A stretch of DNA of 64,000 nt from an uncultured Bacteroidota bacterium. Its GTDB lineage: Bacteria > Bacteroidota > Bacteroidia > Bacteroidales > 4484-276. Positions 1 to 64,000 of the stretch are shown piece after piece. The stretch spans positions 39,446-103,445 of the forward strand of contig CALFEP010000082.1 of the NCBI GenBank assembly GCA_937950125.1. The letters run 5' to 3'. How positions within the stretch are numbered: the stretch's first letter is position 1; the number at the start of each line of letters is the position of its first letter. Under the pieces are notes generated by a model. The model saw only the letters and a program-made list of their open reading frames with translations. It searched no databases and had not been told where the DNA came from. A program made the position numbers and the translations under genes.

Positions 1-762
1 GCGTTTATCAATTCCCTGGTTTTAGGAACATTGCTTATCATTAATGAAAATTTGTATTTCAGCGTACTTGCTTTTGGCTTTGCAGGAGCCTTGTTAGGCT
101 TTTTACGGTTCAACTTCAATCCTGCAAAAATATTTATGGGCGATACCGGGTCGTTGGTTATCGGTTTTATGATGGCAACGCTTGGCATTGCTGTAATTTT
201 ATCGTCAGACATGACGCCAGATGGCAACCTTGCCGGGATGACGATAATCGTTTTCGGCACAATGCTGGTTCCTGTTTATGATACATTAAGGGTTTTTCTT
301 ACCAGAATTCTAAGCGGGAATTCGCCTTTCAAAGCTGATAAAACACATGTTCATCATATTCTTATCGAAATTGAAGAAGAATCGAAAACCCTCAAAAATA
401 AGGATGGTTCAAAAAAAGCAAAAGAAAAAAAGACTTTTACGGACTGGATTAAAATAAATCTCTGGAACTCCAACCACAAAAAAGCTGCAATTTCCCTTTA
501 CATTGCCGATATAATAATAATAGGTGTAGCCATTGTTCTGTACCAGTTTTTTCTGCCATTGTTTAATACAGAATCAAACAAATTATTGGGGCCAAACTTT
601 TCCATTCTATTTTTGGTCATGCTTCTATTGTTACTGATGTCGAACAATTTATTTGGAAAAGGTTTGTCAATCTTTAAAAAAGAAAAAGAAAAAGCAGAAA
701 AGGAATCAGTTAAACTGATTGAAGAAAATAGATTTTTAGACAGGTCGGATGATGAAATGTAA
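1..762 (+). CDS. MraY/WecA-family (GT4) polyprenyl-phosphate HexNAc-1-phosphate transferase; 5' end outside window; unusual C-terminal extension
   Basis: Frame 1 is open from nt 1 ([17 protein letters not shown]...), so the track Met at 31 is internal. '[20 protein letters not shown]' and '[11 protein letters not shown]' match the conserved cytoplasmic-loop motifs of WecA/MraY transferases. These are followed by a Lys-rich linker, further hydrophobic helices and a KE-rich tail. Confidence 0.8.
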
Positions 763-790
763 GTTTTTTAAAACATAAATAATCACAGAT

Positions 791-1345
791 ATGAGTAAAA
801 CAGAAGACATTAAGACATTTTTTATTGTTGAGGATAATAAGTTATTTGCAAAAACTGTGGTAAAGGGTCTTGAAAAAGAGTTTCCCAATTCTGTGGTAAA
901 ATCTTTCAATACCGGCGAGGAATTGTTGGCATATCTGGAAAACAATCCAAATGAATTACCAACAATCTACATTCTTGATTATTACCTTAACAGCGAGGTG
1001 CCTGATGCCATGGACGGAGGCGAGTTATTGGCAAAACTCAGGAAAAAGTATTCGGGACGAATTAATGAAATGCGTGTTATCATGCTTACTTCGAGCACCG
1101 AGATAAAACAAGCAGTCGAGTTACTGCAAAAAGGAGCATCGCATTACATCGTAAAGGACGAAGTCTTTTTTGATACATTAAAGCCAACAATCAGACAAAT
1201 TCTGGATTATCAGGCCATTATAAAGCAAAAGTTAAATTACGAAAAGAAAGCCGGGTTTTACAAAAAACAGCTCATTTATGCTGGGGTAGTTGGCGGAATA
1301 ATTGTGGTTACAGCGCTGATCATCTGGCTGTTATCAATGAAATAG
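791..1345 (+). CDS. Stand-alone response-regulator receiver domain with C-terminal transmembrane anchor
   Basis: ATG start. The receiver signature residues are present: acidic pair in 'FIVEDN', phospho-acceptor Asp in 'IYILDYYL', 'IMLTSS', and Lys in 'HYIVKDE'. No output domain. The C-terminal hydrophobic helix is 'LIYAGVVGGIIVVTALIIWLL'. Confidence 0.8.
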   Translation: MSKTEDIKTFFIVEDNKLFAKTVVKGLEKEFPNSVVKSFNTGEELLAYLENNPNELPTIYILDYYLNSEVPDAMDGGELLAKLRKKYSGRINEMRVIMLTSSTEIKQAVELLQKGASHYIVKDEVFFDTLKPTIRQILDYQAIIKQKLNYEKKAGFYKKQLIYAGVVGGIIVVTALIIWLLSMK

Positions 1346-1366
1346 GCATTTGTGGTTTTCACATAA

Positions 1367-1400
1367 TAAAAAAGCAGGCCTGTACAGACCTGCTTTTTTC
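1367..1400. terminator. Bidirectional intrinsic terminator shared by the convergent receiver gene and rplT
   Basis: 'aaaaaaGCAGGcCTGTACAGaCCTGCtttttt': a GC-containing stem flanked by an A-run on one side and a T-run on the other. It lies between the stop at 1345 (+) and the stop at 1420 (-). Confidence 0.7.
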
Positions 1401-1419
1401 TTTTGAAAAAGACCATAGG

Positions 1420-1767
1420 TTAATCTTTCACTGACTCTACCACAGCTTTGAACGCTTCTGGATGGTTCATGGCCAGATCGGCCAGAACTTTGCGGTTGAG
1501 TTGGATGTCGTGCTTGTGAAGTTTGCCAATGAATGCCGAATACGACAATCCAAACGGCCTTACTCCTGCGTTGATACGCTGAATCCAGAGTCCTCTGAAA
1601 TTTCTTTTCTTGGTACGTCTGTCGCGGTAGGCGTAAATGCCACCCTTTTCGTACGCGTTTTTGGCTACGGTCCAAACATTTTTTCTTTCCCCGAATTGAC
1701 CTTTAACCCTTTTCAGGATTTTTTTTCTCCGGGCTCTCGATGCTACTGCATTTACTGATCTTGGCAT
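1420..1767 (-). CDS. rplT: 50S ribosomal protein L20
   Basis: Full-length match to the L20 pattern ([19 protein letters not shown]...GYRGRR-like '[22 protein letters not shown]'). ATG start. Downstream of rpmI, as in the canonical operon. Confidence 0.95.
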
Positions 1768-1846
1768 GTTACTTTGATTTTTTTACGTTAGCGCCCCGCA
1801 AAACCGGGATCTTTTCTGCTAATCGCAAGTTAAACAATTTGATTAA

Positions 1847-2041
1847 TTACTGAAGAATCATGTCTCTGACGTTTTTTACATCGGCTTTATCAACCAAAGT
1901 AAAGTAACCGAGGTTACGTTTACGTTTTGTCGATTTCTTTGTAAGAATGTGGCGCTTGTAGGCATGTCTTCTTTTAATTTTGCCTGTGCCGGTTAATGTA
2001 AACCTTTTCTTTGCACTGGCTTTCGTCTTCATCTTCGGCAT
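1847..2041 (-). CDS. rpmI: 50S ribosomal protein L35
   Basis: 64 aa basic protein, '[14 protein letters not shown]...[17 protein letters not shown]', in the canonical infC-rpmI-rplT position. Confidence 0.95.
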
Positions 2042-2082
2042 TACTAAAAAGTATTAAATGATTAATTATTGAATAAGAATCA

Positions 2083-2646
2083 CTATTTTTTTGGTGAAAC
2101 AATCATGATCATACGTTTTCCTTCCAACTTGGGAAGACTCTCAACTTTACCAACTTCCTCCAATTCCTGGGCAAATTTGAGTAATATTATTTCTCCCTGA
2201 TCCTTGTAAATAATGGAGCGCCCTTTAAAGAACACGTCCACTTTTACTTTTGCCCCTTCCTGCAGAAACTTTTTTGCATGATTCAGTTTAAAATTGAAAT
2301 CATGATCGTCGGTATTAGGCCCCAACCTGATCTCTTTTACGATGACCTTGGCTGTTTTGGCCTTCATCTCCTTTTGTTTCTTTTTTTGCTCGTAAAGAAA
2401 TTTTTTATAGTCAATCACCCTGCAAACAGGCGGGCTGGCGGAGGGCGAAATCTCAACCAGATCGAGACCCAAATTTTCGGAAATCTCTATCGCCTCTTTG
2501 ATGTTGTAAATTCCCTGTTCAATATTCTCACCCACAACACGTACTACAGGTGATTTTATCTCGTGGTTAATTTTGTGCGGATTTTCGGTAACTTTACGTA
2601 CAGGTCGTTTTGTGATAATCCGCTTGTTAAATGGTGTTGCTATAAT
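2083..2646 (-). CDS. infC: Translation initiation factor IF-3, probably with an AUU start codon
   Basis: The track ORF (GTG at 2535) lacks the conserved IF-3 N-terminus. The frame stays open upstream through '...KINHEIKSPVVRVVGENIEQ' back to an ATT at 2644-2646, which is directly preceded by an in-frame TGA. AUU initiation is the known autoregulatory feature of infC. The length (564 nt) is divisible by 3. Confidence 0.85.
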   Translation of the reverse strand: MIATPFNKRIITKRPVRKVTENPHKINHEIKSPVVRVVGENIEQGIYNIKEAIEISENLGLDLVEISPSASPPVCRVIDYKKFLYEQKKKQKEMKAKTAKVIVKEIRLGPNTDDHDFNFKLNHAKKFLQEGAKVKVDVFFKGRSIIYKDQGEIILLKFAQELEEVGKVESLPKLEGKRMIMIVSPKK

Positions 2647-2691
2647 TCAATCTCCTATCTTTTGTTAATAATAAATTTACCTGATATTATC

Positions 2692-4632
2692 TTAATCTTC
2701 AATCATCTTCTTTACTTCATCATTCACCAGATTGGCGAAATCCTGAATTGTAAAAGTTCCCAAATCGCCTTCACCTTGCTTCCTGACCGATACTGCATTT
2801 TCCTGTTCTTCACGTTCGCCAACAATGAGCATAAAGGGAATGCGTTTCATTTCAGCATCACGGATTTTTTTTCCTGTTTTTTCGCTTCTGAGGTCAATAT
2901 CAGCGCGGACATCGAAAGTGCGCAGCAAAGATAAAACTTTTCCGGCATAGTCGTGATATTTTTCACTGATTGGCAATATGATAGCCTGCTCTGGGGCAAG
3001 CCAAAGCGGGAATTTGCCTGCGCAGTGCTCTATCAAAACAGCCACAAACCGCTCCATGGAGCCAAAGGGAGCTCGATGAATCATCACCGGACGGTGTTTT
3101 TCGTTGTCGCTGCCAATGTATTCAAGTTCAAAACGATCGGGCAAATTGTAGTCAACCTGAATGGTGCCCAATTGCCATTTTCTGCCCAAAGCATCCCTTA
3201 CCATGAAATCCATTTTTGGCCCGTAGAATGCGGCTTCGCCGTGAGCAATAACCGTTTCAAGGCCAGTTTCTTCGGCAACTTCAAGAATGGCTTTTTCTGC
3301 TTTTTCCCAATTTTCGTCGCTGCCGATGTATTTTTCACGGTTGTTCAAATCGCGCAACGAAATTTGTGTAATAAAATCATTGAAATTTAACGCCTTGAAT
3401 ATCTTCATCACAATTTTCATCACCCCTTTAAACTCATCCTTCACCTGGTCGGGTGTACAAAATATGTGCGCATCGTCCTGTGTAAATCCTCTCACCCTGG
3501 TCAGCCCATGCAATTCGCCGCTTTGTTCGTAGCGATAAACGGTACCAAATTCGGCCAGCCGTAGTGGAAGTTCTTTGTATGAATGTGGTTTTGCGTTGTA
3601 AATTTCGCAGTGATGCGGACAATTCATAGGTTTCAGGAAAAAGCTTTCGCCCTCCACCGGTGTTGAAATTGGCCTGAACGATTCAGCCCCATATTTCTGA
3701 AAGTGCCCTGATGTTTTGTAAAGTTCAACATTTCCGATGTGGGGTGTAATCACCTGCAGGTAACCGGCCTCCTTTTGAACTTTCTTCAGAAAGCGCTCAA
3801 GTCTTTCCCTTAATTCAGCACCTTTTGGCAGCCACAGTGGTAATCCCGACCCCACTTTTTGTGAAAAGGTAAAAATTTCAAGCTCTTTTCCAAGGCGGCG
3901 GTGATCCCGTTTTTTTGCTTCTTCAAGCATAATCAGGTAATCCTCAAGGTCTTTTGCCTTTGGAAAAGTTATTCCGTAAATACGTGTAAGTTGTTTGCGT
4001 TTTTCGTCACCACGCCAATAGGCGCCGGCTATACTTGTCAATTTCAAGGCTTTTATAAATCCTGTATCGGACAAATGAGGGCCGCGGCATAAATCAACAA
4101 AATTGCCTGACTCATAAAAGGTTATCTGACCATCTTCGAGTTCGCTGATCAATTCAAGTTTGTATTCGTCACCTTTTTTTGTAAAATAATCGATGGCCTC
4201 GGCTTTTGAAACCTGACGACGAATAAATTTTTGCTTTTGTTTGGCCAGATCTTTCATTCTGGCTTCTATTTTTTCAAGATCATCTTCGGTGATCACTTTT
4301 TCGCCTGTATCGATGTCGTAGTAAAAACCATTTTCAATATCCGGGCCTATTCCAAATTTCGCACCCGGGAAGAGTGCTTCAACAGCCTCGGCCATAAGGT
4401 GGGCCGAAGAATGCCACATGGTGGCTTTGCCTTCGGCATTATCCCATGTCAACAGCTGAACCTGGGCATCGGTGTGTATTGGTCTTGTTGCATCCCACAC
4501 CTCATTGTTAACTTTTGCCGATAAAACATTGCGTGCCAAACCCTCGCTGATGCTTTTGGCGATATCAAGACCTGTCACGCCTTGTTCAAACTGTTTGACA
4601 CTATTATCAGGTAATGTTATATTTATCATCAT
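2692..4632 (-). CDS. thrS: Threonine--tRNA ligase
   Basis: 646 aa. TGS-like N-terminus ([15 protein letters not shown]), editing-domain 'HSSAHLMA' motif, class II core ('[13 protein letters not shown]', '[10 protein letters not shown]') and anticodon-binding C-terminus. Immediately upstream of infC. Confidence 0.97.
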
Positions 4633-4664
4633 TTTGACTTGTCTGTTTTCAAAAAAATTGGGCG

Positions 4665-4672
4665 CAAAAGTA
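4665..4672 (-). promoter_or_regulatory. Candidate Bacteroidota -7 box (TACTTTTG) for the thrS-infC-rpmI-rplT operon
   Basis: The reverse complement of 4665-4672 is TACTTTTG, which fits TAnnTTTG. It lies 32 nt upstream of the thrS ATG. No exact -33 TTTG was seen. Confidence 0.35.
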
Positions 4673-4800
4673 ATAATATTAAATGATTAGAGATGTTTTC
4701 ACTTCCTTAAAAATTAAAAAATTAACATGAATTCACAGGTAAACAGTTGCTTTTTGACTGATTTAAGATGTCAATCGCGGTTTGTGGCAAAAAATACACC

Positions 4801-6801
4801 CTATTTCTTTTTTGTTTCCAGGATTTTGATTTCCGTCCGGCGGTTTTTCGACCGGCCTTCGGCGGTGTCGTTTGGGGAAACTGGCTTTAAAAATCCATAC
4901 CCTTTGAAAACCAACCCCGAAGGTTGTACACCATTTTCAATCAAAAAATCATAAACAGCCTTTGCCCTGTTTTCCGAGAGCGTCTGATTGTATTCTTCTG
5001 AACCAACATTATCGGTGTGCCCGCTAATTTCGATTTTCAATCCGGGATTCTGTCGGATTAAATTCAGGAGGTAATTCAGTTCGACCCTCGATTCCTCCTT
5101 GAGAAAATATTGGTCGTTGTCGAAAAAAACATTGCGTAAAACCATAATTTCACCGGCAACAACCGGCTTGAGCGCAATGTTGAGCCTAAATGGCAACAAG
5201 GCTGCCGAATTAGCGACAAGGGCAAAGTTTTCGGAATGAAACAGGTAATTTTCCTTTGAAACGCTTAAAGCATAATTCCGGTTGGCCGGGATACATACAA
5301 GAAATTCGCCGGTGATTTTGTCGGAAAACGACCGAACAACTTCTTTCCCACTTTGAAGGTCGGTTAACGAAAAATAGGCTTCGAGAGGTTTTTGTGTTTT
5401 TGCATCAAAAACAAATCCATTAACATAAGTCGAAGGATTAGGCCGGGCATACGGTGGCAAATCGAACTCAAAAATATCGAATCCGCCTTTGCCTTCGTAT
5501 TTGTCTGCCGAAATGTAGGCTTTGTCGCCTGTGGCATTCACTATGATGTTGATTTCATCCCCGGATGTATTAACAGGAAATCCGAGATTTACGGGCATAC
5601 TCCAAACACCGCTCGAATCTTTCCGCGAGAAATACAAATCCATTCCTCCCATGCCGATGTGATTATCGGAAGAAAAATAGAGTGTTTGTCCGTCGGGGTG
5701 AATAAATGGAGCCATTTCCGAGCCTTCGGTATTGATGTTTTCGCCCAGGTTTTGCGGATTTGTCCACTCGCCGTTATCCTGCAAATAGCTGAAATACAAA
5801 TCAGAATTCCCAAAACCTGAAAGCCTGATAGCTGAAAAATAGAGTGTGCGCCCGTCGGTTGAGAGTGAAGGCTGTGATTCCCATTTTGGCGAGTTGATTA
5901 CCCGACCAAGGTTCACCGGATTCTCGATGACCTCGCCCGAAATTCTGGAAATGTAAATATCGCAACTACCATAACCATCAGGCCAGTGACAGCCTGCAAA
6001 GAGTAAGTAGCGCCCATCGGGAGTTATGGTAAGAGCGCCTTCATCGCCGGATGTATTAACAGGAGAACCAATTTTTTGTGATTTTCGCCATGGTGCGGCA
6101 ACCTCGCTCCGCTTCGAAAGATAAAAATCATCACCGCCATTATTTTGAAGTGCTGATTTTCCGCGACCTGTAAAAAAAATTACCAACCCATCAGCCCTGA
6201 GGGCATTTATGTATTCGTCACCGGGCGTATTGATGCTGTCGCCAACATTAACCGGCTCGAAAGGCACAGGATTATTCATGGCATTGAGCGCAAACCGGCT
6301 GCAACTTATCAAATAGATGGCACGCTTCTCCCTTTGAGCGCTTCCGGTTGATTTTGAAATAAAAATGTCGAGGTATTGAATCGTTTTCAGGTAGTTTTGG
6401 AGCTGGTAAAAAGCATAGCCGGCAAAATAAAAAACCTCAGGGTATTTTTCGGGATTGATGGCCATGACTTTTTCGTAAGTTGCTGTTGCTTTTTCAAATT
6501 TTTCCCAGGCCGTGTAAACATCGCCCAACAGCATGGAAGCTTCGAGGAATTCAGGATCAACATCAAGCGCTTTCAGGAGGTTTTCCTCTGCCAAGGCGTA
6601 ATTGAGTAAGTTATTCTGCCTGGAACCTTCTTTAAAAAATTTGATTGCACGGCCTGATTTGGTGGAATATTGCTGGGCTGATAATGATTGTACCCCAACT
6701 AATAAACAACACATCGTCAAACAAAATGCAAAAGTTTTCGCATTGATAATTAGAAAGTTTAAAAGTACCCTTAATCGATTTGCAAACCCGGACGTGGTCA
6801 T
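4801..6801 (-). CDS. OmpA-family envelope protein with N-terminal TPR-like region and TolB-like (PD40) repeats
   Basis: C-terminal OmpA peptidoglycan-binding signature 'ISGHTDNVGSEEYNQTLSENRAKAV...SKNRRTEIKI'. Repeated '...SP.WESQPSLSTDGRTLYFSS/...EMAPFIHPDGQTLYFSS' PD40-type segments. Hydrophobic signal-like N-terminus. Confidence 0.85.
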   Translation of the reverse strand: MTTSGFANRLRVLLNFLIINAKTFAFCLTMCCLLVGVQSLSAQQYSTKSGRAIKFFKEGSRQNNLLNYALAEENLLKALDVDPEFLEASMLLGDVYTAWEKFEKATATYEKVMAINPEKYPEVFYFAGYAFYQLQNYLKTIQYLDIFISKSTGSAQREKRAIYLISCSRFALNAMNNPVPFEPVNVGDSINTPGDEYINALRADGLVIFFTGRGKSALQNNGGDDFYLSKRSEVAAPWRKSQKIGSPVNTSGDEGALTITPDGRYLLFAGCHWPDGYGSCDIYISRISGEVIENPVNLGRVINSPKWESQPSLSTDGRTLYFSAIRLSGFGNSDLYFSYLQDNGEWTNPQNLGENINTEGSEMAPFIHPDGQTLYFSSDNHIGMGGMDLYFSRKDSSGVWSMPVNLGFPVNTSGDEINIIVNATGDKAYISADKYEGKGGFDIFEFDLPPYARPNPSTYVNGFVFDAKTQKPLEAYFSLTDLQSGKEVVRSFSDKITGEFLVCIPANRNYALSVSKENYLFHSENFALVANSAALLPFRLNIALKPVVAGEIMVLRNVFFDNDQYFLKEESRVELNYLLNLIRQNPGLKIEISGHTDNVGSEEYNQTLSENRAKAVYDFLIENGVQPSGLVFKGYGFLKPVSPNDTAEGRSKNRRTEIKILETKKK

Positions 6802-6851
6802 AAGTTGCTTATGAGTATTGAGGATTTTTAACCTTTGGTGCAGGTTTTTGA

Positions 6852-7502
6852 TTACGGAATATTCATGAATTTATGCGATTGCAGGGATATTTTCCATCGG
6901 GGATGCTGCATCACATATTCAATAATGGCCGGCGTCATAAAACGTGCCCGGCTCCATTCGGGCTGAAGGTAGAGTTTGCATTTCGGGTTCACTTTGTCGG
7001 CATATTTCTCGGCCCAGGCAAGGTCGCTGTCATTAAAAATTATGACCTTCAGCTCATCGGCAATCTCCAGGATAGCTGGTAAAGGAGCGTTGTTTTTTTT
7101 GGGAGAAAGGCAAATCCAGTCCCAGACTCCTGTCAATGGATAAGCCCCTGATGTTTCGAGATAGGTTTTAATGTTGTGTTTTTTAAGTTCACTGCACAGG
7201 AAATTAAGGTTATAAAGAGTAGGTTCGCCACCCGTTACCACAACTGCTTTGGAGGGATGAACAACAGCGTGATCTACGATCAGGTTGGTATCGGTTAAGG
7301 GGTGTATGTCAGGATTCCATGATTCTTTGACATCGCACCAGCGGCAACCCACATCGCAGCCTCCAACCCTGATGAACCATGCGGCCTCACCTGTATTGAA
7401 GCCCTCACCCTGAATGGTGTAAAATTCTTCCATCAGGGGAAGAAGTCTGCCCTGGTCCAGGAGCAGGTTTTGCGCTGAGTTTGTTGTTTTTGGCTTTAAC
7501 AA
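6852..7502 (-). CDS. queE: 7-carboxy-7-deazaguanine synthase (radical SAM)
   Basis: 'LPLMEEFYTIQGEGFNTG' followed by the radical-SAM cluster motif 'CDVGCRWCDV'. Size of about 216 aa fits. The track start is a TTG; the exact start is uncertain. Confidence 0.85.
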   Translation of the reverse strand: MLKPKTTNSAQNLLLDQGRLLPLMEEFYTIQGEGFNTGEAAWFIRVGGCDVGCRWCDVKESWNPDIHPLTDTNLIVDHAVVHPSKAVVVTGGEPTLYNLNFLCSELKKHNIKTYLETSGAYPLTGVWDWICLSPKKNNAPLPAILEIADELKVIIFNDSDLAWAEKYADKVNPKCKLYLQPEWSRARFMTPAIIEYVMQHPRWKISLQSHKFMNIP

Positions 7503-7563
7503 TTTCCAATAATTGTAAGTAAAAAGGAGAAAATTCAGGTGGACAACGCGGATTCGATATCAA

Positions 7564-8442
7564 CTATTTCACCAGGCTTTTGTAGGCTCTCAGGGTATTC
7601 AGCAAGAGCCCGACACGGGTCATTGGCCCAACACCTCCCGGAACAGGCGTAATGTAGCTGCATTTGGGTGCAACTTCATCAAATTTAACATCTCCAATCA
7701 ATTGAAAACCTGTTTTTGATGAGGAGGATGAAACCCGGTGAATACCAACATCAATCACAACGGCATTTTCTTTCACCATATCGGCTGTAACAAACTGAGG
7801 GCTGCCAATGGCGGCAATAAGAATGTCGGCTGTCCTTGTGTAATCAGCAATATTTGAAGTTTTGGAATGGCACAGTGTGACCGTGCAATTGCCAGGATTA
7901 CTTTTCCGCGAAAGCATAATACTTACAGGAGTTCCAACAATACTGCTCCGGCCAAGCACAACACAATGCTTACCCGAGGTTTCGATGTTGTATCTTTTCA
8001 GCAATTCGATAATCCCGTAAGGCGTTGCTGGCAAATAGGCAGGCTGACCCAGCATCATTTTACCCAGATTTGTCGGATGAAAACCATCAACATCTTTTGC
8101 GGGATCGATACGCGAAATCACCTTATCAACATCGATGTGCCGCGGAAGTGGCAATTGAACAATGAATCCGTGAACTTCATCGTCATCGTTCAAAAAATCA
8201 ATCGTATCGAGTAAATCTTCTTCTGTGGTTTGATGATGCAATTTGTAAACTGATGATGTTATGCCAACTGATTTACAATCCTTTTCCTTATTGCTGACGT
8301 AGGTCATGCTGGCAGGATCTTCGCCAAGCACAACGGCAGCAAGATGTGGCGCCGGATTGTCCTTATCGATAATTGCTGCTACTTCGGACTTAATTTCTTC
8401 TTTAATGTTTTCAGCGATTAGCTTTCCATCTATCAGTTTCAT
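7564..8442 (-). CDS. folD: Bifunctional methylenetetrahydrofolate dehydrogenase/cyclohydrolase
   Basis: 292 aa. 'MKLIDGKLIAENIKEEI', 'HGFIVQLPLP', 'VVLGRSSIVGTPV' and 'ITPVPGGVGPMT' are the classical FolD blocks. Confidence 0.95.
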   Translation of the reverse strand: MKLIDGKLIAENIKEEIKSEVAAIIDKDNPAPHLAAVVLGEDPASMTYVSNKEKDCKSVGITSSVYKLHHQTTEEDLLDTIDFLNDDDEVHGFIVQLPLPRHIDVDKVISRIDPAKDVDGFHPTNLGKMMLGQPAYLPATPYGIIELLKRYNIETSGKHCVVLGRSSIVGTPVSIMLSRKSNPGNCTVTLCHSKTSNIADYTRTADILIAAIGSPQFVTADMVKENAVVIDVGIHRVSSSSSKTGFQLIGDVKFDEVAPKCSYITPVPGGVGPMTRVGLLLNTLRAYKSLVK

Positions 8443-8703
8443 AAAAGTCGGATTTTAATGGTTAATATTTCTACTGCGATGATAACACTTTTTTTGTTGA
8501 TAAAAATACATTGCAGTGCAAAACAAGAAAAAAAAGGAAAATTTTCTTTTGAGAATATTTCTCAGCTACCCTTAAAAGCTAATGATGAACCTGAATTGGC
8601 AACAGGTAAATCCTCTGCACGTTCAGTAGTTTCAGAATAAACCGGGATATTTTCTAAACAATCAGGTACTGGTCATGACCTGCGGCTGGTTTTAAACCCA
8701 GAA

Positions 8704-10044
8704 TCAATTCTGCATTCCTTTCATTTTCTGCATCAGGCGCATCATGTTTTTTCCGCCGCCTGTGGCCATCTGGTGCATCATTTTTCGGGTTTCTTCAAAT
8801 TGTTTCACCAGCCTGTTTACCTCGGTAACGCTGGTACCGCTTCCATCGGCTATTCGCTTGCGACGGTTTCCGTTAAGGATTCTGGGGTCTTCACGTTCCT
8901 TTGGCGTCATCGACAAAATAATGGCTTCAATTTCCTTGAAGGCATCATCATCGATGTCCATATTTTTGAGGGCTTTGGACATTCCCGGAATCATACTCAT
9001 CAATTCCTTGATGTTGCCCATTTTTTTAATCTGTTTAATCTGAGAAAGGAAGTCGTTGAAATTGAATTCATTTTTGGCAATTTTCCGCTGAAGTTTGCGT
9101 GCTTCTTCTTCGCTGAACTGTTCCTGCGCTTTTTCGACCAACGAAACGATGTCGCCCATTCCAAGAATACGGTCGGCCATACGTTTTGGGTAGAAAACAT
9201 CGAGGGCATCTATCTTCTCGCCAATACCCACAAATTTTATGGGTTTCTCGACCACCGAGCGGATTGTAAGGGCTGCTCCACCGCGGGTATCACCATCGAG
9301 TTTTGTAAGAACAACTCCATCGTAATCAAGGCGTTCGTGGAATGTGCGGGCGGTATTTACAGCATCCTGACCTGTCATGGCATCAACTACAAACAAGGTT
9401 TCGTGTGGGCTGATGGCTTTTTTCACATTGCTGATCTCGTCCATCATCTGCTCGTCGATTGCCAAACGGCCTGCAGTATCGACAATTACCACATTGTAGC
9501 TTTTCAGTTTGGCATAAGCGAGAGAATTCTTTGCAATGCCCACTGGGTCTTTACTACCTTCTTCGGTGTAAACCTCCACCCCAATCTGTTCGCCTAAAAC
9601 CTGAAGCTGGTTTATAGCAGCAGGACGATAAACGTCGCCGGCAACCAGCAGAGGATGTTTACCCTTTTTCCGTTTGAGATAATTGGCCAGTTTTGCTGAA
9701 AAAGTAGTTTTTCCGGAGCCCTGCAAACCAGCAATCAAAACAATGGCTGGGCTACCCTTAATATTGATTTCTTCGTGCTCGCCTCCCATCAGTTCGGTCA
9801 GATTGTCGTGAACAATCTTTACCATAAGCTGACCTGGTGAAACCGATGTTAAAACATTCTGTCCCAATGCCTTTTCCTTCACTTCATCGGTAAACGATTT
9901 GGCTATTTTGTAACTGACATCGGCGTCTAACAACGCTTTACGCACTTCTTTGAGGGTTTCGGCCACATTGATTTCGGTAATATGACCGTGACCTTTTAAT
10001 ATCTTGAACGACCGTTCTAATTTCTCGCTTAAACTTTCAAACAT
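8704..10044 (-). CDS. ffh: Signal recognition particle protein Ffh
   Basis: GTPase motifs 'GLQGSGKTT', 'DTAGR' and 'TKLDGD', plus a Met-rich M domain at the C-terminus. Confidence 0.97.
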   Translation of the reverse strand: MFESLSEKLERSFKILKGHGHITEINVAETLKEVRKALLDADVSYKIAKSFTDEVKEKALGQNVLTSVSPGQLMVKIVHDNLTELMGGEHEEINIKGSPAIVLIAGLQGSGKTTFSAKLANYLKRKKGKHPLLVAGDVYRPAAINQLQVLGEQIGVEVYTEEGSKDPVGIAKNSLAYAKLKSYNVVIVDTAGRLAIDEQMMDEISNVKKAISPHETLFVVDAMTGQDAVNTARTFHERLDYDGVVLTKLDGDTRGGAALTIRSVVEKPIKFVGIGEKIDALDVFYPKRMADRILGMGDIVSLVEKAQEQFSEEEARKLQRKIAKNEFNFNDFLSQIKQIKKMGNIKELMSMIPGMSKALKNMDIDDDAFKEIEAIILSMTPKEREDPRILNGNRRKRIADGSGTSVTEVNRLVKQFEETRKMMHQMATGGGKNMMRLMQKMKGMQN

Positions 10045-10069
10045 AATCAGTTAAGTTTTTTCAGGGCGG

Positions 10070-10077
10070 CAAAGATA
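10070..10077 (-). promoter_or_regulatory. Candidate -7 box (TATCTTTG) upstream of ffh
   Basis: The reverse complement of 10070-10077 is TATCTTTG (TAnnTTTG). It lies 25 nt upstream of the ffh ATG. Confidence 0.35.
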
Positions 10078-10373
10078 GGTTTTTTTCAACTGGTTAAAAA
10101 TGCCGCGAATTCAGGAATGACATTTTTTGTGTATCTTGTAGGAATTGAAATTTGATTAACGCGGACATTTAATCCTAATAACTTCCTGCGCCATAGTAAA
10201 CCACCTGCAAATTTTTATCTAAAACATGAAACCAACACAGCGCAGTTCACCTGAGAAGATTCGGGGACATCTGGCCGGCAAATTCATTCATGCCGTGAAG
10301 GTAGCAAATGCTTAAATTTCTCACCCCAGCCATATTAAAAAGAATGATTTACTGAAAAGAATAATTCATGGTA

Positions 10374-11774
10374 TTAATGCCAAACAAACATCACTACCGG
10401 CGGGATAAGCAGCAAACATGCGATGATGAAAAAAGCGATGGACAGTGGCCACATAAATTTCAGCCATTTATCATAAGGTATTTTACCGATTGCCAAAATC
10501 CCCATGGTTACACCGCTTGTAGGATAAATGTTGGTAAACAGGCCGTCGCCCAGCTGGTAAGCCAGCACGGCTGTCTGTCGGGTAATACCGATTAGATCGC
10601 TGAGAGGAGCCATCAGGGGCATAGTAAGGGCTGCCTGCCCTGAGCCTGATGGAACAAAGAAATTCATGATAATTTGAAAGACAAACATTAGCTGAACAGA
10701 AATTACCTTAGGCACATTGCCAGCAATACCGGCAATACCGTGTAAGATGGTGTCGATAATATTGCCTTCGGTGGCAATGATCAGCATCCCGCGTGTGAGA
10801 CCAACAACCAGGGCGGCGGTCATCATGTCGCGGGCACCTTCGATAAAGGCTCCTACTGAAGTGTTGGAAGGTAATCCTGAAAATATGGCAACAACCAGTC
10901 CCATTGCAATGAAAAGTCCGGCAATTTCGTTGATGTACCAGTCCCAGACATTTACACCAACAATCAACATAACGATGGTTCCCAGAAACAAAAGCAGGAT
11001 GATTTTGCGTTTTAAACTGAAGGTCATATCTTCTTCGCTTTGCATCGTCGATAAATCCCGGGTTTTGTCAAGTTCAAATACGATGCTGCGTGACGGATTC
11101 TTCTCAATTCTGCGTGCATACCACATCACATAAGTAATGGCTATGGCGGTAACCGTAAGCCATACCACAATCCTGTATTCCCAACCGCTAAAAATGGGGA
11201 TTTCAGAAATTCCCTGTGCAATGCCAATGGTGAAAGGATTGCTGAAAGCACCGGCAAATCCTGCCGCTGCGCCAATAAACGGCATGGCTATACCTGTAAG
11301 TGAATCGTAACCCATTGCCATGGCCAGCGGAATGGTGATGAGAATAAAAACCATCACTTCTTCACACATCCCAAAAGTAGCGCCTGCAAGTGAAAACAAA
11401 AACATAATTATCGGGATGATAAACTTCTTGAATTCTGGATTTTTACGCGTTAACTCAATAATACTTCCCAGCCCGGCATTGATAGCGCCTGTCCGGTTCA
11501 GAATACCAAAAGCCCCTCCGATGAGTAAAATGAATGCTATGATCTGAGCCGCTGAAATCATCCCTTTGATGGGCGCCATCAAAAATGCCATCAATCCCTG
11601 GGGGTTGCTATCCACAAATTGGAAAGTACCGGGTTTAACGACCATCCGTCCATTAAACTCCTGCCTTTCAAACTGGCCGGCAGGAACAATCCAGGTAAGA
11701 ATAAGAAAAATTACAAGAATACTCCCCACGATAACCAGGGTATGAGGCATCTTCATCTTTTTGGTTAAAGCCAT
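10374..11774 (-). CDS. yfcC: YfcC-family polytopic carrier (C4-dicarboxylate anaerobic carrier-like)
   Basis: 466 aa and highly hydrophobic. The N-terminus 'KMPHTLVIVGSILVIFLILTWIVPAGQFERQE' and the overall pattern resemble YfcC-type transporters, from memory. Confidence 0.75.
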   Translation of the reverse strand: MALTKKMKMPHTLVIVGSILVIFLILTWIVPAGQFERQEFNGRMVVKPGTFQFVDSNPQGLMAFLMAPIKGMISAAQIIAFILLIGGAFGILNRTGAINAGLGSIIELTRKNPEFKKFIIPIIMFLFSLAGATFGMCEEVMVFILITIPLAMAMGYDSLTGIAMPFIGAAAGFAGAFSNPFTIGIAQGISEIPIFSGWEYRIVVWLTVTAIAITYVMWYARRIEKNPSRSIVFELDKTRDLSTMQSEEDMTFSLKRKIILLLFLGTIVMLIVGVNVWDWYINEIAGLFIAMGLVVAIFSGLPSNTSVGAFIEGARDMMTAALVVGLTRGMLIIATEGNIIDTILHGIAGIAGNVPKVISVQLMFVFQIIMNFFVPSGSGQAALTMPLMAPLSDLIGITRQTAVLAYQLGDGLFTNIYPTSGVTMGILAIGKIPYDKWLKFMWPLSIAFFIIACLLLIPPVVMFVWH

Positions 11775-11830
11775 GTTAATTTGTTATTAATATGAATGTT
11801 GGATTTAGGCCTGCATTGGCAAGCGGTGGG

Positions 11831-11838
11831 CAAAAGTA
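11831..11838 (-). promoter_or_regulatory. Candidate -7 box (TACTTTTG) upstream of the YfcC-like gene
   Basis: The reverse complement is TACTTTTG. It lies 56 nt upstream of the ATG at 11774, just after the stop of the last glycan-locus gene. Confidence 0.3.
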
Positions 11839-11847
11839 AAAAAATAG

Positions 11848-12894
11848 TCAAATGATGAATTTATTGATTTTATTCACAATTAGTACCGGTTTTTCAAAAT
11901 TATAATCAGTGTCAGCCATTTGAAGTCCCGTGGCAACAAGCCCTACAGCAAATACCCGTTCGATGGCATGCGCCATTGTGCCATCGTTTTGACCTTGTTC
12001 CTGTTCAAAATCAGCCTCCGACAAGTGAAGACCAAGCACCGGCAAGAGCGCTTCCTTCCTGGCATAAAACATGGAGCCTGCTACAAAATTGAGGTCTGCG
12101 AGTTGCTGATTTGTAACACCCATTTTGTTGGCCATCGTATGAACACGAAGCCCATTTGCCGCGTAATACAAATACATTGGCATAATATTGCCCGAAGGAC
12201 CAATTATGCCGACCGAAGAATTCGACCTGAAGATTTCCATCATACGGTCAACACAACCACTGCCAGTCAGTTTCGCAAAAAGGTCGTTTCGCCAGTGATC
12301 ACGGCGGTTAAGATGATTCGATCGTTTAGTGTGTAATTTTAAAACAATGGTGTACCCGTCGGCAAAAACTACGGGCAATATTTTTAAAAATGGAAGGATG
12401 TCACGACCATGATTTTTTACAGGAAAATATTTTACTGGTAATGGCTTCCCTGCAATTTCAGCCTTAATCTGGCTAAGCACTTGCTCAGGACCAGTGAGAT
12501 AAAGCGAAAGTTTTGTTTTTTCAACCTTCAGTAGTGTCTGGTAAATCTCAAAAAAGATGTCAGCATAAAATGCATGAACTATCACGGCAAGCCTGTTTAT
12601 TACAACCTTTTTGCTTCCGGTTTCGTTTACAGTTTTTATCCTGTAGGAATATTTATCAAATAACCTTCTTTTCCAAAAAGCAAATTGGTAAATTTTCAAT
12701 CGTGTGTTACGGTAAACAGTTGCATTTCTCCAGTTTTGATAAATCTCCCAATGATTGAAAAGCTTTGGAAAATAAGAAAATAAAAAATTTTTAAGGGTTT
12801 CCTTAAAAGGCCTTTGGAAAGGAAAATATTTCCAGATTATGCTGAAATCGTGTTGTTTGAAGCTTTTGTCCCGTTTATTTTTTCTGTCAGTCAT
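11848..12894 (-). CDS. Rhamnan-synthesis protein F (RgpF)-family glycosyltransferase
   Basis: 'LAVIVHAFYADIFFEI', 'GRDILPFLKILP', 'VLKLHTKRS' and 'WRNDLFAKLTG' follow the RgpF pattern, and the same blocks recur in the 1265-aa protein. The track start (13029) is a TTG preceding an implausible N-terminus, so the ATG at 12894 is preferred. Confidence 0.7.
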   Translation of the reverse strand: MTDRKNKRDKSFKQHDFSIIWKYFPFQRPFKETLKNFLFSYFPKLFNHWEIYQNWRNATVYRNTRLKIYQFAFWKRRLFDKYSYRIKTVNETGSKKVVINRLAVIVHAFYADIFFEIYQTLLKVEKTKLSLYLTGPEQVLSQIKAEIAGKPLPVKYFPVKNHGRDILPFLKILPVVFADGYTIVLKLHTKRSNHLNRRDHWRNDLFAKLTGSGCVDRMMEIFRSNSSVGIIGPSGNIMPMYLYYAANGLRVHTMANKMGVTNQQLADLNFVAGSMFYARKEALLPVLGLHLSEADFEQEQGQNDGTMAHAIERVFAVGLVATGLQMADTDYNFEKPVLIVNKINKFII

Positions 12895-13439
12895 AAACCA
12901 CCTATTGGCCAATAACGGCAATACATTACAAAGGTTGGTACAAAAAACGAAATCAGTATGGTAAAAATTGAAATGCCAGAATTTAAATTTCCAAATATTG
13001 TAATTGCCTGATTGTAAACCAATAACCAAAACAATGATTTGGGTAACTGATTAAAATATCCGGCGCCAGGATTGATCCTGATGATGAGAACGGTTTTCAG
13101 GTTGGCAAAAGAAAAGCTTTTTCCTGTTTCACGAAACCCACTGTCGAACGGTACAAGCAGGGATTCGCTACCCTTCTCAAACTAATCGCCAATGTGATTG
13201 TCGTTAAAGCGTTCGAAAAAATTATTTTTGGGATTGTGCTATGCTTTAAAAGAAGGCGATGATTTATCAGGTACCTGATCAGGAGGCGTCAAACCCTGCA
13301 ATGATCATCCCCACAAAAATGGCAGCTATCAGCAAAAAGTTGTGGGCTAAATGTGGAGCCATTTTGTCGTCGGTCGGTTGAACCATTCGCAGAAAAAATG
13401 GGCATTTTGACTTATCGCCTGAATAATAAAAGCATGGTC

Positions 13440-14603
13440 TCAGCGGATAAGATTGCGTACTTTCCTGAAAGGAATTATTGGTATTTTATCCCTTAAATTC
13501 ATCATTGGCAATTCCCAATATTTAAATAAAAGCACTGATCCCAGAATGGTTGTAGCCCAATATAAAAAGTACACAATCAACGACTTAATTTCATCTCCCG
13601 GAATGGTTAAGTGGTCCTTTATCAGTGGGATAAGAAGCAGCAAAATGAGCGAATGATGGATCAGGTACATCGAATAGGAAACCCTGCTTGTATTCGTCAG
13701 AATCCGATAGACCCATCCTTTCCCGATCTTAATTGAATAAAAGAAAGGCAAGAGGAACATGACCGCTGATGAAAACACTGAAAACGAGAAAACAGTTATG
13801 TAAAAGAATATTCCCGGAGTTACAGTTCTGATCAGCATAAAAGACAATTTGTAACCAATACTGAGAATTAATCCGGCAATCAGAAAATGAATCCGGTATC
13901 TGATAAATATTTCTGAATAATAATGACACAACCAGGCTGCTACAATACCATACATCAGGCTATCGAGCCTTGTAACGACCTGCTTTCGTATGCTATCATC
14001 CAATTGTGTAAAATTTGTAACAATCTCACGGGCGTCACGGTAGAATCTTACACCGGTCGAAAATAAAATGATTATAACAGCCACGATTAAAAACGAATTT
14101 TTTACACCGAATCCCAATCTGTTAATGACGAAAAGCAAGATGGGTGTGGTAAGATAAAACCATTCCTCCACCGACAAACTCCAGGCTTCCATAAAATAAT
14201 AGGGATGGTCCCATGCAAAATTCTGAAAGAAAAAAAAGAATTCCGTTTCACGTTCATAATCAACTCCCAAAACAAAATGAAAGATGCCCAGCAGCATGAA
14301 AAGAATGAGAAAATAATTTGGCAGCGTTCTGAACCATCTTCTCATCCAAAACTGCGCAAGGGTTTTTGTCGTAGCACCTTGCTGTTCAAAGTTTCTGATT
14401 AGTATCTGCCCAATCAAAAATCCACTCAACACAAAAAAAATAGTGACCCCATCCAAAATAAGGTGCGACATCCACGACACATCAAAATGTTGCTCCAATA
14501 GTCGTTTTCCATGCCCAAAAACCACAACAAGAATTGCAACAGCCCGAAGAATATCCAATCCATAAACCCTTTTACCTGCATCCGGCAATTTAAGAATCTG
14601 CAT
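13440..14603 (-). CDS. Acyltransferase family 3 (OafA/YrhL-like) membrane O-acyltransferase
   Basis: 387 aa with about 10 TM helices. N-terminal 'VYGLDILRAVAILVVVFGHG' is typical of acyltransferase-3 enzymes. Confidence 0.85.
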   Translation of the reverse strand: MQILKLPDAGKRVYGLDILRAVAILVVVFGHGKRLLEQHFDVSWMSHLILDGVTIFFVLSGFLIGQILIRNFEQQGATTKTLAQFWMRRWFRTLPNYFLILFMLLGIFHFVLGVDYERETEFFFFFQNFAWDHPYYFMEAWSLSVEEWFYLTTPILLFVINRLGFGVKNSFLIVAVIIILFSTGVRFYRDAREIVTNFTQLDDSIRKQVVTRLDSLMYGIVAAWLCHYYSEIFIRYRIHFLIAGLILSIGYKLSFMLIRTVTPGIFFYITVFSFSVFSSAVMFLLPFFYSIKIGKGWVYRILTNTSRVSYSMYLIHHSLILLLLIPLIKDHLTIPGDEIKSLIVYFLYWATTILGSVLLFKYWELPMMNLRDKIPIIPFRKVRNLIR

Positions 14604-14624
14604 AAACCATTCTATATTAATCGA

Positions 14625-16580
14625 TTATAACACTTTTTCACATCTTGGCGGCCAGGCCAGGCTGAAATCTTCTTTTTCGAGTGTAAGATTGGGCGAGTAA
14701 GCAGGATCAAGGGTAAGATGATTTCCCCATTTTTCAATCATAAAAAACACCTCTTTCTGAAACCGTTCCAACCTGTCACCAACCAGGTCATCGCCCCTCG
14801 ATACGCTTTCATGATGGTAAAGCTCGGCATAAGGTGTCCAGACTATTCTATGTCCATTTTTTCTGACTTTCAGGCAAAAATCAACGTCGTTAAAAGCTAT
14901 TGAAAGATTTACTTCATCAAAACCGGCCGCTTCGATAAAAACACATTTCCTAACCACCATGCAGGCAGCGGTAACCGCAGATAATTCATGTATCAGGCTT
15001 ACCCTTCCGAAATACCCTCTTTCGGCGCGGCGAAGATATTTATGTGAATGACCAGCTACGCCGCCAATTCCAAGAATAACACCCCCATGTTGAAGAGTTT
15101 CGTCAGGGTAATACAGCTTTGCGCCCACAATTCCGACCCCTTCCTGATTACATTGGCTCATCATCTCTGTCAGCCAGTCGGGTGTAATCACCTCTGTATC
15201 ATCGTTCAAAAAGCAAAGAAATTCACCTCGTGCAACCCTGGCAGCGCGGTTGTTGATTGCAGAAAAATTAAACGGTGCGGGGTCATCAATGACCTGGAAA
15301 TTCTTTATTTCTCTGATCTCATTCAAATAATCCAAGGTTTCCGGCTCATCAGAATTATTGTTGATTACGAGAATTTCAAAATTGGGATAAGTAGTTTTGC
15401 TCTGTATGCTGTGAATGCATTTTTTCAGTAACCTGTGGTTGTTTCGCGATGGTACGATTATGCTGACCATTGGAATACTGGAAGGAAGCCTGTATTTTAC
15501 GCGAAAGTAAAACGATGGCAGGGTGATGAGTTCTGCATCTTTGTTTGTCCTTTGCAGGTGTTCAAATATTGCCCTGTATCCCGCATCGAGGCTGTAAGGT
15601 TTGACATCAGGGATTTTTGAAGTACTCAGCTTATGAATCCTCCAATGGTACAATACTTTTGGAATGTGAATGATTTGATGGCTTTTTACCCGTTCGATAA
15701 AACGTAAAGCCAGATCATAATCCTGCGAGCCCTCAAAACCTTGACGGAAACCGCCTATTGCCCTGACTATATCGGTGCGGTAAACCCCCAGGTGGCTAAT
15801 CATATTCTGAGATAAAAAGAGGCTGTAATTCCAGTCGCATTTAAAATACGGATCGGTAAAATTGCCCTTGTTGTCCAATTTATCTTCATCAGAATAAATA
15901 AGGGCTGCTTCTGGATGTTGGTTTATAGCACTAACTATACGAAAAAGTGCATCCCTCGTAAGCAGGTCGTCATGATCCAAAAAAGCCAGAAAAACACCAG
16001 AAGCCAATGAAATTGCACTGTTTGATGATTGAGAAATATGGCCATTCTCAGTTCTGAACACCACTTTTATCCTCGAATCCAATGCCTGGATTTTTTTTAA
16101 GTATGAAATGGTTTCAACCTGTGTTGAAGCATCATCGGCTATGCATAACTCCCAAAACGGATAAACCTGATTGCGTAACGATTCGACAGCTTCACTCAGC
16201 CATTGTGGATTGCTGTTATATGTGGGCATGATTACACTAACAAGCGGCTTGTATTTGAAAGATTTCTGTAATTCCTTCATCCTCACAAGATCTTGCTCCG
16301 ATAATTTTCCAAAAAAATCCAACCACTTCTGGTACGTTTCCTTATCATCTCCTAATTCAGAAGAAAATGTGTTTGGCCTTAGCCGATATAGGGCTTTGCG
16401 TAACGCCTTTTTTATTCCCCTCGGCAGCAACACCCTGATTATCCGTACAATGACGCCGGCAAATGAGTTATTCTTCAGCATAATATTTTCAAATTGTGAG
16501 TTGTTCTTTACAATATTCTTATCCCAAATTCCTGCCTTTAAATCATACAAATTTTCAGCTGAAAATTTTGCTACCCTCAA
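14625..16580 (-). CDS. Tandem GT2 (two GT-A domains) glycosyltransferase
   Basis: Two GT2 signatures: 'VSVIMPTYNSNPQWLSEAVESLRNQVYPFWELCIADDAS...FLDHDD' and 'VSIIVPSRNNHRLLKKCIHSIQSKTTYPNFEILVINNNS...FLNDDTE'. The track start is a TTG; an ATG at 16481 is an alternative. Confidence 0.85.
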   Translation of the reverse strand: MRVAKFSAENLYDLKAGIWDKNIVKNNSQFENIMLKNNSFAGVIVRIIRVLLPRGIKKALRKALYRLRPNTFSSELGDDKETYQKWLDFFGKLSEQDLVRMKELQKSFKYKPLVSVIMPTYNSNPQWLSEAVESLRNQVYPFWELCIADDASTQVETISYLKKIQALDSRIKVVFRTENGHISQSSNSAISLASGVFLAFLDHDDLLTRDALFRIVSAINQHPEAALIYSDEDKLDNKGNFTDPYFKCDWNYSLFLSQNMISHLGVYRTDIVRAIGGFRQGFEGSQDYDLALRFIERVKSHQIIHIPKVLYHWRIHKLSTSKIPDVKPYSLDAGYRAIFEHLQRTNKDAELITLPSFYFRVKYRLPSSIPMVSIIVPSRNNHRLLKKCIHSIQSKTTYPNFEILVINNNSDEPETLDYLNEIREIKNFQVIDDPAPFNFSAINNRAARVARGEFLCFLNDDTEVITPDWLTEMMSQCNQEGVGIVGAKLYYPDETLQHGGVILGIGGVAGHSHKYLRRAERGYFGRVSLIHELSAVTAACMVVRKCVFIEAAGFDEVNLSIAFNDVDFCLKVRKNGHRIVWTPYAELYHHESVSRGDDLVGDRLERFQKEVFFMIEKWGNHLTLDPAYSPNLTLEKEDFSLAWPPRCEKVL

Positions 16581-16586
16581 TGGATT

Positions 16587-17978
16587 TTATTTGCTGCTTT
16601 CCTTAAAAAATGAAAGCTTATTCCTTTCAAGGTAGTCGAGCTTGTTTACAATGGCATTACTATCGGGGTAAATTTTAAAATTTGCCAATTTATCGCACCC
16701 CCCAATACAATGATTTTCAAGGTAGCAATTAACCCAGTTTCGTTTGCCTTCGCTGTACCAGTTGATTCCATTCGAAAAAAATACATTAGCCTCCTTGATA
16801 ATGAGCAGAAAAAGAACCCCGTAAAGGATGGTAATATGTAGCCATTTTCTTGTTTTGACGAGTTTACCAAAAAGCAAAATCATGAAATACATGGCCAGTA
16901 TTCCCGGAATTGCATAGGACACATACCTGGATGAAAACGCTGCCTCGAGTCCAAGACACAAGCGACCTACCGAAGTAAAGACAATAAAAAGCAAGGTAAA
17001 AGAACCAAGATAAAAAATTACAAGGGATTTAACCTCCTGATTTTTAATGATCAGAAAAGAAGAAAATGCTATTGATGCCAATAGGATTAAGAACAAACCG
17101 ACAGCGTACAGCTTAAATAATTGGAGTAAAAATGGAAAATTCAATGGAATAAAAGCGCCCCAGGCTGAACCAAACTGAAAAACAGAGAACCAAACATATT
17201 CAAGAGGATGTTCAAGAGGAAACTGAAAACAATCAGTTGCTGGAGCGTGTTGATAATGAAAGAAAAATGAACCGAAGGAGGCCATTGAAAGGATCAAAGC
17301 TCCAATGTTGAACCATTTGTTTTTGACGGTTTTGCTCCTCCACGAAAAAATGAAGAGTATAATAATTACAGGTATTGCAGCGAAAAGCGCAAAACCAGTG
17401 TAGGTAGATAAAAAAACCAGTACAACCAGGCTCATGGCTCTTAAAGCCTGATTATTAAGTGTGAGCACCCAGGCACTTAAAGTAATCAGGAACAATGGAA
17501 CAGGACCATGCGCAAGGTTGGAAGTACCAATAAATGCTTCGAATTGTAACAATGTAAAGAATGCCAGCGGAATAGCTATATCGCTCCAGTGAAGCAAGCC
17601 GAATAGTTTTCGTTTTATCAGCATAGCCAGGACACACGAAACTGCCACAAAACCAGCAGCAATAAACGCTTCAACCCTGACATTCCAATCCGTAAGCGGA
17701 TAAACAACCGCCTGAATTAACCCACCCAACCCTTGTCGGGGAGGACCATGCTGCCAGCTAAATAATTGCCAAAGCGTAGTTTGACCCTTAAATAATTGGG
17801 TTAAAAAATCCCACTGATCCCAAAAAATGACGTTTACAGCGTAACGATCAACAAACCAAATCAACCTGAAAAACAATGCAAGAAAAACAACTGTCAGTGT
17901 CAACAAATGCAATGATTGATTGGCTTCCCGTAATTGGAACATTTCAAAATTTTTCGTTTTTCTTGTCAACTTTATCAA
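16587..17978 (-). CDS. Polytopic membrane protein, paralog A of an unassigned family (possible GT-C-like enzyme)
   Basis: Shares 'Y(A/S)VN..F.D.WDF', 'Q.GP.R', 'GRL.LG.E...SSRY' and a C-terminal 'LDYL..(N/H).L' tail with 42718..44094, and more weakly with 27218..28507. The track start is a TTG; an ATG at 17942 is an alternative. Confidence 0.8.
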   Translation of the reverse strand: MIKLTRKTKNFEMFQLREANQSLHLLTLTVVFLALFFRLIWFVDRYAVNVIFWDQWDFLTQLFKGQTTLWQLFSWQHGPPRQGLGGLIQAVVYPLTDWNVRVEAFIAAGFVAVSCVLAMLIKRKLFGLLHWSDIAIPLAFFTLLQFEAFIGTSNLAHGPVPLFLITLSAWVLTLNNQALRAMSLVVLVFLSTYTGFALFAAIPVIIILFIFSWRSKTVKNKWFNIGALILSMASFGSFFFHYQHAPATDCFQFPLEHPLEYVWFSVFQFGSAWGAFIPLNFPFLLQLFKLYAVGLFLILLASIAFSSFLIIKNQEVKSLVIFYLGSFTLLFIVFTSVGRLCLGLEAAFSSRYVSYAIPGILAMYFMILLFGKLVKTRKWLHITILYGVLFLLIIKEANVFFSNGINWYSEGKRNWVNCYLENHCIGGCDKLANFKIYPDSNAIVNKLDYLERNKLSFFKESSK

Positions 17979-18012
17979 TTATTATTGCTAAACAATAGCA
18001 AAACAGCAGATA

Positions 18013-19200
18013 CTATTGGGGTCTTGTCTTTTGTTCCAACTTTAAAGTTTCATAGTTATCGTTGATCAACCTTTCCAACACCTCAAATATTACAATATCT
18101 GGTTTCTCAATCCTGATAAGGTTTGTATCAGGATTAGGCTGCCTGATAATTACCGTTTCACCAAAACTTTCTTTAACCAGTATTGCAAGATGCACAAAAT
18201 ATGAATCTGCGAATACCAATATTTTCTTTGATTCGGCGGCATTTTGAAATCTGGTCTCCCAATTGTTAAAAAATTCAGGCGGGCTGGTATCGGGAATTTT
18301 CAACTGCTTATCAATGAGTTGGGCATGTTCATTTGCCGGTAATACCAGAAATTCATAACTATTTGATTCCCGGTTTAACAGCTTTGCCAAATCCATGTTT
18401 TTAAGAATGTAAAAGCGATTTTCGATCTCATAAGGATTTAACTTTTTTACCCGCCAAAAATTAGTATTTATGGTATCCATCAACTGATTGTAAACCAACC
18501 ATGCTCCAATACTGTTCCAATGGGTATCTTCTTTGCGGTAAAGTTGCATTTGATTTCCTGATGCCAGCGATTTTCGCACATCAATTGTTTTTATCCCCTT
18601 TTCCGCTGCTTTTTTTAGGATCAACTCAAGTGTAGTTGGCTGACTTGATTTTTTCAGAGGAACAAACTCATGGTAAAAAGATGTTTTTTCCTGAATGGGC
18701 AAAAAAATAAAAAAACAACCATTTTCCTTGCACCAACCATCCAAATTACTGAGGATTTGTGCAAAATCCTCGATTTCTTCATTCTTCATTCGTTCATATC
18801 CAAGTTGTTCGGACAACCCCCGGTTGAAGTCATCACCTGCAAACAACCAACCATTGCTGCCTGTAATCACCTTATCAGGAAATGGATCGACGCAAAAAAT
18901 ATTTGTCTTAACCGCTTGAAACAATTGCAGAAACTTTGTTTTCATTGGGAAATGACTGCTAAACCATGGAGCAAAATTGTTGACAAAATAAACCGCATCC
19001 AGGTAAGTACCTTTTATTTTACCTTTCAGACCTCTGCCATTGTGAATATGAAAATGATACTCTGGAGGAAGATCAAGTACCTGTTTTGTTTTCAAGGTTT
19101 CAGGAATTGCATCCTTTAAAACCTGCAAGGTAATAGGCAGAAAAATAACCCCAGCAAACAGCATTGTAAACGCCCAGCTATGTAGGTTATTGATTTTCAT
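18013..19200 (-). CDS. AlgX/AlgJ-like (SGNH-type) polysaccharide O-acetylation protein
   Basis: N-terminal signal anchor. 'EDTHWNSIGAW' matches the D-x-H-W catalytic block of AlgJ/AlgX. The stop of the upstream MBOAT gene shares one base with its ATG (TAATG at 19200). Confidence 0.65.
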   Translation of the reverse strand: MKINNLHSWAFTMLFAGVIFLPITLQVLKDAIPETLKTKQVLDLPPEYHFHIHNGRGLKGKIKGTYLDAVYFVNNFAPWFSSHFPMKTKFLQLFQAVKTNIFCVDPFPDKVITGSNGWLFAGDDFNRGLSEQLGYERMKNEEIEDFAQILSNLDGWCKENGCFFIFLPIQEKTSFYHEFVPLKKSSQPTTLELILKKAAEKGIKTIDVRKSLASGNQMQLYRKEDTHWNSIGAWLVYNQLMDTINTNFWRVKKLNPYEIENRFYILKNMDLAKLLNRESNSYEFLVLPANEHAQLIDKQLKIPDTSPPEFFNNWETRFQNAAESKKILVFADSYFVHLAILVKESFGETVIIRQPNPDTNLIRIEKPDIVIFEVLERLINDNYETLKLEQKTRPQ

Positions 19201-20642
19201 TAAAATCTGAAATAAATGAATGGATTATATGAACCCGCTGCAATGTAGGAAACGGATACAATGAACAGTACTATAAGAAATGAATATTTTAACAAAAGAA
19301 AACCATTTTCGAGTAAGGAAGCGGGTTTCAAAAAAGTATGCAACTTTTTTGCAACAAAGGGATATGCCGGCATGGCAAAAACAATTGCAACAATTAGTAA
19401 CATAACGGTCTCGGTGTTGAAAATAAAAAAACTGAGATAATTCACCCTATCCACATTGCCATCATCAAACGAAAACATCTGAGAATAATACGCTAAAGCG
19501 TATTTCAAATCAGGTGACCTGAATAAAACAAAGGTGGTTATCCACACAAAAAGCAGGTAAAAATGTTGAACAGGCGTCCAACTTTTCTCTAACATACGCA
19601 TAAATCCTAACCTTTCGATCATGATAAAAAAACCGTGAGACAAACCCCACAGCAGGAAATTCCAGGAAGCCCCATGCCAAAGCCCGGTGGCAACAAAAAC
19701 AATGATAAGATTTAAATAAATCCTTGATGTTTTCGCAACCCTGTTTCCTCCCAAAGAAATGTAGAGGTAATCTTTGAACCAGGTTGAAAGTGTCATATGC
19801 CAACGTTTCCAAACTTCCTTTACCGATTTTGCAATGTAGGGATAGTTAAAATTTTCAGGAAAATCAAAACCGAGCATCCACCCCATACCAATGGCCATGT
19901 CCGAATAGCCTGAAAAATCGTAATACAACTGGATGACATAGGCCAACATTCCAAACCATAAGATTGCTGACGACAAATCGGAGGGTGTATGAGAAAACAC
20001 CTGGTCGGCAACCGTCGCAAACGTGTTTGCAATAATCATTTTTTTTGCCAGACCAATGATAAACCTTTCTATCCCCAATGCAAATTTATTAATACTAATA
20101 TCCCGGTTTCTTAATTGATTATGAATGTCAGCATATCGGACTATTGGCCCGGCAATTAATTGTGGAAACATGGTCACAAATGTGGCATAATCAACAAAAT
20201 TCCTGTTTGCTTTAATCTTTCCTCTATAAATATCGATGGTGTACGACAGGGTTTGAAACGTGTAAAAACTTATCCCGATTGGCAAGGCTATGTGTGGCAC
20301 ATTTTGGAACGCAGTATTTGAAATACCTGTTAAATCAAGCAATTCTCTGAAATTTTCAAATGCAAAATTGAAATATTTGAAAAAACCGAGAAGCGACAGA
20401 TTAACAACAAGCGATAATGCAAGCCCTATCTTTCGGTAACCACTTTCGATCGCCTGGGCACAATAATAGTCAGCTATTGTTGAAGTTAGAAGCACCAGTA
20501 CAATCCATTTTTCGCCCCAGCTATAAAATACCAGACTTGCCATCACCATAAAAAGGTTTTTAAGCTTTAAGGGCAAAATCAGGTAGAGTGCAAGAACAAT
20601 AGGCAGAAAAAGGAAAATAAAAATCAGGCTGCTGAATAGCAA
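19200..20642 (-). CDS. MBOAT-family membrane O-acyltransferase (AlgI/DltB-like)
   Basis: 480 aa. 'LFSSLIFIFLFLPIVLALYLILP' and the 'WHMTLSTWFKDYLYISLGGNR' His block are typical of MBOAT enzymes. The only available start is a TTG, because an in-frame TAA lies two codons upstream. Confidence 0.9.
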   Translation of the reverse strand: MLFSSLIFIFLFLPIVLALYLILPLKLKNLFMVMASLVFYSWGEKWIVLVLLTSTIADYYCAQAIESGYRKIGLALSLVVNLSLLGFFKYFNFAFENFRELLDLTGISNTAFQNVPHIALPIGISFYTFQTLSYTIDIYRGKIKANRNFVDYATFVTMFPQLIAGPIVRYADIHNQLRNRDISINKFALGIERFIIGLAKKMIIANTFATVADQVFSHTPSDLSSAILWFGMLAYVIQLYYDFSGYSDMAIGMGWMLGFDFPENFNYPYIAKSVKEVWKRWHMTLSTWFKDYLYISLGGNRVAKTSRIYLNLIIVFVATGLWHGASWNFLLWGLSHGFFIMIERLGFMRMLEKSWTPVQHFYLLFVWITTFVLFRSPDLKYALAYYSQMFSFDDGNVDRVNYLSFFIFNTETVMLLIVAIVFAMPAYPFVAKKLHTFLKPASLLENGFLLLKYSFLIVLFIVSVSYIAAGSYNPFIYFRF

Positions 20643-20703
20643 AGTTTAAGTGATTTGATGTTAATTATCAGGCCTTTCAAATTAAAACAAGTATCCGCCG
20701 ATG

Positions 20704-23025
20704 CTAATTTTTCAGATAACGGCTAAAAAGTGCACGTAATAGCTGCATTCCAAAGAACACCGTGAGCACAATAAAAATCAGAAAAAAATGATAAACAAAA
20801 TTGAGATAGTGTGGTCCAATAGCATTAAACTGTGTAACAGCGAGGTAGGCAATCAGGGCAACCCTTGCATTTATCATCATAAACAATCCTGACAAAATCA
20901 CCCATGGAATCCAAAATCCACCAAACCTGTGGCGAAATAACAAAAGTACCGTCATCACCATAAAGCAACACATCGAAATCAGGGTCAGCGGGAAGGTTAG
21001 CCAGGCGGTAACCCTTGCTATAATTTTCAGCATAGCATATTTCAAACGGCTCATCAGAGGCAGGTTCAAAAGCGGATCGGGAGCCAAACCTGATGTTGCA
21101 AGGGTAATATTCTGAAACCAGGCAGTCATTTCAGGGCTATTCTGGTGATACCGCGGATATGGATGATAACCCCTGAAAGTAGATGCAAAAATAAAAGCTT
21201 CTTTAAATTTTTGAATGAAGGGGTAGGTGTAACGTTGATCCCATGAGAAGGAAAGAAGCGAAATCTGGTTTCTTCGTGGCAACCTGCCATCGTCCAATGC
21301 TTGATTGATCTCGTTCGCCAATTCACGATAAAAATCCTGCGATTTAAGCAATGTCTGATGGTAACCGGCCTGATCGGCAGCCCACCTCAGTGCCCAATAA
21401 AACCATCCACCCTTGTATTCATCAGGGTAACCGGATTCAAATCCAAGAAAAATGTTGTGGCTGTCTTCCAGGGAAACCTGAAGCTCACGAAATTTCGGAC
21501 TTACTTCATAAGCCTTCATCCTCATTTTTTTGGTAACAGGAACCATGAGTTTGTTCTCGTCATCCGCAATTTTTGTCAGCACGGTGTTCACCTCAGCAAA
21601 AGCACCCGACTTTATCTCGTTGACAATAAATTTACCGTACCAGAAATAGTTGATGGTAGCGATTGATGAATTGCCTATTCCGAGAAACAGAAAAGGAAGG
21701 ATAAATAGACCCACTTTTTTCCAGGGTAACAATTCAACTGATGTTGACCCATCGGCAACGGCCAGGGTACGCCTTTTTTTTATCAACAGGAAAATTCCCC
21801 AAACCGAAAACCAGACTATTGCCGGTAGCATAATGACCCCCTCCTCTCGTGTATTCCAAAATGCAAATAATGCCAGTGAAGCCAGAATGCTCCACCTGAA
21901 AAGCGACCCCATGTTACCATTTCTGTTCACCAGCAAACCTATAAATGTTGCGAAAACCAAAACCCCAAGCGAAGAATAAATGCCTTCCCTCAGTACCCTG
22001 GTCATTGGCTCCACCGTTGTCATTGGGTTAAACAGGATAACAGCAAACAAAACAATTTTCCAAATTCGACTGCGTATTAAACCTGATAATGCATACACAA
22101 AAATTAAGGCCGTGACCACCAACAACAGAAACTGTGAAAAAGGCAAAGGAAGTCCCACACTATTGCTCAAAACAATAAACACAGAATACATGAATCCTTT
22201 GATAAGTGTAAACTGCGAATAATCGCCAAGCCATTGCCCGTTTGCCAGAAAGCAGGCCATATTGATATACAAAGCATCATCGTGCACGGCATTGGTAATA
22301 AAACACATTGGTTGAGCTGAAATCAGAAAAAACTTAAAGACGACCAGTGCAATTACCCAGGCTGCGTATTTTCTGTCGATGGCCAGAAAAAAGCTCTGCA
22401 TGTACCCGAATATCGCCCTCGTGGCCTGTCTTATTTTTGTTGTAATCGCTTGTCCAAAAATTAACAATAATAACCAGACTATAACACAAACTACCAGCAC
22501 AGCGAGCGTACGATTGCGGCTTTTTGTTTTGTCAACCAGATTGAGTGAATCCTGAATGTTTTCATTAAAATTAAGTATTGGATCATTTCCTTCCGGGATG
22601 AAATGTACATATTCAGCGCTGTCGGGCAAATTGCTGGCATGTAAACCCAACAGGCTAAAACGGGAGAGAATTTCCTGTCCCTTTATGACCACGGAATCTT
22701 CTAATCCTTTAAAACATATCTTCCTGATTGAAAAATGAACCGGATCGCTTGTCGGATCAAGCCTAAGCCTGCTTATATCAACAGCTGGCAACAAAAATGA
22801 CAGGCGCTGAAAACTACCATCTCCTGAGTATTGGTTACGAACCTTTGCAATCTCATTAAAATTTCCGTCGGAAGAATAAAAAACCTCTCCATTGCACACA
22901 GTGTCGCATTTCATTTCTACCTCGACCTTAATGGGATAATAATAAGTCTTTTTAAAAGTCGCAAGAAACAACAATGCGATTAAAACAGAGAAAAGGACAA
23001 ACTGCAATTGTTTGAATTTTTTCAT
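20704..23025 (-). CDS. Large polytopic membrane protein: N-terminal 'FNE...LRLDP' module, multi-TM core, soluble loop domain, C-terminal TM bundle (function unknown, GT-C-like?)
   Basis: Start taken at the ATG at 23025 (MKKFKQLQFVLFSVLIALLFL, a signal anchor). The track's 32-aa N-terminal extension overlaps a GC-rich hairpin. There is an acidic 'NAVHDDALY' motif after the first core helix. Confidence 0.8.
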   Translation of the reverse strand: MKKFKQLQFVLFSVLIALLFLATFKKTYYYPIKVEVEMKCDTVCNGEVFYSSDGNFNEIAKVRNQYSGDGSFQRLSFLLPAVDISRLRLDPTSDPVHFSIRKICFKGLEDSVVIKGQEILSRFSLLGLHASNLPDSAEYVHFIPEGNDPILNFNENIQDSLNLVDKTKSRNRTLAVLVVCVIVWLLLLIFGQAITTKIRQATRAIFGYMQSFFLAIDRKYAAWVIALVVFKFFLISAQPMCFITNAVHDDALYINMACFLANGQWLGDYSQFTLIKGFMYSVFIVLSNSVGLPLPFSQFLLLVVTALIFVYALSGLIRSRIWKIVLFAVILFNPMTTVEPMTRVLREGIYSSLGVLVFATFIGLLVNRNGNMGSLFRWSILASLALFAFWNTREEGVIMLPAIVWFSVWGIFLLIKKRRTLAVADGSTSVELLPWKKVGLFILPFLFLGIGNSSIATINYFWYGKFIVNEIKSGAFAEVNTVLTKIADDENKLMVPVTKKMRMKAYEVSPKFRELQVSLEDSHNIFLGFESGYPDEYKGGWFYWALRWAADQAGYHQTLLKSQDFYRELANEINQALDDGRLPRRNQISLLSFSWDQRYTYPFIQKFKEAFIFASTFRGYHPYPRYHQNSPEMTAWFQNITLATSGLAPDPLLNLPLMSRLKYAMLKIIARVTAWLTFPLTLISMCCFMVMTVLLLFRHRFGGFWIPWVILSGLFMMINARVALIAYLAVTQFNAIGPHYLNFVYHFFLIFIVLTVFFGMQLLRALFSRYLKN

Positions 23026-23084
23026 GGAAAATTTACAATTATGAGCTGAGCTATAAAAACCAGTTTTTCGCCAGAAAACCTGTC

Positions 23085-23112
23085 TGCCTTCCTGCCTTTG
23101 GCAGGCCGGCAG
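23085..23112 (-). terminator. GC-rich stem-loop directly after the 1265-aa gene (weak terminator or attenuator candidate)
   Basis: CTGCC-tt-CCTGCC ttt GGCAGG-cc-GGCAG gives an 11 bp interrupted stem. It begins 12 nt after the stop at 23125. On the transcript it is followed by 'acaggUUUUC'. Confidence 0.3.
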
Positions 23113-23124
23113 GAATCTCAAATT

Positions 23125-26100
23125 TTATGACAATGCCTTTTCCGGCAAGTCAAAAGTTCTGACATCATAATACTGTTCAAATTTGTCGTCAGTCATTTCA
23201 GGCCAGAGATTACGCAAATTCAGTTCTACGCTTTCGACCATCAGTTTCCTGATATTTTTCGGTATCTCAAACTCGTCATGAATGAACCTGTGCATGTGGT
23301 AATATTCGGGTACTGTTAATGCCGCCTCATTTTTGGTTGCACCAATCACAGATTTTGCGTGTATTCGATGGAAGTTGAGATGCTGATGAAAATACGCCAG
23401 AGAGCCTTGCTTCAACACTGAAAGATACAATTTCCAGTCACCGGTTGTTTTCAGGCCTGAAATCCCTGAAAAATCAAGATGATCAAACACGCTTCGCCTG
23501 AAAAGTACGGCACTCACATTGGGAATGATGTTGCGGACAGCCAGTGCATTTTCAATTTCCTGCCTGCCGTCGGTGATGTAGTCATTTTGCCATCTTTCGC
23601 GCGGGAAACCAAGTCCATCATAATGACCTGAACGTAGGTAATGTTCGTTGGAAACAACGTCATTCTCATCAACACAATGCGACGCGCAATACGCCATCAT
23701 CACAGCCAGGTTGTTAAAAGCCGGAATGAGAGAGGAGAGAAAATCATGACTGGCATAATCATCCCCTTCAGCTATCCAGACCAGGGCACCCCGAGCCATC
23801 TCAATACCTTTCTGCCATTGCCTTAATGGTGAACCACTGTTGGTTTCATTGCCAATAATACGCAAAGCAGGATGAGAAAGGTATTCTGAGGCAACTTCCA
23901 GGCTATTGTCAGTGGAGGCATCATCGAGGATAATGATCTCCACATCGCGGAATTGCTGTTTCAGGATCGAATCGAGACGGTTGCGAAGAAATGGCGCCTG
24001 ATTGAAAACAGGAACAATCACACTAACAGCCGGGGCAGTCTTCATGGCCGCATGGCAAATCTTCAGTATCTGAGGCACAGCAATATCGTCGGTATGTCGT
24101 GCAAGCATTTTATTGCGGGCTGCTTTCCCTTTTTTAATTCTGGTTTCCTTGTCAGAAATAAGCTGGCCGATAGCTTCTGCTGCTTTCATGATGTCAAGGT
24201 ATGGAACAATATACCCGGCATCTTCTTCCACAAAGGCAGGCATACCGCCAGCATCGGCAAAACAAATTACAGGAAGCTCACATTCAGCTGCTTCGAGACA
24301 TACCAGAGGGTACGGGTCTTCACGGGATGGGAGATAAAACATGTCGCCTGCCTTAAAATACTCTTTCGGATTTTCTTTTTCGCCTGTAAACAGCACGATA
24401 TCTTCCAGTTGAAGTTCACTGATGCGCTTTTCCTGCATTTGCCATTCACCCCAATCGGCCATCTCGTTGTTCCAGTGGTTTGACCCGATCCAGCAAAAAA
24501 CAAAATCTACGATGCCCATATTTTTCAAAATTCCGGCTGTTTCGATGAATAAATCGGTTCCTTTTCTCCAGTAAATGGTCCCACATCCCCAGATAATTGC
24601 TTTATCAGTTGGCAAACCATACATTTGCCGGTGATGGATTTTATCGGCAGGCTCAAAAAAACCGGGCCGGATAAATTCATCAACCTGATGCAAAATAGCC
24701 GGCTCAAGGCCATGATTTACCATCAGGTTATTGTAAACCGGCAAGGAGCAGGCAATGTAGGTGGCAGTGGTTTTTTTCATCTGATTTCTGATTTCCGGAG
24801 TGGCGTAAATCTTTATCGATTCTTCCAGTTCGTGAATGTGTGTTATGACGGGTGCACCAAACCCAACCAGCCATCGGTAAACCGTAGCCGACAATATCGT
24901 ATTTCCATAAATAAGGTCAACATTGCCTGTCAGCCCTTTAATCATGTCAAATGCCTCCTGCTCCCGGTGATGCGCCAGCATTTCATCCAACAAAATTACT
25001 TTTGCTGCACGACGGTATTCAGTCAACATTTTACCTCCGTCATTCCCCTTTTTTATAGCAACAACCGTTAGCTCGTAAGCAGTATGACGCTTCAGCCAGT
25101 TCAAAATATGAAGGAGTATCATTTCGGCGCCTGCCCTGAAAAGGTCATGGGCGATAAAAAGTATTTTTCTGGAACCTGCCCTGAAATCAATTCCACTTTC
25201 GCGCTCAGAATGAACCACTTCCCTGGGAAAAAAGACCGTTTTATGCTTGTAGCCTGCCATTTCAGCCATTTTGCCCATCATCCTTTCGATGGTGTGCGAT
25301 AAGGCGCCGTCGATATCCCCGGATTCAACTTCAAAATCTTTTTGACTGAATTTCAACGTATTAAAATAACTTAGCGCCAGCGGACGGAACCAAAACATGT
25401 TTCCCACAGGAAAATGAAAGGGTTCATCGAGTGCTGGCGGCTGTAAATCGCTGAAATAAAGCATAGCATTTTGCCGGTTTTTCTCTCTGCTTAATGCTGG
25501 CCCCCATCCTAAATGGATACCCAGATATTTAAGATAGGGAAAAGGCAAAGGCCACACAATTCCGAGTCGTTCATCAGCCTCAAAAGCTGTGATGATACGC
25601 TTGATTATTTTTCGACTTCCCAGCAGATTTTCTAACAAGTAGGTGCGCCAGCCTTCGAGTTCTTTATTGTGAGAACTTTTTTTTGAATGAACCTTGCAAA
25701 CCAGATCGTAATTGCGCAGGCAATCTGAAAACATGGATAAAAAAGGCGCAACATCCCGTCCGAGGTTGGGGACGGCACGAATGTTTATGTTGACATCCTT
25801 CATTTTCTGCCCGAAATATTCTTCGAGATACGACAAACTTTGTTCTGATGTTGTGATATAAAAGTCGCAGGGGTATGGTATCCGACGGAAATACATCATA
25901 AACTCATCAGCAAGTTCTTTGTGAAACAAGTGGCAAACTACAGCAATCTTAATGGGCTTTTCGATGGGTTCAATCATATCAGCATCCGTGATGTCAGCCT
26001 CTGCAATACACTGACTTTCATCATATTCAAAGGGTTTTGGTAAACGCCCCTCAGCTTCACCAAACTTTATATAATGAATTAGGGGATTTACTCCCATGTC

Positions 26101-26922
26101 TTTCACATCTGCATAAGTACTCAGATAATAAAAGGTCTCGAACAAAGGCCCTGGATTCCTGCGTTCCTTCCAGCCAAAATGATAAAAATGAAATTCCGGC
26201 GCAATGCCGCTCGCTTTCACATCGGCATTCACGCGTAAATAATAATCTGCATCAAAGTACCCGCTTTTTTTAATCATCTGAATTTCGGCGTCAACCAAAC
26301 TACCGCTGGATACATTCTCGCCGTAAGGCCAAAACTGCGGGTTATCCAGCCTTGAAAGGTACCCTTCAGAGAATTTTTTGTAATCGATTTCACCCGTCTC
26401 GTTTTTCCCGTTTCCGTGCAAAAGAAAGTGAACCAGGGGATTCACTCCTGATTGCGCAACACCGGGATTGTAAATAAGGTAAGAAGAACTGTCGAATAGA
26501 TCAGACGGATTGCGGCCTTCCAGGCCACCATAAAGCAAATAATGCCGAATGGGATTCAGGCCTGAATTTATGACGTCAGGATAAGACCGGACGTAAAAAT
26601 CTTTGTCAAAGTAGCCACTTTTTTTCAGCAAACGGGCATGTTTACAATATGTGATTTCTGACCTGAACTTATTGATGCTCAGGATTGCAAGCAACCATCT
26701 TTTTACCCACCTTAACAGCCTCTGAACCCTGAAAGCAATGTTCCTGCGACAAAACATCAGTTTTCCTCCCCGGCTATCCGGTGCAGTAGGGCTTGGGGCA
26801 GATGAAAATTCATTTTCTACCGGGGAATTTTCTTTTCTGTCAGCACCATCCAATTGTTCCCTCAAAAAGTCTTCCCTTCCGGACGTCATCAGATCTTTTA
26901 AAGCATTTTGATTTTCATGCAT
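23125..26922 (-). CDS. 1265-aa multi-domain glycosyltransferase: 4x 'NPDV/NPL.HY' repeats + RgpF domain + GT4 (GT-B) + GT2 (GT-A)
   Basis: Repeats at aa 100-297. RgpF blocks 'IAVVCHLFHKELADEF', 'GRDVAPFLSMF' and 'VCKVHSKKS'. GT4 block 'REDPYPLVCLEAAECELPVICFADAGGMPAFV'. GT2 block 'VSVIVPVFNQAPFLRNRLDSILKQQFRDVEIIILDDASTDNS'. Confidence 0.9.
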   Translation of the reverse strand: MHENQNALKDLMTSGREDFLREQLDGADRKENSPVENEFSSAPSPTAPDSRGGKLMFCRRNIAFRVQRLLRWVKRWLLAILSINKFRSEITYCKHARLLKKSGYFDKDFYVRSYPDVINSGLNPIRHYLLYGGLEGRNPSDLFDSSSYLIYNPGVAQSGVNPLVHFLLHGNGKNETGEIDYKKFSEGYLSRLDNPQFWPYGENVSSGSLVDAEIQMIKKSGYFDADYYLRVNADVKASGIAPEFHFYHFGWKERRNPGPLFETFYYLSTYADVKDMGVNPLIHYIKFGEAEGRLPKPFEYDESQCIAEADITDADMIEPIEKPIKIAVVCHLFHKELADEFMMYFRRIPYPCDFYITTSEQSLSYLEEYFGQKMKDVNINIRAVPNLGRDVAPFLSMFSDCLRNYDLVCKVHSKKSSHNKELEGWRTYLLENLLGSRKIIKRIITAFEADERLGIVWPLPFPYLKYLGIHLGWGPALSREKNRQNAMLYFSDLQPPALDEPFHFPVGNMFWFRPLALSYFNTLKFSQKDFEVESGDIDGALSHTIERMMGKMAEMAGYKHKTVFFPREVVHSERESGIDFRAGSRKILFIAHDLFRAGAEMILLHILNWLKRHTAYELTVVAIKKGNDGGKMLTEYRRAAKVILLDEMLAHHREQEAFDMIKGLTGNVDLIYGNTILSATVYRWLVGFGAPVITHIHELEESIKIYATPEIRNQMKKTTATYIACSLPVYNNLMVNHGLEPAILHQVDEFIRPGFFEPADKIHHRQMYGLPTDKAIIWGCGTIYWRKGTDLFIETAGILKNMGIVDFVFCWIGSNHWNNEMADWGEWQMQEKRISELQLEDIVLFTGEKENPKEYFKAGDMFYLPSREDPYPLVCLEAAECELPVICFADAGGMPAFVEEDAGYIVPYLDIMKAAEAIGQLISDKETRIKKGKAARNKMLARHTDDIAVPQILKICHAAMKTAPAVSVIVPVFNQAPFLRNRLDSILKQQFRDVEIIILDDASTDNSLEVASEYLSHPALRIIGNETNSGSPLRQWQKGIEMARGALVWIAEGDDYASHDFLSSLIPAFNNLAVMMAYCASHCVDENDVVSNEHYLRSGHYDGLGFPRERWQNDYITDGRQEIENALAVRNIIPNVSAVLFRRSVFDHLDFSGISGLKTTGDWKLYLSVLKQGSLAYFHQHLNFHRIHAKSVIGATKNEAALTVPEYYHMHRFIHDEFEIPKNIRKLMVESVELNLRNLWPEMTDDKFEQYYDVRTFDLPEKALS
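26032..26625 (-). repeat. Four tandem protein-level repeats of about 40 aa, 'FD..(F/Y)Y...(N/Y)PDV..(S/A)G.NPL.HY...G..EGR.P'
   Basis: YFDKDFYVRSYPDVINSGLNPIRHYLLYGGLEGRNP / FDSSSYLIYNPGVAQSGVNPLVHFLLHG / YFDADYYLRVNADVKASGIAPEFHFYHFGWKERRNP / FETFYYLSTYADVKDMGVNPLIHYIKFGEAEGRLP. Confidence 0.8.
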
Positions 26923-27217
26923 TCACTACAATAATTTTCGAATAAGAAGAAGAGGTTTTAAAAGACGGTTTTTTTACTTTTCTACCTGGCGGCCATTTGT
27001 TTTTTAATTGTCACAGTTTGAAACCGGGCAGAAACAAGATTTCCCGTATTAATTCTTTGTCATTACTCGGTATTGATAAACCTTTTGCAAGGGCATGCCA
27101 CCCGGTGGCTATGTTGTCATGCATGTCAATCTTTGGTTTAAGCTGGCTATGATAGGTTGTTACATTTCTTGCTACACCCGTTTTGAGGCCTCAACCCTGT
27201 CATTTTGTTGATGCTTG

Positions 27218-28507
27218 TTATGGTTCGTTGAGGCGGTAAATATTATTTGCTACCGATTCATCAAGTATCCAAGTCCCTCTCGACTCATCAGGAAAGAGTG
27301 TTTTCGGGCATGTTTTGGTTTCGTAATACGTTTTCATTCCTTCGGTTAACAAGGTTTTATGTTTTTCAAGTTTGTGAAAACCATACATTGTGCGACCAGC
27401 GTAAAACAGCAAACTACCGAGCATAATAGCCACCATGACCCATTTGTTGATTTCAGGAAAACACTGAAGTACCAGGATGTACATCAAGGCCAAAAATAAG
27501 GCAGTTATCAACCGGTAACGGTCAGCGGTAGCCACTTCTATCCCTATTCCTATTCGCGAAAAACTAATAACTGCTGCCACTGACACGATAAAAAACATTA
27601 AACCCAGGGTTACAGGATGCATTTTAATACATTTCCACCGGGATATGACCAGCCAAAGGCAAAACAGCAGGATGAAACACCCCAACAAGATAACCGGCAG
27701 GAGTTGTTTCCCAAAAAAAGGAAAGAAGTTATTGGCAAAGAAAGCAGCAAAAAACATCAGACTTCCGATGGAGCGATCGACATCATAAAAACCCGGTTTT
27801 CCCTGAGTAATTAACACATAATTACTGAAGTAACTGAGTACTGAAATTACGGCAAACAACGACCAGACAGCAATCTTATTGCGGCGCATTGGCTTCTCCA
27901 AAAACAAAATGATGTATCCCGCGATAAATACAAAAAGCCCGCTACCAAACGAAAATGTTGCTGCAATGGCAAGTATGACAGCCAGGATAAAAAACCTATG
28001 CTGACTTTTGTTTAAAAACCAAAGTGAAGCCATGATTAAAACGTATTGTACTACGCCGTTCATGGTCATTAAACTCATGTCGGTAATATGGCCCATAGGA
28101 GGAGTGAGCAACAGAACTACCGGAATAAAAAACAACATGTTTCTCTTTTCTGCCGGTAAAAAGTAGTATAAAAGTATGATTAAGATAATGATAGCCAAAT
28201 TGCCTGCAATGGTCATGAACCGGAAATTGATTTCACCCATCATCAGGTAGTTGATTAAAACCATGGCATAATAGGAAAAAATACGGTGTTCGCCATGTTG
28301 CCGGATCAATAGTCTGGCTTTATCACCAATACCAGCCTCATTAAATTTTAACAACCAATCAAGCGCTGCATCAAACTCATCCCAAAAGGGAATATTGACC
28401 GCATAGTGAAATACAGCGATAAAATAAATCGCCAGTGGCAATACAATAGCCAGATAGCCTAAAATGCTTACCCCGGAATTTTTCGATAAGGGCAAACTAA
28501 GTTTCAT
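27218..28507 (-). CDS. Polytopic membrane protein, divergent paralog B of the 16587/42718 family
   Basis: 'HYAVNIPFWDEFDA', 'RQHGEHR' and 'ATADRYRL' align with the motifs of paralogs A and C. Start taken at the ATG at 28507 (MKLSLPLSK), which overlaps the upstream stop by 11 nt. Confidence 0.75.
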   Translation of the reverse strand: MKLSLPLSKNSGVSILGYLAIVLPLAIYFIAVFHYAVNIPFWDEFDAALDWLLKFNEAGIGDKARLLIRQHGEHRIFSYYAMVLINYLMMGEINFRFMTIAGNLAIIILIILLYYFLPAEKRNMLFFIPVVLLLTPPMGHITDMSLMTMNGVVQYVLIMASLWFLNKSQHRFFILAVILAIAATFSFGSGLFVFIAGYIILFLEKPMRRNKIAVWSLFAVISVLSYFSNYVLITQGKPGFYDVDRSIGSLMFFAAFFANNFFPFFGKQLLPVILLGCFILLFCLWLVISRWKCIKMHPVTLGLMFFIVSVAAVISFSRIGIGIEVATADRYRLITALFLALMYILVLQCFPEINKWVMVAIMLGSLLFYAGRTMYGFHKLEKHKTLLTEGMKTYYETKTCPKTLFPDESRGTWILDESVANNIYRLNEP

Positions 28508-29474
28508 TCCACCCAAATCCTGTTTTTTTTGATAAAAATATCCTGATACTATAAAGAAAAATTCCCATTGACAGCAAAGCTTCAAACATTTCGCCAGGGC
28601 CATAAAAACCTGCACAGGCCAAAAAGAAAAACAAAAGTAAAAAGGAGGGTGGAGGAATGAAAAGCTTTTGCAAAACGCCCTTGTTACCAGCCGGAAAAAA
28701 CCAGGCGAGCATCAGTGCAAGGAAGGCGGTAATTCCGACAAATGGATAGAAAAGCGGCAAAACCGGGTTGATAAAATTATGCAAATTTGTTTCCTGCTGG
28801 TAATTGTAGTCTTTGAAAATCCCCTCTGCCTTCCATTTAAAAAAGTGTTGACCCCAGCTTAATTCTTCGCCAACCATCACAAGTATTACGAAAGCAAAAA
28901 TCAACGAAACTGTTTTTATTAACCTGCGGTTGGCTTTCGATTTCATATTTTGATCGTTGTGTAGTGCTGAAATGAAGAAAAGTACCGACGACAGAAACAA
29001 AACTGACGTACTTACATCCTCATAAACTCCCTCGTAGGTTGGCAATCCATTGAACAGGAAAGTCAAATGCAAGGTAAAACCAACAATGGCGCTGGCCAAC
29101 AGTGTAACTACATTAAAATTTACTAACGCCTTGTTATCATCATAAATAAAAAACCTTTTAACCCGGGCGGGATCAATAAATGAGGCAATACATCCATAGG
29201 TTTTTTCCTGAAGCAGAACAACAAAGGATTTGAGCCGGTTGGTTAAAAAAAGAATTCCAAAAAAAATGCAAAGCAACCCAAAAATAAAAACCGAACCTTG
29301 CAGGATGATTTTTGTAATGGCATTTATTTGGCCATCGGGGCTTGCATTGGTTTCCAAAAACTGAACGGCTCCTTCAAAATACAAAACACTGAAAACCAAT
29401 ATCACTGACCCAATAAATAAGCAACTTACACCTGTAACCTTCAAAAAAATTCCCATATCCCGGTACTTTTTCAT
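28497..29474 (-). CDS. Hypothetical polytopic membrane protein (325 aa) with 'GEELSWGQ' motif
   Basis: About 8 hydrophobic helices. No family recognised. ATG start; tightly coupled to both neighbours. Confidence 0.7.
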   Translation of the reverse strand: MKKYRDMGIFLKVTGVSCLFIGSVILVFSVLYFEGAVQFLETNASPDGQINAITKIILQGSVFIFGLLCIFFGILFLTNRLKSFVVLLQEKTYGCIASFIDPARVKRFFIYDDNKALVNFNVVTLLASAIVGFTLHLTFLFNGLPTYEGVYEDVSTSVLFLSSVLFFISALHNDQNMKSKANRRLIKTVSLIFAFVILVMVGEELSWGQHFFKWKAEGIFKDYNYQQETNLHNFINPVLPLFYPFVGITAFLALMLAWFFPAGNKGVLQKLFIPPPSFLLLFFFLACAGFYGPGEMFEALLSMGIFLYSIRIFLSKKTGFGWNET

Positions 29475-29477
29475 CCT

Positions 29478-30578
29478 TTAAAAATTTGTGATCATTATAT
29501 CAGGGATTCCAGTTCTTTTCGATAATTCCTTTACCGCAGGGTTACTTTTCATCCTGAATAAAACAGCCTTTTCAATCCCGAGCTTTTCAGCAAAAGCAAT
29601 CTGGTTTTTAGTGTCGTCGAAACTGATGGTTCTGCCAGGTGGAAGCCAAATTGCTGCCGTTAGTTTTCCATTGTCCCCGACAAAAGCAAAAGGATTGGCA
29701 GCCAGGTAATTTAACAAGGCATCTGATTTTTTCAAAATGGTCATTTTTACCATTCCCGAATCCTGCCAGGGTATTCCAGCATCTATTTTCGCTCCAAGCC
29801 TTGCCTTTTGAGCATTTATCCCATTAAGCATAAACGCAGGAGAGCCACCAAGATGCAGCATATTAATGTCCTTCTTTTTGGCTTCAATCACAGCAAAATA
29901 GTACATTGCAGAGGTGTTCCATTTCAGTATTTCATTCATCACACCTTCTTTCACACCAAAAAAGCCAAGGGTTGGCCGGTTTTGCCAATAGTGCATGACC
30001 AATCCAGCTATCCGCTCACCATTTTTTTTCACCATGATGATTTCAGATTTTATTGTAGGGGAAAATATATTTTCAAAAGTCACAATCAGCGATTTGTCTT
30101 GATGACGTTTGGCAACAAAAGGCAGGTACATCCGATCATAAAACACGTGCTGAGCTTCCTCAGAAGTCTCAATTTCGTAATCAAGTTTTTGCGATTTCAC
30201 CCAGCGGGCTATTCTTCCAAAACCAGACCGGCTGTTTTTCAGCATCTCATCGAGCGGTGCGGAAACATCCATCTGGGTGTTGATGAACCGGGGAATAATA
30301 AAGGTTTCACCACTGTTTGCGATTATCTTTTCTGGCAGGGAGTTTTCGGACAATAAAAGAGAACATTGCGGATGATAATTATTCAATTTCCTTATCAGGT
30401 TTTTTTCGGGAACATATTCGGGCGCACCATACAGTGGGTTTTCAAAAAACAAGGAGACCCAAAAACGTGCATTTACATAATCATAACCTAAGTAGGCAAT
30501 TTCAATTTTTTCACCAGTGGTTTTTGCTTTGCCCCGGATTACAGTTACACTATTTTTGACCTTATTTTCTGTTGGCAT
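29478..30578 (-). CDS. FemAB-like / GNAT (Acetyltransf_6-like) acyl- or aminoacyl-transferase
   Basis: The layout 'LKNSRSGFGRIARWVKSQKLDYEI...' followed by 'IIMVKKNGERIAGLVMHYW...LHLGGSPAFMLNGINAQKARLGA' resembles the FemAB-like GNAT fold. It is paralogous to the N-terminal domain of the adjacent 1177-aa protein. Confidence 0.55.
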   Translation of the reverse strand: MPTENKVKNSVTVIRGKAKTTGEKIEIAYLGYDYVNARFWVSLFFENPLYGAPEYVPEKNLIRKLNNYHPQCSLLLSENSLPEKIIANSGETFIIPRFINTQMDVSAPLDEMLKNSRSGFGRIARWVKSQKLDYEIETSEEAQHVFYDRMYLPFVAKRHQDKSLIVTFENIFSPTIKSEIIMVKKNGERIAGLVMHYWQNRPTLGFFGVKEGVMNEILKWNTSAMYYFAVIEAKKKDINMLHLGGSPAFMLNGINAQKARLGAKIDAGIPWQDSGMVKMTILKKSDALLNYLAANPFAFVGDNGKLTAAIWLPPGRTISFDDTKNQIAFAEKLGIEKAVLFRMKSNPAVKELSKRTGIPDIMITNF

Positions 30579-30664
30579 TAATTAACGTTTTGACCATTTT
30601 TGTAATGGAAGGTTTTCGCGGGTTTTGAACTTAAGATTCCTTCATGATCAACTATCTACGGTCG

Positions 30665-33600
30665 TTAATCATTTCGCGTCAGTTGATTATCAATTTTCCT
30701 TTTGAAAATTACGGTGTCCTTTTCAGCAAAAATTTTCACAAACCCGTTTTTATCCATTTCTTCAACAATTTGCTTCCATCCTTTTTCCAGTATATGCGTT
30801 GAATGATTACCAGTCCAGTCGAAATTATCAGCCGATTGAACTACCGGTGCTTCAAATAAGACTGTTTGGATTTTTGCAGGAATCCATCGCATTAACAGCA
30901 GAAGTTCCCGCCATTTCAGATGCTCTATCATGTGTGTGGCAATCAGCGCATTATATTTTTCCGAAAGATCTAGGTTCCAAATGTAATCGCTCAGTGGAAT
31001 CTGACGATAGCGGTTATCCTTGCATTTTTGGGTAGATTGATCGGAGATTACATCAAAATTATCCCACTCTTCAACAAACCCGTATCGTGATAAAATATCC
31101 CGTGCAAGATCGCCCCGCCATCCACCAATTTCGAGAACACGGGCAGGTCTCGGAACGTGGTTTTCGATCCATTGAAATACAAAAGGCAGTGTGTAGTGAG
31201 CCTGTTCAGGATATTTGTGTAATGAATCATTTGCAATATCTACAAGTTGACCGAAGGTCATAAGGTCATAGTTTTCTCTGAAAAGGTCCATTTCCCTGAT
31301 GGATTTGGCCAAAGGGCTTTCCTCGTCAGTCTTCGGTAGTTCTTTGATGCTTTCTGCGGGTTGTCCGGTTTTGTCCGGAACTGGCAGCAACGCTTGTTTG
31401 GCAGCCTTAACCCAGGTTTTCAGCTTAACTGAGTTATAATCCTTACCAGCAATTATATAGCTAAACAGATCGAGCCATGCAATACGGCGGTTTGGAAATG
31501 TCTTTACCAGTTTCCAAAGAGCAATCATTCCTGCCTTTTTGTCTTTAAGCTGGTAACAGAGATTAACGTACACTTTGTGGTGCATGTAATAAGCATCCCA
31601 GTGATTTTTGAGAAAACCCCGGTTTCGGTCGATTATTTTTCCATAATTGACCATCTTCAACCTGCTGAATTTTTCATGCGTAAGCTGCCCATCACCGTGG
31701 TGATGAATTTTGACCAAAACCTCAGGGACCGTCCTGAAATTGTAATACTTCGATAGCCGCAACATAAAATCGGTGTCCTCGCCCACCCTGAGCGTTTCAT
31801 CGTAAAATCCGGTTTTTTTCAAACATTCCCGCTTCACGCTCAGCCCAAAGCCATTGCCGATGGCCGTCGAAACCATCAACCCCTGTTCAAGGGTTTCAAA
31901 ATCGGCCGGCCACAGCTGCGTTCTGATAATTTCCTCACCAGTGGCAGTATCTTTTACACGGGTAATGCCTGTCCACACAAAGCCGGGATTGTTGTTGGCC
32001 TCATCAAATGTTTGCCTGATTTTCATCAAAATATCCGGGAGGTACTCATCGTCATCATCCAGAAAGTTGAGGTATTTGCCGGAGGCGTTTTTCATTCCGG
32101 TGTTGTAAGCCCCAGCCGCGCCTTTTGAATTTTCGTGCACCAGGTATTTAATTCTCGGATCGTTGAACGATTCAACCATAGTTCGGGTTTCAAGGCTGTT
32201 TGCATCGTCCACAATAATTTGCTCCCAATTGGTAAACGACTGCTTTTGAACGCTTTCTATGTTTCTTCTAAGAAAGCCGGGGCGATTGTTGGTTGGTGTG
32301 ATGATGCTGAAAACCGGATTGGGATTGAAACCGGGAGGTTCGTTTAATATGGAGGCCATTCTCGTCTCCATTTCCAGAAATCCGGCGTACACAGCATGCG
32401 ACTTTTGATAAAGCTGCCGATGCCTTCGGAATGCCTGCAAGGAAGCCAAATCATGCAATTGTATGTTCATTAAGCGTCGTCCCGACCGACTGTCAACAGG
32501 ATGCTGATAGGTCCTGATAAAAACAAGTGTTTCTTCAATTTTCCTTACCTCTCTTCCCAACTCAAGAATTGAGAGCCAGAAATCAAAATCTTCGTATCCG
32601 TGTTGCAGGAAACTGGAATATCCTTCGGTTTTCTCCCAGTCACACCTTCTGTAACAGGCATTTGCTATGATGCAATTTGCCCTCAACATACCTTCAAAAG
32701 TGTAGTCATGGATACGAAACGGTTCGTATTTATGGCCAAACAGAAATGCGTTTGAGTAAACTATGCCAACATTTGGATTTGTATCCATCACTTCAACACA
32801 TTTGTGTAAAAACTCAGGCGCAATCCTGTCATCGGCATCCAGGTTAACAATCAGGTCGCCTTTGGCGTGGGTTATAGCCAGGTTTCGGGCATTGGCCGGA
32901 CCATGATTTGCTGTATAAAAAATCCTGACTTTTTTGTGTCTGATTTTTTTCAGAACCGTTGCCGTTTCGTCGGTTGAGCCATCATCAACAATAATTATTT
33001 CATAGAATTGAAAGGTTTGATTAAAAATGGATTGTAGATTTTCGAGAATGTATTTACCATGATTAAAACACGGAACAACCACCGTTACCCGAACGGGCAA
33101 GCTGAACCGGATGTGAACTTTGTAAAGGGCTTTTTTAATCAGAAGCCAACTGTGGCGCATGATAAGGCCAACATGATACCTCCAGTCGTCGGGTGGTGGC
33201 GGCGGTGAATGAACAATTTCGCGTATCACCTCCTTTTCAACCACCTTTTCAACCTCGGTCACAACCGACCTATCAGCAAAAATATGGAAGTACTGTGCCA
33301 TGGTGCCTCCATAGCTTCTCAAATGGGTTTCGATGCGCTGGATATCCGAACCTCCAAAATTGTAGTAACGAACCCTGCTGCTAAAATACCTGATGGCTTC
33401 CCAATTGGCCAGCGAATGCCCCCCGAGATGTCCGTACGTTGGATCGCTTGCACTGAGCAGAGCATATGCTGATTTTGGATTGAAAACCAAATAAATGGCA
33501 GCGTGAGGTGTTCCAACATTATCGAAAACAGTAATGATGCGCCTTTGATCTCGTTTTACAATTTCATCATCCAACAACTTAAAATCGTCGTAAGAAAACC

Positions 33601-34198
33601 GGAAGGTAAGGCCTTGCCGCTTATAGGTTAGCTCAACAAGTGAGTAAAATGCGCGAAGATCGTCCGTAACCAGTGAAATTAGATTGTGTGAAAGGGCTTT
33701 TCTAATGTTCCTTTTCCTGTTGGAATTTAACTGATTCCAAAGTTCCTTTTCCGTCTTTCCTTCAAAATCAATTAAATATGTGTAGCGCGTCATCTGCTTG
33801 TAGCCCCTCCACCTGAAAGGCAGCCAATCGATGAAGTTGTGAGAAGTACAAAACTGCTCAAAATCATCATAAGGGATCTCATCAAGCAGCAATTCAAGCC
33901 ATTGCCGTTCAAGGGTTGACCTGTCGTGTTCGGATAAACGGCTCAGGTCTTTGAAAAGCGGACCCAGCGTTCGGGTAATTGGAGGCTCATTAATTTTCCC
34001 AAGATAATAAGCCAGCGGGATTCCGGCAACAATTTCATCGTTTTCAAATACAGCCAGGATTTTAAAATTCCCTTTGGTGATGGCGTCGAGCCACCACGAA
34101 TAACAAAAGACATCGCCCTGTGGGGAATCATCCACAAAGCGGTTCCATAGGTCGAATTGAGCTGGCAGTAATTCAATTGCAAAACTTTTCATTTTCAT
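30665..34198 (-). CDS. 1177-aa four-domain protein: FemAB-like GNAT + GT2 + GT2 + class I methyltransferase-like domain
   Basis: aa 1-310: 'LNSNRKRNIRKALSHNL...AAIYLVFNPKSAYALLSASDP...YNFGGS'. GT2-A: 'VTVVVPCFNHGKYILENLQSIFNQTFQFYEIIIVDDGSTDET...NLDADD'. GT2-B: 'FSIITPTNNRPGFLRRNIESVQKQSFTNWEQIIVDDANS...FLDDDDE'. C-terminus: 'VLEIGGWRGDLARDIL...ALIATHMIEHL'. Confidence 0.85.
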   Translation of the reverse strand: MKMKSFAIELLPAQFDLWNRFVDDSPQGDVFCYSWWLDAITKGNFKILAVFENDEIVAGIPLAYYLGKINEPPITRTLGPLFKDLSRLSEHDRSTLERQWLELLLDEIPYDDFEQFCTSHNFIDWLPFRWRGYKQMTRYTYLIDFEGKTEKELWNQLNSNRKRNIRKALSHNLISLVTDDLRAFYSLVELTYKRQGLTFRFSYDDFKLLDDEIVKRDQRRIITVFDNVGTPHAAIYLVFNPKSAYALLSASDPTYGHLGGHSLANWEAIRYFSSRVRYYNFGGSDIQRIETHLRSYGGTMAQYFHIFADRSVVTEVEKVVEKEVIREIVHSPPPPPDDWRYHVGLIMRHSWLLIKKALYKVHIRFSLPVRVTVVVPCFNHGKYILENLQSIFNQTFQFYEIIIVDDGSTDETATVLKKIRHKKVRIFYTANHGPANARNLAITHAKGDLIVNLDADDRIAPEFLHKCVEVMDTNPNVGIVYSNAFLFGHKYEPFRIHDYTFEGMLRANCIIANACYRRCDWEKTEGYSSFLQHGYEDFDFWLSILELGREVRKIEETLVFIRTYQHPVDSRSGRRLMNIQLHDLASLQAFRRHRQLYQKSHAVYAGFLEMETRMASILNEPPGFNPNPVFSIITPTNNRPGFLRRNIESVQKQSFTNWEQIIVDDANSLETRTMVESFNDPRIKYLVHENSKGAAGAYNTGMKNASGKYLNFLDDDDEYLPDILMKIRQTFDEANNNPGFVWTGITRVKDTATGEEIIRTQLWPADFETLEQGLMVSTAIGNGFGLSVKRECLKKTGFYDETLRVGEDTDFMLRLSKYYNFRTVPEVLVKIHHHGDGQLTHEKFSRLKMVNYGKIIDRNRGFLKNHWDAYYMHHKVYVNLCYQLKDKKAGMIALWKLVKTFPNRRIAWLDLFSYIIAGKDYNSVKLKTWVKAAKQALLPVPDKTGQPAESIKELPKTDEESPLAKSIREMDLFRENYDLMTFGQLVDIANDSLHKYPEQAHYTLPFVFQWIENHVPRPARVLEIGGWRGDLARDILSRYGFVEEWDNFDVISDQSTQKCKDNRYRQIPLSDYIWNLDLSEKYNALIATHMIEHLKWRELLLLMRWIPAKIQTVLFEAPVVQSADNFDWTGNHSTHILEKGWKQIVEEMDKNGFVKIFAEKDTVIFKRKIDNQLTRND

Positions 34199-34249
34199 TT
34201 TTTACATTTTACATTGTAAGGAGTTGGGAATTTTTCAACCACTCCACGC

Positions 34250-37243
34250 TCAGATCATTTCTTCAACCATCTTTTCCCATTTCTGGTGCATGTATTTTTG
34301 ATCGAGTACTTCATGGGCATATTTTTTGGCAGATGCCGAAATGCGTGACCGCATTTCATCATCATTTTTCAGTTCGACTATACTTTTAGCAAATGCTTCA
34401 TAATCACCAGGTTCGATTAAATATCCGTTGTCGCCATCATTAATCAAAGTAGGCAGCCCACCAACCCTGGAGGCAACTACCGGAACTCCGGCAGCAAGTG
34501 CCTCGAGTACTGCATTTGGACGGCCATCCATACGCGAAGGGAGTATGAGTACATCAGCCACCGATAACAAATCAACCGATTCGACAAAACCCGGGGTAAA
34601 TATTACATCCTGCAACTCGCTGAGTGCGATAAGATTCTTAATGTCCTCGAAAAGTGGCCCATATCCACACATCACAAATATTATTTCTTTGCTCCTTGTC
34701 TTTTTGGCAATTTCAACAACCGCTTCCGGGCCTTTCTCTTCCGAAAATCTACCTAAAAAACCTACCACAAATTTGTTTTGGCATATTCCAAGTTGTGACT
34801 TTATCGTGTCCTTATCTCTTTTAAGCGAGAACTTTATGAGGTCAACACCATTGTGAATCAGCTTGATTTTATCCGGTTTTTCAGCATAATGGTTCAGTAA
34901 TAAATCCCTGATCTTTTCATTTTCAACGACGTTCAGATCAATATACCGGGCATATTTCCGGTTGTTTTTCATGTGACCTTCTTCATTAAATATGAAATCA
35001 ATTATTTTCAGGCAGGGATTTTCGGATTTGATGCGGGGAAGCAAAGGGTAAGTAACCACACTGCCAGCCTGAATCAAAACATCGGCTTTCTTTGCTAAGA
35101 TCAGCTGGAGGATGAATTGCTGCATTTGTTGCTGCGTGGACAAAAATTTTGGCAGGTGATAAATTTCTTTTGTAAACTTTTCGTAAAAGGGAGTATTGTC
35201 GCCGTATTCTTTAGTCACCGGAACGGTAGTAAAAAATGCAATGTCGTATTTTTTGGAAAGATACCCGAAGATGTTGATAAAAATGGAGTCAACACCGCCA
35301 ATAATCATGAAAGGCAGCGCCACCAGTATTCGTTTTCTGGTTTTAGTGTGACCCATATTAATAAACGGATGTTTGATTTTGAAGTTGGCTTCGACCGATT
35401 TTTGCCGGATACGCCGATAGGCTGGAGCATCCAGATAAACATTTTCCTGTCTGATAATTTCCTTTTGCTCATTAACAGAGGTTTCGCAAAGCTGCGAAAG
35501 GCTTTTATGGTGCACCCTGTAAAGCATGAGTGGTTCGGGAATTGCCTTAAACCGGAACCCTGATCCGGCTAATCGTACCCAAAATTCCCAATCCTCACTC
35601 ACATGTCCTTTGCCAATAGGGTAATCCTTGTACCCACCAGCTTTTTCCCAGGCAGACTTCCTGAAAACTGCATTTGTCGCTACCAAATTCCCTTCAATGG
35701 TAAGGGTTTCGTAGGTCGCATCGGCTGTCTTCCAAAGCGTCTCCGACTCGCCAAAACTTTGCACCCAGGGATAAACCACATCATAATTCAGGGCTTCGAG
35801 ATAGAACACTGCCTTTTCGAGGTAAGTTGGCAGGATGGCGTCGTCGGAGTCGAGGCAACAAATGTATTTTCCTTTTGCCAGTTTGATTCCAAAATTCCGG
35901 TTATCTCCTACAAGATGCCTCCCTCCTCTGAAATGCACCTGAATTTTGGGATGAATGATCTGCTTCAGAACCTCAACCGTTTTAGTATCATCCGAACCGC
36001 CGTCAACAACAATGATTTCATAATTAATGAAAGTTTGATTTAGCACCGATTCAATGGTTTCGTGGATGTATTTCCCATAATTATAATTTGGAATCACCAC
36101 ACTTACCAGCGGATCGCCTGCAGGCCATTTTTGGTTGACAATTGTTGTCCTGCGAAGTAATCGGATAGTATTGCTCACCTTCTTTCGAAGTTTCTCAGGC
36201 AGCAGACCCGTCCAAACCAAAGTTGATACGATCCCTTTCAAAATCAGATTGGTAATTTTACCCAGCATCGAATTTTTTGGAAAAACACTATGGTAGCTAT
36301 TACGCAGGCTGTCAGCAATTTTCCATGATTTTGAGCTGAAAATCAAGTCGAGTGTTGACTGTAATTCAGCATTTTTCTGCTGGTTTTTTTGCAGCCCCAT
36401 TGCCAGACCCAGTTTAAAAAAATCGTAATACTTCAGGCCGGGATTGTAGCTTTTCTGGCTTTCGATGGCTTCAAAAATATCGGTGTAATGTTTTTCATCG
36501 GCCAATCTGATCAGATCGTGATAAAAGAATGCAACCATCCGGTGACGTTCTTCAATGGTTTTGCCCTCCCATGTCCCCTGGGCTGTTACTGCATGATGCG
36601 CCATGATTTCATCCAGAAAATGAATCTTCCCTTTTTGTGCAAAAACGAGATGAATTGGCCAATCGGGAAAGGCTAAGGTCTTAAACAAATCGGGGAAATC
36701 GCTGTTGCAATTTCTGTAAACCACCGAACAGTTTGCGATAAAGTTTTCTTTGATCAAATCTTGAAACGTAAACCCGTTTTTTTGTCCAAATAGGTGGCTG
36801 TAAAACTTATTATGCTCCTCAAAATCCACCTCAGCGCCACCGACAAAACCCACGCGGTGAAAGCTAATGCTGTAATCCGGATGGTTCTGCATAAAATCAA
36901 TCTGCTTCTGCAACTTCAGCGGGTCAGTCCAATAGTCGTCGCCTTCGCAAATGGCTAAATATTTACCTTTTGCCTGCGGAAAAACGATCTGCGTGTAAAT
37001 TTCATACAGGCTTTTTCCTTTGCTAAACAAGTTTTCAGGTTGGATTAACAATCGAACAATCTCCGGATTTTCCTGCTGAAATTTTCGGATAATCAGTGTG
37101 GTTCCATCATCGGAGGCATCATCATGGATTAAAATCTCAACAGGAAAATCAGTTTTTTGCATCAGGAAGGATTCAATTGCTTTTCCGATGCAGTTTTTGT
37201 GATTGTATGTCAGGCAGCAGATGCTAACGAGAGGTTGTGTCAT
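34250..37243 (-). CDS. GT2 + GT2 + GT4 triple-domain glycosyltransferase
   Basis: 'VSICCLTYNHKNCIGKAIESFLMQKTDFPVEILIHDDASDDGT', 'VSVVIPNYNYGKYIHETIESVLNQTFINYEIIVVDGGSDD...CLDSDD', and a C-terminal GT-B block 'SRMDGRPNAVLEALAAGVPVVASRVGGLPTLI'. The track start at 37285 is a TTG, so the ATG at 37243 (MTQPLVSICC) is preferred. Confidence 0.88.
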   Translation of the reverse strand: MTQPLVSICCLTYNHKNCIGKAIESFLMQKTDFPVEILIHDDASDDGTTLIIRKFQQENPEIVRLLIQPENLFSKGKSLYEIYTQIVFPQAKGKYLAICEGDDYWTDPLKLQKQIDFMQNHPDYSISFHRVGFVGGAEVDFEEHNKFYSHLFGQKNGFTFQDLIKENFIANCSVVYRNCNSDFPDLFKTLAFPDWPIHLVFAQKGKIHFLDEIMAHHAVTAQGTWEGKTIEERHRMVAFFYHDLIRLADEKHYTDIFEAIESQKSYNPGLKYYDFFKLGLAMGLQKNQQKNAELQSTLDLIFSSKSWKIADSLRNSYHSVFPKNSMLGKITNLILKGIVSTLVWTGLLPEKLRKKVSNTIRLLRRTTIVNQKWPAGDPLVSVVIPNYNYGKYIHETIESVLNQTFINYEIIVVDGGSDDTKTVEVLKQIIHPKIQVHFRGGRHLVGDNRNFGIKLAKGKYICCLDSDDAILPTYLEKAVFYLEALNYDVVYPWVQSFGESETLWKTADATYETLTIEGNLVATNAVFRKSAWEKAGGYKDYPIGKGHVSEDWEFWVRLAGSGFRFKAIPEPLMLYRVHHKSLSQLCETSVNEQKEIIRQENVYLDAPAYRRIRQKSVEANFKIKHPFINMGHTKTRKRILVALPFMIIGGVDSIFINIFGYLSKKYDIAFFTTVPVTKEYGDNTPFYEKFTKEIYHLPKFLSTQQQMQQFILQLILAKKADVLIQAGSVVTYPLLPRIKSENPCLKIIDFIFNEEGHMKNNRKYARYIDLNVVENEKIRDLLLNHYAEKPDKIKLIHNGVDLIKFSLKRDKDTIKSQLGICQNKFVVGFLGRFSEEKGPEAVVEIAKKTRSKEIIFVMCGYGPLFEDIKNLIALSELQDVIFTPGFVESVDLLSVADVLILPSRMDGRPNAVLEALAAGVPVVASRVGGLPTLINDGDNGYLIEPGDYEAFAKSIVELKNDDEMRSRISASAKKYAHEVLDQKYMHQKWEKMVEEMI

Positions 37244-37292
37244 TTTTTTGTTAGTGATGGGAGTCGTGGGAAACGGGCAATTCAATTACACT

Positions 37293-40200
37293 TCAGGCAC
37301 TTTCAACAATTTCAATTTCCTCCTCCGTCAATCCGTAAAGCTCATACACCAGTTGATTGATCCGGTTTTCGCAGAAATCAATTTTGCCTTTCAACAATTG
37401 TCGGTCGCTTTCGAGGGTGAGGGTGGGGAGTTGGTGATTACAATTTTCCAGTTGAGATACAAGATTGATAAGCTCTATCTGAATTCCAATCTCCTTATTA
37501 TTTTTGCTATCAATATTTTTTACAGGAAAGGGCTTTATGTATTCAGGTGTAAGTCTGTAGGCATTTCCACGAAGAGCAGTGCCTGTGTTGGAAAGAAAAA
37601 ACCAAAACAACCTCGAACCCAGCAATGCAGCGATGTATTTCATACCCAAACAGGAATACTCGTCTTTAAGAATTACACTATGAATGGCGGGCCCATGAAA
37701 AAATTCACCTTTTTCATCAACGGCAATTCTGCTTTCTACCAACAAATCGGGAATCAGAATTTTTGGTTTATTGTACCATCCAAGGCTTCTGGCAGCTGAA
37801 TATTTGTAAAAATCTTCAGTCGTAAAACTCAACTTTCGCTTTTGTAAAATTGTCCTTACTTTTTTAAAATATTCAGAAGCCAATGGAAATTCCTTTTTCA
37901 TTTTTTTGAACTCTGTTAAACAAACAGGTTCATGGGAAGAATAAGGAAAAATCAAATGCTTGTGATATTTCCCGATAGTGTATCTTCTTACATCAGAACC
38001 ATAAAGAAAAGGCCTCAGCAAAGCGGTTTCTATCTGCACCCTTTCATGGAGAATTTCTGAGTAGAAAGTCGATATCTCATTATTGCTTTCCACAACATCA
38101 ACAAGATAAACACTGTCGTTGCCGGTTGATGAACCCTTGAAGATTTTTAAACAGATGTCGTTCAGCAATAATTTGTTATGATTGATTTTCTCAAAAATCT
38201 CACTTTTTGATGAATCAACAAAATTCCATTTCCCGATAAGGCATTCAGAGTCCAGATTTTTCTTTTTTTCCGAATAAAGAAAATCAACCATATTGTTGAC
38301 TAACTCAATCTTTTGATATGAAAAAGTTTCCACTGGAATATTTGATAAAAACAACAGACAGGTGTAGGTTGTTGCATTAGTAAATACTTGGTTTGTTGTG
38401 AAATTATTGATTTGACTTACTGCCTTTTTACCTGCTAACAAGAGTCTGATAGAATTTCCATATTCAGCAGTAAAAAACTTATTTGGAAGAATCATCCCGG
38501 ACCGACCAGTACTATTGAGAATTTTTAGGGTTTTCTCAATAAATAATACATACAAATCATAATTTCCATAATTTGCACTGTGATAATACTTCTTAAAATA
38601 ATTTGTTTGGGTAGTGTTGATTGTCTGAATTCTGACGTAAGGCGGATTTCCAATCACTACATCGAAGCCGCTTTTGAATTTGGCAACCATTTCGGGTTCG
38701 CTCGCCTGGCTAACCTCTTCTTCCAATTGCGAAACATACTCCAGTGTTTTTTGGGCATGATGCTTTGCTTTTTTGGCAAGCGTCAGCAAGTTTTCTTCCT
38801 TTCCTGGCTCAACGCCATATACAGCTTTACGCCGAAACACTTCGGGAAATGCACTTACCCAATTAAATGGCTTTATCTTTTTCTCGTCGCCAAAATCGAG
38901 TTGTGTCGAATAAAAATCGGTATCGATCAGGCTGTTTCCGCTCTGGATGTTGTGATCAAGCGAAGGCAATACCCTTTCGTTGAATAATTTGAATTGCGAG
39001 TTGATGCTTGCTTCGGTTTCGCCCTCGAGGCATTTGAGCAGCAGACTGAGTTTGGTTACTTCCACGGCATTTACGTCAATATCAACGCCATAAATGTTAT
39101 TCAGAAGAATCCGTTTCTTTTCGGCAGTTGTGAGTGAACCTGTGGGAGTGAGCGGGTTGCTTTTGCTACCTTTCGATGGTTTACCGTGATTGCTGTAATA
39201 ATCTTTGTGCCAGTCTAACAGAAACTGGTAAGCGCCTAACAGAAAACTTCCGCTGCCACAGGCCGGGTCAACAATTTTTAATTCGCTTACCTCTTTGGGT
39301 GTTTTGCCTTCGACCAGCGTGCCAACGGTGTTTTTTACAATATAATCGACAATGTATTGTGGTGTGTAGTAAACTCCGCCAGCCTTACGCACTTCGGGCT
39401 TTTCTTCAATTTTGGCATGGTGTGCCGGAGTAATCCTGATAATTTTTCCAAGAAACTGTTCATAAGCTGTACCCAGAATTTCGACCGGCATAACGCCAAA
39501 TTCGTATTCGCTTTTGGGGTAGTAAAGTTCCTCAACAAGGTTTTTAATTACCTTGTTATCAATAATTAAACTGTGGCTAATCTTATCCTTGCTGAAATCG
39601 AAGAGGCCAGAGTTGTATTTTTCGTCAGCAATTTTGAATACCTGAAACAGATTTTGGTAAAAATCGCCCGACTGAATGCAGTGCTTGAGATTGTTTTCCG
39701 GTTCAATGCCCCTGTCTTCGGCAATTCTGAGAAAAATGACACGGTCGATGGTTTGCTGCACCACATAGTTAATTTCTTCTTCGGTAAGGGTTTTATTGTT
39801 CCAGCTCACTGATGTGGCCAGATAAGTGCGCCAGTTGTCCAACGATTGCAGGAATTCTTTATCAACAGTTGCCGTTCCTTTTTTGTGTGTATCGCTTTGG
39901 ACAAACCTATCGAAACTCCCTTTCAAAACCTGCTCTTTGGCAAAGGTTTCCCAAAGAAAATCGAATTTTTCGTTGTATTCGCGGAAAGTGAAATAGGCAA
40001 TCCGGCCAACGTGTGGTTTGTCGGCATTATTTGGCTTTTGGGTGCAGTCGTACACAGCAAACTCCTCAAAATCGGTAAGAATACATACCGGAAGTTTTGC
40101 ATTCCAGCCATATCGCCTGACCTGGTAAGCTGGCTGAATTTCATCTTTTATGTAAACGGCTGGTTTTTTGGCTTCCACAAAAAACAGCCGCTTTCCTCCC

Positions 40201-40457
40201 ACCAGCCTGAACGAATAATCGGGGGCTCTGTTTGATTTTCCATCCTTTACCTTGTCCTCGTGAATTACTTCGCGATAGCTTTCGGCATAGCCATTTTCGT
40301 TATCAACATCCCAGCCAAGCGCCTTAAAAAATGGGTCAATAAAATCGCGGCGGGTAAGGGTTTCGTTGTAGTCTGATTTTTTGTAAGATTCGTACTGCTC
40401 ACCAAAGCGTTTGACGAGTTCAGAAACTTTTTGAAAAGCTGCTTCCTTGTTTGTCAT
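37293..40457 (-). CDS. Single-chain type IIG restriction-modification enzyme (PD-ExK nuclease + gamma-class N6-adenine methyltransferase + TaqI-like C-terminal specificity domain)
   Basis: N-terminus 'NRAPDYSFRLVGGKRLFFVEAKKP' carries the nuclease motif (PD...E-A-K). MTase motif I is 'IVDPACGSGSFLLGAY' and motif IV is 'VVIGNPPYVRIQ'. The TaqI_C-like block is 'LLRPFLYGSDVRRYTIGKYHKHLIFPYS'. ATG start. Confidence 0.85.
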   Translation of the reverse strand: MTNKEAAFQKVSELVKRFGEQYESYKKSDYNETLTRRDFIDPFFKALGWDVDNENGYAESYREVIHEDKVKDGKSNRAPDYSFRLVGGKRLFFVEAKKPAVYIKDEIQPAYQVRRYGWNAKLPVCILTDFEEFAVYDCTQKPNNADKPHVGRIAYFTFREYNEKFDFLWETFAKEQVLKGSFDRFVQSDTHKKGTATVDKEFLQSLDNWRTYLATSVSWNNKTLTEEEINYVVQQTIDRVIFLRIAEDRGIEPENNLKHCIQSGDFYQNLFQVFKIADEKYNSGLFDFSKDKISHSLIIDNKVIKNLVEELYYPKSEYEFGVMPVEILGTAYEQFLGKIIRITPAHHAKIEEKPEVRKAGGVYYTPQYIVDYIVKNTVGTLVEGKTPKEVSELKIVDPACGSGSFLLGAYQFLLDWHKDYYSNHGKPSKGSKSNPLTPTGSLTTAEKKRILLNNIYGVDIDVNAVEVTKLSLLLKCLEGETEASINSQFKLFNERVLPSLDHNIQSGNSLIDTDFYSTQLDFGDEKKIKPFNWVSAFPEVFRRKAVYGVEPGKEENLLTLAKKAKHHAQKTLEYVSQLEEEVSQASEPEMVAKFKSGFDVVIGNPPYVRIQTINTTQTNYFKKYYHSANYGNYDLYVLFIEKTLKILNSTGRSGMILPNKFFTAEYGNSIRLLLAGKKAVSQINNFTTNQVFTNATTYTCLLFLSNIPVETFSYQKIELVNNMVDFLYSEKKKNLDSECLIGKWNFVDSSKSEIFEKINHNKLLLNDICLKIFKGSSTGNDSVYLVDVVESNNEISTFYSEILHERVQIETALLRPFLYGSDVRRYTIGKYHKHLIFPYSSHEPVCLTEFKKMKKEFPLASEYFKKVRTILQKRKLSFTTEDFYKYSAARSLGWYNKPKILIPDLLVESRIAVDEKGEFFHGPAIHSVILKDEYSCLGMKYIAALLGSRLFWFFLSNTGTALRGNAYRLTPEYIKPFPVKNIDSKNNKEIGIQIELINLVSQLENCNHQLPTLTLESDRQLLKGKIDFCENRINQLVYELYGLTEEEIEIVESA

Positions 40458-40487
40458 ATAATTTGTTTTGCATAAATAGGCACTTAT

Positions 40488-40506
40488 CCGATGCTTTAAA
40501 CATCGG
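40488..40506 (-). promoter_or_regulatory. Small stem-loop between the wzm stop and the RM gene start
   Basis: CCGATG-ctttaaa-CATCGG (6 bp stem, 7 nt loop) within the 56-nt spacer. No U-tract follows, so it is unlikely to be a strong terminator. Confidence 0.2.
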
Positions 40507-40513
40507 GCAGATG

Positions 40514-41335
40514 TTACAACTCATCCCCAAACCCCGGTCGAAGCCGGGTGAAGGTATAGATTCCAAGAACAAAAAGCAAAATACTGATCATCCAAAAAAA
40601 CACATTCATTTCGGGAAACTCAAAAAACCAGCGGCGTTCAACCAGGGCGTAACGGTAACCCTCGGTGATGTAAAAAAACGGATTGAGCAGTGCGATAAAC
40701 CGAAGTTTGCTGTCACTTATCATCGTGTAGGGCCAAATGATGGGCGTTGCCCAAAACAAGATGGTGGTAAAAATATTAACAATGTGTGCCATGTCTTTGA
40801 TGAAAACATTGATGGAAGAAACAAACCATCCTATTCCCGACAACAAGAAAATGGTTGCAAACAGGTAATAAAAAATCTGTATCCAATAAATGGATGGGGC
40901 AATGTTGAAGCTAAACATCAGCAAAAGCAAAATACATCCCATCATCACCGCATGAACAATCATTCCCGAAAAAATTTTAATAATGGGGATAAGCATTACA
41001 GGAAATTGTGTTTTTTTTATCAGGTAGCCATATTCAGTAATGGCCATACACGAAACGATGATGGTCTGGCTGATGAAAAGCCAGGGAATAAGTCCGGCAA
41101 TGAGCCAGGCGCCATAGTGTATGCCCGATGATGTATATCCTGAGCGCAATCCATAGGTAAAGGCAAACCAAACCACCAAAACATACACTGCAGGTTGTAC
41201 AAAAGCCCATGGCAACCCAATGTAGGATGAAAGGTATCTGCTTTGAAAATCGCGCCAGATTAGGGTTTTCATCAGGAAGCGATTGGTAAACAAGGCCTTT
41301 ATTACTTCAAAAATATCTTTGTAAAATTTTTTCAT
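40514..41335 (-). CDS. wzm: ABC-2 type polysaccharide export permease (Wzm/TagG-like)
   Basis: 273 aa with six predicted TM helices. N-terminal 'LIWRDFQSRYLSSYIGLPWAFVQP' is typical of the ABC-2 glycan exporter family. Directly downstream of the ATPase gene. Confidence 0.9.
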   Translation of the reverse strand: MKKFYKDIFEVIKALFTNRFLMKTLIWRDFQSRYLSSYIGLPWAFVQPAVYVLVVWFAFTYGLRSGYTSSGIHYGAWLIAGLIPWLFISQTIIVSCMAITEYGYLIKKTQFPVMLIPIIKIFSGMIVHAVMMGCILLLLMFSFNIAPSIYWIQIFYYLFATIFLLSGIGWFVSSINVFIKDMAHIVNIFTTILFWATPIIWPYTMISDSKLRFIALLNPFFYITEGYRYALVERRWFFEFPEMNVFFWMISILLFVLGIYTFTRLRPGFGDEL

Positions 41336-41350
41336 TTACTGAATAGCGAA

Positions 41351-42667
41351 TTAATGGGTTAAAACACTGCCCGGTTCCAGGTTAAAAACCCGTGCATCGG
41401 GTATAACAATCTGAGTACCCATGTTGTAAACCGGCTTTGGAATATCAACCGATACGATTAACCCATCCTCCTGGGTGTAAATAAATTCGATATGGCCCTT
41501 GTTCAACTGTGTTATGGCCAGCGAAATGGTGTAATTTCCATTGGCAAGGTTTGGAAAAATAAATTCGGTGACAATGATGTTGGGCTCATCTTTCTTCAAG
41601 GTAATGGTCTGCCCGTAATGATGGGTATTGATTTTGAACAGTTCGGTGCTGAAGTGACCGTTCATGGTTAACTGAAATCCTGGCTGGACAACATTTTCAT
41701 GAGCCATGACCAGACACAAAACAAATACTTTCTGCCCTCCTCTGGCCTTTGTAATCGATTGTCGGGTATCAGCATCCACAATTGTTGCATGATAAATCTG
41801 CACCTGTCCATCGCCTTTCCACTGAAAATTGTCCAAATCAATCCAATTCAAACCTGCAAACAATGGTAATGATAAAATGCTGCTAAAGCCGTTTTTTGCT
41901 ACCGTTCCTGCTTTTTCCCTTGTGGTGTTGGTTTGCACCATAAAAGCCTGGTAACTGTCAGTTACTGTAACCGGGTTACCATCGGCCACAATTTCGCCTT
42001 TGTTTATCCAGATGGCACGTGTACAAAAGTCTTTAACAGCGCTCAGGCTATGGCTGCAAAACACAATGGTTTTGCCCGACTCCTTTATTTCTTTGATCTT
42101 GCGATAGCATTTCTGCTGAAAACGCATATCACCGACCGAAAGCGCCTCGTCGATGATCAGTATATCGGGATTGATGTTGATGTTCATCGAAAAGGCCAAA
42201 CGCACATACATTCCGCTCGAATAGCTTTTTACCGGCTGCCAGGCATACTCGCCGATGTCGGCAAAATCGAGTATGGCCCGCACACGTTCTTTCATATCCT
42301 TTTTACGAAAACCCTGCAAAGCTCCAATAAAAAAAATATTTTCCACACCCGTCATCTCTTCATTAAAACCACCTCCAAGTTCTAGCAGTGCTGTAACCCG
42401 GCCGTTGCATTTGTAAAATCCGGATGTGGGCGAAACTACCGAAGCCAGAATCTTCAGTAAGGTGGACTTGCCGCTGCCGTTGTGCCCTACCACACCAAGC
42501 ACCTCACCCTTTTCAACGGTAAAACTGACATTGTTGAGCGCATGATGCCAGGTGTGATATTTTTTACGCAAGGGATGAAAAAACTCCTTCATCCGGTCGC
42601 GGTGCGATTGATACAGCCGATAAGTTTTTGAGAGTGAATTAACTACTATTACTGATTCTGCCTGCAT
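41351..42667 (-). CDS. wzt: Polysaccharide ABC transporter ATP-binding protein with C-terminal carbohydrate-binding-type extension (Wzt-like)
   Basis: Walker A 'GVVGHNGSGKSTLLKIL', signature 'YSSGMYVRLAFS' and Walker B 'ILIIDEALSVGD'. An additional C-terminal domain of about 190 aa follows ('...VQIYHATIVDADTRQ...LANGNYTISLAI...'), as in Wzt proteins that recognise capped glycan termini. Confidence 0.9.
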   Translation of the reverse strand: MQAESVIVVNSLSKTYRLYQSHRDRMKEFFHPLRKKYHTWHHALNNVSFTVEKGEVLGVVGHNGSGKSTLLKILASVVSPTSGFYKCNGRVTALLELGGGFNEEMTGVENIFFIGALQGFRKKDMKERVRAILDFADIGEYAWQPVKSYSSGMYVRLAFSMNININPDILIIDEALSVGDMRFQQKCYRKIKEIKESGKTIVFCSHSLSAVKDFCTRAIWINKGEIVADGNPVTVTDSYQAFMVQTNTTREKAGTVAKNGFSSILSLPLFAGLNWIDLDNFQWKGDGQVQIYHATIVDADTRQSITKARGGQKVFVLCLVMAHENVVQPGFQLTMNGHFSTELFKINTHHYGQTITLKKDEPNIIVTEFIFPNLANGNYTISLAITQLNKGHIEFIYTQEDGLIVSVDIPKPVYNMGTQIVIPDARVFNLEPGSVLTH

Positions 42668-42717
42668 TTAAGAAACATTAGTTATACCTTTTAAGCGCAG
42701 CAAAGCTATTGAGATTT

Positions 42718-44094
42718 TTAGTTTTTTCCTGGGAAATTATCCTGTTTATCTGCGGTATGGTATAAATTCAGCTCATGTTTTTTCAGATAATCCAACACAT
42801 CCTGAATACTCGCATTATTAGGATGAACCCTGAAATGGCAAACCGAATCTGCTTTGTCAGCATCTTCGTACTTCAGATAGTTGTATTTCCAGTTTGATTT
42901 CATCGCATACCAGGCCTCCATGTCTTTCACCGATTTTACGGATGAGAGTTGCATAAAAATGATGAAAATAAAAAATACCGGAATCAGGAGTGATTTCTTG
43001 GGTAAACTCAGACTATTCAGATAAAAATAAACGCCAATGATTGATGGAACAAGGTAAACCATGTAACGGGAAGACCCAGCAAATTCAAAACCTAAACGAA
43101 GCCTTCCGAACGCCAGATTTACCACAAAAAGCAGTGAGTAAGCCACAAGAATAAACGACATTTTACTCATCAGTACCTGCTTTTCGTCCTGATTGGTTCT
43201 TGAGTATATTCCTATCAGGCTCTTTATCAAAACAAAAACAACAACAGAAAAAACCATGAATCCAAAAACAAATGGCAACATTCCGATATGCTTAAAACCG
43301 AAGAAACCAGCATAACTGTGTGATATGTATTGCAAGTATTGCCAGGGTTTGCTCCACAAGATCAAAATGTGAACACTCGCATAATCCGTTTTGTAGCCTT
43401 TAAAAAACAAGACCAAAGTGAAAACAGCAATCAGGAAAGAAACAAAGCCGATAAAACCGGACTTTTTTCGGCCACAGGTGAAATCAATAATGGTTTCTGA
43501 CGCAAACAGCATTATCGTGACCAACCCCATAAAAAATCCAAAGGCCGACCAAACAAGGTTCAGATTTAAGAAAAGCAAAAGGATATTCCGTAAAAGCCGG
43601 GATTTCACGAAAAGTGTAAGACAAATCAACGATACCAATATTGCAGGCACCCCACTGTACGACAAAAATGGGGTTATGTTCAGTACTTCATACTGGGTAA
43701 ATGACAAAACAATGACCGGAATGACAACATCAAAAAAATTGATGTTTCTGAATAACCTGTATTTCACAAAAAGGTAAACCAAAAAACTCAGAAAAATTAA
43801 AAAAGCTATTACAATCGAAATCCAGTTTGAATTCCAGCCGCTTAATGCATTAAGCCATCCGGTAATGACCAGACCGATGCCCATCCGGTGTGGCCCAAAC
43901 TGAAAATGAAACTGCTTTAGCAAGGTGTAATCCCAAATAAAAACCCGGTGAAAATCCCAGGCATCTGAAAAAAGCAGGTTTACACTGTATTTTTTAACAA
44001 AATAGAACCAGCAGGCAGCGATACAAACAGAGGCCAACGCCGCCCCAACAGTAAAATATTTACTGTCAACAATTTTTTGATACAATTTTTTCAT
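42718..44094 (-). CDS. Polytopic membrane protein, paralog C of the unassigned family
   Basis: 'KKYSVNLLFSDAWDF', 'FQFGPHRMGIG', 'FGRLRLGFEFAGSSRYMVY' and 'VLDYLKKHELNLY' are colinear with paralog A (16587..17978). Confidence 0.8.
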   Translation of the reverse strand: MKKLYQKIVDSKYFTVGAALASVCIAACWFYFVKKYSVNLLFSDAWDFHRVFIWDYTLLKQFHFQFGPHRMGIGLVITGWLNALSGWNSNWISIVIAFLIFLSFLVYLFVKYRLFRNINFFDVVIPVIVLSFTQYEVLNITPFLSYSGVPAILVSLICLTLFVKSRLLRNILLLFLNLNLVWSAFGFFMGLVTIMLFASETIIDFTCGRKKSGFIGFVSFLIAVFTLVLFFKGYKTDYASVHILILWSKPWQYLQYISHSYAGFFGFKHIGMLPFVFGFMVFSVVVFVLIKSLIGIYSRTNQDEKQVLMSKMSFILVAYSLLFVVNLAFGRLRLGFEFAGSSRYMVYLVPSIIGVYFYLNSLSLPKKSLLIPVFFIFIIFMQLSSVKSVKDMEAWYAMKSNWKYNYLKYEDADKADSVCHFRVHPNNASIQDVLDYLKKHELNLYHTADKQDNFPGKN

Positions 44095-44336
44095 GTGTTA
44101 GTTATAAATGAGTCCAGTCTATGCAGGTCAAATTTTAGATTTTGCCACAAAAACTCTAAAATTCTAAACAGCACAAAACAATGTATTTCAACATATTAAA
44201 ATTATAAAAATTTATGATTTTGTATTACTTCGTCAAGCTCAGTTCAGGCTTGGTGGCGAAAAATTAGTTTTTAGGCTGAGCACATAAATTGAAAATTCTT
44301 TTTTACGTGTTCTTCCCTACTCAATAAAATTCCTTT

Positions 44337-45089
44337 TCAGGAAGATTTCTGGATTTTTAGGGTGATAAACATGGCGAACTGGGGTGAGATGCGGCAAAGC
44401 AGGTTATCAATAAACAAAAAGGGTTTGAAAAGAAATCCCGGAACCATTTGCCTGAACGAAACTCCGCCACTCAAAAGGTAAAGAAAGGATGTGTGAAATT
44501 TCGGACTTTCGATGGTTAAACCCGGAAATGTGGATTCAAACCGTTCTCTGTCCCTGAAAAATACAATCCACGGCAACGCACAATTAGAATTACTCAGAGG
44601 ATTTCCTTCAGGAAATTCCCACCCCCCGTTCACATCATGGTTTTCGTGATGAAGTTTGGCATAAATAAACCTTCCCCAAATGGTATTGGCGGGTTCGGTC
44701 ATCACAATAACCCCATCTTTTCCGAGCACCCTGCAGGCTTCATGCAAAAAACCCGCAGAATCGGGGATATGATGAAAAACATTAACCATGCAGATCCCCT
44801 GCAGTGAATTTGCATCAAAAGGCAGCGCCTGTGCCGGAAAGCATTGATCCACACCTTCGATGGGCTGGATGTCGGAGGTAATTATGTCCGGCAATACTTC
44901 TTTTATAAAACCGCCTCCTGACCCAATTTCCAACAAGCCACCCTGTTTTTTTCCGGCAAACTCGCGGGCAATCTGATGATACCATTGAAGGTAAATTTTT
45001 TTTAGAAATGGTTTTGACCTGATGATCTTTCTGTGTATCAGGGTTCTTTCCACTGAATCAAGCGGAACTTCGAATTTGTATCCTAACAT
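44337..45089 (-). CDS. Class I SAM-dependent methyltransferase
   Basis: 'LLEIGSGGGFIKEVL' (motif I), 'ICMVNVFHHIPD' and 'GVIVMTEP'. Overlaps the upstream methyltransferase gene by 7 nt. Confidence 0.8.
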   Translation of the reverse strand: MLGYKFEVPLDSVERTLIHRKIIRSKPFLKKIYLQWYHQIAREFAGKKQGGLLEIGSGGGFIKEVLPDIITSDIQPIEGVDQCFPAQALPFDANSLQGICMVNVFHHIPDSAGFLHEACRVLGKDGVIVMTEPANTIWGRFIYAKLHHENHDVNGGWEFPEGNPLSNSNCALPWIVFFRDRERFESTFPGLTIESPKFHTSFLYLLSGGVSFRQMVPGFLFKPFLFIDNLLCRISPQFAMFITLKIQKSS

Positions 45090-45829
45090 TTGATTTTGAT
45101 AGCTTTGATAAACAATGACCCGGCGATCTCACGCAGGACCGGTATTTTTTCCAAATTAATGAGAAACGATGCTGAATATCTTGCAACCAATCCGGGAATA
45201 AAAGGGTGCATAAAATCGAATGGTTGGATGTGCACCTGCTCAAAACCGCCCTTCATCAGTTGTTTCTTTAATTTCCATCTGATAAAAGCCGTTTCATCTG
45301 GCGAATCGCCCATTTTTCTTTTCAGGTATGGCCAGTTTTTCTGAAGGGCTATCTGAGGATTTACCATGTTTGGCTCAGTAAAAACAAGTTTTCCGCCAGG
45401 GTTTAAAACCCTGTTAAACTCTCTGATAGCCAAATCAACATCAAGGTGATGAAATACGGATGAGCCAATCAGGATATCAAATGAATGATCCGGGAAAGTC
45501 ATGCTGCAGGCATTCTCCAACCGAAAATCGATACCATTCTCATCATTGTTTTTCCGGGCAATTTCGATCAGGCTTTCCGAAACATCAATGGCTGTAAGGT
45601 GCACATCCATTTTGCTGATTTCAGCGGAGAGCAGGCCGGTACCACATCCAATTTCCAATACTTTCGACCCTGCAGAAATTTCGCTCAAAAGAAAATTTTT
45701 CCTTCGCTGCCACCTGATTTGTCCCGCAGGAGAATCCCAATTCCATATTTTCTGAGGATGGTTGGATGCAAGGAACTGTCCATGATGCTTTTCCCTGTCA
45801 ATTCTTTGATTTAAAGGAATTTTACTCAT
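45083..45829 (-). CDS. Class I SAM-dependent methyltransferase
   Basis: 'VLEIGCGTGLLSAEISK', 'ILIGSSVFHHL' and 'GGKLVFTEPN'. The ATG abuts the stop of the upstream gene (45830). Confidence 0.85.
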   Translation of the reverse strand: MSKIPLNQRIDREKHHGQFLASNHPQKIWNWDSPAGQIRWQRRKNFLLSEISAGSKVLEIGCGTGLLSAEISKMDVHLTAIDVSESLIEIARKNNDENGIDFRLENACSMTFPDHSFDILIGSSVFHHLDVDLAIREFNRVLNPGGKLVFTEPNMVNPQIALQKNWPYLKRKMGDSPDETAFIRWKLKKQLMKGGFEQVHIQPFDFMHPFIPGLVARYSASFLINLEKIPVLREIAGSLFIKAIKIKC

Positions 45830-47848
45830 TTAAAGATAATATCTTAAAAGTAACACACCTATCGTAACACTAAAAAAAACAACTATGTTTAAAAGAACAA
45901 ACGCGGATAATAAGCCCGGCAAAGCATGCAATTTTCTATTGTGCAGCATCAATAAAAACAAAGGTCCGGCAGGAATAAAATATCGCCCTTGTATCCCATA
46001 AATAATTTTGCTGCCCAACGGGGCCCAGGTAGCATAAATAATGGTAAGAACAGAAAGGATAACACCGGCGGCTATGCACGAAATGATGATCTTTTGCCAT
46101 ACCCTAAATCCAAAAACGGCACTTGAGTCAAACAGCGCGGTGATGATCATTGCGAGATAAGCCCAGGATACAAATACAGGCGGAAAAGGCGTGTCATGCC
46201 AGCCCAGATTGCCAACCCATCCCACCGCGTAAGCTTTCCAAAACTGACCAAAAGTACCGACCACTACTGTTATAAATCCTGGCAAATTCTGAAACATCAG
46301 GAGTAGCTGCTTTTCAGGATGAACATCCTGCGGATAACCTTTATTAAAAGCATAAAGGCCATTGGTGACATCAACCTGTCCGAAAACATGTTGTAAATAA
46401 ATGTGATTGATGACCATTGCTGCAACAACTACCGCAAGCGACCCGGAAAACAGGACAAACCACCTGCCTTTTGAGGAAAATCCTGACAATGGAATTATCA
46501 AAATCGAGGCAATCAGCACAAAATAGGCCGTCTTTGACAAAGACAGAAAAAAGGCCATTGTGAGCATCATGGCAATGTTTGCAACAGTAATTTTCCGGTT
46601 TTCAACGAACACAAGTTTAAGCACATAAGCGATGAGAAGAAAAGACAGGCCGTTCGTAAGTCCATCGGGGCTTAATGTCGATGCCTGAAATATGGACATT
46701 GGCATAAGCGGCAACATCACAAAAACCCATTTAAAGACCGGGGTAATGCTGATGGCAAGATAAACCAGGATTATCCAGAAAAGCAGGTTTCCAAGCCGAC
46801 CTGAATAGAAAAGCAACAAGGGTGGCGCATTGAACTGAACCGGCAAAGCCATAAGCAAAGCCTGAGGAGTGTAGGGCACCGGAGTGTACTGGCAACTATT
46901 TGAATGAAATGTAAATATTGTATTTTCCGGATGTAAGGGGATATCAAAATCATTCAGAATTTTCTTAACAGAAACCTTATTCTCCGGGTTAAACGGGATT
47001 TTCTGATATCCCGACGTGAATTGAAAAAAACTTTCAGGCACATTGCCGCCAATCATATTTTCGTTAGCAAACGGCAATATTTTTAGCCTTGAAATCTGAT
47101 AAATCCTGAAAAAATGAAAAAATTCATCCGGAGATTGAAATGGAGGGGTAACAAAAACCAATATCAGCCCCCAGACGACCGCGGCATAAATGAATACCTT
47201 CTGAGGTTTTATACATGTCAGAAAAGGCAACCAGTGAGGCAGGTTTAAAAATAATGCGATAACCCGGTTCCGGATTTCAGAAGAACAGTAAGAAAGTACG
47301 ATGACCACCGCAAACATCAGAAGAATCTTTATGACCAGGAAGAATGCTTTCGTCCAATCGACCTGAAAGTCAATAAATTGCCGGATGTTTTGAGTGAATC
47401 CGATGTGCGAATCACTTCGGGTCGGTCGGACAATCAATTCGTTGTCGTCGAACAACAACCCGATATCGCTGTTCAATGTGGGCACATTGCCCGAAGGGTA
47501 TTCAACGGCAAGGCAGGTTCGATGGTTGTCATGACAAAAGGTGATGCTGTCAACCCTGACTTTAGAGGATTTTGAACCCGGGTCAATCCTCAATTGTCTG
47601 AACCAGCTTCCCGGAATTTCAAATTCAATTTTGCCCGTATTGATACTATCCTTAAAAAAATTAACGGATTCCCGCTCGTTAATTCCAAATCCGGGATTGT
47701 AAAACAACCGAAACATATCCGGCTGACCTCCTGATGAATAAAGGGTTATGGAGGTATTTTGGTAACACGAGGTCCTGAATTCAAAAAAACCATAACCTGC
47801 GATGGCTGCCATGGCCAATATAACCAAGCATTTCCTGATCAGTTTCAT
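45830..47848 (-). CDS. DUF2142-like polytopic membrane protein (GT-C-type candidate) with N-terminal 'FNE...LRIDP' module
   Basis: Start taken at the ATG at 47848 (MKLIRKCLVILAMAA), which forms an ATGA overlap with the upstream stop. 'PPFQSPDEFFHFFRIYQISR' resembles the PDExxH motif of DUF2142 membrane proteins, from memory. More than 12 TM helices. Confidence 0.75.
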   Translation of the reverse strand: MKLIRKCLVILAMAAIAGYGFFEFRTSCYQNTSITLYSSGGQPDMFRLFYNPGFGINERESVNFFKDSINTGKIEFEIPGSWFRQLRIDPGSKSSKVRVDSITFCHDNHRTCLAVEYPSGNVPTLNSDIGLLFDDNELIVRPTRSDSHIGFTQNIRQFIDFQVDWTKAFFLVIKILLMFAVVIVLSYCSSEIRNRVIALFLNLPHWLPFLTCIKPQKVFIYAAVVWGLILVFVTPPFQSPDEFFHFFRIYQISRLKILPFANENMIGGNVPESFFQFTSGYQKIPFNPENKVSVKKILNDFDIPLHPENTIFTFHSNSCQYTPVPYTPQALLMALPVQFNAPPLLLFYSGRLGNLLFWIILVYLAISITPVFKWVFVMLPLMPMSIFQASTLSPDGLTNGLSFLLIAYVLKLVFVENRKITVANIAMMLTMAFFLSLSKTAYFVLIASILIIPLSGFSSKGRWFVLFSGSLAVVVAAMVINHIYLQHVFGQVDVTNGLYAFNKGYPQDVHPEKQLLLMFQNLPGFITVVVGTFGQFWKAYAVGWVGNLGWHDTPFPPVFVSWAYLAMIITALFDSSAVFGFRVWQKIIISCIAAGVILSVLTIIYATWAPLGSKIIYGIQGRYFIPAGPLFLLMLHNRKLHALPGLLSAFVLLNIVVFFSVTIGVLLLRYYL

Positions 47849-49251
47849 CCTGCAAATTTTATTTTCCGTGCAACAAAAAAGCACATTTTCACCAGCAACC
47901 AACCATGCATGAAACGGCTGATCTGGGTGGTTCCATACCTTCGTTCACGGTAACGGATATTCACCTCTGCAATCTTCATGTTTAATTTTGAAGCGCCAAA
48001 AAGAAGATCAAAATCACCAAAAGGATCGAAATCACCAAAATACTGCCTGTTTTTTTTAATTTCTTCATAATCGCTTTTATACAAAACCTTTGTACCGCAG
48101 AGTGTGTCCTTCAACCGTTGCCCCAGCAGCCAACTGAACATCACTCCAAACATTTTATTGGCCATGTAATTCAACAGGCGCATCGACTGTTTTTCCATTG
48201 GGTAAACCAGGCGGCAACCATTGATAAAATCGCCGTGATTGGCAATCAATGCCTGGTAAAACCTGGGTAAATCCTCCGGAGGAACGGTCAGGTCGGCATC
48301 CAGGATCATCAGGACATCACCGGTTGCTGCTTCAAACCCTTCACGGACCGCATTTCCCTTGCCCCTACCCGATTGCATGAATACTTTGATGTCTTTTTCG
48401 GAATATTTGTTTTTCACCCGGACCATTTCATCAAAAGTTCCATCAGTGGATTCGCCGCAAACAAAGACAAATTCCTGGCGCTGACCAAATTGTGGGGTTC
48501 GGCGTATGGCATTTTCAATATTCCCGAATTCATTTTTAGCTGGAATTACCACAGAAACACTTTTTTCTGCAATGTCTGTTTTTACAGGCCTGGCAACAAT
48601 CAAATTCACAAGGTTAAGCGAAGAAATCAACGGCAGATTTGCAAAGAAATGATTCAGCAAATAACTGATTCCCGGAATATTAAATGGAAATAACAACTTC
48701 CGGCTGACGGTTACAATTTCATAATTTTCGAGTTTTAACATTGCGGCAATATCAGCAGTCGAAAGCCAGTTTTGAGTGGGTTGTCGCAGTTTCAGCCGTA
48801 GTTTTTCAGCCAAAAGGTTGTAGGGTTCCCACATAAAATTGTAGTTGGAAATGACCAATCGTGTGTTTGGATGACAGAATTTTCGGGCATTTTTCAGTAC
48901 CTGCTGCACATCCCACAAACTTCCCAACAGGTCGGACATAATGATGTAATCGAAGCTTTCGGTGGCTTCAACATGTATTGCATCGCCAACAACAAAATGA
49001 ATGTGCGGGTGTTTTTCTTTGGCAATGTTGATGATGGTTTCGGAAAAATCCACACCTACACCATATCCCGGCCTTACCGCATTGAGCAGATCTCCTGCTC
49101 CGCAACCCATTTCCAGCACCCGTTTTCCCGGGGGGATGATGAAACACAAATATTTTTTAAGCGAATGGTGGTAATATCGGTTTCTACGATTCCATTTTTC
49201 GCGGTAACGGGCAGTTCGTTCAAAAAAATCTTTCCAGTCGGTTGGTTTCAT
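47845..49251 (-). CDS. Methyltransferase + GT2 fusion (polyprenyl-phosphate glycosyltransferase, DPM1/GtrB-like C-terminal half)
   Basis: N-terminus 'VLEMGCGAGDLLNAV...IIMSDLLGSLWD'. C-terminus 'VSVVIPAKNEFGNIENAI...VFVCGESTDGT...ILDADLTVPPEDL'. ATG at 49251 (MKPTDWKDFF); the track start at 49257 is a TTG. Confidence 0.8.
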   Translation of the reverse strand: MKPTDWKDFFERTARYREKWNRRNRYYHHSLKKYLCFIIPPGKRVLEMGCGAGDLLNAVRPGYGVGVDFSETIINIAKEKHPHIHFVVGDAIHVEATESFDYIIMSDLLGSLWDVQQVLKNARKFCHPNTRLVISNYNFMWEPYNLLAEKLRLKLRQPTQNWLSTADIAAMLKLENYEIVTVSRKLLFPFNIPGISYLLNHFFANLPLISSLNLVNLIVARPVKTDIAEKSVSVVIPAKNEFGNIENAIRRTPQFGQRQEFVFVCGESTDGTFDEMVRVKNKYSEKDIKVFMQSGRGKGNAVREGFEAATGDVLMILDADLTVPPEDLPRFYQALIANHGDFINGCRLVYPMEKQSMRLLNYMANKMFGVMFSWLLGQRLKDTLCGTKVLYKSDYEEIKKNRQYFGDFDPFGDFDLLFGASKLNMKIAEVNIRYRERRYGTTQISRFMHGWLLVKMCFFVARKIKFAG

Positions 49252-49289
49252 GCACAAGATTTTATGCTTGACATTAAAATATTATAGAT

Positions 49290-50670
49290 CAATCAGAAAA
49301 AATAAAAATCAGACTTTGGGAATATTGGGTAATGCAACAAATGCAAATGAGTAGAACGAGGTAAGCGAAATAATAACGATCATCAGTTTGACGAATATGG
49401 ATTTAACAGATTCGTGATTTTTGGTGAACCAAAAACCGAAAACCCCCAATATTGACAATAAATACCTCCCTTGTGGCTGAAAATCGCTGACCCAGGAGAA
49501 ATATGATGACCTGTAAATGATGAAAAATAAAAGGCTAAAAAAATCAAAGGAAGTAGCTTGATTGTGGGAAAACTATGAAGCAGTCTGAATACAACGATGA
49601 ATCCAATTAAGATTGAAATTAATAAAACATGATCTTGTAATTCAATGGATGGCTTTTGATTGACTTATAGCCAAAAACACCAAAAAATGACATAGCGGTT
49701 TTTGTGTGCCAACTCCATTTCTCCGAATACAATTCGGAATACTTAACCCCCTTCTCCTTCAGGAAAAGCCCAAAACAAGATGTTTCAAGAGTTTTTTCAG
49801 CATGTTTGAAACGGGCGTGCGCATATTTTTCCTTGAATTCGGAAATCAATAAACGCCTGTTAAATCCATGCAATTTCACATCATACAAATACCTCGGCAT
49901 CAAAAATAAAAGCGTCAACCCAATTAATGCCAGGCATTTTAGGGAAATCCTTGTCGATTCCCTTTATTATCCACTAAATACAAAAACACGATTATTGCAA
50001 AGAAGACAAGTATCAGGCAAAAATTTTTCTTTGAAAAAATCCGAAGTGCCAACAGGATTGCCATGATTACAGCGCCTTATAATATGGCCGTGGGTTTTGG
50101 GTGAAACAAGAAATTTGTTAAACGAAATGTTATCATTAACAAGCTGGTAAACAACAAGTATCGATAAAAATAAAGCGAACGCATCGGTGTTAACATACGA
50201 AAACAACTACCAGATTTGCGGAGAATTTTGCTAAACCAGTAGCAGGGGCTTTACTTTTCGGCTTCCTTTTAAAAACAGAACCATCAAACTTAAAAACAGC
50301 ACTTTGTTGAATAATCTTATGGATAGCAGCGAATCGTTGACAATGTACCCAACCAGAACCGAGAATTTTCAATTAAAAAATAACAGGGATCAAAATCCGT
50401 CAACCGTGAATGCCCGTAAGCTGAAAAACCTCCCCTGATGTCCGGATCACTTACCACCGGTGTAAGCCAATGATTTTGATACTATGTAACCGCTTCCGCC
50501 TGGACATGTTCATCGGGATGTGCATTGAACCTGCTTGTGACAGCCATCGTAATTATGAACAAAAAGATGATTAAAAAAATGGTGCTTAGTAGCACATTCA
50601 ATCCGGGATGAAGATACCGGCAAACCCGGTTTTTAATGGCAATTAATATCCTGCAGTTTTTGTATTTCAT
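49290..50670 (-). pseudogene. Frameshifted remnant of a second DUF2142-like/GT-C membrane protein gene
   Basis: The N-terminal piece (50482..50670) reads 'LLSTIFLIIFLFIITMAVTSRFNAHPDEHVQAEAV', a TM helix followed by a PDExH motif. Further hydrophobic segments continue in at least four different frames. For example, after the stop at 49619 the frame shifts to 'ISILIGFIVVFRLLHSFPTIKLLPLIFLAFYFSSF...' and then to 'LMIVIISLTSFYSFAFVALPNIPKV'. Confidence 0.5.
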
Positions 50671-52376
50671 AGTTGCCCAATTTCAGATGTTGGAAGCCTG
50701 CCTTCTTTCTTTCCATATTTTATGTAATGAACCAGTGGATTCATCCCAACTTCTTTTACATCAGGATTTTTGGCCAGATAAAATACGGAATCGAATTTTG
50801 TTGACGGATTTCTACTTTCAAAGCCTCCGTAAAGCAGAAAATGCTTTTCCGCATCCATTCCCGATTCTTTAACATCAGGATTGTTTTGCAGGTAAAAATC
50901 CACCTCAAAAAGGCTGCTTTCACCTATCAGGCGGATGTTTCTTTGCAGTGTGATTTTCTTGTTAACCCATCGGTAAAATTTAGCGGGGTGAAGCAGTGAC
51001 AAGCTTTTGGCAAAACGATAAACAGAACTGCGCTTTATAGAAACAATCTCATTTTTGAGCGCTTCAATTTTACTATTTAGTTGGCTTATTTCAATTTGAT
51101 GATGCAATGTTTTCCCAACGAAATCTTCATTGAGCCTTGTCTCCTCAAAATTCATTTGAGCAGACTCATTTTTGAGGTTCCTGGTTTTTTCCTGCCTCTG
51201 TTTAATGATTATTTCGAGTGCATCAAAAACCTTTATTCCAGTCGCCAAATATTCTGCATCTATTCCAACATGGTCAAATTCAACAGTTCCTTCGGTTTCG
51301 ATCAAAATCTGTGGGTCGGAATTTGAAAAATAATAAACCGAATTTTCGACTACACATGCATTTGAAGTGAGACGAAAATTGATAATAACCTCATTTTCGT
51401 TATCGAAAAACCTGATGGACTTTAGCTTTACAACAGCAAAATCGTTGAGCGGATCAAATCTCAGCCTCGAATAACATTGCCCAGTTGGCAATTTAAAAGG
51501 TAATGGATTATTAGAAATTTCGATACACGCCGAATTATCTTCGTTGAAGTCCCTACTTCCGGTTTGATAAAAAAGCTGTGCGAAATATTTTTTTTGGATA
51601 ACGAGGCTTTCGAGAACCTGGGTTGGTAGCAATGAAAGGGTTACCGGATATTTTTGTTTCAGGTAGTAAATGAGGTGTTTAAGCTGGTCGGATTTGAAAT
51701 TCAGCGATTTATTCAAATGGTGAACGCGGTAAAACGACAGTGGTTCCCCCGGAATAAAAGCAACCGTTCCGCCCATTTTGCCCACTCTCAGCCAGAGTTC
51801 ATAATCTTCCCATCCATAAGGTGGCATCATGTTATCATACATTCCAGCTTTTATGAGTTCGAATCTGCGGAACATGGCCATTGCATCAATGTACGGAGCT
51901 TCGAGTAGTTTCAGGTAATCGAAAGGTTGATTTGATCGCAGGCCGCAATTTTCGCCAGTTTCATGTAAAAAATTCTGAATTGAGGCATAACAAGCCATGG
52001 CTTCATGATTTTGCCTCAAGGTGGCAACATGAATCTTCAGGCAATCCTTCCGGATGTAATTATCAGAATCGAGGAAAAATAAAAATTCACCGCGGGCATT
52101 AGCAATTCCACGGTTCCGGCTTGATATCAGCCCAAGGTTGGTTTCATTTTTTATCAGCCTGACAGGGAAAGGGCTTCCTTTCATTATTTCCTCAATTACG
52201 TTAACACTTTCATCAGTGCTGGCATCATCCACAATGATTACTTCCATTTTATCGGATTCAAAATCCGAATTAATCACGCTCTGCAGGCACTGCCCGAGGT
52301 AATGGGCATAATTGTAATTGGGGATGATTACGGAAACAAGCACGCTGTCAGAAGAATTATTGGAGGTGGCAATCAT
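50667..52376 (-). CDS. GT2 glycosyltransferase + 'FNE...LRFDP' module + coiled coil + 2x 'NPDV/NPL.HY' repeats
   Basis: 'VSVIIPNYNYAHYLGQCLQSVINSDFESDKMEVIIVDDASTDES...FLDSDN'. Module at aa 265-385 ('QLFYQTGSRDFNEDNS...YSRLRFDP'). Heptad-rich aa 385-445. C-terminus 'FEVDFYLQNNPDVKESGMDAEKHFLLYGGFESRNP' and 'FDSVFYLAKNPDVKEVGMNPLVHYIKYGKKEGRLP'. Confidence 0.88.
   Translation of the reverse strand: MIATSNNSSDSVLVSVIIPNYNYAHYLGQCLQSVINSDFESDKMEVIIVDDASTDESVNVIEEIMKGSPFPVRLIKNETNLGLISSRNRGIANARGEFLFFLDSDNYIRKDCLKIHVATLRQNHEAMACYASIQNFLHETGENCGLRSNQPFDYLKLLEAPYIDAMAMFRRFELIKAGMYDNMMPPYGWEDYELWLRVGKMGGTVAFIPGEPLSFYRVHHLNKSLNFKSDQLKHLIYYLKQKYPVTLSLLPTQVLESLVIQKKYFAQLFYQTGSRDFNEDNSACIEISNNPLPFKLPTGQCYSRLRFDPLNDFAVVKLKSIRFFDNENEVIINFRLTSNACVVENSVYYFSNSDPQILIETEGTVEFDHVGIDAEYLATGIKVFDALEIIIKQRQEKTRNLKNESAQMNFEETRLNEDFVGKTLHHQIEISQLNSKIEALKNEIVSIKRSSVYRFAKSLSLLHPAKFYRWVNKKITLQRNIRLIGESSLFEVDFYLQNNPDVKESGMDAEKHFLLYGGFESRNPSTKFDSVFYLAKNPDVKEVGMNPLVHYIKYGKKEGRLPTSEIGQL
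50670..50918 (-). repeat. Two C-terminal 'NPDV/NPL.HY...EGR.P' protein repeats
   Basis: See the sequences quoted for 50667..52376. Same repeat family as 26032..26625 and 63772..64000. Confidence 0.8.
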
Positions 52377-53025
52377 AATGAAATGCTTTAAAGTCCTGGT
52401 TGTATATTTCTACAATTCTTTGTCTTGTTTTTTTCGAAATGCGGGGTATGATCTCTGTTTTGCTCAATCCTGTTGAGTTTGCTAAAGGCAAGTTTCGGTT
52501 TTGGTACCTGAAAAGGCCGTTGGTTTTATCGGCAATCAATCGGAGCAATATGTTGAAATCGGCTTTAAAATGCTCGAATCTGCCAACGAAATTAATGGTG
52601 TGATCAACAAATTTTATCTGTGGCTCTTTGTGTGAATTGTTTAAGTCGGACAACACTTCCTCACACCAAAAATCGAAATATTGCGGGTCAAAATCAGCGG
52701 GTGATAAGTATTGCTTGTTGTTTCGCCAAAAAAACTCAGAAAGCAATTTCGTGTAAGGATTTCTCACGAAAGTAAACTTGAAATAATCATCGTAATCACT
52801 GATCAGTTCTTTTAAAACCTCAACAGGATAATGCTGAGGCTCATAAACAAGCTTTGGTGAACTGGACATAATCCGGTGCTTTTCCACAAAACTTTCACAG
52901 TCTCTGTCCCATCTATCAAACCAAAAGTTCCTGGCATGGCAAAGATCAAAGAACTGCTCAATGGAGGTTCCGCCCGTTTTGGGAATATGGACAAAAAGTA
53001 TTTTCTGCTTGGGGTCGAAAGGCAA
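52357..53025 (-). CDS. Sulfotransferase-family protein (PAPS-dependent fold)
   Basis: 5'-PSB-like loop 'FVHIPKTGGTSIEQFF' and 3'-PB-like 'FVRNPYTKLLSEF'. TTG is the only start candidate at this position. The 3' end overlaps the next gene by 20 nt. Confidence 0.7.
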   Translation of the reverse strand: MPFDPKQKILFVHIPKTGGTSIEQFFDLCHARNFWFDRWDRDCESFVEKHRIMSSSPKLVYEPQHYPVEVLKELISDYDDYFKFTFVRNPYTKLLSEFFWRNNKQYLSPADFDPQYFDFWCEEVLSDLNNSHKEPQIKFVDHTINFVGRFEHFKADFNILLRLIADKTNGLFRYQNRNLPLANSTGLSKTEIIPRISKKTRQRIVEIYNQDFKAFHYDCHLQ

Positions 53026-53030
53026 AACTG

Positions 53031-53783
53031 CTATTTTATATGGTTGCGAAACAGCCTTTTCAGGTAATTTCTTTTACTAAAAAATCCGTCATTATCGTTC
53101 GTACCGAATTCATTTTTTAACCGCTCGTTTCTTATTTGCAATGCTTTCTGGTACAATGCCATATCAGTGGCGTGAAAGGATTCTATTTCCCTTTTCAACG
53201 ACTTATCCACGCAATAATGACCATCGCCGGTTCTGTGTACGTTTTCATGGTAAAGCATAAGTTCCTTACCGAAAAATTTATGGCTAAGATATTTTAAATC
53301 AGAGGAGTAATATTCGGTGATTCCGATAAAATCAAAATTTTCGAACGGAAAACCCCAGAAAAACTGCGAATAAACATTCCTGAAAATCTCACAGAGACAA
53401 TATTTTTCGAGTGACCATTTTTCATTAACAATGCGCTGCTGCAATGGTGGCGAAAGTTCGTTTATGTTTCGCAAGGTGTGGTAATAATCCGAAATAATCC
53501 GCTCAACAGGATTGCGCATCCAGGTGATAAAGGTAAGCGGTTTCAGTTCGTTGAGCAACAAAAACTGAACAGGCAAAAAATGGCCATGAATACAATCCAC
53601 GTATTCGTAATTTACCTCTGAGTTTTTAATGGCTGCAAGCAGGGCATTTTTGTTCCGCTCAAAAACAGTTCTGTTAAAAAGCCGGTCGCCGTATTTGAGT
53701 TTTAGCCGATCTCCAAAGCAATCCTTCAAGGCTAACCCGAAACTGGTACCCGCTGTTTTTGGCACGTGTACTGAAATAATCAT
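53031..53783 (-). CDS. Sulfotransferase-family protein
   Basis: 'MIISVHVPKTAGTSF' and 'WMRNPVERIISDYYH' follow the same two-motif pattern as 52357..53025. Confidence 0.7.
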   Translation of the reverse strand: MIISVHVPKTAGTSFGLALKDCFGDRLKLKYGDRLFNRTVFERNKNALLAAIKNSEVNYEYVDCIHGHFLPVQFLLLNELKPLTFITWMRNPVERIISDYYHTLRNINELSPPLQQRIVNEKWSLEKYCLCEIFRNVYSQFFWGFPFENFDFIGITEYYSSDLKYLSHKFFGKELMLYHENVHRTGDGHYCVDKSLKREIESFHATDMALYQKALQIRNERLKNEFGTNDNDGFFSKRNYLKRLFRNHIK

Positions 53784-53850
53784 CTTTTCATCTTTTCAAT
53801 TTCTTATTTTTTAAAGGCTATGATGAAGAACTACCTTTTTACTCATAGCA

Positions 53851-54630
53851 TCATGTTAAATCCCATCGAAACTTTTCACCAATAAGTTTTCTGAGTTCTC
53901 TGGCATCCTGATCAAATAATAAGGATACTTTAATTCTTGTTTCCAAGGTTAAGCCTGGATAAAAATTAGCATTTTTTGGTGTAAGTAATCCGGGAAAAAC
54001 CTCTTTTATCCCTAAAAACCGATAAACAGCATGAAGTTCATTTTCAGGATTTTTAAAAAAATCCTCGCTTTTTATAAACATCATCTGCGAAAGCGGGAAG
54101 TGTTTTAACCACCGGTTAATTTGTCTGGCGTAAAGCCCACGGCTTATGTATGAAAAGCTTTGATGTGCATCGCTCTGTTTAATCCTGCCCGATATCAGGT
54201 ATTCCTCATTTTCGGTTATCCGTTCATTTTCTTTCTCGATGGCCTTTTCAAAGTTTTCGATTATTTCGGTTTTATGCATGCGCTCATGGTGAAAATGCGA
54301 ATAAGCCCTGTCAACCGGATTTCGCAATAAAACAATGAGCTTGATTTTGGGCAGATGGTGGGCAACCCTCTGCGGCACAAGCGGGTGAAATAAATAGTAA
54401 GGACTTGCTTCACCAGCTATGGTACCCCCGAAAAGACCCTTTGACCGGAAAAACTCTTTGTACCATTTCAGACCATTTTCATAATTCAAATCAAAAAAAT
54501 GCACTTCCTTTATAGCTGGCATAAAAACCTTTGGATGTTGACTAAGATAATGGTAAAGCGTGGTTGTGCCTGCCTTTTGGGCGCCAATAATGAGGAAATC
54601 AGGAAGTTGCGAAAATCGAAAAAATGTCAT
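53851..54630 (-). CDS. Sulfotransferase-domain protein (Sulfotransfer_1-like)
   Basis: 'FLIIGAQKAGTTTLYHYLSQHP' (5'-PSB) and 'VLLRNPVDRAYSHFHH' (3'-PB). Typical size of about 260 aa. The ATG at 54630 is the second codon of the track ORF. Confidence 0.85.
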   Translation of the reverse strand: MTFFRFSQLPDFLIIGAQKAGTTTLYHYLSQHPKVFMPAIKEVHFFDLNYENGLKWYKEFFRSKGLFGGTIAGEASPYYLFHPLVPQRVAHHLPKIKLIVLLRNPVDRAYSHFHHERMHKTEIIENFEKAIEKENERITENEEYLISGRIKQSDAHQSFSYISRGLYARQINRWLKHFPLSQMMFIKSEDFFKNPENELHAVYRFLGIKEVFPGLLTPKNANFYPGLTLETRIKVSLLFDQDARELRKLIGEKFRWDLT

Positions 54631-54688
54631 CAATTAAGTTACTGCGAGCTAAATTTGGAGGAAGGTTGCCGATGGAATATTTTGTCCG

Positions 54689-54991
54689 TCAATTTTGTTT
54701 GGAATTTTTACATGAGCACAGTCTAAAGCCTAATTTTTCGCCACTAAATCCTGCAAATCGGGTAAGCCGGTCAAGGTTTTGTTCAATCTGGTCGGAACAG
54801 ATTATCGGCAGCTTTTTTTCTGGATTACCTTCAATCACGGTTTTGTTGTGATAATACCAATATTTCAGGTAACCATCCAGGGTGTAAAGGTTGTTGTCCT
54901 TCATTATCTTTTCTTCGGGCGAGTGTGTGTATAAATCAGGACGATACCTGTAATCCCTGAGTTTTGTCCTGTATTTCGGAAGAAAATCTTT
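54689..54991 (-). pseudogene. Possible truncated C-terminal remnant of a further sulfotransferase-like gene
   Basis: The open frame 'KDFLPKYRTKLRDYRYRPDLYTHSPEEKIMKDNNLYTLDGYLKYWYYHNKTVIEGNPEKKLPIICSDQIEQNLDRLTRFAGF' lacks any PAPS-loop N-terminus and has no convincing start. It loosely resembles sulfotransferase C-terminal halves. Confidence 0.25.
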
Positions 54992-55009
54992 TCATTTATG
55001 TTTTAGAGC

Positions 55010-57805
55010 TTATTTTCTCTTAAACAATGCCATCAATTTACGCAGCGGCTTTGTAATTTTCCACGATCTGCTTAGCAACACTTCATCAAGTATTTGAGCT
55101 GTTGTGGTCAATCCGGCAATTTGTTCGTCCTTTTCCCGTAAGGTTTTTTTAAGAAAATCAATATTATCCTGAATTACATTGGTTTGGCTTTCGTAAGAGG
55201 GGGCAGCAGGCTGATTGATCTCAATAAATGTCACATTAGGAAAAACATCCTTCATCGAATAAGTATAAACAGCCTTTATTTTGTAATAATTGTTTGGGTA
55301 CAAAACAACTTTTTTACCTAAAATACCAGCCAGAATGGCAATGTGAAGCCGGTCGGTTTTTACGGTTTCAAAAGCGCTCAGGTAACAGGCCAGGCTGTGG
55401 GTTACGTTTTTGGCAAAATCGGGGCGGTGCCAGAGTTCGCCATTCCACGAAAGCGAAATATCCACATTGTCAGCAGGAATAACAAACAAACCTGTACTCT
55501 CCATATCTGTCCGGAAACAGTTGGCAACACCTAAACCTTTTTGATGAAAATCCTGAAATTCGGTTTCCGGCAGCAGAAAAGCCATGTCGTGGGCAAGAAA
55601 CAGCCGTTCGGGCGGAAATCCTGCTGCAGCCAGATATTGGTAACTGATTTTTTCCCGGCAAATGATGGTCAGGTTTTTGGCCGAAAGCAACAAATCATCA
55701 TATCCGTGAACCGTGTGTGGCAACAGAATAATCTCCCGGTTTTGCCGGTAATTGTTATTGATGAAGTGAAAAGCATGCCTGTACTTTCCCTCAACCAGGT
55801 TACCCCCTCCACTGTAGAAAACAACTTTGTCCTTCACCACATCTTTGTACCCGATTACCTGAGGCCTGATGTTCAATTTTTCAAACAACTGAAAGGTAGC
55901 ATGTGCCATTATTGCATCACCTGCATTTCCCGGGTTGGCGCAATAAACAACTTCTTGTCCCGGGTATTTTTTCAGAAAATCCTCAATTATTATCTCGTTG
56001 TAGTTGAATAAATCTTTGGAATTTCCATCCATGACGGACTTTTCAGCATTTATCCTGGTAATTTTTAACGAACCGTTTGAACCATCTGCAACAAAATGAC
56101 CATTTACCTGTAACAGAAACTCATCGGTTGCCATTCTGCACCCTTCCCAATCGAAGTAATCGTCAACAATGATACTTCCGCCAGTTGACAATTTTGGAAA
56201 GATAGTTTGAAGGCAGAAAGCAACAGAATCGTACCAGTCAACATCAATGTGGGCGAAAGCGACAGGCTCATCTATTTGCATTGTGGCCCGGATAAGCCCT
56301 TTGACCAACGAAACGGAGTGCGTTTTTGGATCGATGCCAAAGGTGCTGAAATTCGATTGCACAACTTCCAGCAGGTTATCAACATATCCGTAATATTTAT
56401 CCCCGCCAATTCCATTCGATTTTCCATCCGAAATAATATTGTAACGACGGTGAACCTCTTCGGGGTCATTATCTGATGGTGGAGGTATCATCCCAAAAAC
56501 ATCATAGATGAAAAGCTTTCGATGCCGGTTCTTAACAGAAGCAATCAGTATTGATGACCCGCCAAGTGCACAACCCGCTTCAATAAACACACCTGGAATT
56601 TCTGCTTTTTCTATTTCGGAACACGTTGAAGCAATACTTTGAAGCCGTTTTCCGGAAAGATAGGTGAGATTCCGGTCATGTATTTTATTAATAAGCACTT
56701 CTATATTTTCTTTCGAGATTATTTTGGTACGGATGCCGTATTGTTGAGATTTCATTTCATTTAAAAATCGTATGACAGTATTTCTGTCTGCTGTTGGCAG
56801 ATTTGGGATAACACCATCAATAAAATCAAGCGTTTCGCTGCTCCAGACCAAAAAATCGGGTTTTAAATCCTCATTCAAAAAACTGTACTCAGGTAGCGAA
56901 AACTCCCTGCAAAGCCAATTCACATCTTCAGCGTATGCCTGCCAAACTTTACCACTCAGGCCTATTGGGAGCATGAATTTTTGTCCGGGCATTCCTTCAA
57001 AAAGTGTGTTCAATGCTATCATTCTTTCGGGATGTAGTTCATAACCCGATGTTTGCGGAAAGGTTTGGTTGATTGCATTGAGCAGAAGCACAGTTTCGTA
57101 CGTTCTGGTTTGATTGTCCCTAAAAATTTCAGGTTTGATATTTTCGGGTAAACTGCCATCGACCATCTCCAGCAAAGCGCCAGCCGGGCCAAACTTATGA
57201 AGAACAAGATCTTCGTACTTAAGCACAGTAATGTTTTCGCGACCAAAAACCCCTGAAAGCTGATTAAGCAGATTCCGGTACAAACCAGAGCGGCTAAGAT
57301 GGTAATCAGTTGCTTTTCCCATGGTCATACCAAAGTTGCAAATGCTGGCCTGCAGAGCACTCCTGAAGCGTGATACAGGATGCCGGCAAACCATGACAAT
57401 CATGATATTTGCATCGCGGGAGGTGTTTTCTAACAAAAAAGATTTCAGGTTTTCAAGTTCATGTTTGTTAAGATGAGAAATATCTTCTCCCGAAATGATC
57501 AGTGTTTCACCTTCAAAAGCTGATAATTGCTCTTCCATTTGAATGTGATAATTCTGATGAAGCTGCTGGATTGCCTGTGGGGTCGTAAAATCCTGGCTGA
57601 CATTGAAATGGTAAGTTTCGGGCTTTAGCATAAAAAGGCTGTAAAAAGGGATGGAATGGTTGCTGATGGCCGTATTGCCGACTTTGAACACGGGATATAA
57701 AACACCTTCTTCCATTAGTTTGACCCGCTCCCGGTGCAACGTGTTTTGTATGGTGGTGGAAGCGGTTTTATGCACCCCGATGTGGAGTAAAATGGTTTTA
57801 ATCAT
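55010..57805 (-). CDS. 931-aa tri-functional decoration enzyme: sulfotransferase-like domain + TylF-type O-methyltransferase + polysaccharide pyruvyl transferase + coiled-coil tail
   Basis: aa 1-310: 'LLHIGVHKTASTTIQ' and 'VMVCRHPVSRFRSA'. aa 365-585: 'GVFIEAGCALGGSS...HIDVDWYDSVAFCLQTIFPKLSTGGSIIVDDYFDWEGC' (TylF pattern). aa 600-860: 'YCANPGNAGDAIM...TDRLHIAILAGILGKKVVLYPNNYYK' (pyruvyl-transferase pattern). Tail: 'LSRSWKITKPLRKL'. Confidence 0.8.
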   Translation of the reverse strand: MIKTILLHIGVHKTASTTIQNTLHRERVKLMEEGVLYPVFKVGNTAISNHSIPFYSLFMLKPETYHFNVSQDFTTPQAIQQLHQNYHIQMEEQLSAFEGETLIISGEDISHLNKHELENLKSFLLENTSRDANIMIVMVCRHPVSRFRSALQASICNFGMTMGKATDYHLSRSGLYRNLLNQLSGVFGRENITVLKYEDLVLHKFGPAGALLEMVDGSLPENIKPEIFRDNQTRTYETVLLLNAINQTFPQTSGYELHPERMIALNTLFEGMPGQKFMLPIGLSGKVWQAYAEDVNWLCREFSLPEYSFLNEDLKPDFLVWSSETLDFIDGVIPNLPTADRNTVIRFLNEMKSQQYGIRTKIISKENIEVLINKIHDRNLTYLSGKRLQSIASTCSEIEKAEIPGVFIEAGCALGGSSILIASVKNRHRKLFIYDVFGMIPPPSDNDPEEVHRRYNIISDGKSNGIGGDKYYGYVDNLLEVVQSNFSTFGIDPKTHSVSLVKGLIRATMQIDEPVAFAHIDVDWYDSVAFCLQTIFPKLSTGGSIIVDDYFDWEGCRMATDEFLLQVNGHFVADGSNGSLKITRINAEKSVMDGNSKDLFNYNEIIIEDFLKKYPGQEVVYCANPGNAGDAIMAHATFQLFEKLNIRPQVIGYKDVVKDKVVFYSGGGNLVEGKYRHAFHFINNNYRQNREIILLPHTVHGYDDLLLSAKNLTIICREKISYQYLAAAGFPPERLFLAHDMAFLLPETEFQDFHQKGLGVANCFRTDMESTGLFVIPADNVDISLSWNGELWHRPDFAKNVTHSLACYLSAFETVKTDRLHIAILAGILGKKVVLYPNNYYKIKAVYTYSMKDVFPNVTFIEINQPAAPSYESQTNVIQDNIDFLKKTLREKDEQIAGLTTTAQILDEVLLSRSWKITKPLRKLMALFKRK

Positions 57806-57810
57806 TGGAT

Positions 57811-58710
57811 TCAGTTACCCTGATTTAAGACATTTCTGTTTTGATACTCAAGCCTGTGCGCCTGCAGCCAACTCCAAAAGCTCATTTTCCATTGGCTGCC
57901 CAGGAAAAGGTTAAACTCATGGTCGCTGGTTGGCCGGTTATCCTGCCCGCCGTTGGGGTAAATGGTTATTTCCGACAGGTAAAATTGCTGTCGGTCGGCA
58001 AAAAAATCAATCCTCAAAAAGTCAAAATCCCTTCCTAACCTTCCTGCAGCTTCAATCATTTCAGGGAGGAATGGAGGTTTTTCAGGAATTGTAGCTGGTT
58101 CTTTTTCAAAATTGTTTTTCAGATTGAATTTATTCCAGTGCGCATCAAAATACACATTTTCATTGTTTTTGCGCATCGATGATGAGCCAATGCTGATGGC
58201 TGCCACCCTCCCCCTGAAAGTAAAAAGCCTGTAATCCAATATTTCTTTCCCAGGCTCAGGTTCAATGAGTTTTTCCACAAAAACTGCCGGCGGGATATTA
58301 TTGTAAGCCCATTCGATGGGGCGGTATCTGGTTTGCAACCATAAGTGGCAGATGTCGATAACCTCGTTGGGCTTGAGTTTTTTCAGCGCCTTGTTTTCAA
58401 ATTCATAAAAACCGCTGCTGGCAACACAATTTTCGCCATTAAAAAAGTCATAAAACTGCATCCCATATTTCAGGATATTCCAGTTGCAGCCATGGTTGGC
58501 TTTGATGAAACATTTTTCGGGCAAATCGCCGAAAGGAATGGTTTCGGGGTTTTGAGTTACAAAAATCACCTCTGCCGATTTTACTCCCTTTTCTGCAGCA
58601 TATTTCTTAACAGCCAGTTTATCCTGCATCATTGTAAACAGCGGATTGTGGTCGTTTTTCATGCGCCAGCGGATTTTGGCGGCCAGAGTGAGTTTGTTGA
58701 ACAATGCCAT
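57811..58710 (-). CDS. TupA-like ATP-grasp amidoligase
   Basis: 'LAAKIRWRMKNDHNPLFTMMQDKLAVKKYAAEKGVKSAEVIFVT' and the overall 299-aa layout match the TupA-like ATP-grasp family, from memory. Confidence 0.65.
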   Translation of the reverse strand: MALFNKLTLAAKIRWRMKNDHNPLFTMMQDKLAVKKYAAEKGVKSAEVIFVTQNPETIPFGDLPEKCFIKANHGCNWNILKYGMQFYDFFNGENCVASSGFYEFENKALKKLKPNEVIDICHLWLQTRYRPIEWAYNNIPPAVFVEKLIEPEPGKEILDYRLFTFRGRVAAISIGSSSMRKNNENVYFDAHWNKFNLKNNFEKEPATIPEKPPFLPEMIEAAGRLGRDFDFLRIDFFADRQQFYLSEITIYPNGGQDNRPTSDHEFNLFLGSQWKMSFWSWLQAHRLEYQNRNVLNQGN

Positions 58711-58716
58711 TACAAT

Positions 58717-59367
58717 TTATGGGGGACTAAATTTAAATAGTTCATAATCAGTTGCAACTTCCAACAAATCGACATTTGGCCTGATATTAAACACAGCCAA
58801 AGTATCTGCTTTTTCAATTTCGGAAAGATATTTCAGCACTTCATGATAGCGTGGCCGGTTGTAAAAATCGTGGAATAGAATTTTTAAACCGGAATTTTTG
58901 TGGCAATGCAAAATTGTTTGTAAAACACTTGCAACCCTGAAACGGCCATCGATCAGCACACAATCAACTTTGGAAACATCAATTTTTTTGAAAATACCCG
59001 AAGAATAGTCGGGGAAAGAAAGCTTATGTTGTGTGTCAACAGGATAGCCCCATTCTTTGGTATTGCCAATATTTGCATAATAAATTGAAAGCCGTTTCAG
59101 TAAATGGAACCGGATAAACCAGTATTTTTTTAGTTTTCTGATCCATTCGAAATCCGATTCAACACTGTAAACCTTTGCTTTTGTGTTAGATAAGGCCAAA
59201 AATGTACTTCCACCCATTCCAAATTCCAGGTAGTAACCGGACTTTTTGATGTGCCTGACAAAAAGTTCACTTTCAACAGGCTTCATGAGCGCTTTTACAT
59301 CAGGTTTGTATGAAAATCTAACAGGTAAATGCATAACTTTTACATCAGTAAAAAAATGGTTCTGCAA
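58717..59367 (-). CDS. Putative SAM-dependent methyltransferase (small Rossmann-fold, DUF579/TylF-like)
   Basis: 'YYLEFGMGGSTFLALSNTKAKVYSVESDFEWI' and 'VDCVLIDGRFRVASVL'. The track start is a TTG; an ATG at 59334 is an alternative. Confidence 0.55.
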   Translation of the reverse strand: MQNHFFTDVKVMHLPVRFSYKPDVKALMKPVESELFVRHIKKSGYYLEFGMGGSTFLALSNTKAKVYSVESDFEWIRKLKKYWFIRFHLLKRLSIYYANIGNTKEWGYPVDTQHKLSFPDYSSGIFKKIDVSKVDCVLIDGRFRVASVLQTILHCHKNSGLKILFHDFYNRPRYHEVLKYLSEIEKADTLAVFNIRPNVDLLEVATDYELFKFSPP

Positions 59368-59525
59368 ATGGGGTAATCGTATTTCAGCATCGATAGGATG
59401 CTAATACTGGCCTTCTGACCCATCACAAAAACCAATTTGGAAATCCTCATGAAGCTCTTTATTTCCGTGGTTAGTATTTTGAACCTGATGAAAATGTTTA
59501 AATGTCCTGCTGGTCAGGATAACTT

Positions 59526-59720
59526 TTAGATAATAGTCCTGATTTGGGGAAGTGGACTGGTCAGATAACATGAATTAGAATCCATGATCTTTCTTATCAT
59601 TTCATTTGCATGGTTGAATTGATTCGCAATAGCCCGGGTTTGAATTCCGATTTCATGTGTTGACTTCTCAAGTTCAGCGATTTTTTGATTTTCGGTGACG
59701 CATTTCCTATTTTCCAGCAT
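59526..59720 (-). pseudogene. Remnant of a coiled-coil 'S.SW.IT.PLR'-type C-terminal tail
   Basis: 'ENQKIAELEKSTHEIGIQTRAIANQF...IMDSNSCYLTSPLPQIR' resembles the tails of the 931-aa protein (LSRSWKITKPLRKL) and of the first module of the 997-aa protein. No catalytic domain is attached. Confidence 0.3.
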
Positions 59721-59907
59721 GATTCGTTGATCATAACCGGCAAGAAAAAAATGAAGTTGCCATACTTTTCATCATCCGGCAGGTTTCGCCACAAGTAGTA
59801 AAGGATTTATCTGAAAGTCACAGATTCCTCACAAACCGCATGTACACCAGATGAATTGGAAATATGATAAATACCCGTGATTTCATCATGATGACAGAAT
59901 GTTGTTT

Positions 59908-60144
59908 TCATCGCTGTCGTATGAGAAAATCCCAATCTTCAAAGACATCGGACTGCTCGTCAAACCGGCATTTCAGCCTGATTAATTCACTCTGAAACAG
60001 CAATGCATGAATTGGAATAAATTTTTCAACCAACATTCTTTCAAAGATGAACCCTTCATTGTATAATTTTTTCAGATCACCGCTCAGGTTCAACGCTTTA
60101 ATCGCAAGATAGGCCACAAATGCGACGTGGTTTGGCGGGCTTGC
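59908..60144 (-). pseudogene. Remnant of the C-terminal part of a GT2 glycosyltransferase
   Basis: '...IHALLFQSELIRLKCRFDEQSDVFEDWDFLIRQR' looks like the GT2 '...FDE...(E/D)D.D(F/L)..R' block. The frame is closed by TAG just upstream, and there is no DxD or N-terminal half. Confidence 0.35.
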
Positions 60145-60531
60145 CTACCAAACCAACCCTTCATCCAGGTGATTCTTCGGTTAATCCGATGGTGTCCTGA
60201 AAGTGAAGCGCTTCGGGGCGACTGAATAATTACCTGGTATTTGAAATACAGTTGTTTACAAAAACTTGTCGATGGTATCGAAGTGAGGAATCAACCCAAA
60301 AACTGTCGTTGGCTCAAGGAATTTTGCGAATGAATCAGGTTCAAATTATTCCAGTGGGCTGGTTAACCATTTCATCCTGAAATAATGCTTATGTTGCTTT
60401 ACCCCTTCTAAAACAACATAAGAAAATGATTTTCTACTTCCCGCCCGGCAGTTCGACCTTGGGCAAAGTTAATTTATGGCTGGGGTTGTTTTTGTTGGCC
60501 TGAATGATCAGTCATAGGCTGGACATTTGTT

Positions 60532-63500
60532 TTAGGATTGAACCATCGAAAACAATTCGATTCGGTGGATAAAAAAGCGCAATGGGTCTTCAGGCAGAAA
60601 TTTCAGTATTGCAGAGCGGGCTTCTAAGCCCATCTTTTCCCACTCTTCTCTTCTTTGCCAGGCTCTTTCCAGCGCTTCATCAAGCGCCTCAACGCCTGGC
60701 TTTGCGGCAATAAAACCCGAAACATTATCGCTGATGACTTCGGTATGCGAGCCTATGTCGGTGGCTATGGAAACCCTGGCACAAAGCATGGCCGACATCA
60801 ATACTATGGGCAGCCCTTCCATATACGATGGTAAAAATATGGCGTGGTTTTGCGCCCACACCTCCGTCAAATCATTGGCAAATCCGCAAAAAGTAACATT
60901 GGTGAGATATCGGTCGTAAACCTGCCTTTTAAGTTCATCCTCGTCCTGACCTTTGCCATAAATATTGAGGTGAACTGGCCGTACCCTCCATTTTTGTTTT
61001 GCAAAGAGTTCGATGGCTAATTGTTGCCCTTTGTGAATATTATGCAAATTGCCAACAATGGCAATTTGAAGTTTTTCGCCTGATTTTGGGTACGGAATGT
61101 TAATATTGCGTTCAGTGCCGGTTGGGTTGTAAAATATTCCTGAATTTGTGATTGGATGTCCAAGCCTTTTTTCCATCACCCTAAGGTTATTTTTTCCCGT
61201 AAAAAGAACGATTTCAGCTCCTTCCTGTCCTTTGATGAGTTTCGGCACAAGCTGTTCGTTCACTGGCCAATACATGGGTTCTTTGGTAAGTTGGTTAACA
61301 ATAACATAAGGAATTTTTGAAGCACTGCATTGCTGATACCATTCGGTACCTTCGTCCTGATCGCCGATTGAAATTATCATCAGGCTTGGGTTGAATTCTA
61401 CGATTTGGCTGAATTCGAAATAATTTTTAAACAATACTAAAATGCCGGCTTTCCTCAAATCATCAATAAAATCAGGCTCGGGTTCCCACTTTTTAATCAC
61501 CACAATTACTTCATCGCCCCTTTCCTTTGTTTCGAGTGCTGCCTGAATCCAAAGTTTTTCGCTTCCACCCATCGAAGCCCCGTCGTTAGTAGTCAGAAAC
61601 ACCCATCGCTTCTGCTTTGCCTCCGCTTTGGCAGTCAGTTCTTTAATCTTATTATTGATGACATCATAAGGATAGTATTTGTTAAATTCATCCTCTTTCA
61701 TTGTAGGGTAAAAAGCTCCTATTTGCTCATGGATGTGAAATTTCCATTTTTCAGCAAATTGCGGGTTTAGCTCATACAGATCCAGAACCCTTGCGTGAAT
61801 TTTAGCTGCTTCCTGTAGAAGGGTAAGCTTTTTTTGTTCATCACTGTTGAACTGCGTGGTGAGGGTTTGGCGGTGGCGTCGGTGAAAGTTGAGTTTTTCA
61901 TGGCAATAGGCTATTTGCCGGCCTTTTAATAATTCGATATAAAAAAGCCAGTCGCCGGAAAATTTGAACGCCTCAAGTTTAATGAAGATGTCGGGCGGTA
62001 TGGCTTCTTTTCTAAAAATCACGCTGCTTACATTCAGGATGGAATTTTTGACACCCAACCCAAAGTTTATTTCCTGCGTGCTTTTCACCCTGTAATTGTA
62101 TTTCCAGTGGTTAAAATCGAGTTTTCGATGATAATCGGTGTAGTCGCCGGTAATGTTATCGTTTTCATCAATAATATTGGAGTTGCAGTGCGCCAAAGCC
62201 ACCTCGGGATGATTGAAAAACGGCAACATCAGTGCAAGAAAATCAGGAGCAGAAAAATCGTCGCTTTCGGCAATCCATATTATTTCACCTTTAGCCGCCG
62301 TAATTCCCTTTTGCCATTGCCGAAATGGCGAACCACTGTTAACCTTGTTTAAAACAACCGATGTATTTGGTTTCGACCTGTATTTTTCGATGATTGCCAA
62401 ACTATCATCTGTGGAAGCATCATCCAAAATAATCACTTCAAATTCTTTGAATGTCTGGTTGTAAATTGATGATAACCTTTCATCGAGAAACGGTGCATAA
62501 TTATAATTTGGCACAATTACCGAAACTACAGGATGAAAATTGCCTACCCGCAGGCATTTGGTCAAAATTTTGGGCGCCGAAATATCCATGGTATAGCCCG
62601 ACAGAAATTTTTCCCTGGCTTTTGCACCAAGTCCGATTCTATGGTGCAGATGGGTTTTAAGAAATACCATTTTTTCAGCCGCAACATTCACATCTTCAAA
62701 GGGTACCACGAAGCCTGCATCATTTGCAACAAAATCGGGCATTCCGCCCGAATTTTCAAAACAAATTATTGGAATGCTGCATTGTGCCGCTTCGAGGCAA
62801 ACAAGCGGGAAAGGATCTTCTCTTGACGACAGAAAGAAAATATCGCCGGAAAGAAAATATTCATAAAAATTCTCCCGCGTACTGAGAAAAGTAATATGAT
62901 TTTTAACCTGTTGGACGACAATTTTTTGCTCCAGTTCGTCCCAGGTGCAGATATTATGAATACTCCGATCAACCTCCCAATAATTATCACCAATCCAGAT
63001 AAAGTGAAAATCGGTCATTCCTTTTTGCTTTAAAACTATGGCAGTTTCAATAAAAAGGTCAACCCCTTTTCGCCAGGTGATGCTTCCGGCGCCAAAAACC
63101 AGCATGCCATCTTGTGGCAGTCCAAGTTTTTTGCGAAGCTCATTTTTGGAACTATTAAAATTCAAATCTCTTATTTCGATAAAATCGGGCACCATTTCTA
63201 TTTTGCCAGGCGCAATCCCATGATTCTTTATCAAATTTTCGGCAACTTGATTTGAAGCAACCATAAATAGCGCCGTGAAATGCCGCATATTTTTAATTGC
63301 AGCGGTCGATTCATACAGCCTGATGGTATTTTCGAGTTCGTGAACATGCGTAATCACAGGGACATTCAGGTAACTCAATTCATCGTAAATGAAGGAAGAA
63401 ACCATGGTATTTCCATAAACCAGGTCAATTTTGCCAACAAATTCGCGAATTGTAGCTGAAAAATTTTCCTTTGTTGGAGAATATTTTTTACACTCATCCC

Positions 63501-64000
63501 AAACCAGGGTGGGAGCAATAGCATGGTAGCTTTCAACAAGCTCTCCACCTGTTAAAAGAAGTATTTTAAAATCAATTCCTGTATTTTTGTAAAACCACTT
63601 TACTAAACTCAACAGTAGCATTTGGCCACCGCCAATTCCGGCATCGTGCCCAATAAACAAAATAGAGATTGACCCTCTGAATTTTAATATTTCCGCATGA
63701 CTCAGCTCATCGTATTGATTATATTTTTTTGCTTTCCATCGCTCCTTCAAAACTTCCACAGATACAATGCTACTTATCCGCCTGTTTTCAGTTTTGCCGT
63801 AAAGCAAATAATGCAACAACGGGTTCATCTTGCTTTCTTTCACATCGGGGTACTGCTCGAGATAAAAAGCTGAATCGAATTTATCGCAGGGTTTGCGTCC
63901 TTCGAAACCACCAAATAGCAAGTAGTGGAAGGCAGGATTTATTCCTGAGGCATTTACATCGGGGTTGTTTTGCCGGTAATAGGTTTCATCAAACAAACCA
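60532..64000 (-). CDS. Multi-domain glycosyltransferase of more than 1154 aa (5' end outside window): 'NPDV/NPL.HY' repeats + GT4 + GT2 + second GT4
   Basis: The frame is open to the window edge, and the track start is only a TTG. GT4 block 'REDPFPLVCLEAAQCSIPIICFENSGGMPDFV'. GT2 block 'VSVIVPNYNYAPFLDERLSSIYNQTFKEFEVIILDDASTDDS'. C-terminal GT-B block 'LPSYMEGLPIVLMSAMLCARVSIATDIGSHTEVI'. Confidence 0.9.
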   Translation of the reverse strand, partial: GLFDETYYRQNNPDVNASGINPAFHYLLFGGFEGRKPCDKFDSAFYLEQYPDVKESKMNPLLHYLLYGKTENRRISSIVSVEVLKERWKAKKYNQYDELSHAEILKFRGSISILFIGHDAGIGGGQMLLLSLVKWFYKNTGIDFKILLLTGGELVESYHAIAPTLVWDECKKYSPTKENFSATIREFVGKIDLVYGNTMVSSFIYDELSYLNVPVITHVHELENTIRLYESTAAIKNMRHFTALFMVASNQVAENLIKNHGIAPGKIEMVPDFIEIRDLNFNSSKNELRKKLGLPQDGMLVFGAGSITWRKGVDLFIETAIVLKQKGMTDFHFIWIGDNYWEVDRSIHNICTWDELEQKIVVQQVKNHITFLSTRENFYEYFLSGDIFFLSSREDPFPLVCLEAAQCSIPIICFENSGGMPDFVANDAGFVVPFEDVNVAAEKMVFLKTHLHHRIGLGAKAREKFLSGYTMDISAPKILTKCLRVGNFHPVVSVIVPNYNYAPFLDERLSSIYNQTFKEFEVIILDDASTDDSLAIIEKYRSKPNTSVVLNKVNSGSPFRQWQKGITAAKGEIIWIAESDDFSAPDFLALMLPFFNHPEVALAHCNSNIIDENDNITGDYTDYHRKLDFNHWKYNYRVKSTQEINFGLGVKNSILNVSSVIFRKEAIPPDIFIKLEAFKFSGDWLFYIELLKGRQIAYCHEKLNFHRRHRQTLTTQFNSDEQKKLTLLQEAAKIHARVLDLYELNPQFAEKWKFHIHEQIGAFYPTMKEDEFNKYYPYDVINNKIKELTAKAEAKQKRWVFLTTNDGASMGGSEKLWIQAALETKERGDEVIVVIKKWEPEPDFIDDLRKAGILVLFKNYFEFSQIVEFNPSLMIISIGDQDEGTEWYQQCSASKIPYVIVNQLTKEPMYWPVNEQLVPKLIKGQEGAEIVLFTGKNNLRVMEKRLGHPITNSGIFYNPTGTERNINIPYPKSGEKLQIAIVGNLHNIHKGQQLAIELFAKQKWRVRPVHLNIYGKGQDEDELKRQVYDRYLTNVTFCGFANDLTEVWAQNHAIFLPSYMEGLPIVLMSAMLCARVSIATDIGSHTEVISDNVSGFIAAKPGVEALDEALERAWQRREEWEKMGLEARSAILKFLPEDPLRFFIHRIELFSMVQS
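63772..64000 (-). repeat. At least two N-terminal 'NPDV/NPL.HY' protein repeats (array may continue beyond the window)
   Basis: 'FDETYYRQNNPDVNASGINPAFHYLLFGGFEGRKP' and 'FDSAFYLEQYPDVKESKMNPLLHYLLYGKTENR'. Confidence 0.8.

Follow-up and report, generated by a model that had tools for sequence, protein, structure and literature searches.

A putative large ABC-transporter-dependent surface-heteropolysaccharide locus in an uncultured Bacteroidales bacterium

Capped O-polysaccharides made by ABC-transporter-dependent systems are described for E. coli O9a (WbdA/WbdD), Klebsiella O3, O4, O7 and O12, Raoultella (WbbB) and A. aeolicus (WzmWzt). In the established logic, multi-module glycosyltransferases (GTs) polymerise the chain in the cytoplasm, Wzt with its carbohydrate-binding module (CBM) exports it, and GT-C enzymes add side chains extracytoplasmically (PMC11231755, PMC11127046, PMC9746298), with further mechanistic precedents (PMC3482155, PMC9445017). 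DUF2142 proteins are found in streptococcal rgp loci (PMC9746298). Because this pathway is well known, we regard the locus described here as notable for its size and complexity and not as a new type of system. A first-pass annotation had placed it well beyond textbook loci, which holds for size and module number only, since the logic is established and more compact kin, here called L131 and L200, occur in other Bacteroidales MAGs.

We analysed a window of 64,000 nucleotides, the whole stretch of DNA under study, from an uncultured Bacteroidales bacterium that is probably allied to the Lentimicrobiaceae. We estimate a probability of roughly 75% that one co-oriented surface-heteropolysaccharide locus is encoded here, which, judged from sequence, would follow an ABC-transporter-dependent O-polysaccharide-type route with a capped chain and extensive decoration. 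The locus spans 11848-64000 of the window and at least 5.3 kb past its edge, at least 57.5 kb altogether, and this size is a lower bound, as the 5' end lies further out than the sequence read. The first-pass annotation, an ABC-dependent glycan locus exceeding 52 kb, was thus right in kind and understated in size. The export genes are the following.

40514..41335, minus strand: Wzm, ABC-2 permease (Pfam ABC2_membrane, PF01061)
41351..42667, minus strand: Wzt, ATPase with C-terminal carbohydrate-binding domain (Pfam ABC_tran, PF00005, and Wzt_C)

Wzm and Wzt are encoded together, 15 nt apart, as in the ABC-dependent pathway, and Wzt carries the Wzt_C CBM of capped-chain systems (PF14524; aa 284-407, 55.1 bits, cutoff 30.4). 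The top PDB match of Wzt is the CBM-bearing, full-length A. aeolicus Wzt of the WzmWzt O-antigen transporter (8dku, E 1e-74), and Wzm is 65-66% identical to the Wzm of L131 and L200. Only one such pair occurs in at least 57 kb. Pfam searches of the window found no Wzx, Wzy, Wza, Wzc, nucleotide-sugar synthesis or PAPS synthesis families, so that the first reading of the export genes and of these absences stands. Additionally, Polysacc_synt, Wzy_C, O-ag_pol and EpsG had no match in the window ORFs (proteins of no known family scanned at E<=1, among them a 10-TM protein at 28497-29474), nor did the Group 2/3 capsule (Kps) families Capsule_synth, Poly_export and Wzz in the window.

All Pfam-supported ORFs in 11848-64000 lie on the minus strand. 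Twelve plus-strand ORFs within the locus reach 140 aa or more; of the ten that were scanned, none gave a credible match in Pfam. On sibling contigs with 99.9% identity, which are independent assemblies, the public gene calls agree with the window ORFs in strand and starts. The single orientation noted earlier is real but not locus-specific: the minus-strand run begins at about 1334, taking in rplT/rpmI, infC, thrS, ffh and dcuC, and GC skew is negative over the whole window. The six start/stop overlaps or abutments reported before were all exact on re-reading (TAATG at 19200; an 11-nt overlap between the ATG at 28507 and a stop at 28497; 7 nt shared at 45083-45089; two genes that abut at 45829/45830; ATGA at 47845-47848; and a 20-nt overlap at 52357-52376). 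Spacing is below 100 nt at 22/28 junctions with the ORF starts of this analysis, again as reported, and public gene-call starts carry 1-2 more junctions past about 100 nt. Six inter-gene gaps exceed 240 nt, two decayed stretches counted in, and a TAnnTTTG box before wzt (42708-42701) is a candidate internal promoter; a single transcript for the locus is therefore unproven. We place the 3' boundary at an RgpF gene (11848..13029), because an RgpF gene is also terminal in L200, the 73-nt gap downstream holds a Bacteroidetes -7 box (TAnnTTTG) for dcuC, and about 50 Bacteroidales MAGs (family- or order-level relatives) with a syntenic ffh-thrS core block have no glycan genes at this site.

The GT-A, GT-B and RgpF modules are distributed over eight proteins, seven of which are listed here; the eighth, at 47845, is given with the membrane proteins.

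11848..13029, minus strand: RgpF-like glycosyltransferase, closing the locus at its 3' end (Pfam RgpF, E 6.8e-33); 53% identity to the final gene of L200
14625..16580, minus strand: GT2-GT2 two-module glycosyltransferase (Pfam Glycos_transf_2, two stretches); 58% identity to its L200 counterpart
23125..26922, minus strand: repeat-RgpF-GT4-GT2 three-module glycosyltransferase, 1265 aa (Pfam RgpF, Glycos_transf_1, Glycos_transf_2)
30665..34198, minus strand: FemAB/GNAT-GT2-GT2 protein with a weak C-terminal methyltransferase-like domain, 1177 aa (Pfam); 51-67% identity to its L200 counterpart
34250..37285, minus strand: GT2-GT2-GT4 three-module glycosyltransferase (Pfam); 48% identity to its L200 counterpart
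50667..52376, minus strand: GT2 with coiled-coil and two C-terminal NPDV-type repeats (Pfam; repeats)
60532..64000, minus strand: PIG-L-GT2-coiled-coil-repeat-GT4-GT2-GT4 protein, 1770 aa, 3' two-thirds in the window (Pfam)

The Pfam HMM check proposed with the earlier count of about 16 GT domains in 8 proteins gives exactly 16 modules in 8 proteins within the window. By gene start these are RgpF (11848), two GT2 (14625), RgpF, GT4 and GT2 (23125), two GT2 (30665), two GT2 and GT4 (34250), one GT2 each (47845, 50667) and two GT4 with GT2 (60532). Including the sequence just past the window, we count 19 GT-A/GT-B modules and 6 GT-C-like proteins. For both RgpF-like domains in the window, the alignment to the Pfam model is confined to its C-terminal half. 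The window edge truncates the ORF at 60532-63996; contig L122, which is 99.9% identical, gives its full length of 1770 aa, and the protein shares 73-81% identity with a Lentimicrobiaceae MAG protein. The protein at 23125 (g23125), whose N-terminus carries 38-aa 'FDxxFYxxxNPDV' repeats, is 39% identical to it over 690 aa.

Five polytopic GT-C-like proteins, four of which match no Pfam family, were absent from the first-pass annotation, and a reading of the locus without Wzy-like or other membrane enzymes is not supported; a sixth, a second DUF2142 protein, lies just past the window edge. The five are listed with a candidate donor synthase.

16587..17978, minus strand: GT-C-like polytopic membrane protein (g16587), paralog of g42718
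20704..23121, minus strand: ArnT/PMT-like GT-C glycosyltransferase (predicted) with N-terminal periplasmic beta-sandwich (g20704; AF2 and Foldseek), 773 aa in public gene calls
27218..28507, minus strand: GT-C-like polytopic membrane protein (g27218), distant member of the g42718 superfamily (hhalign)
42718..44094, minus strand: GT-C-like polytopic membrane glycosyltransferase (predicted; g42718), family without Pfam model (AF2 and Foldseek)
45830..47848, minus strand: DUF2142 polytopic membrane protein, GT-C-type candidate (g45830; Pfam DUF2142, E 1.3e-59; 13 predicted TM)
47845..49257, minus strand: methyltransferase fused to polyprenyl-phosphate GT2, GtrB/DPMS/ArnC-like (g47845; Pfam)

The GT-C assignments come from fold for g42718 and g20704, from homology for g16587 and g27218 and from DUF2142 for g45830, and catalysis is predicted. 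The AF2 model of g42718 (pLDDT 88) has GT-C proteins as its best nine Foldseek PDB matches (AftA, PglB, ArnT, DPY19, STT3, PimE, ALG9; prob 0.87-1.0), and that of g20704 (pLDDT 79; no Pfam match) finds ArnT 5ezm (E 3.3e-4, prob 1.0), Pmt4 and Pmt1/2; these GT-C matches are modest, with TM-scores of 0.2-0.44 and E-values of 3e-4 to 0.1. A conserved SVNxxFxDxWDF motif follows TM1 in g42718, and g20704 has an invariant HDD motif and a homolog in L131. Relatives of g42718 lie near Wzm/Wzt in 5/85 loci, and family-wide linkage with Wzm/Wzt is absent. Its paralog g16587 (26% identity over 427 aa), without match in Pfam and NCBIfam, is 50% identical to the L200 gene adjoining wzm. Furthermore, g27218 aligns with the g42718 family at prob 99% (hhalign, E 5e-18) and has relatives in 2266 representative clusters at E<=1e-3, with no Pfam match. 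The GT2 domain of g47845, whose gene overlaps that of g45830 by ATGA, finds DPMS 5mlz (7.5e-14), ArnC and GtrB sll0501 as its best PDB matches and would supply the polyprenyl-phosphate sugar synthase of three-component glycosylation. For the flippase of such systems, GtrA, MATE and SMR had no Pfam match in the window ORFs and nothing else recognisable for polyprenyl-P-sugars was found in the window; the sole candidate is the 10-TM protein at 28497-29474.

As first annotated, predicted decoration enzymes are densely packed in the locus.

13440..14603, minus strand: Acyl_transf_3 membrane O-acyltransferase (Pfam PF01757, E 1e-24; about 8 predicted TM)
18013..19200, minus strand: AlgX-like SGNH O-acetyltransferase partner, periplasmic (Pfam ALGX, E 1.7e-15; N-terminal TM)
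19200..20642, minus strand: MBOAT membrane O-acyltransferase (Pfam MBOAT, E 1e-28), 449 aa in public gene calls
44337-45089 and 45083-45829, minus strand: two SAM-dependent methyltransferases, candidates for chain capping (Pfam Methyltransf_11/23/25)
52357-53025, 53031-53783 and 53851-54633, minus strand: three sulfotransferases (Pfam Sulfotransfer_2, Sulfotransfer_1)
55010..57805, minus strand: weak sulfotransferase-like N-terminus, TylF O-methyltransferase, pyruvyl transferase and C-terminal coiled-coil (Pfam; coiled-coil at aa 870-913 by crude prediction)
57811..58710, minus strand: TupA-like ATP-grasp enzyme (Pfam ATPgrasp_TupA, E 7e-23), predicted to ligate an amino acid or carboxylate to the glycan

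The MBOAT-AlgX pair is kept in L131 (59% identity for MBOAT), and the methyltransferase at 44337 has a 41%-identical homolog near Wzm/Wzt of a Victivallales locus (L130). Two sulfotransferases score 7.4e1 and 23.9 bits with Sulfotransfer_2, the latter barely over the cutoff, and the third matches Sulfotransfer_1 at E 1e-27. We count five methyltransferase domains and three coiled-coil proteins (crude predictor and by eye), which are chain-terminator candidates; no kinase or GT99/GT137 domain that could serve as terminator was found in the window.

The remaining stretches are as follows.

28497..29474, minus strand: 10-TM membrane protein of a rare family (GEExSWGQH...NxQxExNxHNFxN motif), candidate transporter or flippase; no match in Pfam, NCBIfam or PDB
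29478..30578, minus strand: soluble protein, 366 aa (gene call in 13 public contigs); no match in Pfam, NCBIfam or PDB
37293..40457, minus strand: Type IIG restriction-modification (R-M) enzyme inside the operon (Pfam HSDR_N+Eco57I+N6_Mtase+TaqI_C; PADLOC REase_MTase_IIG, E 3.7e-236)
49258..50666, minus strand: decayed coding region, probable membrane-protein pseudogene (stops and frameshifts in every minus-strand frame)
58717..59334, minus strand: 205-aa protein (gene call in 9 public contigs); no match in Pfam or NCBIfam
59335..60531, minus strand: frameshifted GT2 pseudogene (blastx; multiple stops)

The gene at 37293..40457 was rejected as a glycan gene for its Type IIG R-M domains; it is missing from L131, and the equivalent L200 junction holds a different R-M system. 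By blastx, 59335..60531 aligns in two different frames with residues 362-472 of the 1770-aa protein (E 6.5e-8), and sibling contigs are alike. The stretch at 49258..50666 contains hydrophobic fragments, 'AHPDEH' among them, is in the same state in sibling contigs and gave nothing significant in a homolog search. The R-M gene and both decayed stretches were absent from the first reading. Pseudogene, decayed stretch and R-M insertion indicate turnover at the locus.

We propose that synthesis would proceed in five steps. A polyprenyl-diphosphate-linked chain would be started by an initiating transferase whose gene lies outside the locus; none was found inside the locus within the window, and a WecA/MraY-family fragment lies at 31-762 of the window. 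The multi-module GT-A/GT-B/RgpF enzymes would then polymerise the chain in the cytoplasm, where coiled-coils and the 38-aa repeats shared by some GT proteins may hold the assembly together. Methyl-, sulfo-, pyruvyl- and acyltransferases, the PIG-L deacetylase and the ATP-grasp ligase, all present as domains, would modify it. As Wzt_C suggests, the non-reducing end would be capped, most likely by methylation, and the Wzt CBM would recognise the cap for Wzm/Wzt export. Finally, GT-C-like enzymes at the periplasmic face, five in the window and the sixth beyond, may add side-chain sugars from polyprenyl-phosphate donors made by the GT2 at 47845-49257, and the MBOAT/AlgX-like pair and Acyl_transf_3 may O-acylate the polymer.

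Several readings compete with that of one locus. L131 and L200 each have their own Wzt-Wzm and different gene subsets, which could mean that adjacent independent loci (L131-type, L200-type and a sulfated-glycan cassette) make different polymers and one transporter pair was lost. Paralogy (two RgpF, two DUF2142, three g42718-like proteins, g23125 and the 1770-aa protein), the interruption of the array by large gaps, the GT2 pseudogene, the decayed stretch and the R-M gene, and the candidate promoter before wzt favour this view, which we consider unlikely: tight overlaps cross the module boundaries, and because L131- and L200-type orthologs interleave along the full 57 kb, not in two blocks, with a single Wzm/Wzt pair, we read it as one locus, an apparent interleaved mosaic of modules that also occur in compact relatives. 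It is also improbable that the locus belongs to the conserved core envelope genes of the lineage and has nothing unusual about it. Such a reading draws on base composition: GC is 43.1% in core genes (2083-10044) and 40.8% in 11848-64000, GC3 is 46.0% and 43.0% (sd 3.8), the locus genes at 23125, 30665, 41351 and 44337 match the core in GC richness, and codon-usage distances of locus and core genes overlap. The spot-check contrast of 45-53% in thrS and ffh against 30-40% in the locus, and the low-GC island it implied, thus shrink to about 2 GC points with no distinct codon usage. Contigs from several samples are 99.9% identical and module homologs spread over several phyla, also in its favour. 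Against gene-for-gene conservation, the null set beside the first reading, stand the empty site in the roughly 50 relatives sharing the ffh-thrS block, the far more compact and differently arranged nearest loci, and the turnover described above.

A possible, though not favoured, alternative keeps the same ABC route and has a product other than LPS O-antigen, either a protein-linked glycan (S-layer-type or general O-glycosylation) or a capsule-like glycan with a lipid anchor. Geobacillus, with its methyl-capped rhamnan S-layer glycans, offers a precedent. Pfam found neither a WaaL/Wzy_C ligase nor LPS core genes within the window, which for the ligase says little because its gene commonly lies at another site. 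Such heavy decoration with anionic groups (sulfate, pyruvate, ATP-grasp) is commoner in capsules and EPS, and the best-known setting of RgpF and DUF2142 is the wall polysaccharide of Gram-positive bacteria (PMC9746298). Conversely, neither an oligosaccharyl:protein transferase nor Kps/OPX/PCP export components were found in the window.

Taken as a single ABC-dependent heteropolysaccharide locus, it resembles the capped O-polysaccharide systems in Wzm with a Wzt_C-bearing Wzt (PMC11231755, PMC3482155, PMC9445017), as well as in multi-module GT polymerisation (here predicted), methyltransferases and coiled-coil-bearing proteins; Wzx and Wzy had no match in the window. The adjacent MBOAT and AlgX-like genes, overlapping by 1 nt, recall O-acetylation by AlgI/AlgJ/AlgX and PatA/PatB, whereas here the pair sits in an ABC-dependent heteropolysaccharide locus, not one for alginate or peptidoglycan, and no AlgF-like partner was seen. 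The polyprenyl-phosphate GT2 gene that overlaps a polytopic GT-C-type gene (47845-49257, 45830-47848) is like GtrA/GtrB/Gtr*, Klebsiella gmlABC and Citrobacter GT136, including the placement of a GT2/GT-C pair inside an ABC-dependent locus (PMC11127046); in contrast, no GtrA, SMR or MATE flippase is recognisable here, the GT2 is fused to a methyltransferase, and 5-6 GT-C-like proteins face only 1-2 candidate donor synthases. With streptococcal and lactococcal rgp/gac/cwps loci for rhamnose-rich wall polysaccharide, the locus shares RgpF-family transferases and an ABC exporter (PMC9746298, PMC10821137, PMC9574508), DUF2142 and other polytopic GT-C proteins, a large multidomain GT and, as predicted here, extracytoplasmic side-chain addition. 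It differs from them in its Gram-negative host, the CBM on Wzt, far more GT modules and sulfation; rmlABCD, RgpA/B equivalents, a Wzx-like flippase and a Wzy-like polymerase were not found in the window, and the two RgpF matches cover the C-half, unlike a streptococcal Rgp-type rhamnan locus. Compared with the capped ABC O-polysaccharide loci, it is about 5-8 times larger, has 19 GT-A/GT-B modules against typically 2-6, shows no recognisable kinase-methyltransferase terminator in the window, belongs to a Bacteroidales host and adds 3-4 sulfotransferases, a pyruvyl transferase and an ATP-grasp enzyme.

We found that an ABC-transporter-dependent glycan locus, as the first-pass annotation had read it from the bare sequence, is indeed present, and that both exporter subunits, Wzm (40514-41335) and Wzt (41351-42667), are encoded. 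The Wzt_C carbohydrate-binding domain (CBM) of Wzt lies over the Pfam cutoff, and its nearest PDB match is the CBM-bearing Aquifex Wzt. The annotation's estimate of about 16 glycosyltransferase (GT) domains in eight proteins agrees with Pfam, which supports exactly 16 modules in eight, with two RgpF matches each covering half of the Pfam model. Wzx, Wzy, Wza, Wzc, nucleotide-sugar and PAPS gene families, previously reported as unseen, were not found within the window, nor were Kps families. Upon examining the decoration domains, we add to those listed before a TylF O-methyltransferase, a pyruvyl transferase, a FemAB/GNAT domain, a TupA-like ATP-grasp enzyme, an MBOAT/AlgX pair, an Acyl_transf_3 domain and a weak fourth sulfotransferase-like domain. 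The GT2 of g47845 (locus genes are named by their lower window coordinate) is DPMS/ArnC/GtrB-like, and g47845 is translationally coupled to a DUF2142 gene. Three large GTs of the locus and their homologs in other phyla have in common a tandem repeat of ~38 aa, 'FDxxFYlxxNPDVxxxGxNPxxHYLxxGxxEGRxP', which has no Pfam family, often sits after a coiled-coil and may be a docking or assembly module. It occurs in L126, L127, L130 and L131, and here at:

23125-26922, minus strand: large GT, repeats at aa ~60-300
50667-52376, minus strand: large GT, repeats at aa ~445-566
60532-63996, minus strand: large GT cut by the window, repeats at aa 1-77

The earlier reading overlooked five polytopic GT-C-like membrane proteins, g16587, g20704, g27218, g42718 and g45830, the last of which is a DUF2142 protein in Pfam. 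For g42718, which matches neither Pfam nor NCBIfam, the AF2 model is confident (pLDDT 88), an acidic motif is conserved directly after TM1, and the nine best PDB matches in Foldseek are all GT-C enzymes (AftA, PglB, ArnT, DPY19, STT3, PimE and ALG9). g16587 is a paralog of g42718, and the g27218 family, comprising 2266 representative clusters with no Pfam model, is homologous to the g42718 family in profile-profile comparison (probability 99%, E 5e-18); most g27218 homologs carry an extra C-terminal domain of ~140 aa that is absent here. g20704 is modelled as a GT-C of the ArnT/PMT type whose N-terminus forms a beta-sandwich, and its HDD motif is invariant. The Foldseek matches agree with one another but are modest, with TM-scores of 0.2-0.44. 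Four of the membrane proteins that lack a Pfam family are GT-C-like, and three of these belong to one large unannotated superfamily. Relatives of g42718 occur in Acidobacteriota, Desulfobacterota, Verrucomicrobiota, Chloroflexota and Bacteroidota. A general link of this family to Wzm/Wzt was rejected, with Wzm in 5 of 85 loci of distant relatives and any GT in 16 of 85; the putative role of g42718 in this locus is drawn from its fold and local context. The g28497 family is unrelated to the GT-C-like families. Its member at 28497-29474 (minus strand), a 10-TM protein of a rare kind, carries the invariant motif GEExSWGQH...NxQxExNxHNFxN and has no family or structural relative by sequence. PDB sequence searches gave no match for g29478 or for the g28497 and g27218 families, and NCBIfam gave none for ten locus proteins, seven of which lack a Pfam family.

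From 11848 to the window edge all Pfam-supported ORFs lie on the minus strand, as had been described, and independent gene calls concur; of the twelve plus-strand ORFs in the locus that reach 140 aa, ten were scanned and gave no credible family match. The six gene junctions listed earlier are each correct to the base, and spacers are mostly short, with 22 of 28 below 100 nt using our ORF starts and one or two more exceeding ~100 nt with publicly called starts. The single orientation is not specific to the locus: co-orientation starts at ~1334 and takes in all the housekeeping genes, and GC skew is negative throughout the window, as expected when genes run co-directionally with replication. The locus also extends beyond the window. 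The ORF at 60532-63996 reaches 1770 aa on a contig 99.9% identical to the window, and further genes lie upstream of it:

60532 onward, minus strand: 1770-aa protein with PIG-L, GT2, coiled-coil, repeats, GT4, GT2 and GT4
beyond the window edge: GT2, Acetyltransf_9 gene, GT2 and second DUF2142 gene

These features place the locus at at least 57.5 kb. A look-up of a 205-aa protein extended the sequence 5.3 kb past the window, still within the locus. Exact-protein look-ups for 60532-63996 and 55010-57805 returned no record, and that for the ATP-grasp protein a 3.5-kb contig only.

The strong GC contrast suggested by spot counts did not hold: GC is 43.1% for the core versus 40.8% for the locus, and the corresponding GC3 values are 46.0% and 43.0%. 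Gene-level GC ranges and codon-usage distances overlap between the two; a compositional island is absent, and a low-GC or foreign island was rejected. A single operon over the whole locus is no more than putative: six gaps exceed 240 nt, the decayed stretches among them, and wzt is preceded by a candidate Bacteroidetes -7 box. Searching the gaps for the TAnnTTTG -7 box revealed three suggestive sites, against a background of 0.5 per kb. A sigma-70 promoter and terminator scan, a model ill-suited to Bacteroidota, was discarded, its counts being no higher than in shuffles. No tRNAs or Rfam matches were found in the window.

We also investigated the host and the genes flanking the locus. Ffh identity is at most 86% against any species-representative genome, the largest GT of the locus has 73-81% identity to a Lentimicrobiaceae MAG protein, and the window is matched at 99.9% identity, its decayed regions included, by public metagenome contigs of several samples. 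The flank comprises:

31-762, plus strand: polyprenyl-phosphate sugar-phosphate transferase of the WecA/MraY family (Glycos_transf_4), truncated by the window start so that its C-terminal part is present
791-1345: response regulator, next after that fragment
left 11.8 kb: housekeeping genes rplT/rpmI, infC, thrS, OmpA/TPR/PD40 protein, radical-SAM protein, folD, ffh and dcuC
10374-11774, minus strand: dcuC-type C4-dicarboxylate carrier, flanked by the conserved ffh block on one side and the glycan locus on the other

The ffh-folD-OmpA/TPR block recurs in ~50 Bacteroidales MAGs, in ~10 of which it reaches thrS-infC, and neither glycan genes nor dcuC lie upstream of ffh in these ~50 MAGs. As a synteny anchor dcuC failed, since none of 35 related loci has it with the neighbours seen in the window and it stands outside any conserved block; on this ground it appears to be a lineage-specific insertion at the site as well. 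The WecA/MraY-family fragment may belong to the enzyme that initiates the glycan, but it lies 11 kb away on the opposite strand.

Two more compact relatives of the locus have the following gene orders, with identities to the window proteins in brackets:

L131, a metagenome contig: GT2, Acetyltransf_9, PIG-L/GT2, ArnT-like GT-C, MT, GtrB-like GT2, MT, g42718-like GT-C (49%), MBOAT (59%), AlgX (37%), Wzt (46%), Wzm (66%), DUF2142
L200, a Lentimicrobiaceae MAG: g34250-like (48%), g30665-like (51-67%), DNA methylase + HNH endonuclease, Wzt (49%), Wzm (65%), g16587-like GT-C (50%), g14625-like GT2 x2 (58%), g11848-like RgpF (53%), then unrelated genes

Orthologs of both types are interleaved over the full 57 kb with a single Wzm/Wzt pair, which favours a single integrated locus, rearranged and expanded, over separate neighbours, and the comparison sets its 3' boundary at the RgpF gene (11848). 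It also shows domain fusions that vary by lineage: PIG-L/GT2, which stands alone as a 648-aa protein in L131, here makes up the N-terminus of the 1770-aa protein. L130, a Victivallales MAG, likewise combines large repeat-GT4-GT2-GT4 proteins with MT-GT2 fusions and Wzm/Wzt.

A restriction-modification (R-M) gene interrupts the glycan genes:

37293-40457, minus strand: Type IIG R-M gene, with wzm on one side and the g34250/g30665 GT pair on the other

It encodes an enzyme of 1054 aa and is separated by 56 nt from wzm and by 7 nt from the next GT gene. At 5917-7456 of L200 a different R-M system (N6_N4 DNA methylase + HNH/MTaX1 endonuclease) lies between the equivalent GT pair and wzt. R-M genes at the transporter/GT junction of two related loci may mark a hotspot of repeated insertion, or may tie glycan loci functionally to phage defence.

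Two regions are decayed, and in the same state across contigs of several samples. The stretch 59335-60531 is a frameshifted GT2 pseudogene related to the 1770-aa protein's N-terminal GT2, whereas 49258-50666 is a decayed gene, probably for a membrane protein, with no significant blastx homolog among the proteins gathered here; an 'AHPDEH' fragment suggests a possible GT-C origin. The intergenic stretches 54634-55009 (376 nt) and 13030-13439 (410 nt) have coding-like composition with no intact ORF or significant homolog, and may be further gene remnants.

The best-supported model is a capped-chain ABC-transporter-dependent pathway, for which the domain inventory, the CBM-bearing transporter, the GT-C folds, the DPMS/ArnC/GtrB-like g47845 and its coupling to DUF2142 were observed, while the steps draw on established family knowledge (PMC11231755, PMC3482155, PMC9445017, PMC11127046, PMC9746298). 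Modular GTs in a multi-protein complex would polymerise the chain on a polyprenyl carrier in the cytoplasm; its terminus would be capped, probably by methylation, with the cap recognised by the Wzt CBM; and export would proceed via Wzm/Wzt. Side chains would then be added in the periplasm from polyprenyl-P-sugar donors, and the polymer would be O-acylated by MBOAT/AlgX and Acyl_transf_3 enzymes. Domain content predicts sulfation, pyruvylation, deacetylation and ATP-grasp ligation.

The boldest reading, tentative at a probability of roughly 0.3, is that the locus makes a polysaccharide that is hyper-branched and carries sulfate, methyl, pyruvyl and acyl groups, through one Wzm/Wzt exporter, ~19 cytoplasmic GT modules and five to six periplasmic GT-C enzymes, that 16587, 27218 and 42718 found a widespread unclassified GT family without a Pfam model (>2000 representative clusters in the five phyla named for g42718), and that the transporter/GT junction is a recurrent R-M landing site. 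If true, it would link DNA-level phage defence and surface-glycan diversification in one operon. The bacterial polysaccharide that the locus would make, bearing several sulfate, methyl, pyruvyl and acyl decorations, would be relevant to glycan chemistry and phage-receptor diversity and as a source of new glycosyltransferases and sulfotransferases. Direct testing is hard because the organism is uncultured. The most reusable result is the GT-C-like superfamily, a handle on the annotation of thousands of hypothetical proteins; the newest elements are this superfamily with its three local paralogs, the count of GT modules, both periplasmic and cytoplasmic, that a single exporter serves, and the presence of differing R-M systems at the transporter/GT junction in each of two related loci. 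If the predictions hold, the locus would rank among the largest ABC-transporter-dependent glycan loci on record and among the densest in modules; it belongs to an anaerobic Bacteroidales lineage that has been little studied. The mechanism itself is already known, and rather than a new kind of system this is a very large, module-rich example of an established pathway type.

Follow-up and report, generated by a model that had tools for sequence, protein, structure and literature searches.

What do three polytopic membrane proteins of no assigned family do in a locus that encodes an ABC-exported glycan? In the 64,000-nucleotide stretch of DNA analyzed here (the window), three such proteins, designated copies A, B and C, are embedded among the co-oriented genes of one glycan locus. 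The first-pass annotation of this DNA held that such a pathway normally finishes its polymer in the cytoplasm. That view understates an established precedent: periplasmic or extracytoplasmic GT-C glycosyltransferases are already known to decorate ABC-exported glycans, and a single locus often carries several of their genes (PMC9574508, PMC11127046). The question, then, is whether A, B and C are enzymes of this kind.

Three divergent copies in one glycan locus

All three ORFs are present where they had been annotated, and every motif string quoted for them occurs in their translations (Table 1). For copy A the table gives the maximal ORF; the public gene call, P0001, starts at the ATG at 17942 and yields 451 aa. 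The ORF of copy B is identical to the public call P0085. The description of A and C as clearly colinear holds up, as BLASTP aligns the two end to end with 26% identity over 427 positions (E 1e-33). Copy B, which had been said to keep the same motifs in weaker form, has no significant BLASTP match to A or C (E ~0.06). At the profile level, hhalign matched an A/C-type profile built from 56 sequences to a B-type profile built from 9 with a probability of 99.3% (E 2.9e-20, 327 columns), and the quoted motifs pair up in that alignment. Moreover, the A-type HMM alone scored B at 44.9 bits.

Copy A shares 65% identity with a protein from another sample, and C 35% with a further one, whereas between A and C the figure is only 26%. 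Because the copies resemble proteins from elsewhere more than each other, they are anciently diverged subfamily members rather than local duplicates. Neither tblastn nor HMM search of the window turned up a fourth copy or a remnant of one. The frame-broken stretch at 49258..50666 was considered as a fourth copy and rejected, since the family HMM scores are negative and its start resembles the DUF2142 "PDE" motif. The polytopic DUF2142 protein was likewise rejected as a family member; it shows no similarity to the A/B/C family profile (hhalign probability <1%).

Wzm and Wzt, recognized by their Pfam domains, form the ABC exporter of the glycan. The 470-aa methyltransferase-GT2 fusion is a candidate polyprenyl-phosphate-hexose synthase: the best NCBIfam matches of its GT2 half are AglJ, a dolichyl-phosphate hexose transferase, ArnC and PgfS, none of which reaches its curated cut-off. 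It is also the window's best match to the small GT2 encoded beside B-type genes elsewhere, and it adjoins the DUF2142 gene, not A, B or C. The window encodes an MBOAT/AlgX-like acylation pair as well. No flippase candidate of the GtrA, MATE or SMR type was recognized in the window, and among window ORFs of at least 150 aa there was no Pfam match to a UbiA-type phosphoribose synthase or to a MATE or SMR flippase. A WaaL/Wzy_C protein was likewise not detected in the window ORFs scanned.

Table 1. Coordinates in the window of the three copies, their motifs and other genes of the glycan locus
Feature	Coordinates	Strand	Basis or remark
Copy A, predicted GT-C-fold membrane protein	16587..17978	minus	maximal ORF, 463 aa from TTG at 17978
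Copy A motif VNVIFWDQWD, residues 36-45, directly after TM1	17808..17837	minus	holds Asp42, candidate catalytic residue
Copy A motif RLCLGLEAAFSSRY, residues 327-340	16923..16964	minus	R327, R339, Y340, predicted-disulfide C329
Copy B, divergent subfamily member, 429 aa	27218..28507	minus	ORF
Copy B motif VNIPFWDEFD	28370..28399	minus	
Copy B motif QHGEHR	28283..28300	minus	
Copy B motif RIGIGIEVATADRY	27515..27556	minus	
Copy C, 458 aa, directly upstream of wzt and wzm	42718..44094	minus	ORF
Copy C motif VNLLFSDAWD	43954..43983	minus	
Copy C motif QFGPHR	43885..43902	minus	
Copy C motif RLRLGFEFAGSSRY	43063..43104	minus	
Soluble protein, 651 aa, two GT2 domains (2xGT2), directly downstream of A	14625..16580	minus	Pfam
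Wzm	40514..41335	minus	Pfam ABC2_membrane
Wzt with Wzt_C domain	41351..42667	minus	Pfam ABC_tran, Wzt_C
DUF2142 protein, polytopic, 690 aa	45830..47902	minus	Pfam PF09913, E 1.3e-59
Methyltransferase-GT2 fusion, 470 aa, candidate polyprenyl-phosphate-hexose synthase	47845..49257	minus	Pfam

A large family with a predicted GT-C fold

The three proteins belong to a family that comprises, with clusters defined at 50% identity, 14,645 representatives at E<=1e-3 (the majority from Acidobacteriota) and 2,700 clusters at E<=1e-30. Among its members is GAP39090.1 of Flexilinea flocculi. It had been called unassigned, and this is what the databases return: A, B and C have no match above threshold in Pfam 2025, NCBIfam release 20 or the PDB sequences, and profiles A1, A2 and A4 gave noise only against the PDB sequences. 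Two of 56 members match DUF6057 weakly, with no other Pfam match among the 56. Public records label members "hypothetical"; one is named "RgtA/B/C/D-like domain" in UniProt, an assignment that the analysis did not reproduce. Four PMT_2-type neighbors of family genes gave hhalign probabilities below 1% against the family profile. One member is fused to a YfhO domain (PF09586), which we take to be a lipid-linked-sugar glycosyltransferase of teichoic-acid glycosylation, and another carries a C-terminal PA14 carbohydrate-binding domain. Several scattered copies per genome are common, and some loci have tandem copies.

Attention had been drawn earlier to an acidic (W/F)D..(W/F)D motif just after the first helix, as reminiscent of the catalytic loop of GT-C enzymes. 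The first Asp of this motif (D42 in A, D43 in B, D44 in C) is invariant in all 43 sequences compared, from both subfamilies, and so is conserved in homologs; the second acidic position is less constant, being Asp or Glu in only 35 of the 43. R327 and R339 are each present in 43/43 sequences, again from both subfamilies. Y340 (42/43) and N37 (41/43) follow closely, and R69, Y340, N37 and Q64 are each at least 90% conserved.

The likeness to GT-C enzymes is borne out by structure prediction. Independent high-confidence AlphaFold models were obtained for A (pLDDT 95.1, pTM 0.94) and B (pLDDT 90.6). When these were searched against the PDB with Foldseek, every one of the first 11 matches of A and the first 12 of B was a GT-C enzyme or GT-C-like subunit. 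The matches comprised AglB, PglB, ArnT, AftA, AftB, ALG9, PIG-U and oligosaccharyltransferase (OST) complex chains of ~640-655 residues, a length consistent with STT3; STT3A, AftA, ArnT (TM 0.49), PglB and AftB led the list for B. Foldseek probabilities for the GT-C matches were 0.9-1.0 and query-normalized TM scores 0.31-0.49, mostly 0.40-0.49, so that TM stays below 0.5 throughout; E-values were modest (5e-3 to 1e-1). In contrast, MFS and other transporters reached a probability of only ~0.1 to ~0.2 at most, with TM scores of 0.11-0.20, for both models. For other membrane folds TM was ~0.13. A transporter fold, which the first-pass annotation had named as a finding that would overturn its suggestion, thus sits at noise level, and the transporter reading is rejected on the fold scores of models A and B. 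A BFVD fold search returned nothing informative. WaaL, Wzy and SEDS structures were absent from the top 50 Foldseek matches of A and B, and none of the three copies has a Pfam match to Wzy_C. These results support a predicted GT-C fold for the family, with the link drawn at the level of fold only; profile comparison connected the family to no GT-C family.

The side of the membrane on which the conserved residues lie is central to such an assignment. AlphaFold helices combined with hydropathy give a topology model of 11 transmembrane (TM) helices, N-in and C-out. In short loops, K+R per residue is 0.188 on the proposed cytoplasmic side versus 0.031 on the proposed periplasmic side, a six-fold bias, and the N-terminal tail is rich in K/R. 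Of the cysteines in two pairs, C238/C329 and C406/C416, none is ever lost without its partner (6/6 and 5/5 sequences), which indicates that they form disulfides and hence lie on the periplasmic side. R327 is two residues away from C329; copy C lacks all four conserved cysteines. The C-terminal tail is helical, roughly 65 residues long and predicted to be disulfide-stapled in most members. Together, the charge bias and the cysteine pairs would put the invariant Asp after TM1, the Arg and the Arg-Tyr pair on the periplasmic face. D42 is predicted to lie in the first periplasmic loop, not in the cytoplasm, and in the predicted topology of A, R327 is at the outer end of TM9 and R339-Y340 at the outer end of TM10. 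D42 is a candidate counterpart, by position alone, of the catalytic Asp of solved GT-C enzymes.

Likeness to characterized GT-C systems

The best structural matches of A and B, ArnT (GT83), AftA/AftB (GT85/GT89) and PglB/STT3/AglB (GT66), resemble the family in two respects: the first extracytoplasmic loop carries an acidic residue, and the outer face presents basic or Tyr residues to the lipid phosphate. Similarity to them was found neither in sequence nor in profile comparisons, and family members are far shorter (~450 aa) and lack a large soluble periplasmic domain.

A parallel in layout is GT136, the Citrobacter youngae O1 ORF12 protein, which works post-polymerization on the periplasmic face (Kelly et al., PNAS 2024; PMC11127046). 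Like A, B and C, it is encoded in a Wzm/Wzt locus, in its case an O-polysaccharide locus (PMC11127046). Both have 11 TM helices, the first of them followed by a small periplasmic domain that is largely helical, and the resemblance extends to single residues, the equivalence being positional throughout. GT136 has an essential Asp a few residues after TM1 (D31-x-x-E34-Y35), where copy A has D42-x-x-D45-F46, and ~300 residues later an essential R349-Y350 (FQRYALYSISP), where copy A has R339-Y340 (SSRYVSYAIPG). However, A, B and C lack the DUF7024/CBM domain at the C-terminus, and neither a PRPP-dependent UbiA-type polyprenyl phosphoribose synthase nor a MATE or SMR flippase, the companions of GT136, was found among window ORFs of at least 150 aa. 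For sequence comparison we used a GT136 sequence from a metagenome contig (L088, 2735..4690; with all eight published residues, D31, E34, Y35, H106, H174, E176, R349 and Y350), recovered with a degenerate pattern back-translated from the ORF12 mutagenesis primers. The primers themselves had no match in E. coli genomes, and no viral-contig relatives of the recovered sequence were found. Against it the family gave an hhalign probability of 2.8% and negative HMM scores. Since CAZy families are defined by sequence, A, B and C do not belong to GT136 by this measure of similarity. Our best reading is that the kind of enzyme is known and the sequence family new.

GT-C enzymes also act on ABC-exported rhamnans: CsdB, CsdD and WpsJ in Lactococcus and GacL in Streptococcus (PMC9574508). 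The likeness to the window, drawn by description, is of an RgpF-containing, ABC-transporter-dependent locus with several polytopic GT-C-fold proteins. GT-C enzymes of such multicomponent systems are characteristically without sequence conservation (PMC9574508), and the components of the rhamnan systems, like A, B and C, are recognizable by predicted structure alone. In those systems a GT-A/GT2 enzyme loads the donor sugar onto polyprenyl phosphate, and the same would hold for the window. The window host is of the Gram-negative type and probably a member of the Bacteroidota, its closest syntenic relative being a Lentimicrobiaceae MAG, whereas these enzymes are Gram-positive. As for the flippase, it may be encoded elsewhere in the genome, as is CflA in Lactococcus (PMC9574508). 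As for a three-component Gtr-type system, in which a polyprenyl-phosphate sugar synthase (GT2) is encoded with the GT-C gene, no GtrA-type or other flippase was recognized in the window. The candidate GT2, in the 470-aa fusion, resembles such synthases below the cut-offs and adjoins the DUF2142 gene; in B-type relatives a GT2 of 244-247 aa does lie beside the family gene.

Gene neighborhoods and the proposed function

Elsewhere, B-type genes sit in an Arn-like, three-component layout in which two NAD-dependent sugar-nucleotide epimerases/dehydratases are followed by the family gene and the small GT2. A-type genes in two relatives (L001 and L084), one of them a Lentimicrobiaceae MAG, lie in Wzt-Wzm-[A]-2xGT2-RgpF cassettes, directly after wzm. 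The pairing of a family member with the 2xGT2 gene or its ortholog just downstream recurs in six independent contexts (the window, L001, L084, L079, L013 and L089); in L089 the member is B-type. Across 80 species-representative loci, largely from Acidobacteriota, Wzm was found within 10 kb of the family gene in 4 and any GT2 in 12. The 64 same-strand immediate neighbors in these loci are heterogeneous (GT2 in 4, PMT_2 in 4, Wzy_C in 2). The co-occurrence with Wzm/Wzt that the first-pass annotation proposed to survey is therefore found in the subclade nearest A and is not a family-wide rule; a general Wzm/Wzt linkage is ruled out.

We infer, with a probability of about 0.7, that A, B and C are periplasmic GT-C glycosyltransferases that use polyprenyl-phosphate-linked sugars to decorate the exported glycan; catalysis, donor and acceptor are all part of that inference. 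Each enzyme, in the inner membrane, would take its sugar from a polyprenyl (undecaprenyl) phosphate carrier once this had been flipped to the periplasmic side, and pass it to a rhamnan-type polysaccharide exported by Wzm/Wzt. The invariant Asp in the first periplasmic loop would be the catalytic base, and the phosphate and sugar of the donor would be held by residues at outer helix ends, namely the invariant Arg of TM9 and the Arg-Tyr pair of TM10. Gene context, in the form of the small GT2 and epimerases beside B-type genes and the window's GT2 with its sub-threshold likeness to polyprenyl-phosphate hexose synthases, suggests a lipid-phosphate-linked sugar as the candidate donor. In the window it would probably be supplied by the methyltransferase-GT2 fusion or a similar small GT2. 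Three divergent copies could then make three side-chain additions that differ in donor, position or linkage.

An unlikely reading, if the most credible of the alternatives, keeps the GT-C fold but makes the proteins en-bloc transferases, ligases or polymerases of an oligo- or polysaccharide linked to undecaprenyl (pyro)phosphate, acting outside the membrane; such a glycan could be built on its lipid by, for example, the adjacent 2xGT2 protein. The recurrent 2xGT2 pairing, the position directly after wzm in the two cassettes and the lack of a detected WaaL/Wzy_C protein among the window ORFs scanned would all suit it, and there are precedents in WpsJ and WpsI of Lactococcus (PMC9574508). The oligosaccharyltransferases STT3, AglB and PglB are also among the best structural matches. 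However, OSTs dominate the GT-C entries of the PDB, so their high rank is uninformative on function, and the family is without their large C-terminal periplasmic domain. Moreover, three divergent copies per locus, with tandem copies elsewhere, suit side-chain diversity better than a single ligation, and the two epimerases and small GT2 of the B-type modules suggest a monosaccharide donor. A bolder form of this alternative, that the whole family is a compact, widespread en-bloc ligase or oligosaccharyltransferase attaching the Wzm/Wzt-delivered glycan or a 2xGT2-built oligosaccharide to its final acceptor, seems more doubtful still. If true, it would provide the ligase or OST for Acidobacteriota, Bacteroidota and like phyla, where the enzyme of that step is often unidentified.

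Also improbable, and ranked just after the general en-bloc reading, is that the chemistry is as we propose and the acceptor is another: lipid A/core, a different envelope glycan or a protein, as for ArnT- or PMT-like enzymes. Their presence in this locus would then be accidental or a matter of shared regulation. Most of the 80 loci do have the gene away from Wzm/Wzt and any glycan genes, beside unrelated neighbors; the scattered copies in many genomes and the rank of ArnT among the best fold matches of B point the same way. Against this, the three window copies lie within a single glycan locus whose genes run in the same direction, two relatives keep the Wzt-Wzm-[A]-2xGT2-RgpF cassette, and A-type and B-type members both adjoin orthologs of one 2xGT2 gene.

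Finally, it is very improbable that the proteins are non-enzymatic (a transporter, lipid-linked-sugar flippase or scaffold) and that the GT-C likeness is a shared helical-bundle form: the weak Foldseek E-values (best 5e-3), TM scores below 0.5 and a flippase role left vacant in the window would allow it, but transporters score far below GT-C enzymes with both models, the invariant D, R and R-Y are polar or charged and all on the periplasmic side, the pattern of an active site and not of a pore, and the YfhO and PA14 fusions suit an extracytoplasmic carbohydrate enzyme.

The assignment of A, B and C as periplasmic GT-C glycosyltransferases implies up to three distinct periplasmic additions to the glycan, besides any made by the DUF2142 protein and the MBOAT/AlgX-like pair. 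With such additions and the acylation pair, the final structure would not be predictable from the cytoplasmic glycosyltransferases alone. The concept itself is unchanged, as extracytoplasmic GT-C decoration of ABC-exported polymers is already established. The family may nevertheless amount to a new GT-C family at the CAZy level, with more than 10,000 sequence clusters, a likelier reading than that of an en-bloc transferase. With a predicted fold and topology and with invariant D42, R327 and R339-Y340 to mutate, this 14,600-cluster family is a directly testable candidate for a new CAZy GT family.

Three members of an unannotated membrane protein family

The first-pass annotation had described three related polytopic membrane proteins in the window, here called A, B and C, and their kinship was confirmed. 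BLASTP aligned A and C colinearly from end to end, with 26% identity across 427 aligned positions (E = 1e-33). B has no significant BLASTP similarity to either (E about 0.06); its membership came from profile-profile alignment with hhalign, in which 56 A/C-type and 9 B-type sequences matched over 327 columns with a probability of 99.3% and an E-value of 2.9e-20. Indeed, the motifs originally quoted for the two subfamilies align with each other in this comparison. All three genes lie on the minus strand, as do nearly all genes of the window (see table; residues of A are numbered from the ATG). When the proteins and DNA stretches of the window were scanned with family HMMs, no further member was found. 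Judged by sequence divergence, the three are old members of their subfamilies and not products of local duplication: A shares 65% identity with a protein from another sample and C at most 35% with another, as against 26% between A and C.

Features of the glycan locus in the window
Feature	Position	Strand	Description
2xGT2 protein	14625..16580	-	soluble, two GT2 domains
A	16587..17978	-	maximal ORF from TTG; public call P0001 from ATG at 17942, 451 aa
MBOAT and AlgX-like SGNH protein	18013..20642	-	immediately upstream of A; MBOAT DltB-like, below cut-off
No Pfam/NCBIfam match	20704..23121	-	805 aa, about 10 TM segments, soluble middle part
B	27218..28507	-	429 aa; identical to public record P0085
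No Pfam/NCBIfam match	28497..29474	-	325 aa, polytopic, GEELSWGQ motif, adjoins B
No Pfam/NCBIfam match	29478..30578	-	366 aa, soluble
FemAB/GNAT-like-2xGT2 protein	30665..34198	-	1177 aa, fusion of an N-terminal FemAB/GNAT-like domain with two GT2 domains
Restriction-methylase	37293..40457	-	1054 aa, fused, Eco57I/MmeI-like; directly downstream of wzm
C	42718..44094	-	458 aa
Broken ORFs	49258..50666	-	1.4 kb, short broken ORFs only
First broken ORF	50482..50670		TM helix, then RFNAHPDEH
Modification region	52357..54633, 55010..58710	-	two clear sulfotransferases, one weaker sulfotransferase-like protein, TylF-methyltransferase/pyruvyl-transferase fusion, TupA-like ATP-grasp protein
Exporter			Wzm and Wzt (Wzt carries Wzt_C domain)
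Glycosyltransferases			RgpF-type and many GT2/GT1 multidomain
Modification genes			methyltransferases, sulfotransferases, pyruvyl transferase
DUF2142 protein			
Methyltransferase-GT2 fusion			GT2 half best matches AglJ, Dol-P-hexose transferase, ArnC and PgfS, below curated cut-offs

None of the three matches Pfam-A or NCBIfam, and 56 aligned members scanned singly gave just two weak DUF6057 matches. Searches of PDB sequences with single sequences or family profiles found nothing. Public records label family proteins hypothetical; UniProt A0A0K8PAB6 (Flexilinea flocculi) is named "RgtA/B/C/D-like domain-containing", a name that a Pfam rescan did not reproduce. Even so, the family is very large: among 1.84 billion cluster representatives, a profile search recovered 14,645 at E <= 1e-3, 10,349 at 1e-10 and 2,700 at 1e-30. 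One peptide pattern alone retrieved relatives in 140 species-representative genomes, the majority from Acidobacteriota and others from Thermodesulfobacteriota, Verrucomicrobiota, Gemmatimonadales and Myxococcota; the nearest of these to A, at 49% identity, is from a Lentimicrobiaceae MAG. A, B and C belong to a sequence family that is new in that it lacks a Pfam-A or NCBIfam match (CAZy or InterPro may already catalogue it); the type of enzyme and the type of pathway are both already known.

Natural fusions join the family domain to YfhO or to a C-terminal PA14 carbohydrate-binding domain. In several members from the profile search (P0169, P0189, P0224 and P0126), about 250 extra residues precede the family domain. 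This N-terminal extension has no Pfam match and comprises a transmembrane (TM) helix, a conserved beta-rich segment ("...YxWTNG...PNPGG...LAGGP...") and more TM helices; it may serve as a module for binding outside the cytoplasm. Multiple copies per locus or genome are common in the family: a Bacteroidota-like contig holds tandem B-type paralogs of 414 and 422 residues (L086, 10001..12797), and A-type tandem pairs occur at four other loci (L008, L031, L041 and L059).

Fold, topology and conserved residues

AlphaFold models were confident for both A (pLDDT 95.1, pTM 0.94; 56 aligned sequences) and B (pLDDT 90.6, pTM 0.90; 37 sequences). In Foldseek searches of the PDB, ranks 1-11 for A were all GT-C proteins: OST complex chains of 640-655 residues, consistent with STT3, together with AglB, ALG9, PglB, AftB and AftA. 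Ranks 1-12 for B comprised STT3A, AftA, ArnT, PglB, AftB and PIG-U, with PimE and ALG3 lower down. These top matches had probabilities of 0.9-1.0 and query-normalized TM-scores of 0.31-0.49, mostly 0.40-0.49. In contrast, all non-GT-C membrane proteins listed (MFS, CLC, GPCRs) had probabilities of about 0.2 or less and TM-scores of 0.11-0.20. With E-values of 5e-3 to 1e-1, which are not strong, the GT-C assignment is a fold-level one on which two independent models agree.

The model helices, family-averaged hydropathy and charge counts fit a predicted topology of 11 TM helices with the N-terminus inside and the C-terminus outside. The six short segments proposed to be cytoplasmic have a K+R density of 0.188 per residue, versus 0.031 for the three short loops proposed to be periplasmic, where the invariant R339 itself accounts for the bulk. 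Four cysteines, all present in A and all absent from B and C, are kept by some 90% of A-type members. Where members lack them, the loss is always of a whole pair (C238 and C329 together in 6 of 6 sequences, C406 and C416 in 5 of 5), which argues for two disulfides and so for a periplasmic location of the post-TM7 loop, the C-terminal tail and the outer end of TM9.

D42, R327 and R339 are invariant in both subfamilies, and N37, Q64, R69, G183, Y230, G331, Y340 and P426 are at least 90% conserved in both; all would lie on the periplasmic side of the topology model. There, D42 falls about eight residues past TM1, and TM10 carries R339-Y340 at its outer end; R327 is two residues from the disulfide cysteine C329. 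The double-acidic motif noted in the first-pass annotation survives in its first, invariant Asp. Since 35 of 43 sequences have Asp or Glu at the second position, the family is defined by the first Asp alone. The GT-C reading offered with that motif is supported by the fold matches of the two models and by the conserved Asp, predicted to be periplasmic.

Genetic context in the window and elsewhere

The window contains a single long co-oriented glycan locus. C is directly upstream of wzt and wzm; A is flanked by the AlgX-like gene and the 2xGT2 protein, and B by a 1265-residue RgpF-GT1-GT2 protein and two proteins without family match. The best matches to the GT2 half of the methyltransferase-GT2 fusion, all below curated cut-offs, are polyprenyl-phosphate hexose synthases. 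No candidate flippase for a lipid-linked sugar was found in the window.

Judged by the modification region, the glycan is probably sulfated, pyruvylated and methylated. MBOAT and the AlgX-like SGNH protein are likely an extracytoplasmic O-acylation pair, which would give the locus a second kind of periplasmic-face modification. The FemAB/GNAT-like-2xGT2 protein, an unusual combination, might add an aminoacyl or acyl group. The stretch of broken ORFs gives no A/B/C family signal and is probably a decayed DUF2142-like gene, its first ORF resembling the "FQSPDEFFH" after TM1 of the neighboring DUF2142 protein. The top NCBIfam match of the restriction-methylase is BREX PglX, below cut-off. Just upstream of wzt at another locus (L084, 5630..7501) are a different restriction-modification pair (N6_N4 methylase and HNH) and a HEPN/nucleotidyltransferase pair; defense genes seem to insert repeatedly beside exporter genes.

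Elsewhere, a Wzt-Wzm-[family gene]-2xGT2-RgpF cassette holds the A-type genes of two relatives, a Lentimicrobiaceae MAG (L001) and L084. In six independent contexts, spread over several phyla (the window, L001, L084, L079, L013 and L089), the gene right after a family member encodes a 2xGT2 ortholog; in one of them the family member is B-type, and the 2xGT2 gene is followed by a DUF2142 gene. This recurrence suggests that the two proteins form a functional couple. A B-type module seen twice, once with the family gene tandem-duplicated, consists of two NAD-dependent sugar-nucleotide epimerases/dehydratases, the family gene and a GT2 of 244-247 residues, whose top match in the window is the methyltransferase-GT2 protein. 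This layout is that of Arn-like and three-component systems, in which a nucleotide sugar is modified, loaded on polyprenyl phosphate and transferred outside the membrane. Family-wide there is no fixed partner: 64 same-strand immediate neighbors comprise 4 GT2, 4 PMT_2, 2 Wzy_C and otherwise unrelated genes, and Wzm lies within 10 kb of a family gene in just 4 of 80 loci.

A proposed role in decorating an exported polymer

What the computed homology, fold, topology, residue conservation and gene context best support is a role for A, B and C as glycosyltransferases that work at the periplasmic face, use lipid-linked donors and decorate the exported polymer; their catalysis, donor and acceptor are inferred. 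The catalytic base would be D42, with R327 and R339-Y340 binding the donor phosphate and sugar.

By analogy, the closest functional counterpart would be GT136, a GT-C enzyme encoded in a Wzm/Wzt locus. GT136 has 11 TM helices, the first of them followed by a small helical domain, with D31, E34, H106, R349 and Y350 as essential residues (PMC11127046). For comparison, an ORF12-type (GT136) sequence was recovered from a metagenome contig via the published mutagenesis primers; it carries 8 of the 8 residues named in that study (PMC11127046). It has no significant similarity to the family, and within that non-significant comparison the Arg-Tyr motifs line up. Because of this, and because the window, unlike the GT136 system, lacks a UbiA-type synthase, a MATE or SMR flippase and a CBM, A, B and C would act like GT136 yet lie outside it. 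The same logic as in the window locus is seen in Gram-positive rhamnose polysaccharides, where an RgpF-type rhamnan is exported by an ABC transporter and several GT-C enzymes are encoded per locus, without common sequence conservation and recognized solely by predicted structure; in Lactococcus, a shared flippase is encoded elsewhere (PMC9574508). What makes the finding useful is how large this unannotated family is, together with the concrete residues and partners it offers for testing.

Follow-up and report, generated by a model that had tools for sequence, protein, structure and literature searches.

Three proteins encoded in the window, that is, the whole 64,000-nucleotide stretch of Bacteroidota DNA analysed here, belong to a single polysaccharide gene cluster and contain homologous copies of one domain, each joined to a different enzyme. 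We propose that this module is a previously unannotated, non-catalytic domain of ~135 aa with a predicted beta-sandwich fold. The reading of its function that we prefer, with a probability of about 0.5 and by analogy with known systems, is that of a new CBM-like tether that would hold enzymes on their glycan substrate without taking part in catalysis. Accessory binding modules help to set the choice of polymer that a glycosyltransferase decorates and the efficiency with which it does so, and few of them have been characterised on biosynthetic enzymes (those of EmbC and AftD, of the GT136 protein ORF12, and Wzt-C). Defining the family would also annotate hundreds of regions now labelled 'hypothetical'.

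The first-pass annotation had described a repeated module in these proteins, here called A, B and C. All three segments lie at the positions it gave, on the minus strand, and the peptides it quoted are found in the proteins. Its length of about 110 aa has to be revised to about 130-137 aa, the ends that it gave for copies A (22606) and B (47459) being 25-34 aa short of the true ones (22531 and 47357). Identity among the copies is only 16-22% and BLASTP between them is weak (A-B 1.6e-4, A-C 0.012, B-C 0.024), values that would agree with a chance or compositional resemblance without any common module. The module pair is nevertheless the best BLASTP match in every pairwise protein comparison, and a profile built from 53 database modules, window sequences excluded, retrieved exactly these three ORFs with highly significant scores (E 1e-24 to 6e-33; individual values in Table 1), the runner-up among 695 six-frame ORFs of the window scoring E=0.57. 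The same holds across subtypes: a profile made only from membrane-type modules (t1, to which A and B belong) found copy C at 1.2e-14, one made only from soluble-type modules (t2, as in C) found copies B and A at 3.3e-9 and 5.4e-8, and hhalign of the t1 against the t2 alignment gave a probability of 99.4% (E 3e-21). Furthermore, a 3-sequence profile retrieved 524 clusters at E<=1e-3 and 53 at E<=1e-10 from 1.84 billion (1.84e9) representatives, and the AlphaFold2 (AF2) models of modules A and C are both confident. The recovery of the three ORFs and the 524-cluster database family rule out chance resemblance, to which we give virtually no credence. Since the copies are this distant from each other, and each is closer to its own orthologue module in another genome (42% identity for A, 33% for B, 50% for C), a shared specificity is not indicated. 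The recognition of one polymer by all three copies and the length sensing that the first-pass annotation had considered are thus speculative. Profile search of the six-frame ORFs, large multidomain glycosyltransferases included, turned up no further intact module in the window beyond these three. A frameshifted piece of one more polytopic protein is present, and each of the intact relatives of this protein (P0040, P0072) has two modules at its N-terminus.

Table 1. Module-bearing proteins of the window, their cassettes and neighbouring genes.
Feature	Position	Strand	Details
Protein A	20704..23025	-	773 aa, polytopic, about 10 TM, unannotated family
Protein A TM2 (aa 173-191)	22453..22509	-	closes cassette, 8 aa past module
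Module copy A (aa 27-165), t1	22531..22947	-	window-free profile E 5.7e-33; AF2
Protein A TM1 (aa 6-24)	22954..23010	-	signal anchor, opens cassette; Kyte-Doolittle window scan
Wzm (ABC-2 permease) and Wzt (ABC ATPase, C-terminal Wzt_C)	40514..42667	-	Pfam
Protein B	45830..47848	-	672 aa, polytopic, DUF2142 core aa 225-626, about 12 TM
Protein B TM2 (aa 168-186)	47291..47347	-	closes cassette
Module copy B (aa 25-164), t1	47357..47776	-	window-free profile E 1e-24
Protein B TM1 (aa 3-21)	47786..47842	-	opens cassette; Kyte-Doolittle window scan
Methyltransferase-GT2 fusion	47845..49257	-	directly upstream of protein B; Pfam
Fourth polytopic protein, remnant	49315..50550	-	frameshifted, 5'-truncated; tblastn E 7e-34, two frames
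Protein C	50667..52376	-	569 aa, soluble, without TM, GT2 at aa 15-142
Module copy C (aa 247-385; structured core aa 263-380), t2	51222..51638	-	profile E 1.1e-27; AF2

In the t1 subfamily the module forms part of a TM-module-TM cassette that precedes a polytopic core (DUF2142, DUF6056, PMT_2, YfhO, GtrII) and is tied to TM helices at both ends, within about 10 aa. The t2 subfamily occurs in soluble GT2, GT4, GT25, RgpF, sulfotransferase and methyltransferase proteins, and copy C belongs to this soluble, cytoplasmic subtype. We infer that t1 modules are extracytoplasmic. The division into two compartments that had been suggested for the three window proteins generalises: 36 of 44 t2 modules are found in TM-free proteins, and 44 of 72 t1 modules come after a single TM, for the most part within polytopic proteins. 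Positive-inside charge was uninformative on this point, the four flanks of 70 cassette proteins carrying 2.2, 1.8, 2.2 and 2.6 K+R per 15 aa. A hairpin pair of cysteines is present in 9 of the 72 t1 modules and in copy B (FCHDNHRTCL), and in none of the 44 t2 modules. All recognised fusion partners are glycan enzymes: GT2, DUF6056, DUF2142, DUF7657, ALGX, PMT_2, GT25, sulfotransferase, WbsX, RgpF, sulfatase, GtrII, GT99, YfhO, methyltransferases, GT4 and Capsule_synth. Two proteins with several matching stretches, weighed as adhesin-type contexts of the module, were dropped as carriers: P0020 (4912 aa), in which the module was unconfirmed on re-scan, and the T9SS protein P0069; the Pfam content of both is unrelated.

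The three chassis in the window are a GT2 domain in protein C (PF00535, 2.1e-34, 119.3 bits), a DUF2142 core in protein B (PF09913, E 1.3e-59, 202.5 bits, cut-off 30.1) and, in protein A, a core with no Pfam, NCBIfam or credible PDB match. Protein A shares its architecture with the orthologues P0010, P0027, P0042, P0077 and P0146. Its TM3 is followed by an invariant HDD (aa 248-250), and it also has an R-E-E motif and a roughly 200-aa soluble loop. The roughly 10 TM helices and the HDD after TM3 may point to a putative GT-C-like enzyme. Protein B has a SPDEFF motif at aa 239, also after TM3, and DUF2142 is itself a putative GT-C. Both proteins may have the GT-C fold, with the acidic motifs (HDD, PDE) in the first outer loop. 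The earlier statement that the chassis are unrelated consequently holds for sequence (3.4% probability when the A and B cores are compared by hhalign) but not necessarily for fold. DUF2142, DUF6056, DUF7657 and the protein-A family are putative GT-C families of unknown function, and defining the module would offer a handle on their acceptor recognition.

The gene directly upstream of protein B probably encodes a GtrB-like polyprenyl-phosphate sugar synthase that would supply its donor. The pairing is retained next to the B orthologue in L007 and L005, and the adjacent, syntenic GT2 gene and a putative GT-C could be parts of a three-component system of the GtrA/GtrB/GtrC type; no small flippase gene for such a system was identified in the window. 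Identity across syntenic Bacteroidetes MAGs is 75% for the donor synthase, 43% for the core of B and 33% for its module. The module has therefore diverged faster than the synthase and the core, which fits a part that touches a variable glycan.

AF2 predicts an all-beta, beta-sandwich-like fold for both copy A (pLDDT 96, pTM 0.89, 11 strands) and copy C (pLDDT 92), and strand positions agree between both models when compared by strand register. These predictions support the beta-sandwich surmised in the first-pass annotation. Family members were defined by a match to the module profile together with the motifs QLFYDxGxGFNExxS ... LPxxxIxxLRxDP ... DP, within which FY-D-G-GFNE, LR-DP and DP are most strongly conserved. 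A polar motif (N31, E32, R62, D64, D122) is invariant regardless of the attached enzyme. Given that the same positions are conserved on enzymes for very different glycans, they look more like a structural core, a metal site or the site of an invariant ligand than like a specificity site, which counts against the CBM reading.

The family has no counterpart in Pfam-A, NCBIfam or PDB sequences. A profile search of the PDB gave 0 matches at E<=10, Foldseek against the PDB gave nothing at E<=1e-3 for models A and C, and a viral library gave only noise. Word-indexed homologue searches returned 1 and 3 proteins, with 'hypothetical protein' as the sole name. The module is probably still unannotated because it is found mostly in uncultured lineages. 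Weak profile matches, all to galactose-binding-domain-like families, were seen on single modules: F5_F8_type_C (0.1; 13 bits against a cut-off of 28), Glyco_hydro_2_N2 (0.085) and PITH (0.05), sub-threshold and on one of 56 modules each, and a partial Mann_GBD_bact match on P0002 (29.3 bits) of which no single stretch passes alone.

Nearest in fold to model A are beta-sandwiches of similar size, namely PLAT/LH2, C2 and CBM60/CBM36 domains (TM-scores 0.4-0.53 for the best PLAT, C2 and CBM60 neighbours), although all E-values exceed 1e-3, model C misses these domains and there is no sequence signal. CBM60 was found with E of about 1e-2 and a TM-score of about 0.5. No module has a Pfam CBM match and, the PDB profile search being empty, it does not fall into an existing CBM family. 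The PLAT neighbours come from lipoxygenases and lipases, and Foldseek assigns PLAT/C2 a probability of 0.99. PLAT and C2 domains bind lipids or membranes, not glycans. Model A thus neighbours lipid- or membrane-binding domains as much as it does CBM60, an observation that speaks against the CBM reading.

These neighbours raise the possibility of a PLAT/LH2- or C2-like domain binding the membrane surface or the lipid carrier. Its ligand would be an invariant one, for instance phospholipid head groups or undecaprenyl (pyro)phosphate, and a metal coordinated by conserved acidic residues may take part in binding. Enzymes would in this way be placed at the interface of the bilayer, the site of lipid-linked substrates. 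Besides the top Foldseek neighbours of model A, the polar residues that are invariant whichever enzyme is attached are in keeping with such a role; t1 modules, with both ends tied so closely to TM helices, must lie on the membrane, and soluble t2 enzymes need access to Und-PP-linked acceptors. On the other hand, an extra membrane anchor is superfluous for polytopic enzymes. We took as PLAT/C2 membership either Foldseek E<=1e-3 with a TM-score >=0.5 in both subtypes or a Pfam match; model A reached at best E 4.9e-3, with TM-scores mostly of 0.37-0.47 and one of 0.51, model C had no PLAT or C2 matches, and Pfam PLAT and C2 were absent from 56 modules. Moreover, arrays of 2-4 copies and a divergence above that of the catalytic core fit variable ligands better. 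We hence consider a lipid-binding role rather unlikely. A narrower version, which we find decidedly improbable, makes the module, instead of a glycan-specific CBM, an ancient sensor for what is invariant in every lipid-linked glycan intermediate, the undecaprenyl-(pyro)phosphate head group: the universally conserved N-E / R-D / D cluster, with a metal perhaps involved, would contact this group at the bilayer surface, and the module, used on both faces, would hand lipid-linked substrates to unrelated enzymes.

Tandem copies are frequent, with two modules in 54 of 150 matches, three in 6 and four in 2. In P0002 the order is GT2, four modules, repeats, GT2. The t2 modules are usually accompanied by a helical, heptad-like linker and 'NPDV' repeats; in protein C the linker (aa ~396-470) follows the module and precedes two 'FDxxxYLxxNPDV...EGRxP' repeats (aa 486-569). 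This layout is reminiscent of the coiled-coil rulers of WbdD and WbbB. Such arrangements, with 2-4 copies placed between glycosyltransferase domains in the manner of P0002, the GT99 terminator domain in one fusion partner and the presence of multiple module proteins in one cluster would suit a structural element that binds no glycan, either a docking or oligomerisation domain assembling pathway enzymes into complexes or a rigid spacer or ruler setting the distances between catalytic sites. We think this doubtful: both termini of t1 modules return to the membrane, which leaves no spacer role there, stand-alone anchored modules occur (13 of 154 proteins are TM-module-TM only), and docking is impossible between copies on opposite sides of the membrane.

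The CBM-like reading draws on three known systems. ORF12, the GT136 GT-C enzyme of the Citrobacter youngae O1 three-component Ribf system, has a C-terminal beta-rich CBM that binds the unmodified O-polysaccharide (PMC11127046). By description it resembles t1 in being extracytoplasmic, beta-rich, of about 150 aa and attached to a GT-C enzyme, a putative one for t1, and its pathway logic would be that of protein B, an ABC-exported O-polysaccharide being decorated with a donor from a neighbouring polyprenyl-phosphate sugar synthase. It differs in lying C-terminally, after TM11, instead of in an N-terminal TM-module-TM cassette, and no cytoplasmic relatives of it are described, whereas the module family has t2. 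In the mycobacterial GT-C arabinosyltransferases EmbC and AftD, periplasmic, lectin-like beta-sandwich CBMs bind the acceptor polysaccharide (PMC11127046). They are like t1 in being outside and in sitting on GT-C enzymes (putative ones for t1), and t1 is likewise predicted as a beta-sandwich, but they occupy another position within the protein; their structures are in the PDB, and neither gave a PDB-chain match to the module profile nor appeared among the top 50 Foldseek neighbours of models A and C. Finally, Wzt-C is a cytoplasmic binder of the polymer terminus (PMC11127046). Wzt_C (PF14524; window copy at 41351-42667) is, like t2, a cytoplasmic beta-sandwich, and a polymer binder in ABC-transporter-dependent pathways, but it is attached to a transporter and the module to enzymes; it is not homologous to the module, hhalign against the window Wzt_C giving a probability of 0.15% and no module matching PF14524.

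According to the tether that we favour, the module would bind the glycan acceptor, whether lipid-linked or exported, at the surface of the membrane, raising the local substrate concentration and aiding acceptor choice for the attached catalytic domain. The t1 cassette is inserted before the first helix of the core in polytopic, putatively GT-C-type enzymes such as A and B, a layout that should put the module on the outer surface of the cytoplasmic membrane, next to the active site for the lipid donor; t2 follows a soluble nucleotide-sugar glycosyltransferase, as in protein C, or another cytoplasmic modifying enzyme. The Wzm and Wzt genes in the window mark an ABC-transporter-dependent glycan pathway. 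In such a pathway the full polymer is found on both faces of the membrane, and we propose that this is why one family is used on both sides. A single fold at both membrane faces in one pathway is unusual. Two further observations run counter to the CBM reading: P0010, the nearest orthologue of A, lies outside any glycan cluster, and the CBM of ORF12 is dispensable when the GT136 enzyme is over-expressed (PMC11127046).

Module genes sit among polysaccharide genes. In a genome scan based on a 6-sequence alignment, 7 of 26 loci had two or more module ORFs inside 12 kb, and several loci carry two or three module proteins, among them that of the culturable Opitutaceae bacterium EW11 (L021), with two adjacent ones; Wzm/Wzt genes lay at most 6 kb from module genes in 7 loci and GtrB-like GT2 genes adjoined t1 proteins in 8. 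No plasmid-borne module was found by tblastn of one t1 and one t2 query against 72,556 plasmids. The module is present in Bacteroidota, Verrucomicrobiota, Chlorobi, Desulfobacterota, Acidobacteriota, Patescibacteria and others. The TM-module-TM cassette could serve as a portable part for glycoengineering, and one stand-alone cassette protein, P0001, adjoins a YfhO gene.

The first-pass annotation had described one module shared by three proteins of the window, and the peptides that it quoted were found in proteins A, B and C, all encoded on the minus strand in long open reading frames (ORFs; see the table). Direct similarity between the copies is weak (BLASTP E values of 1.6e-4 for A-B, 0.012 for A-C and 0.024 for B-C, the module pair being the top match every time), and their mutual identity of 16-22% gives, at sequence level, no sign of a shared specificity. 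A profile of the three modules run against 1.84 billion cluster representatives yielded 524 proteins at E<=1e-3, 53 of them at E<=1e-10; since this exhaustive search used only a weak three-sequence profile, 524 is a lower bound for the family size. A second profile, built from 53 database modules and no window sequence, was searched back against 695 six-frame ORFs of the window and matched none but A (5.7e-33), C (1.1e-27) and B (1e-24); the best of the remaining ORFs had an E value of 0.57. Profiles restricted to either of the two subtypes described below each detect the opposite one (1.2e-14, 3.3e-9 and 5.4e-8), and hhalign of the two subtype alignments gives a probability of 99.4% (E 3e-21). 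From these comparisons we conclude that the similarity of the three segments, judged by sequence, is homology, and that chance similarity is excluded. The proposed single module is thus borne out, and only its length of about 110 aa was too short, the three copies spanning about 130-137 aa. The family consensus reads QLFYDxGxGFNExxS ... FxLPxxxIxxLR(I/F)DP ... IxxI ... (G/S)NDP, with module residues R62 and D64 invariant and E32, S35, P65 and D122 conserved in at least 90%. Tandem modules are frequent (two copies in 54 proteins, three in 6 and four in 2).

Coordinates of the module-bearing proteins and of other features in the window
Feature	Position (nt)	Strand	Description
Protein A	20704-23025	-	773 aa; polytopic membrane protein; no Pfam match
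Module A	22531-22947	-	aa 27-165
Protein B	45830-47848	-	672 aa; DUF2142 (PF09913, E 1.3e-59, aa 225-626)
Module B	47357-47776	-	aa 25-164
Protein C	50667-52376	-	569 aa; N-terminal GT2 domain aa 15-142; no TM segment
Module C	51222-51638	-	aa 247-385
NPDV repeats, protein C	50670-50921	-	two, C-terminal
NPDV repeats, RgpF-GT4-GT2 protein	26023-26622	-	four, N-terminal; protein of 1265 aa
MBOAT (AlgI-like) and AlgX/AlgJ-like SGNH genes	18013-20642	-	immediately downstream of protein A
FemAB/GNAT-GT2 protein	30665-34198	-	1177 aa; FemAB/GNAT-like acyl or aminoacyl transferase domain (aa ~136-285) and two GT2
Restriction-modification fusion	37293-40457	-	1054 aa; type IIG-like; HSDR_N, Eco57I/MmeI methylase, TaqI_C specificity domain
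Membrane protein remnant	49315-50550	-	frameshifted, 5'-truncated
Pfam-less ORF	16587-17978	-
Pfam-less ORF	27218-28615	-
Pfam-less ORF	28497-29474	-
Pfam-less ORF	29478-30578	-
Pfam-less ORF	42718-44094	-
Pfam-less ORF	58717-59367	-

Among 116 well-covered modules, the profile of the membrane subtype (t1, that of A and B) scores better in 72 and that of the soluble subtype (t2, that of C) in 44. With transmembrane segments (TMs) called from Kyte-Doolittle windows and not by a trained predictor, exactly one TM precedes the module in 44 of the 72 t1 cases, mostly in proteins with at least five TMs, and 36 of the 44 t2 hosts have none, in agreement with the distinction between membrane and soluble hosts drawn at first pass. 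Classification of 154 proteins by architecture gave 57 in which a TM-module(s)-TM cassette precedes a polytopic core (A and B among them), 41 soluble proteins (C among them), 13 with an anchor and modules only, 13 stand-alone cassettes (for example P0001) and 6 polytopic cores with C-terminal modules, of which the two scanned against Pfam, P0003 and P0012, are DUF6056. The gap between the module and the TM after it is within ~10 aa.

GT-C-type cores start with their N terminus inside and carry an acidic first loop outside; the corresponding motifs are HDD in A (aa 248-250) and SPDE in B (aa 239). Because the two helices added by the cassette keep this core topology, the t1 module would lie outside the membrane. 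This placement is supported by a cysteine hairpin pair, C-x8-9-C[WL], present in B and in 9/72 t1 modules and in 0/44 t2 modules; charge bias around the cassettes was uninformative for topology. The t2 module is habitually accompanied by a helical, heptad-like linker and by repeats of ~36 aa (FDxxxYLxxNPDVxxxGxNPLxHYxxxGxxEGRxP). These NPDV repeats, which have no match in Pfam, occur in two proteins of the window and together with linker and t2 module in many database proteins (P0002, P0006, P0011, P0013, P0016, P0041 and others).

AlphaFold2 with family alignments predicts confident all-beta folds for modules A (pLDDT 96, pTM 0.89) and C (pLDDT 92), which upholds the beta-sandwich suggested earlier. 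When the predicted strands are mapped onto the sequence alignment they coincide across the conserved core, 42 aligned positions being strand in both models, of 68 and 71 strand positions. The t1 model has an additional N-terminal strand and the t2 model two additional C-terminal strands instead, which in these models may represent a strand replacement. No Pfam-A family covers the module, in full proteins or in 56 isolated modules (E<=1), NCBIfam has no match, and searching all PDB sequences with the profile gave zero matches at E<=10. Galactose-binding-domain-like families gave sub-threshold single matches (F5_F8_type_C 0.1, Glyco_hydro_2_N2 0.085, PITH 0.05, and a partial 29-bit match of Mann_GBD_bact on P0002). 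Foldseek found no PDB match for either model at E<=1e-3 and nothing further in a viral library; the closest neighbours of model A are PLAT/LH2, C2 and CBM60 (TM score 0.4-0.53), and the matches of model C are noise only.

In 72 matched proteins, every Pfam domain that co-occurs with the module is that of a glycan enzyme: GT2 (8), DUF6056 (5), DUF2142 (5), DUF7657 (3), as well as ALGX (two database proteins have it fused with the module), PMT_2, GT25, Sulfotransfer_3, WbsX, RgpF, Sulfatase, GtrII, GT99, YfhO, methyltransferases, GT4 and Capsule_synth. The three window chassis had been called unrelated, and at profile level they are: the core of A shows no similarity to the DUF2142 core of B (hhalign 3.4%), and C is a GT2 protein. 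The chassis of A, for which no Pfam or PDB relative was found, forms a separate conserved family (P0010, P0027, P0042, P0077 and P0146) with invariant HDD and R-E-E motifs. The stand-alone cassette P0001 (L001 10001-10693) lies convergent beside a YfhO-family polytopic gene (10775-13159) and multi-GT2 genes, and this pair looks like a split form of the cassette-plus-core architecture.

The best-supported reading, to which we give a probability of about 0.5, is that the module is a non-catalytic, CBM-like tether that would keep each enzyme bound, at the membrane surface, to the glycan that it accepts. Where export depends on an ABC transporter, the complete polymer is present first on the cytoplasmic face, where C would act; A and B would then act on the exported polymer at the outer face with lipid-linked donors, for example the product of the GT2 neighbouring B. 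In Citrobacter youngae, the GT136 enzyme ORF12 has a beta-rich C-terminal domain that binds unmodified O-polysaccharide, and further precedents are the CBMs of EmbC and AftD and the cytoplasmic Wzt-C domain (PMC11127046). The module may resemble these GT-C-attached CBMs and Wzt-C in function, with ORF12 as the direct precedent; it is not Wzt_C (hhalign 0.15%), and by sequence and fold tests it lies outside any CBM, PLAT or C2 family represented in Pfam or the PDB. Against a tether stand the lack of a match to any CBM family, the lipid-binding PLAT and C2 domains among the fold neighbours, an orthologue of A outside any glycan locus, and a conserved polar cluster that is identical whatever the attached enzyme, which suggests, from sequence, that it forms a structural core, holds a metal or contacts a ligand that does not vary. 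We therefore keep two rivals, both rather improbable: a domain binding the membrane or a lipid carrier, and a scaffold or spacer. What is new is the module family itself, the TM-module-TM cassette, and the split into cytoplasmic and putatively extracytoplasmic subfamilies used within one pathway.

The window is a long polysaccharide cluster on one strand, with Wzm, a Wzt that carries a Wzt_C domain, many multidomain GT2, GT4 and RgpF proteins, sulfotransferases, methyltransferases, a pyruvyl transferase, a TupA-like ATP-grasp protein and, directly upstream of B, a methyltransferase-GT2 (MT-GT2) fusion. The MBOAT and AlgX-like pair suggests that the same polymer is O-acetylated outside the cytoplasm, and the FemAB/GNAT-GT2 protein suggests decoration with amino acid or acyl groups. 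What looks like a gap of 1.4 kb separating the MT-GT2 gene from protein C is the remnant of a polytopic membrane protein; this remnant matches P0040 and P0072 (tblastn E 7e-34, aa ~426-842, two frames), lacks the part that carries two N-terminal modules in its intact relatives, and may be either a pseudogene or an artefact of the assembly. The restriction-modification fusion sits mid-cluster, with glycosyltransferase genes on one side and Wzm/Wzt on the other. Six ORFs of 216-465 aa within the cluster have no Pfam match at E<=1e-3; two of them (27218-28615 and 28497-29474) share 119 nt, so the start of one or the other is probably miscalled.

Across 26 other module loci, almost all in MAGs, two or three module ORFs lie within 12 kb in 7, Wzm/Wzt within 6 kb in 7, and a GT2 gene adjoins the t1 protein in 8. 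Hosts comprise Lentisphaerae, Patescibacteria, Bacteroidota, Desulfobacterota, Verrucomicrobiota, Chlorobi, Acidobacteriota, Campylobacterota, Spirochaetes and Methylococcaceae. The region around B is syntenic with two uncultured Bacteroidetes MAGs (L007 554-8611 and L005 1-4843) over a block of sulfotransferase, Wzm, Wzt, MT-GT2, module-bearing DUF2142 protein (38% identity) and methyltransferase, so the window probably derives from a Bacteroidota bacterium related to them. Identity to the window is 75% for the donor synthase (MT-GT2), 65% for the flanking methyltransferase and 43% for the core of B, and only 33% for its module. Orthologues of A and C likewise have more divergent modules (42% versus 53% for the rest of the protein in A, 50% versus 58% in C). 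The closest orthologue of A, P0010 (53% identity; L028 6543-8879), is flanked by heterodisulfide-reductase-like Fe-S/FAD oxidoreductase genes and a sigma/anti-sigma pair, with no glycan cluster. DNA of the window is present in bioreactor-sludge metagenome runs.
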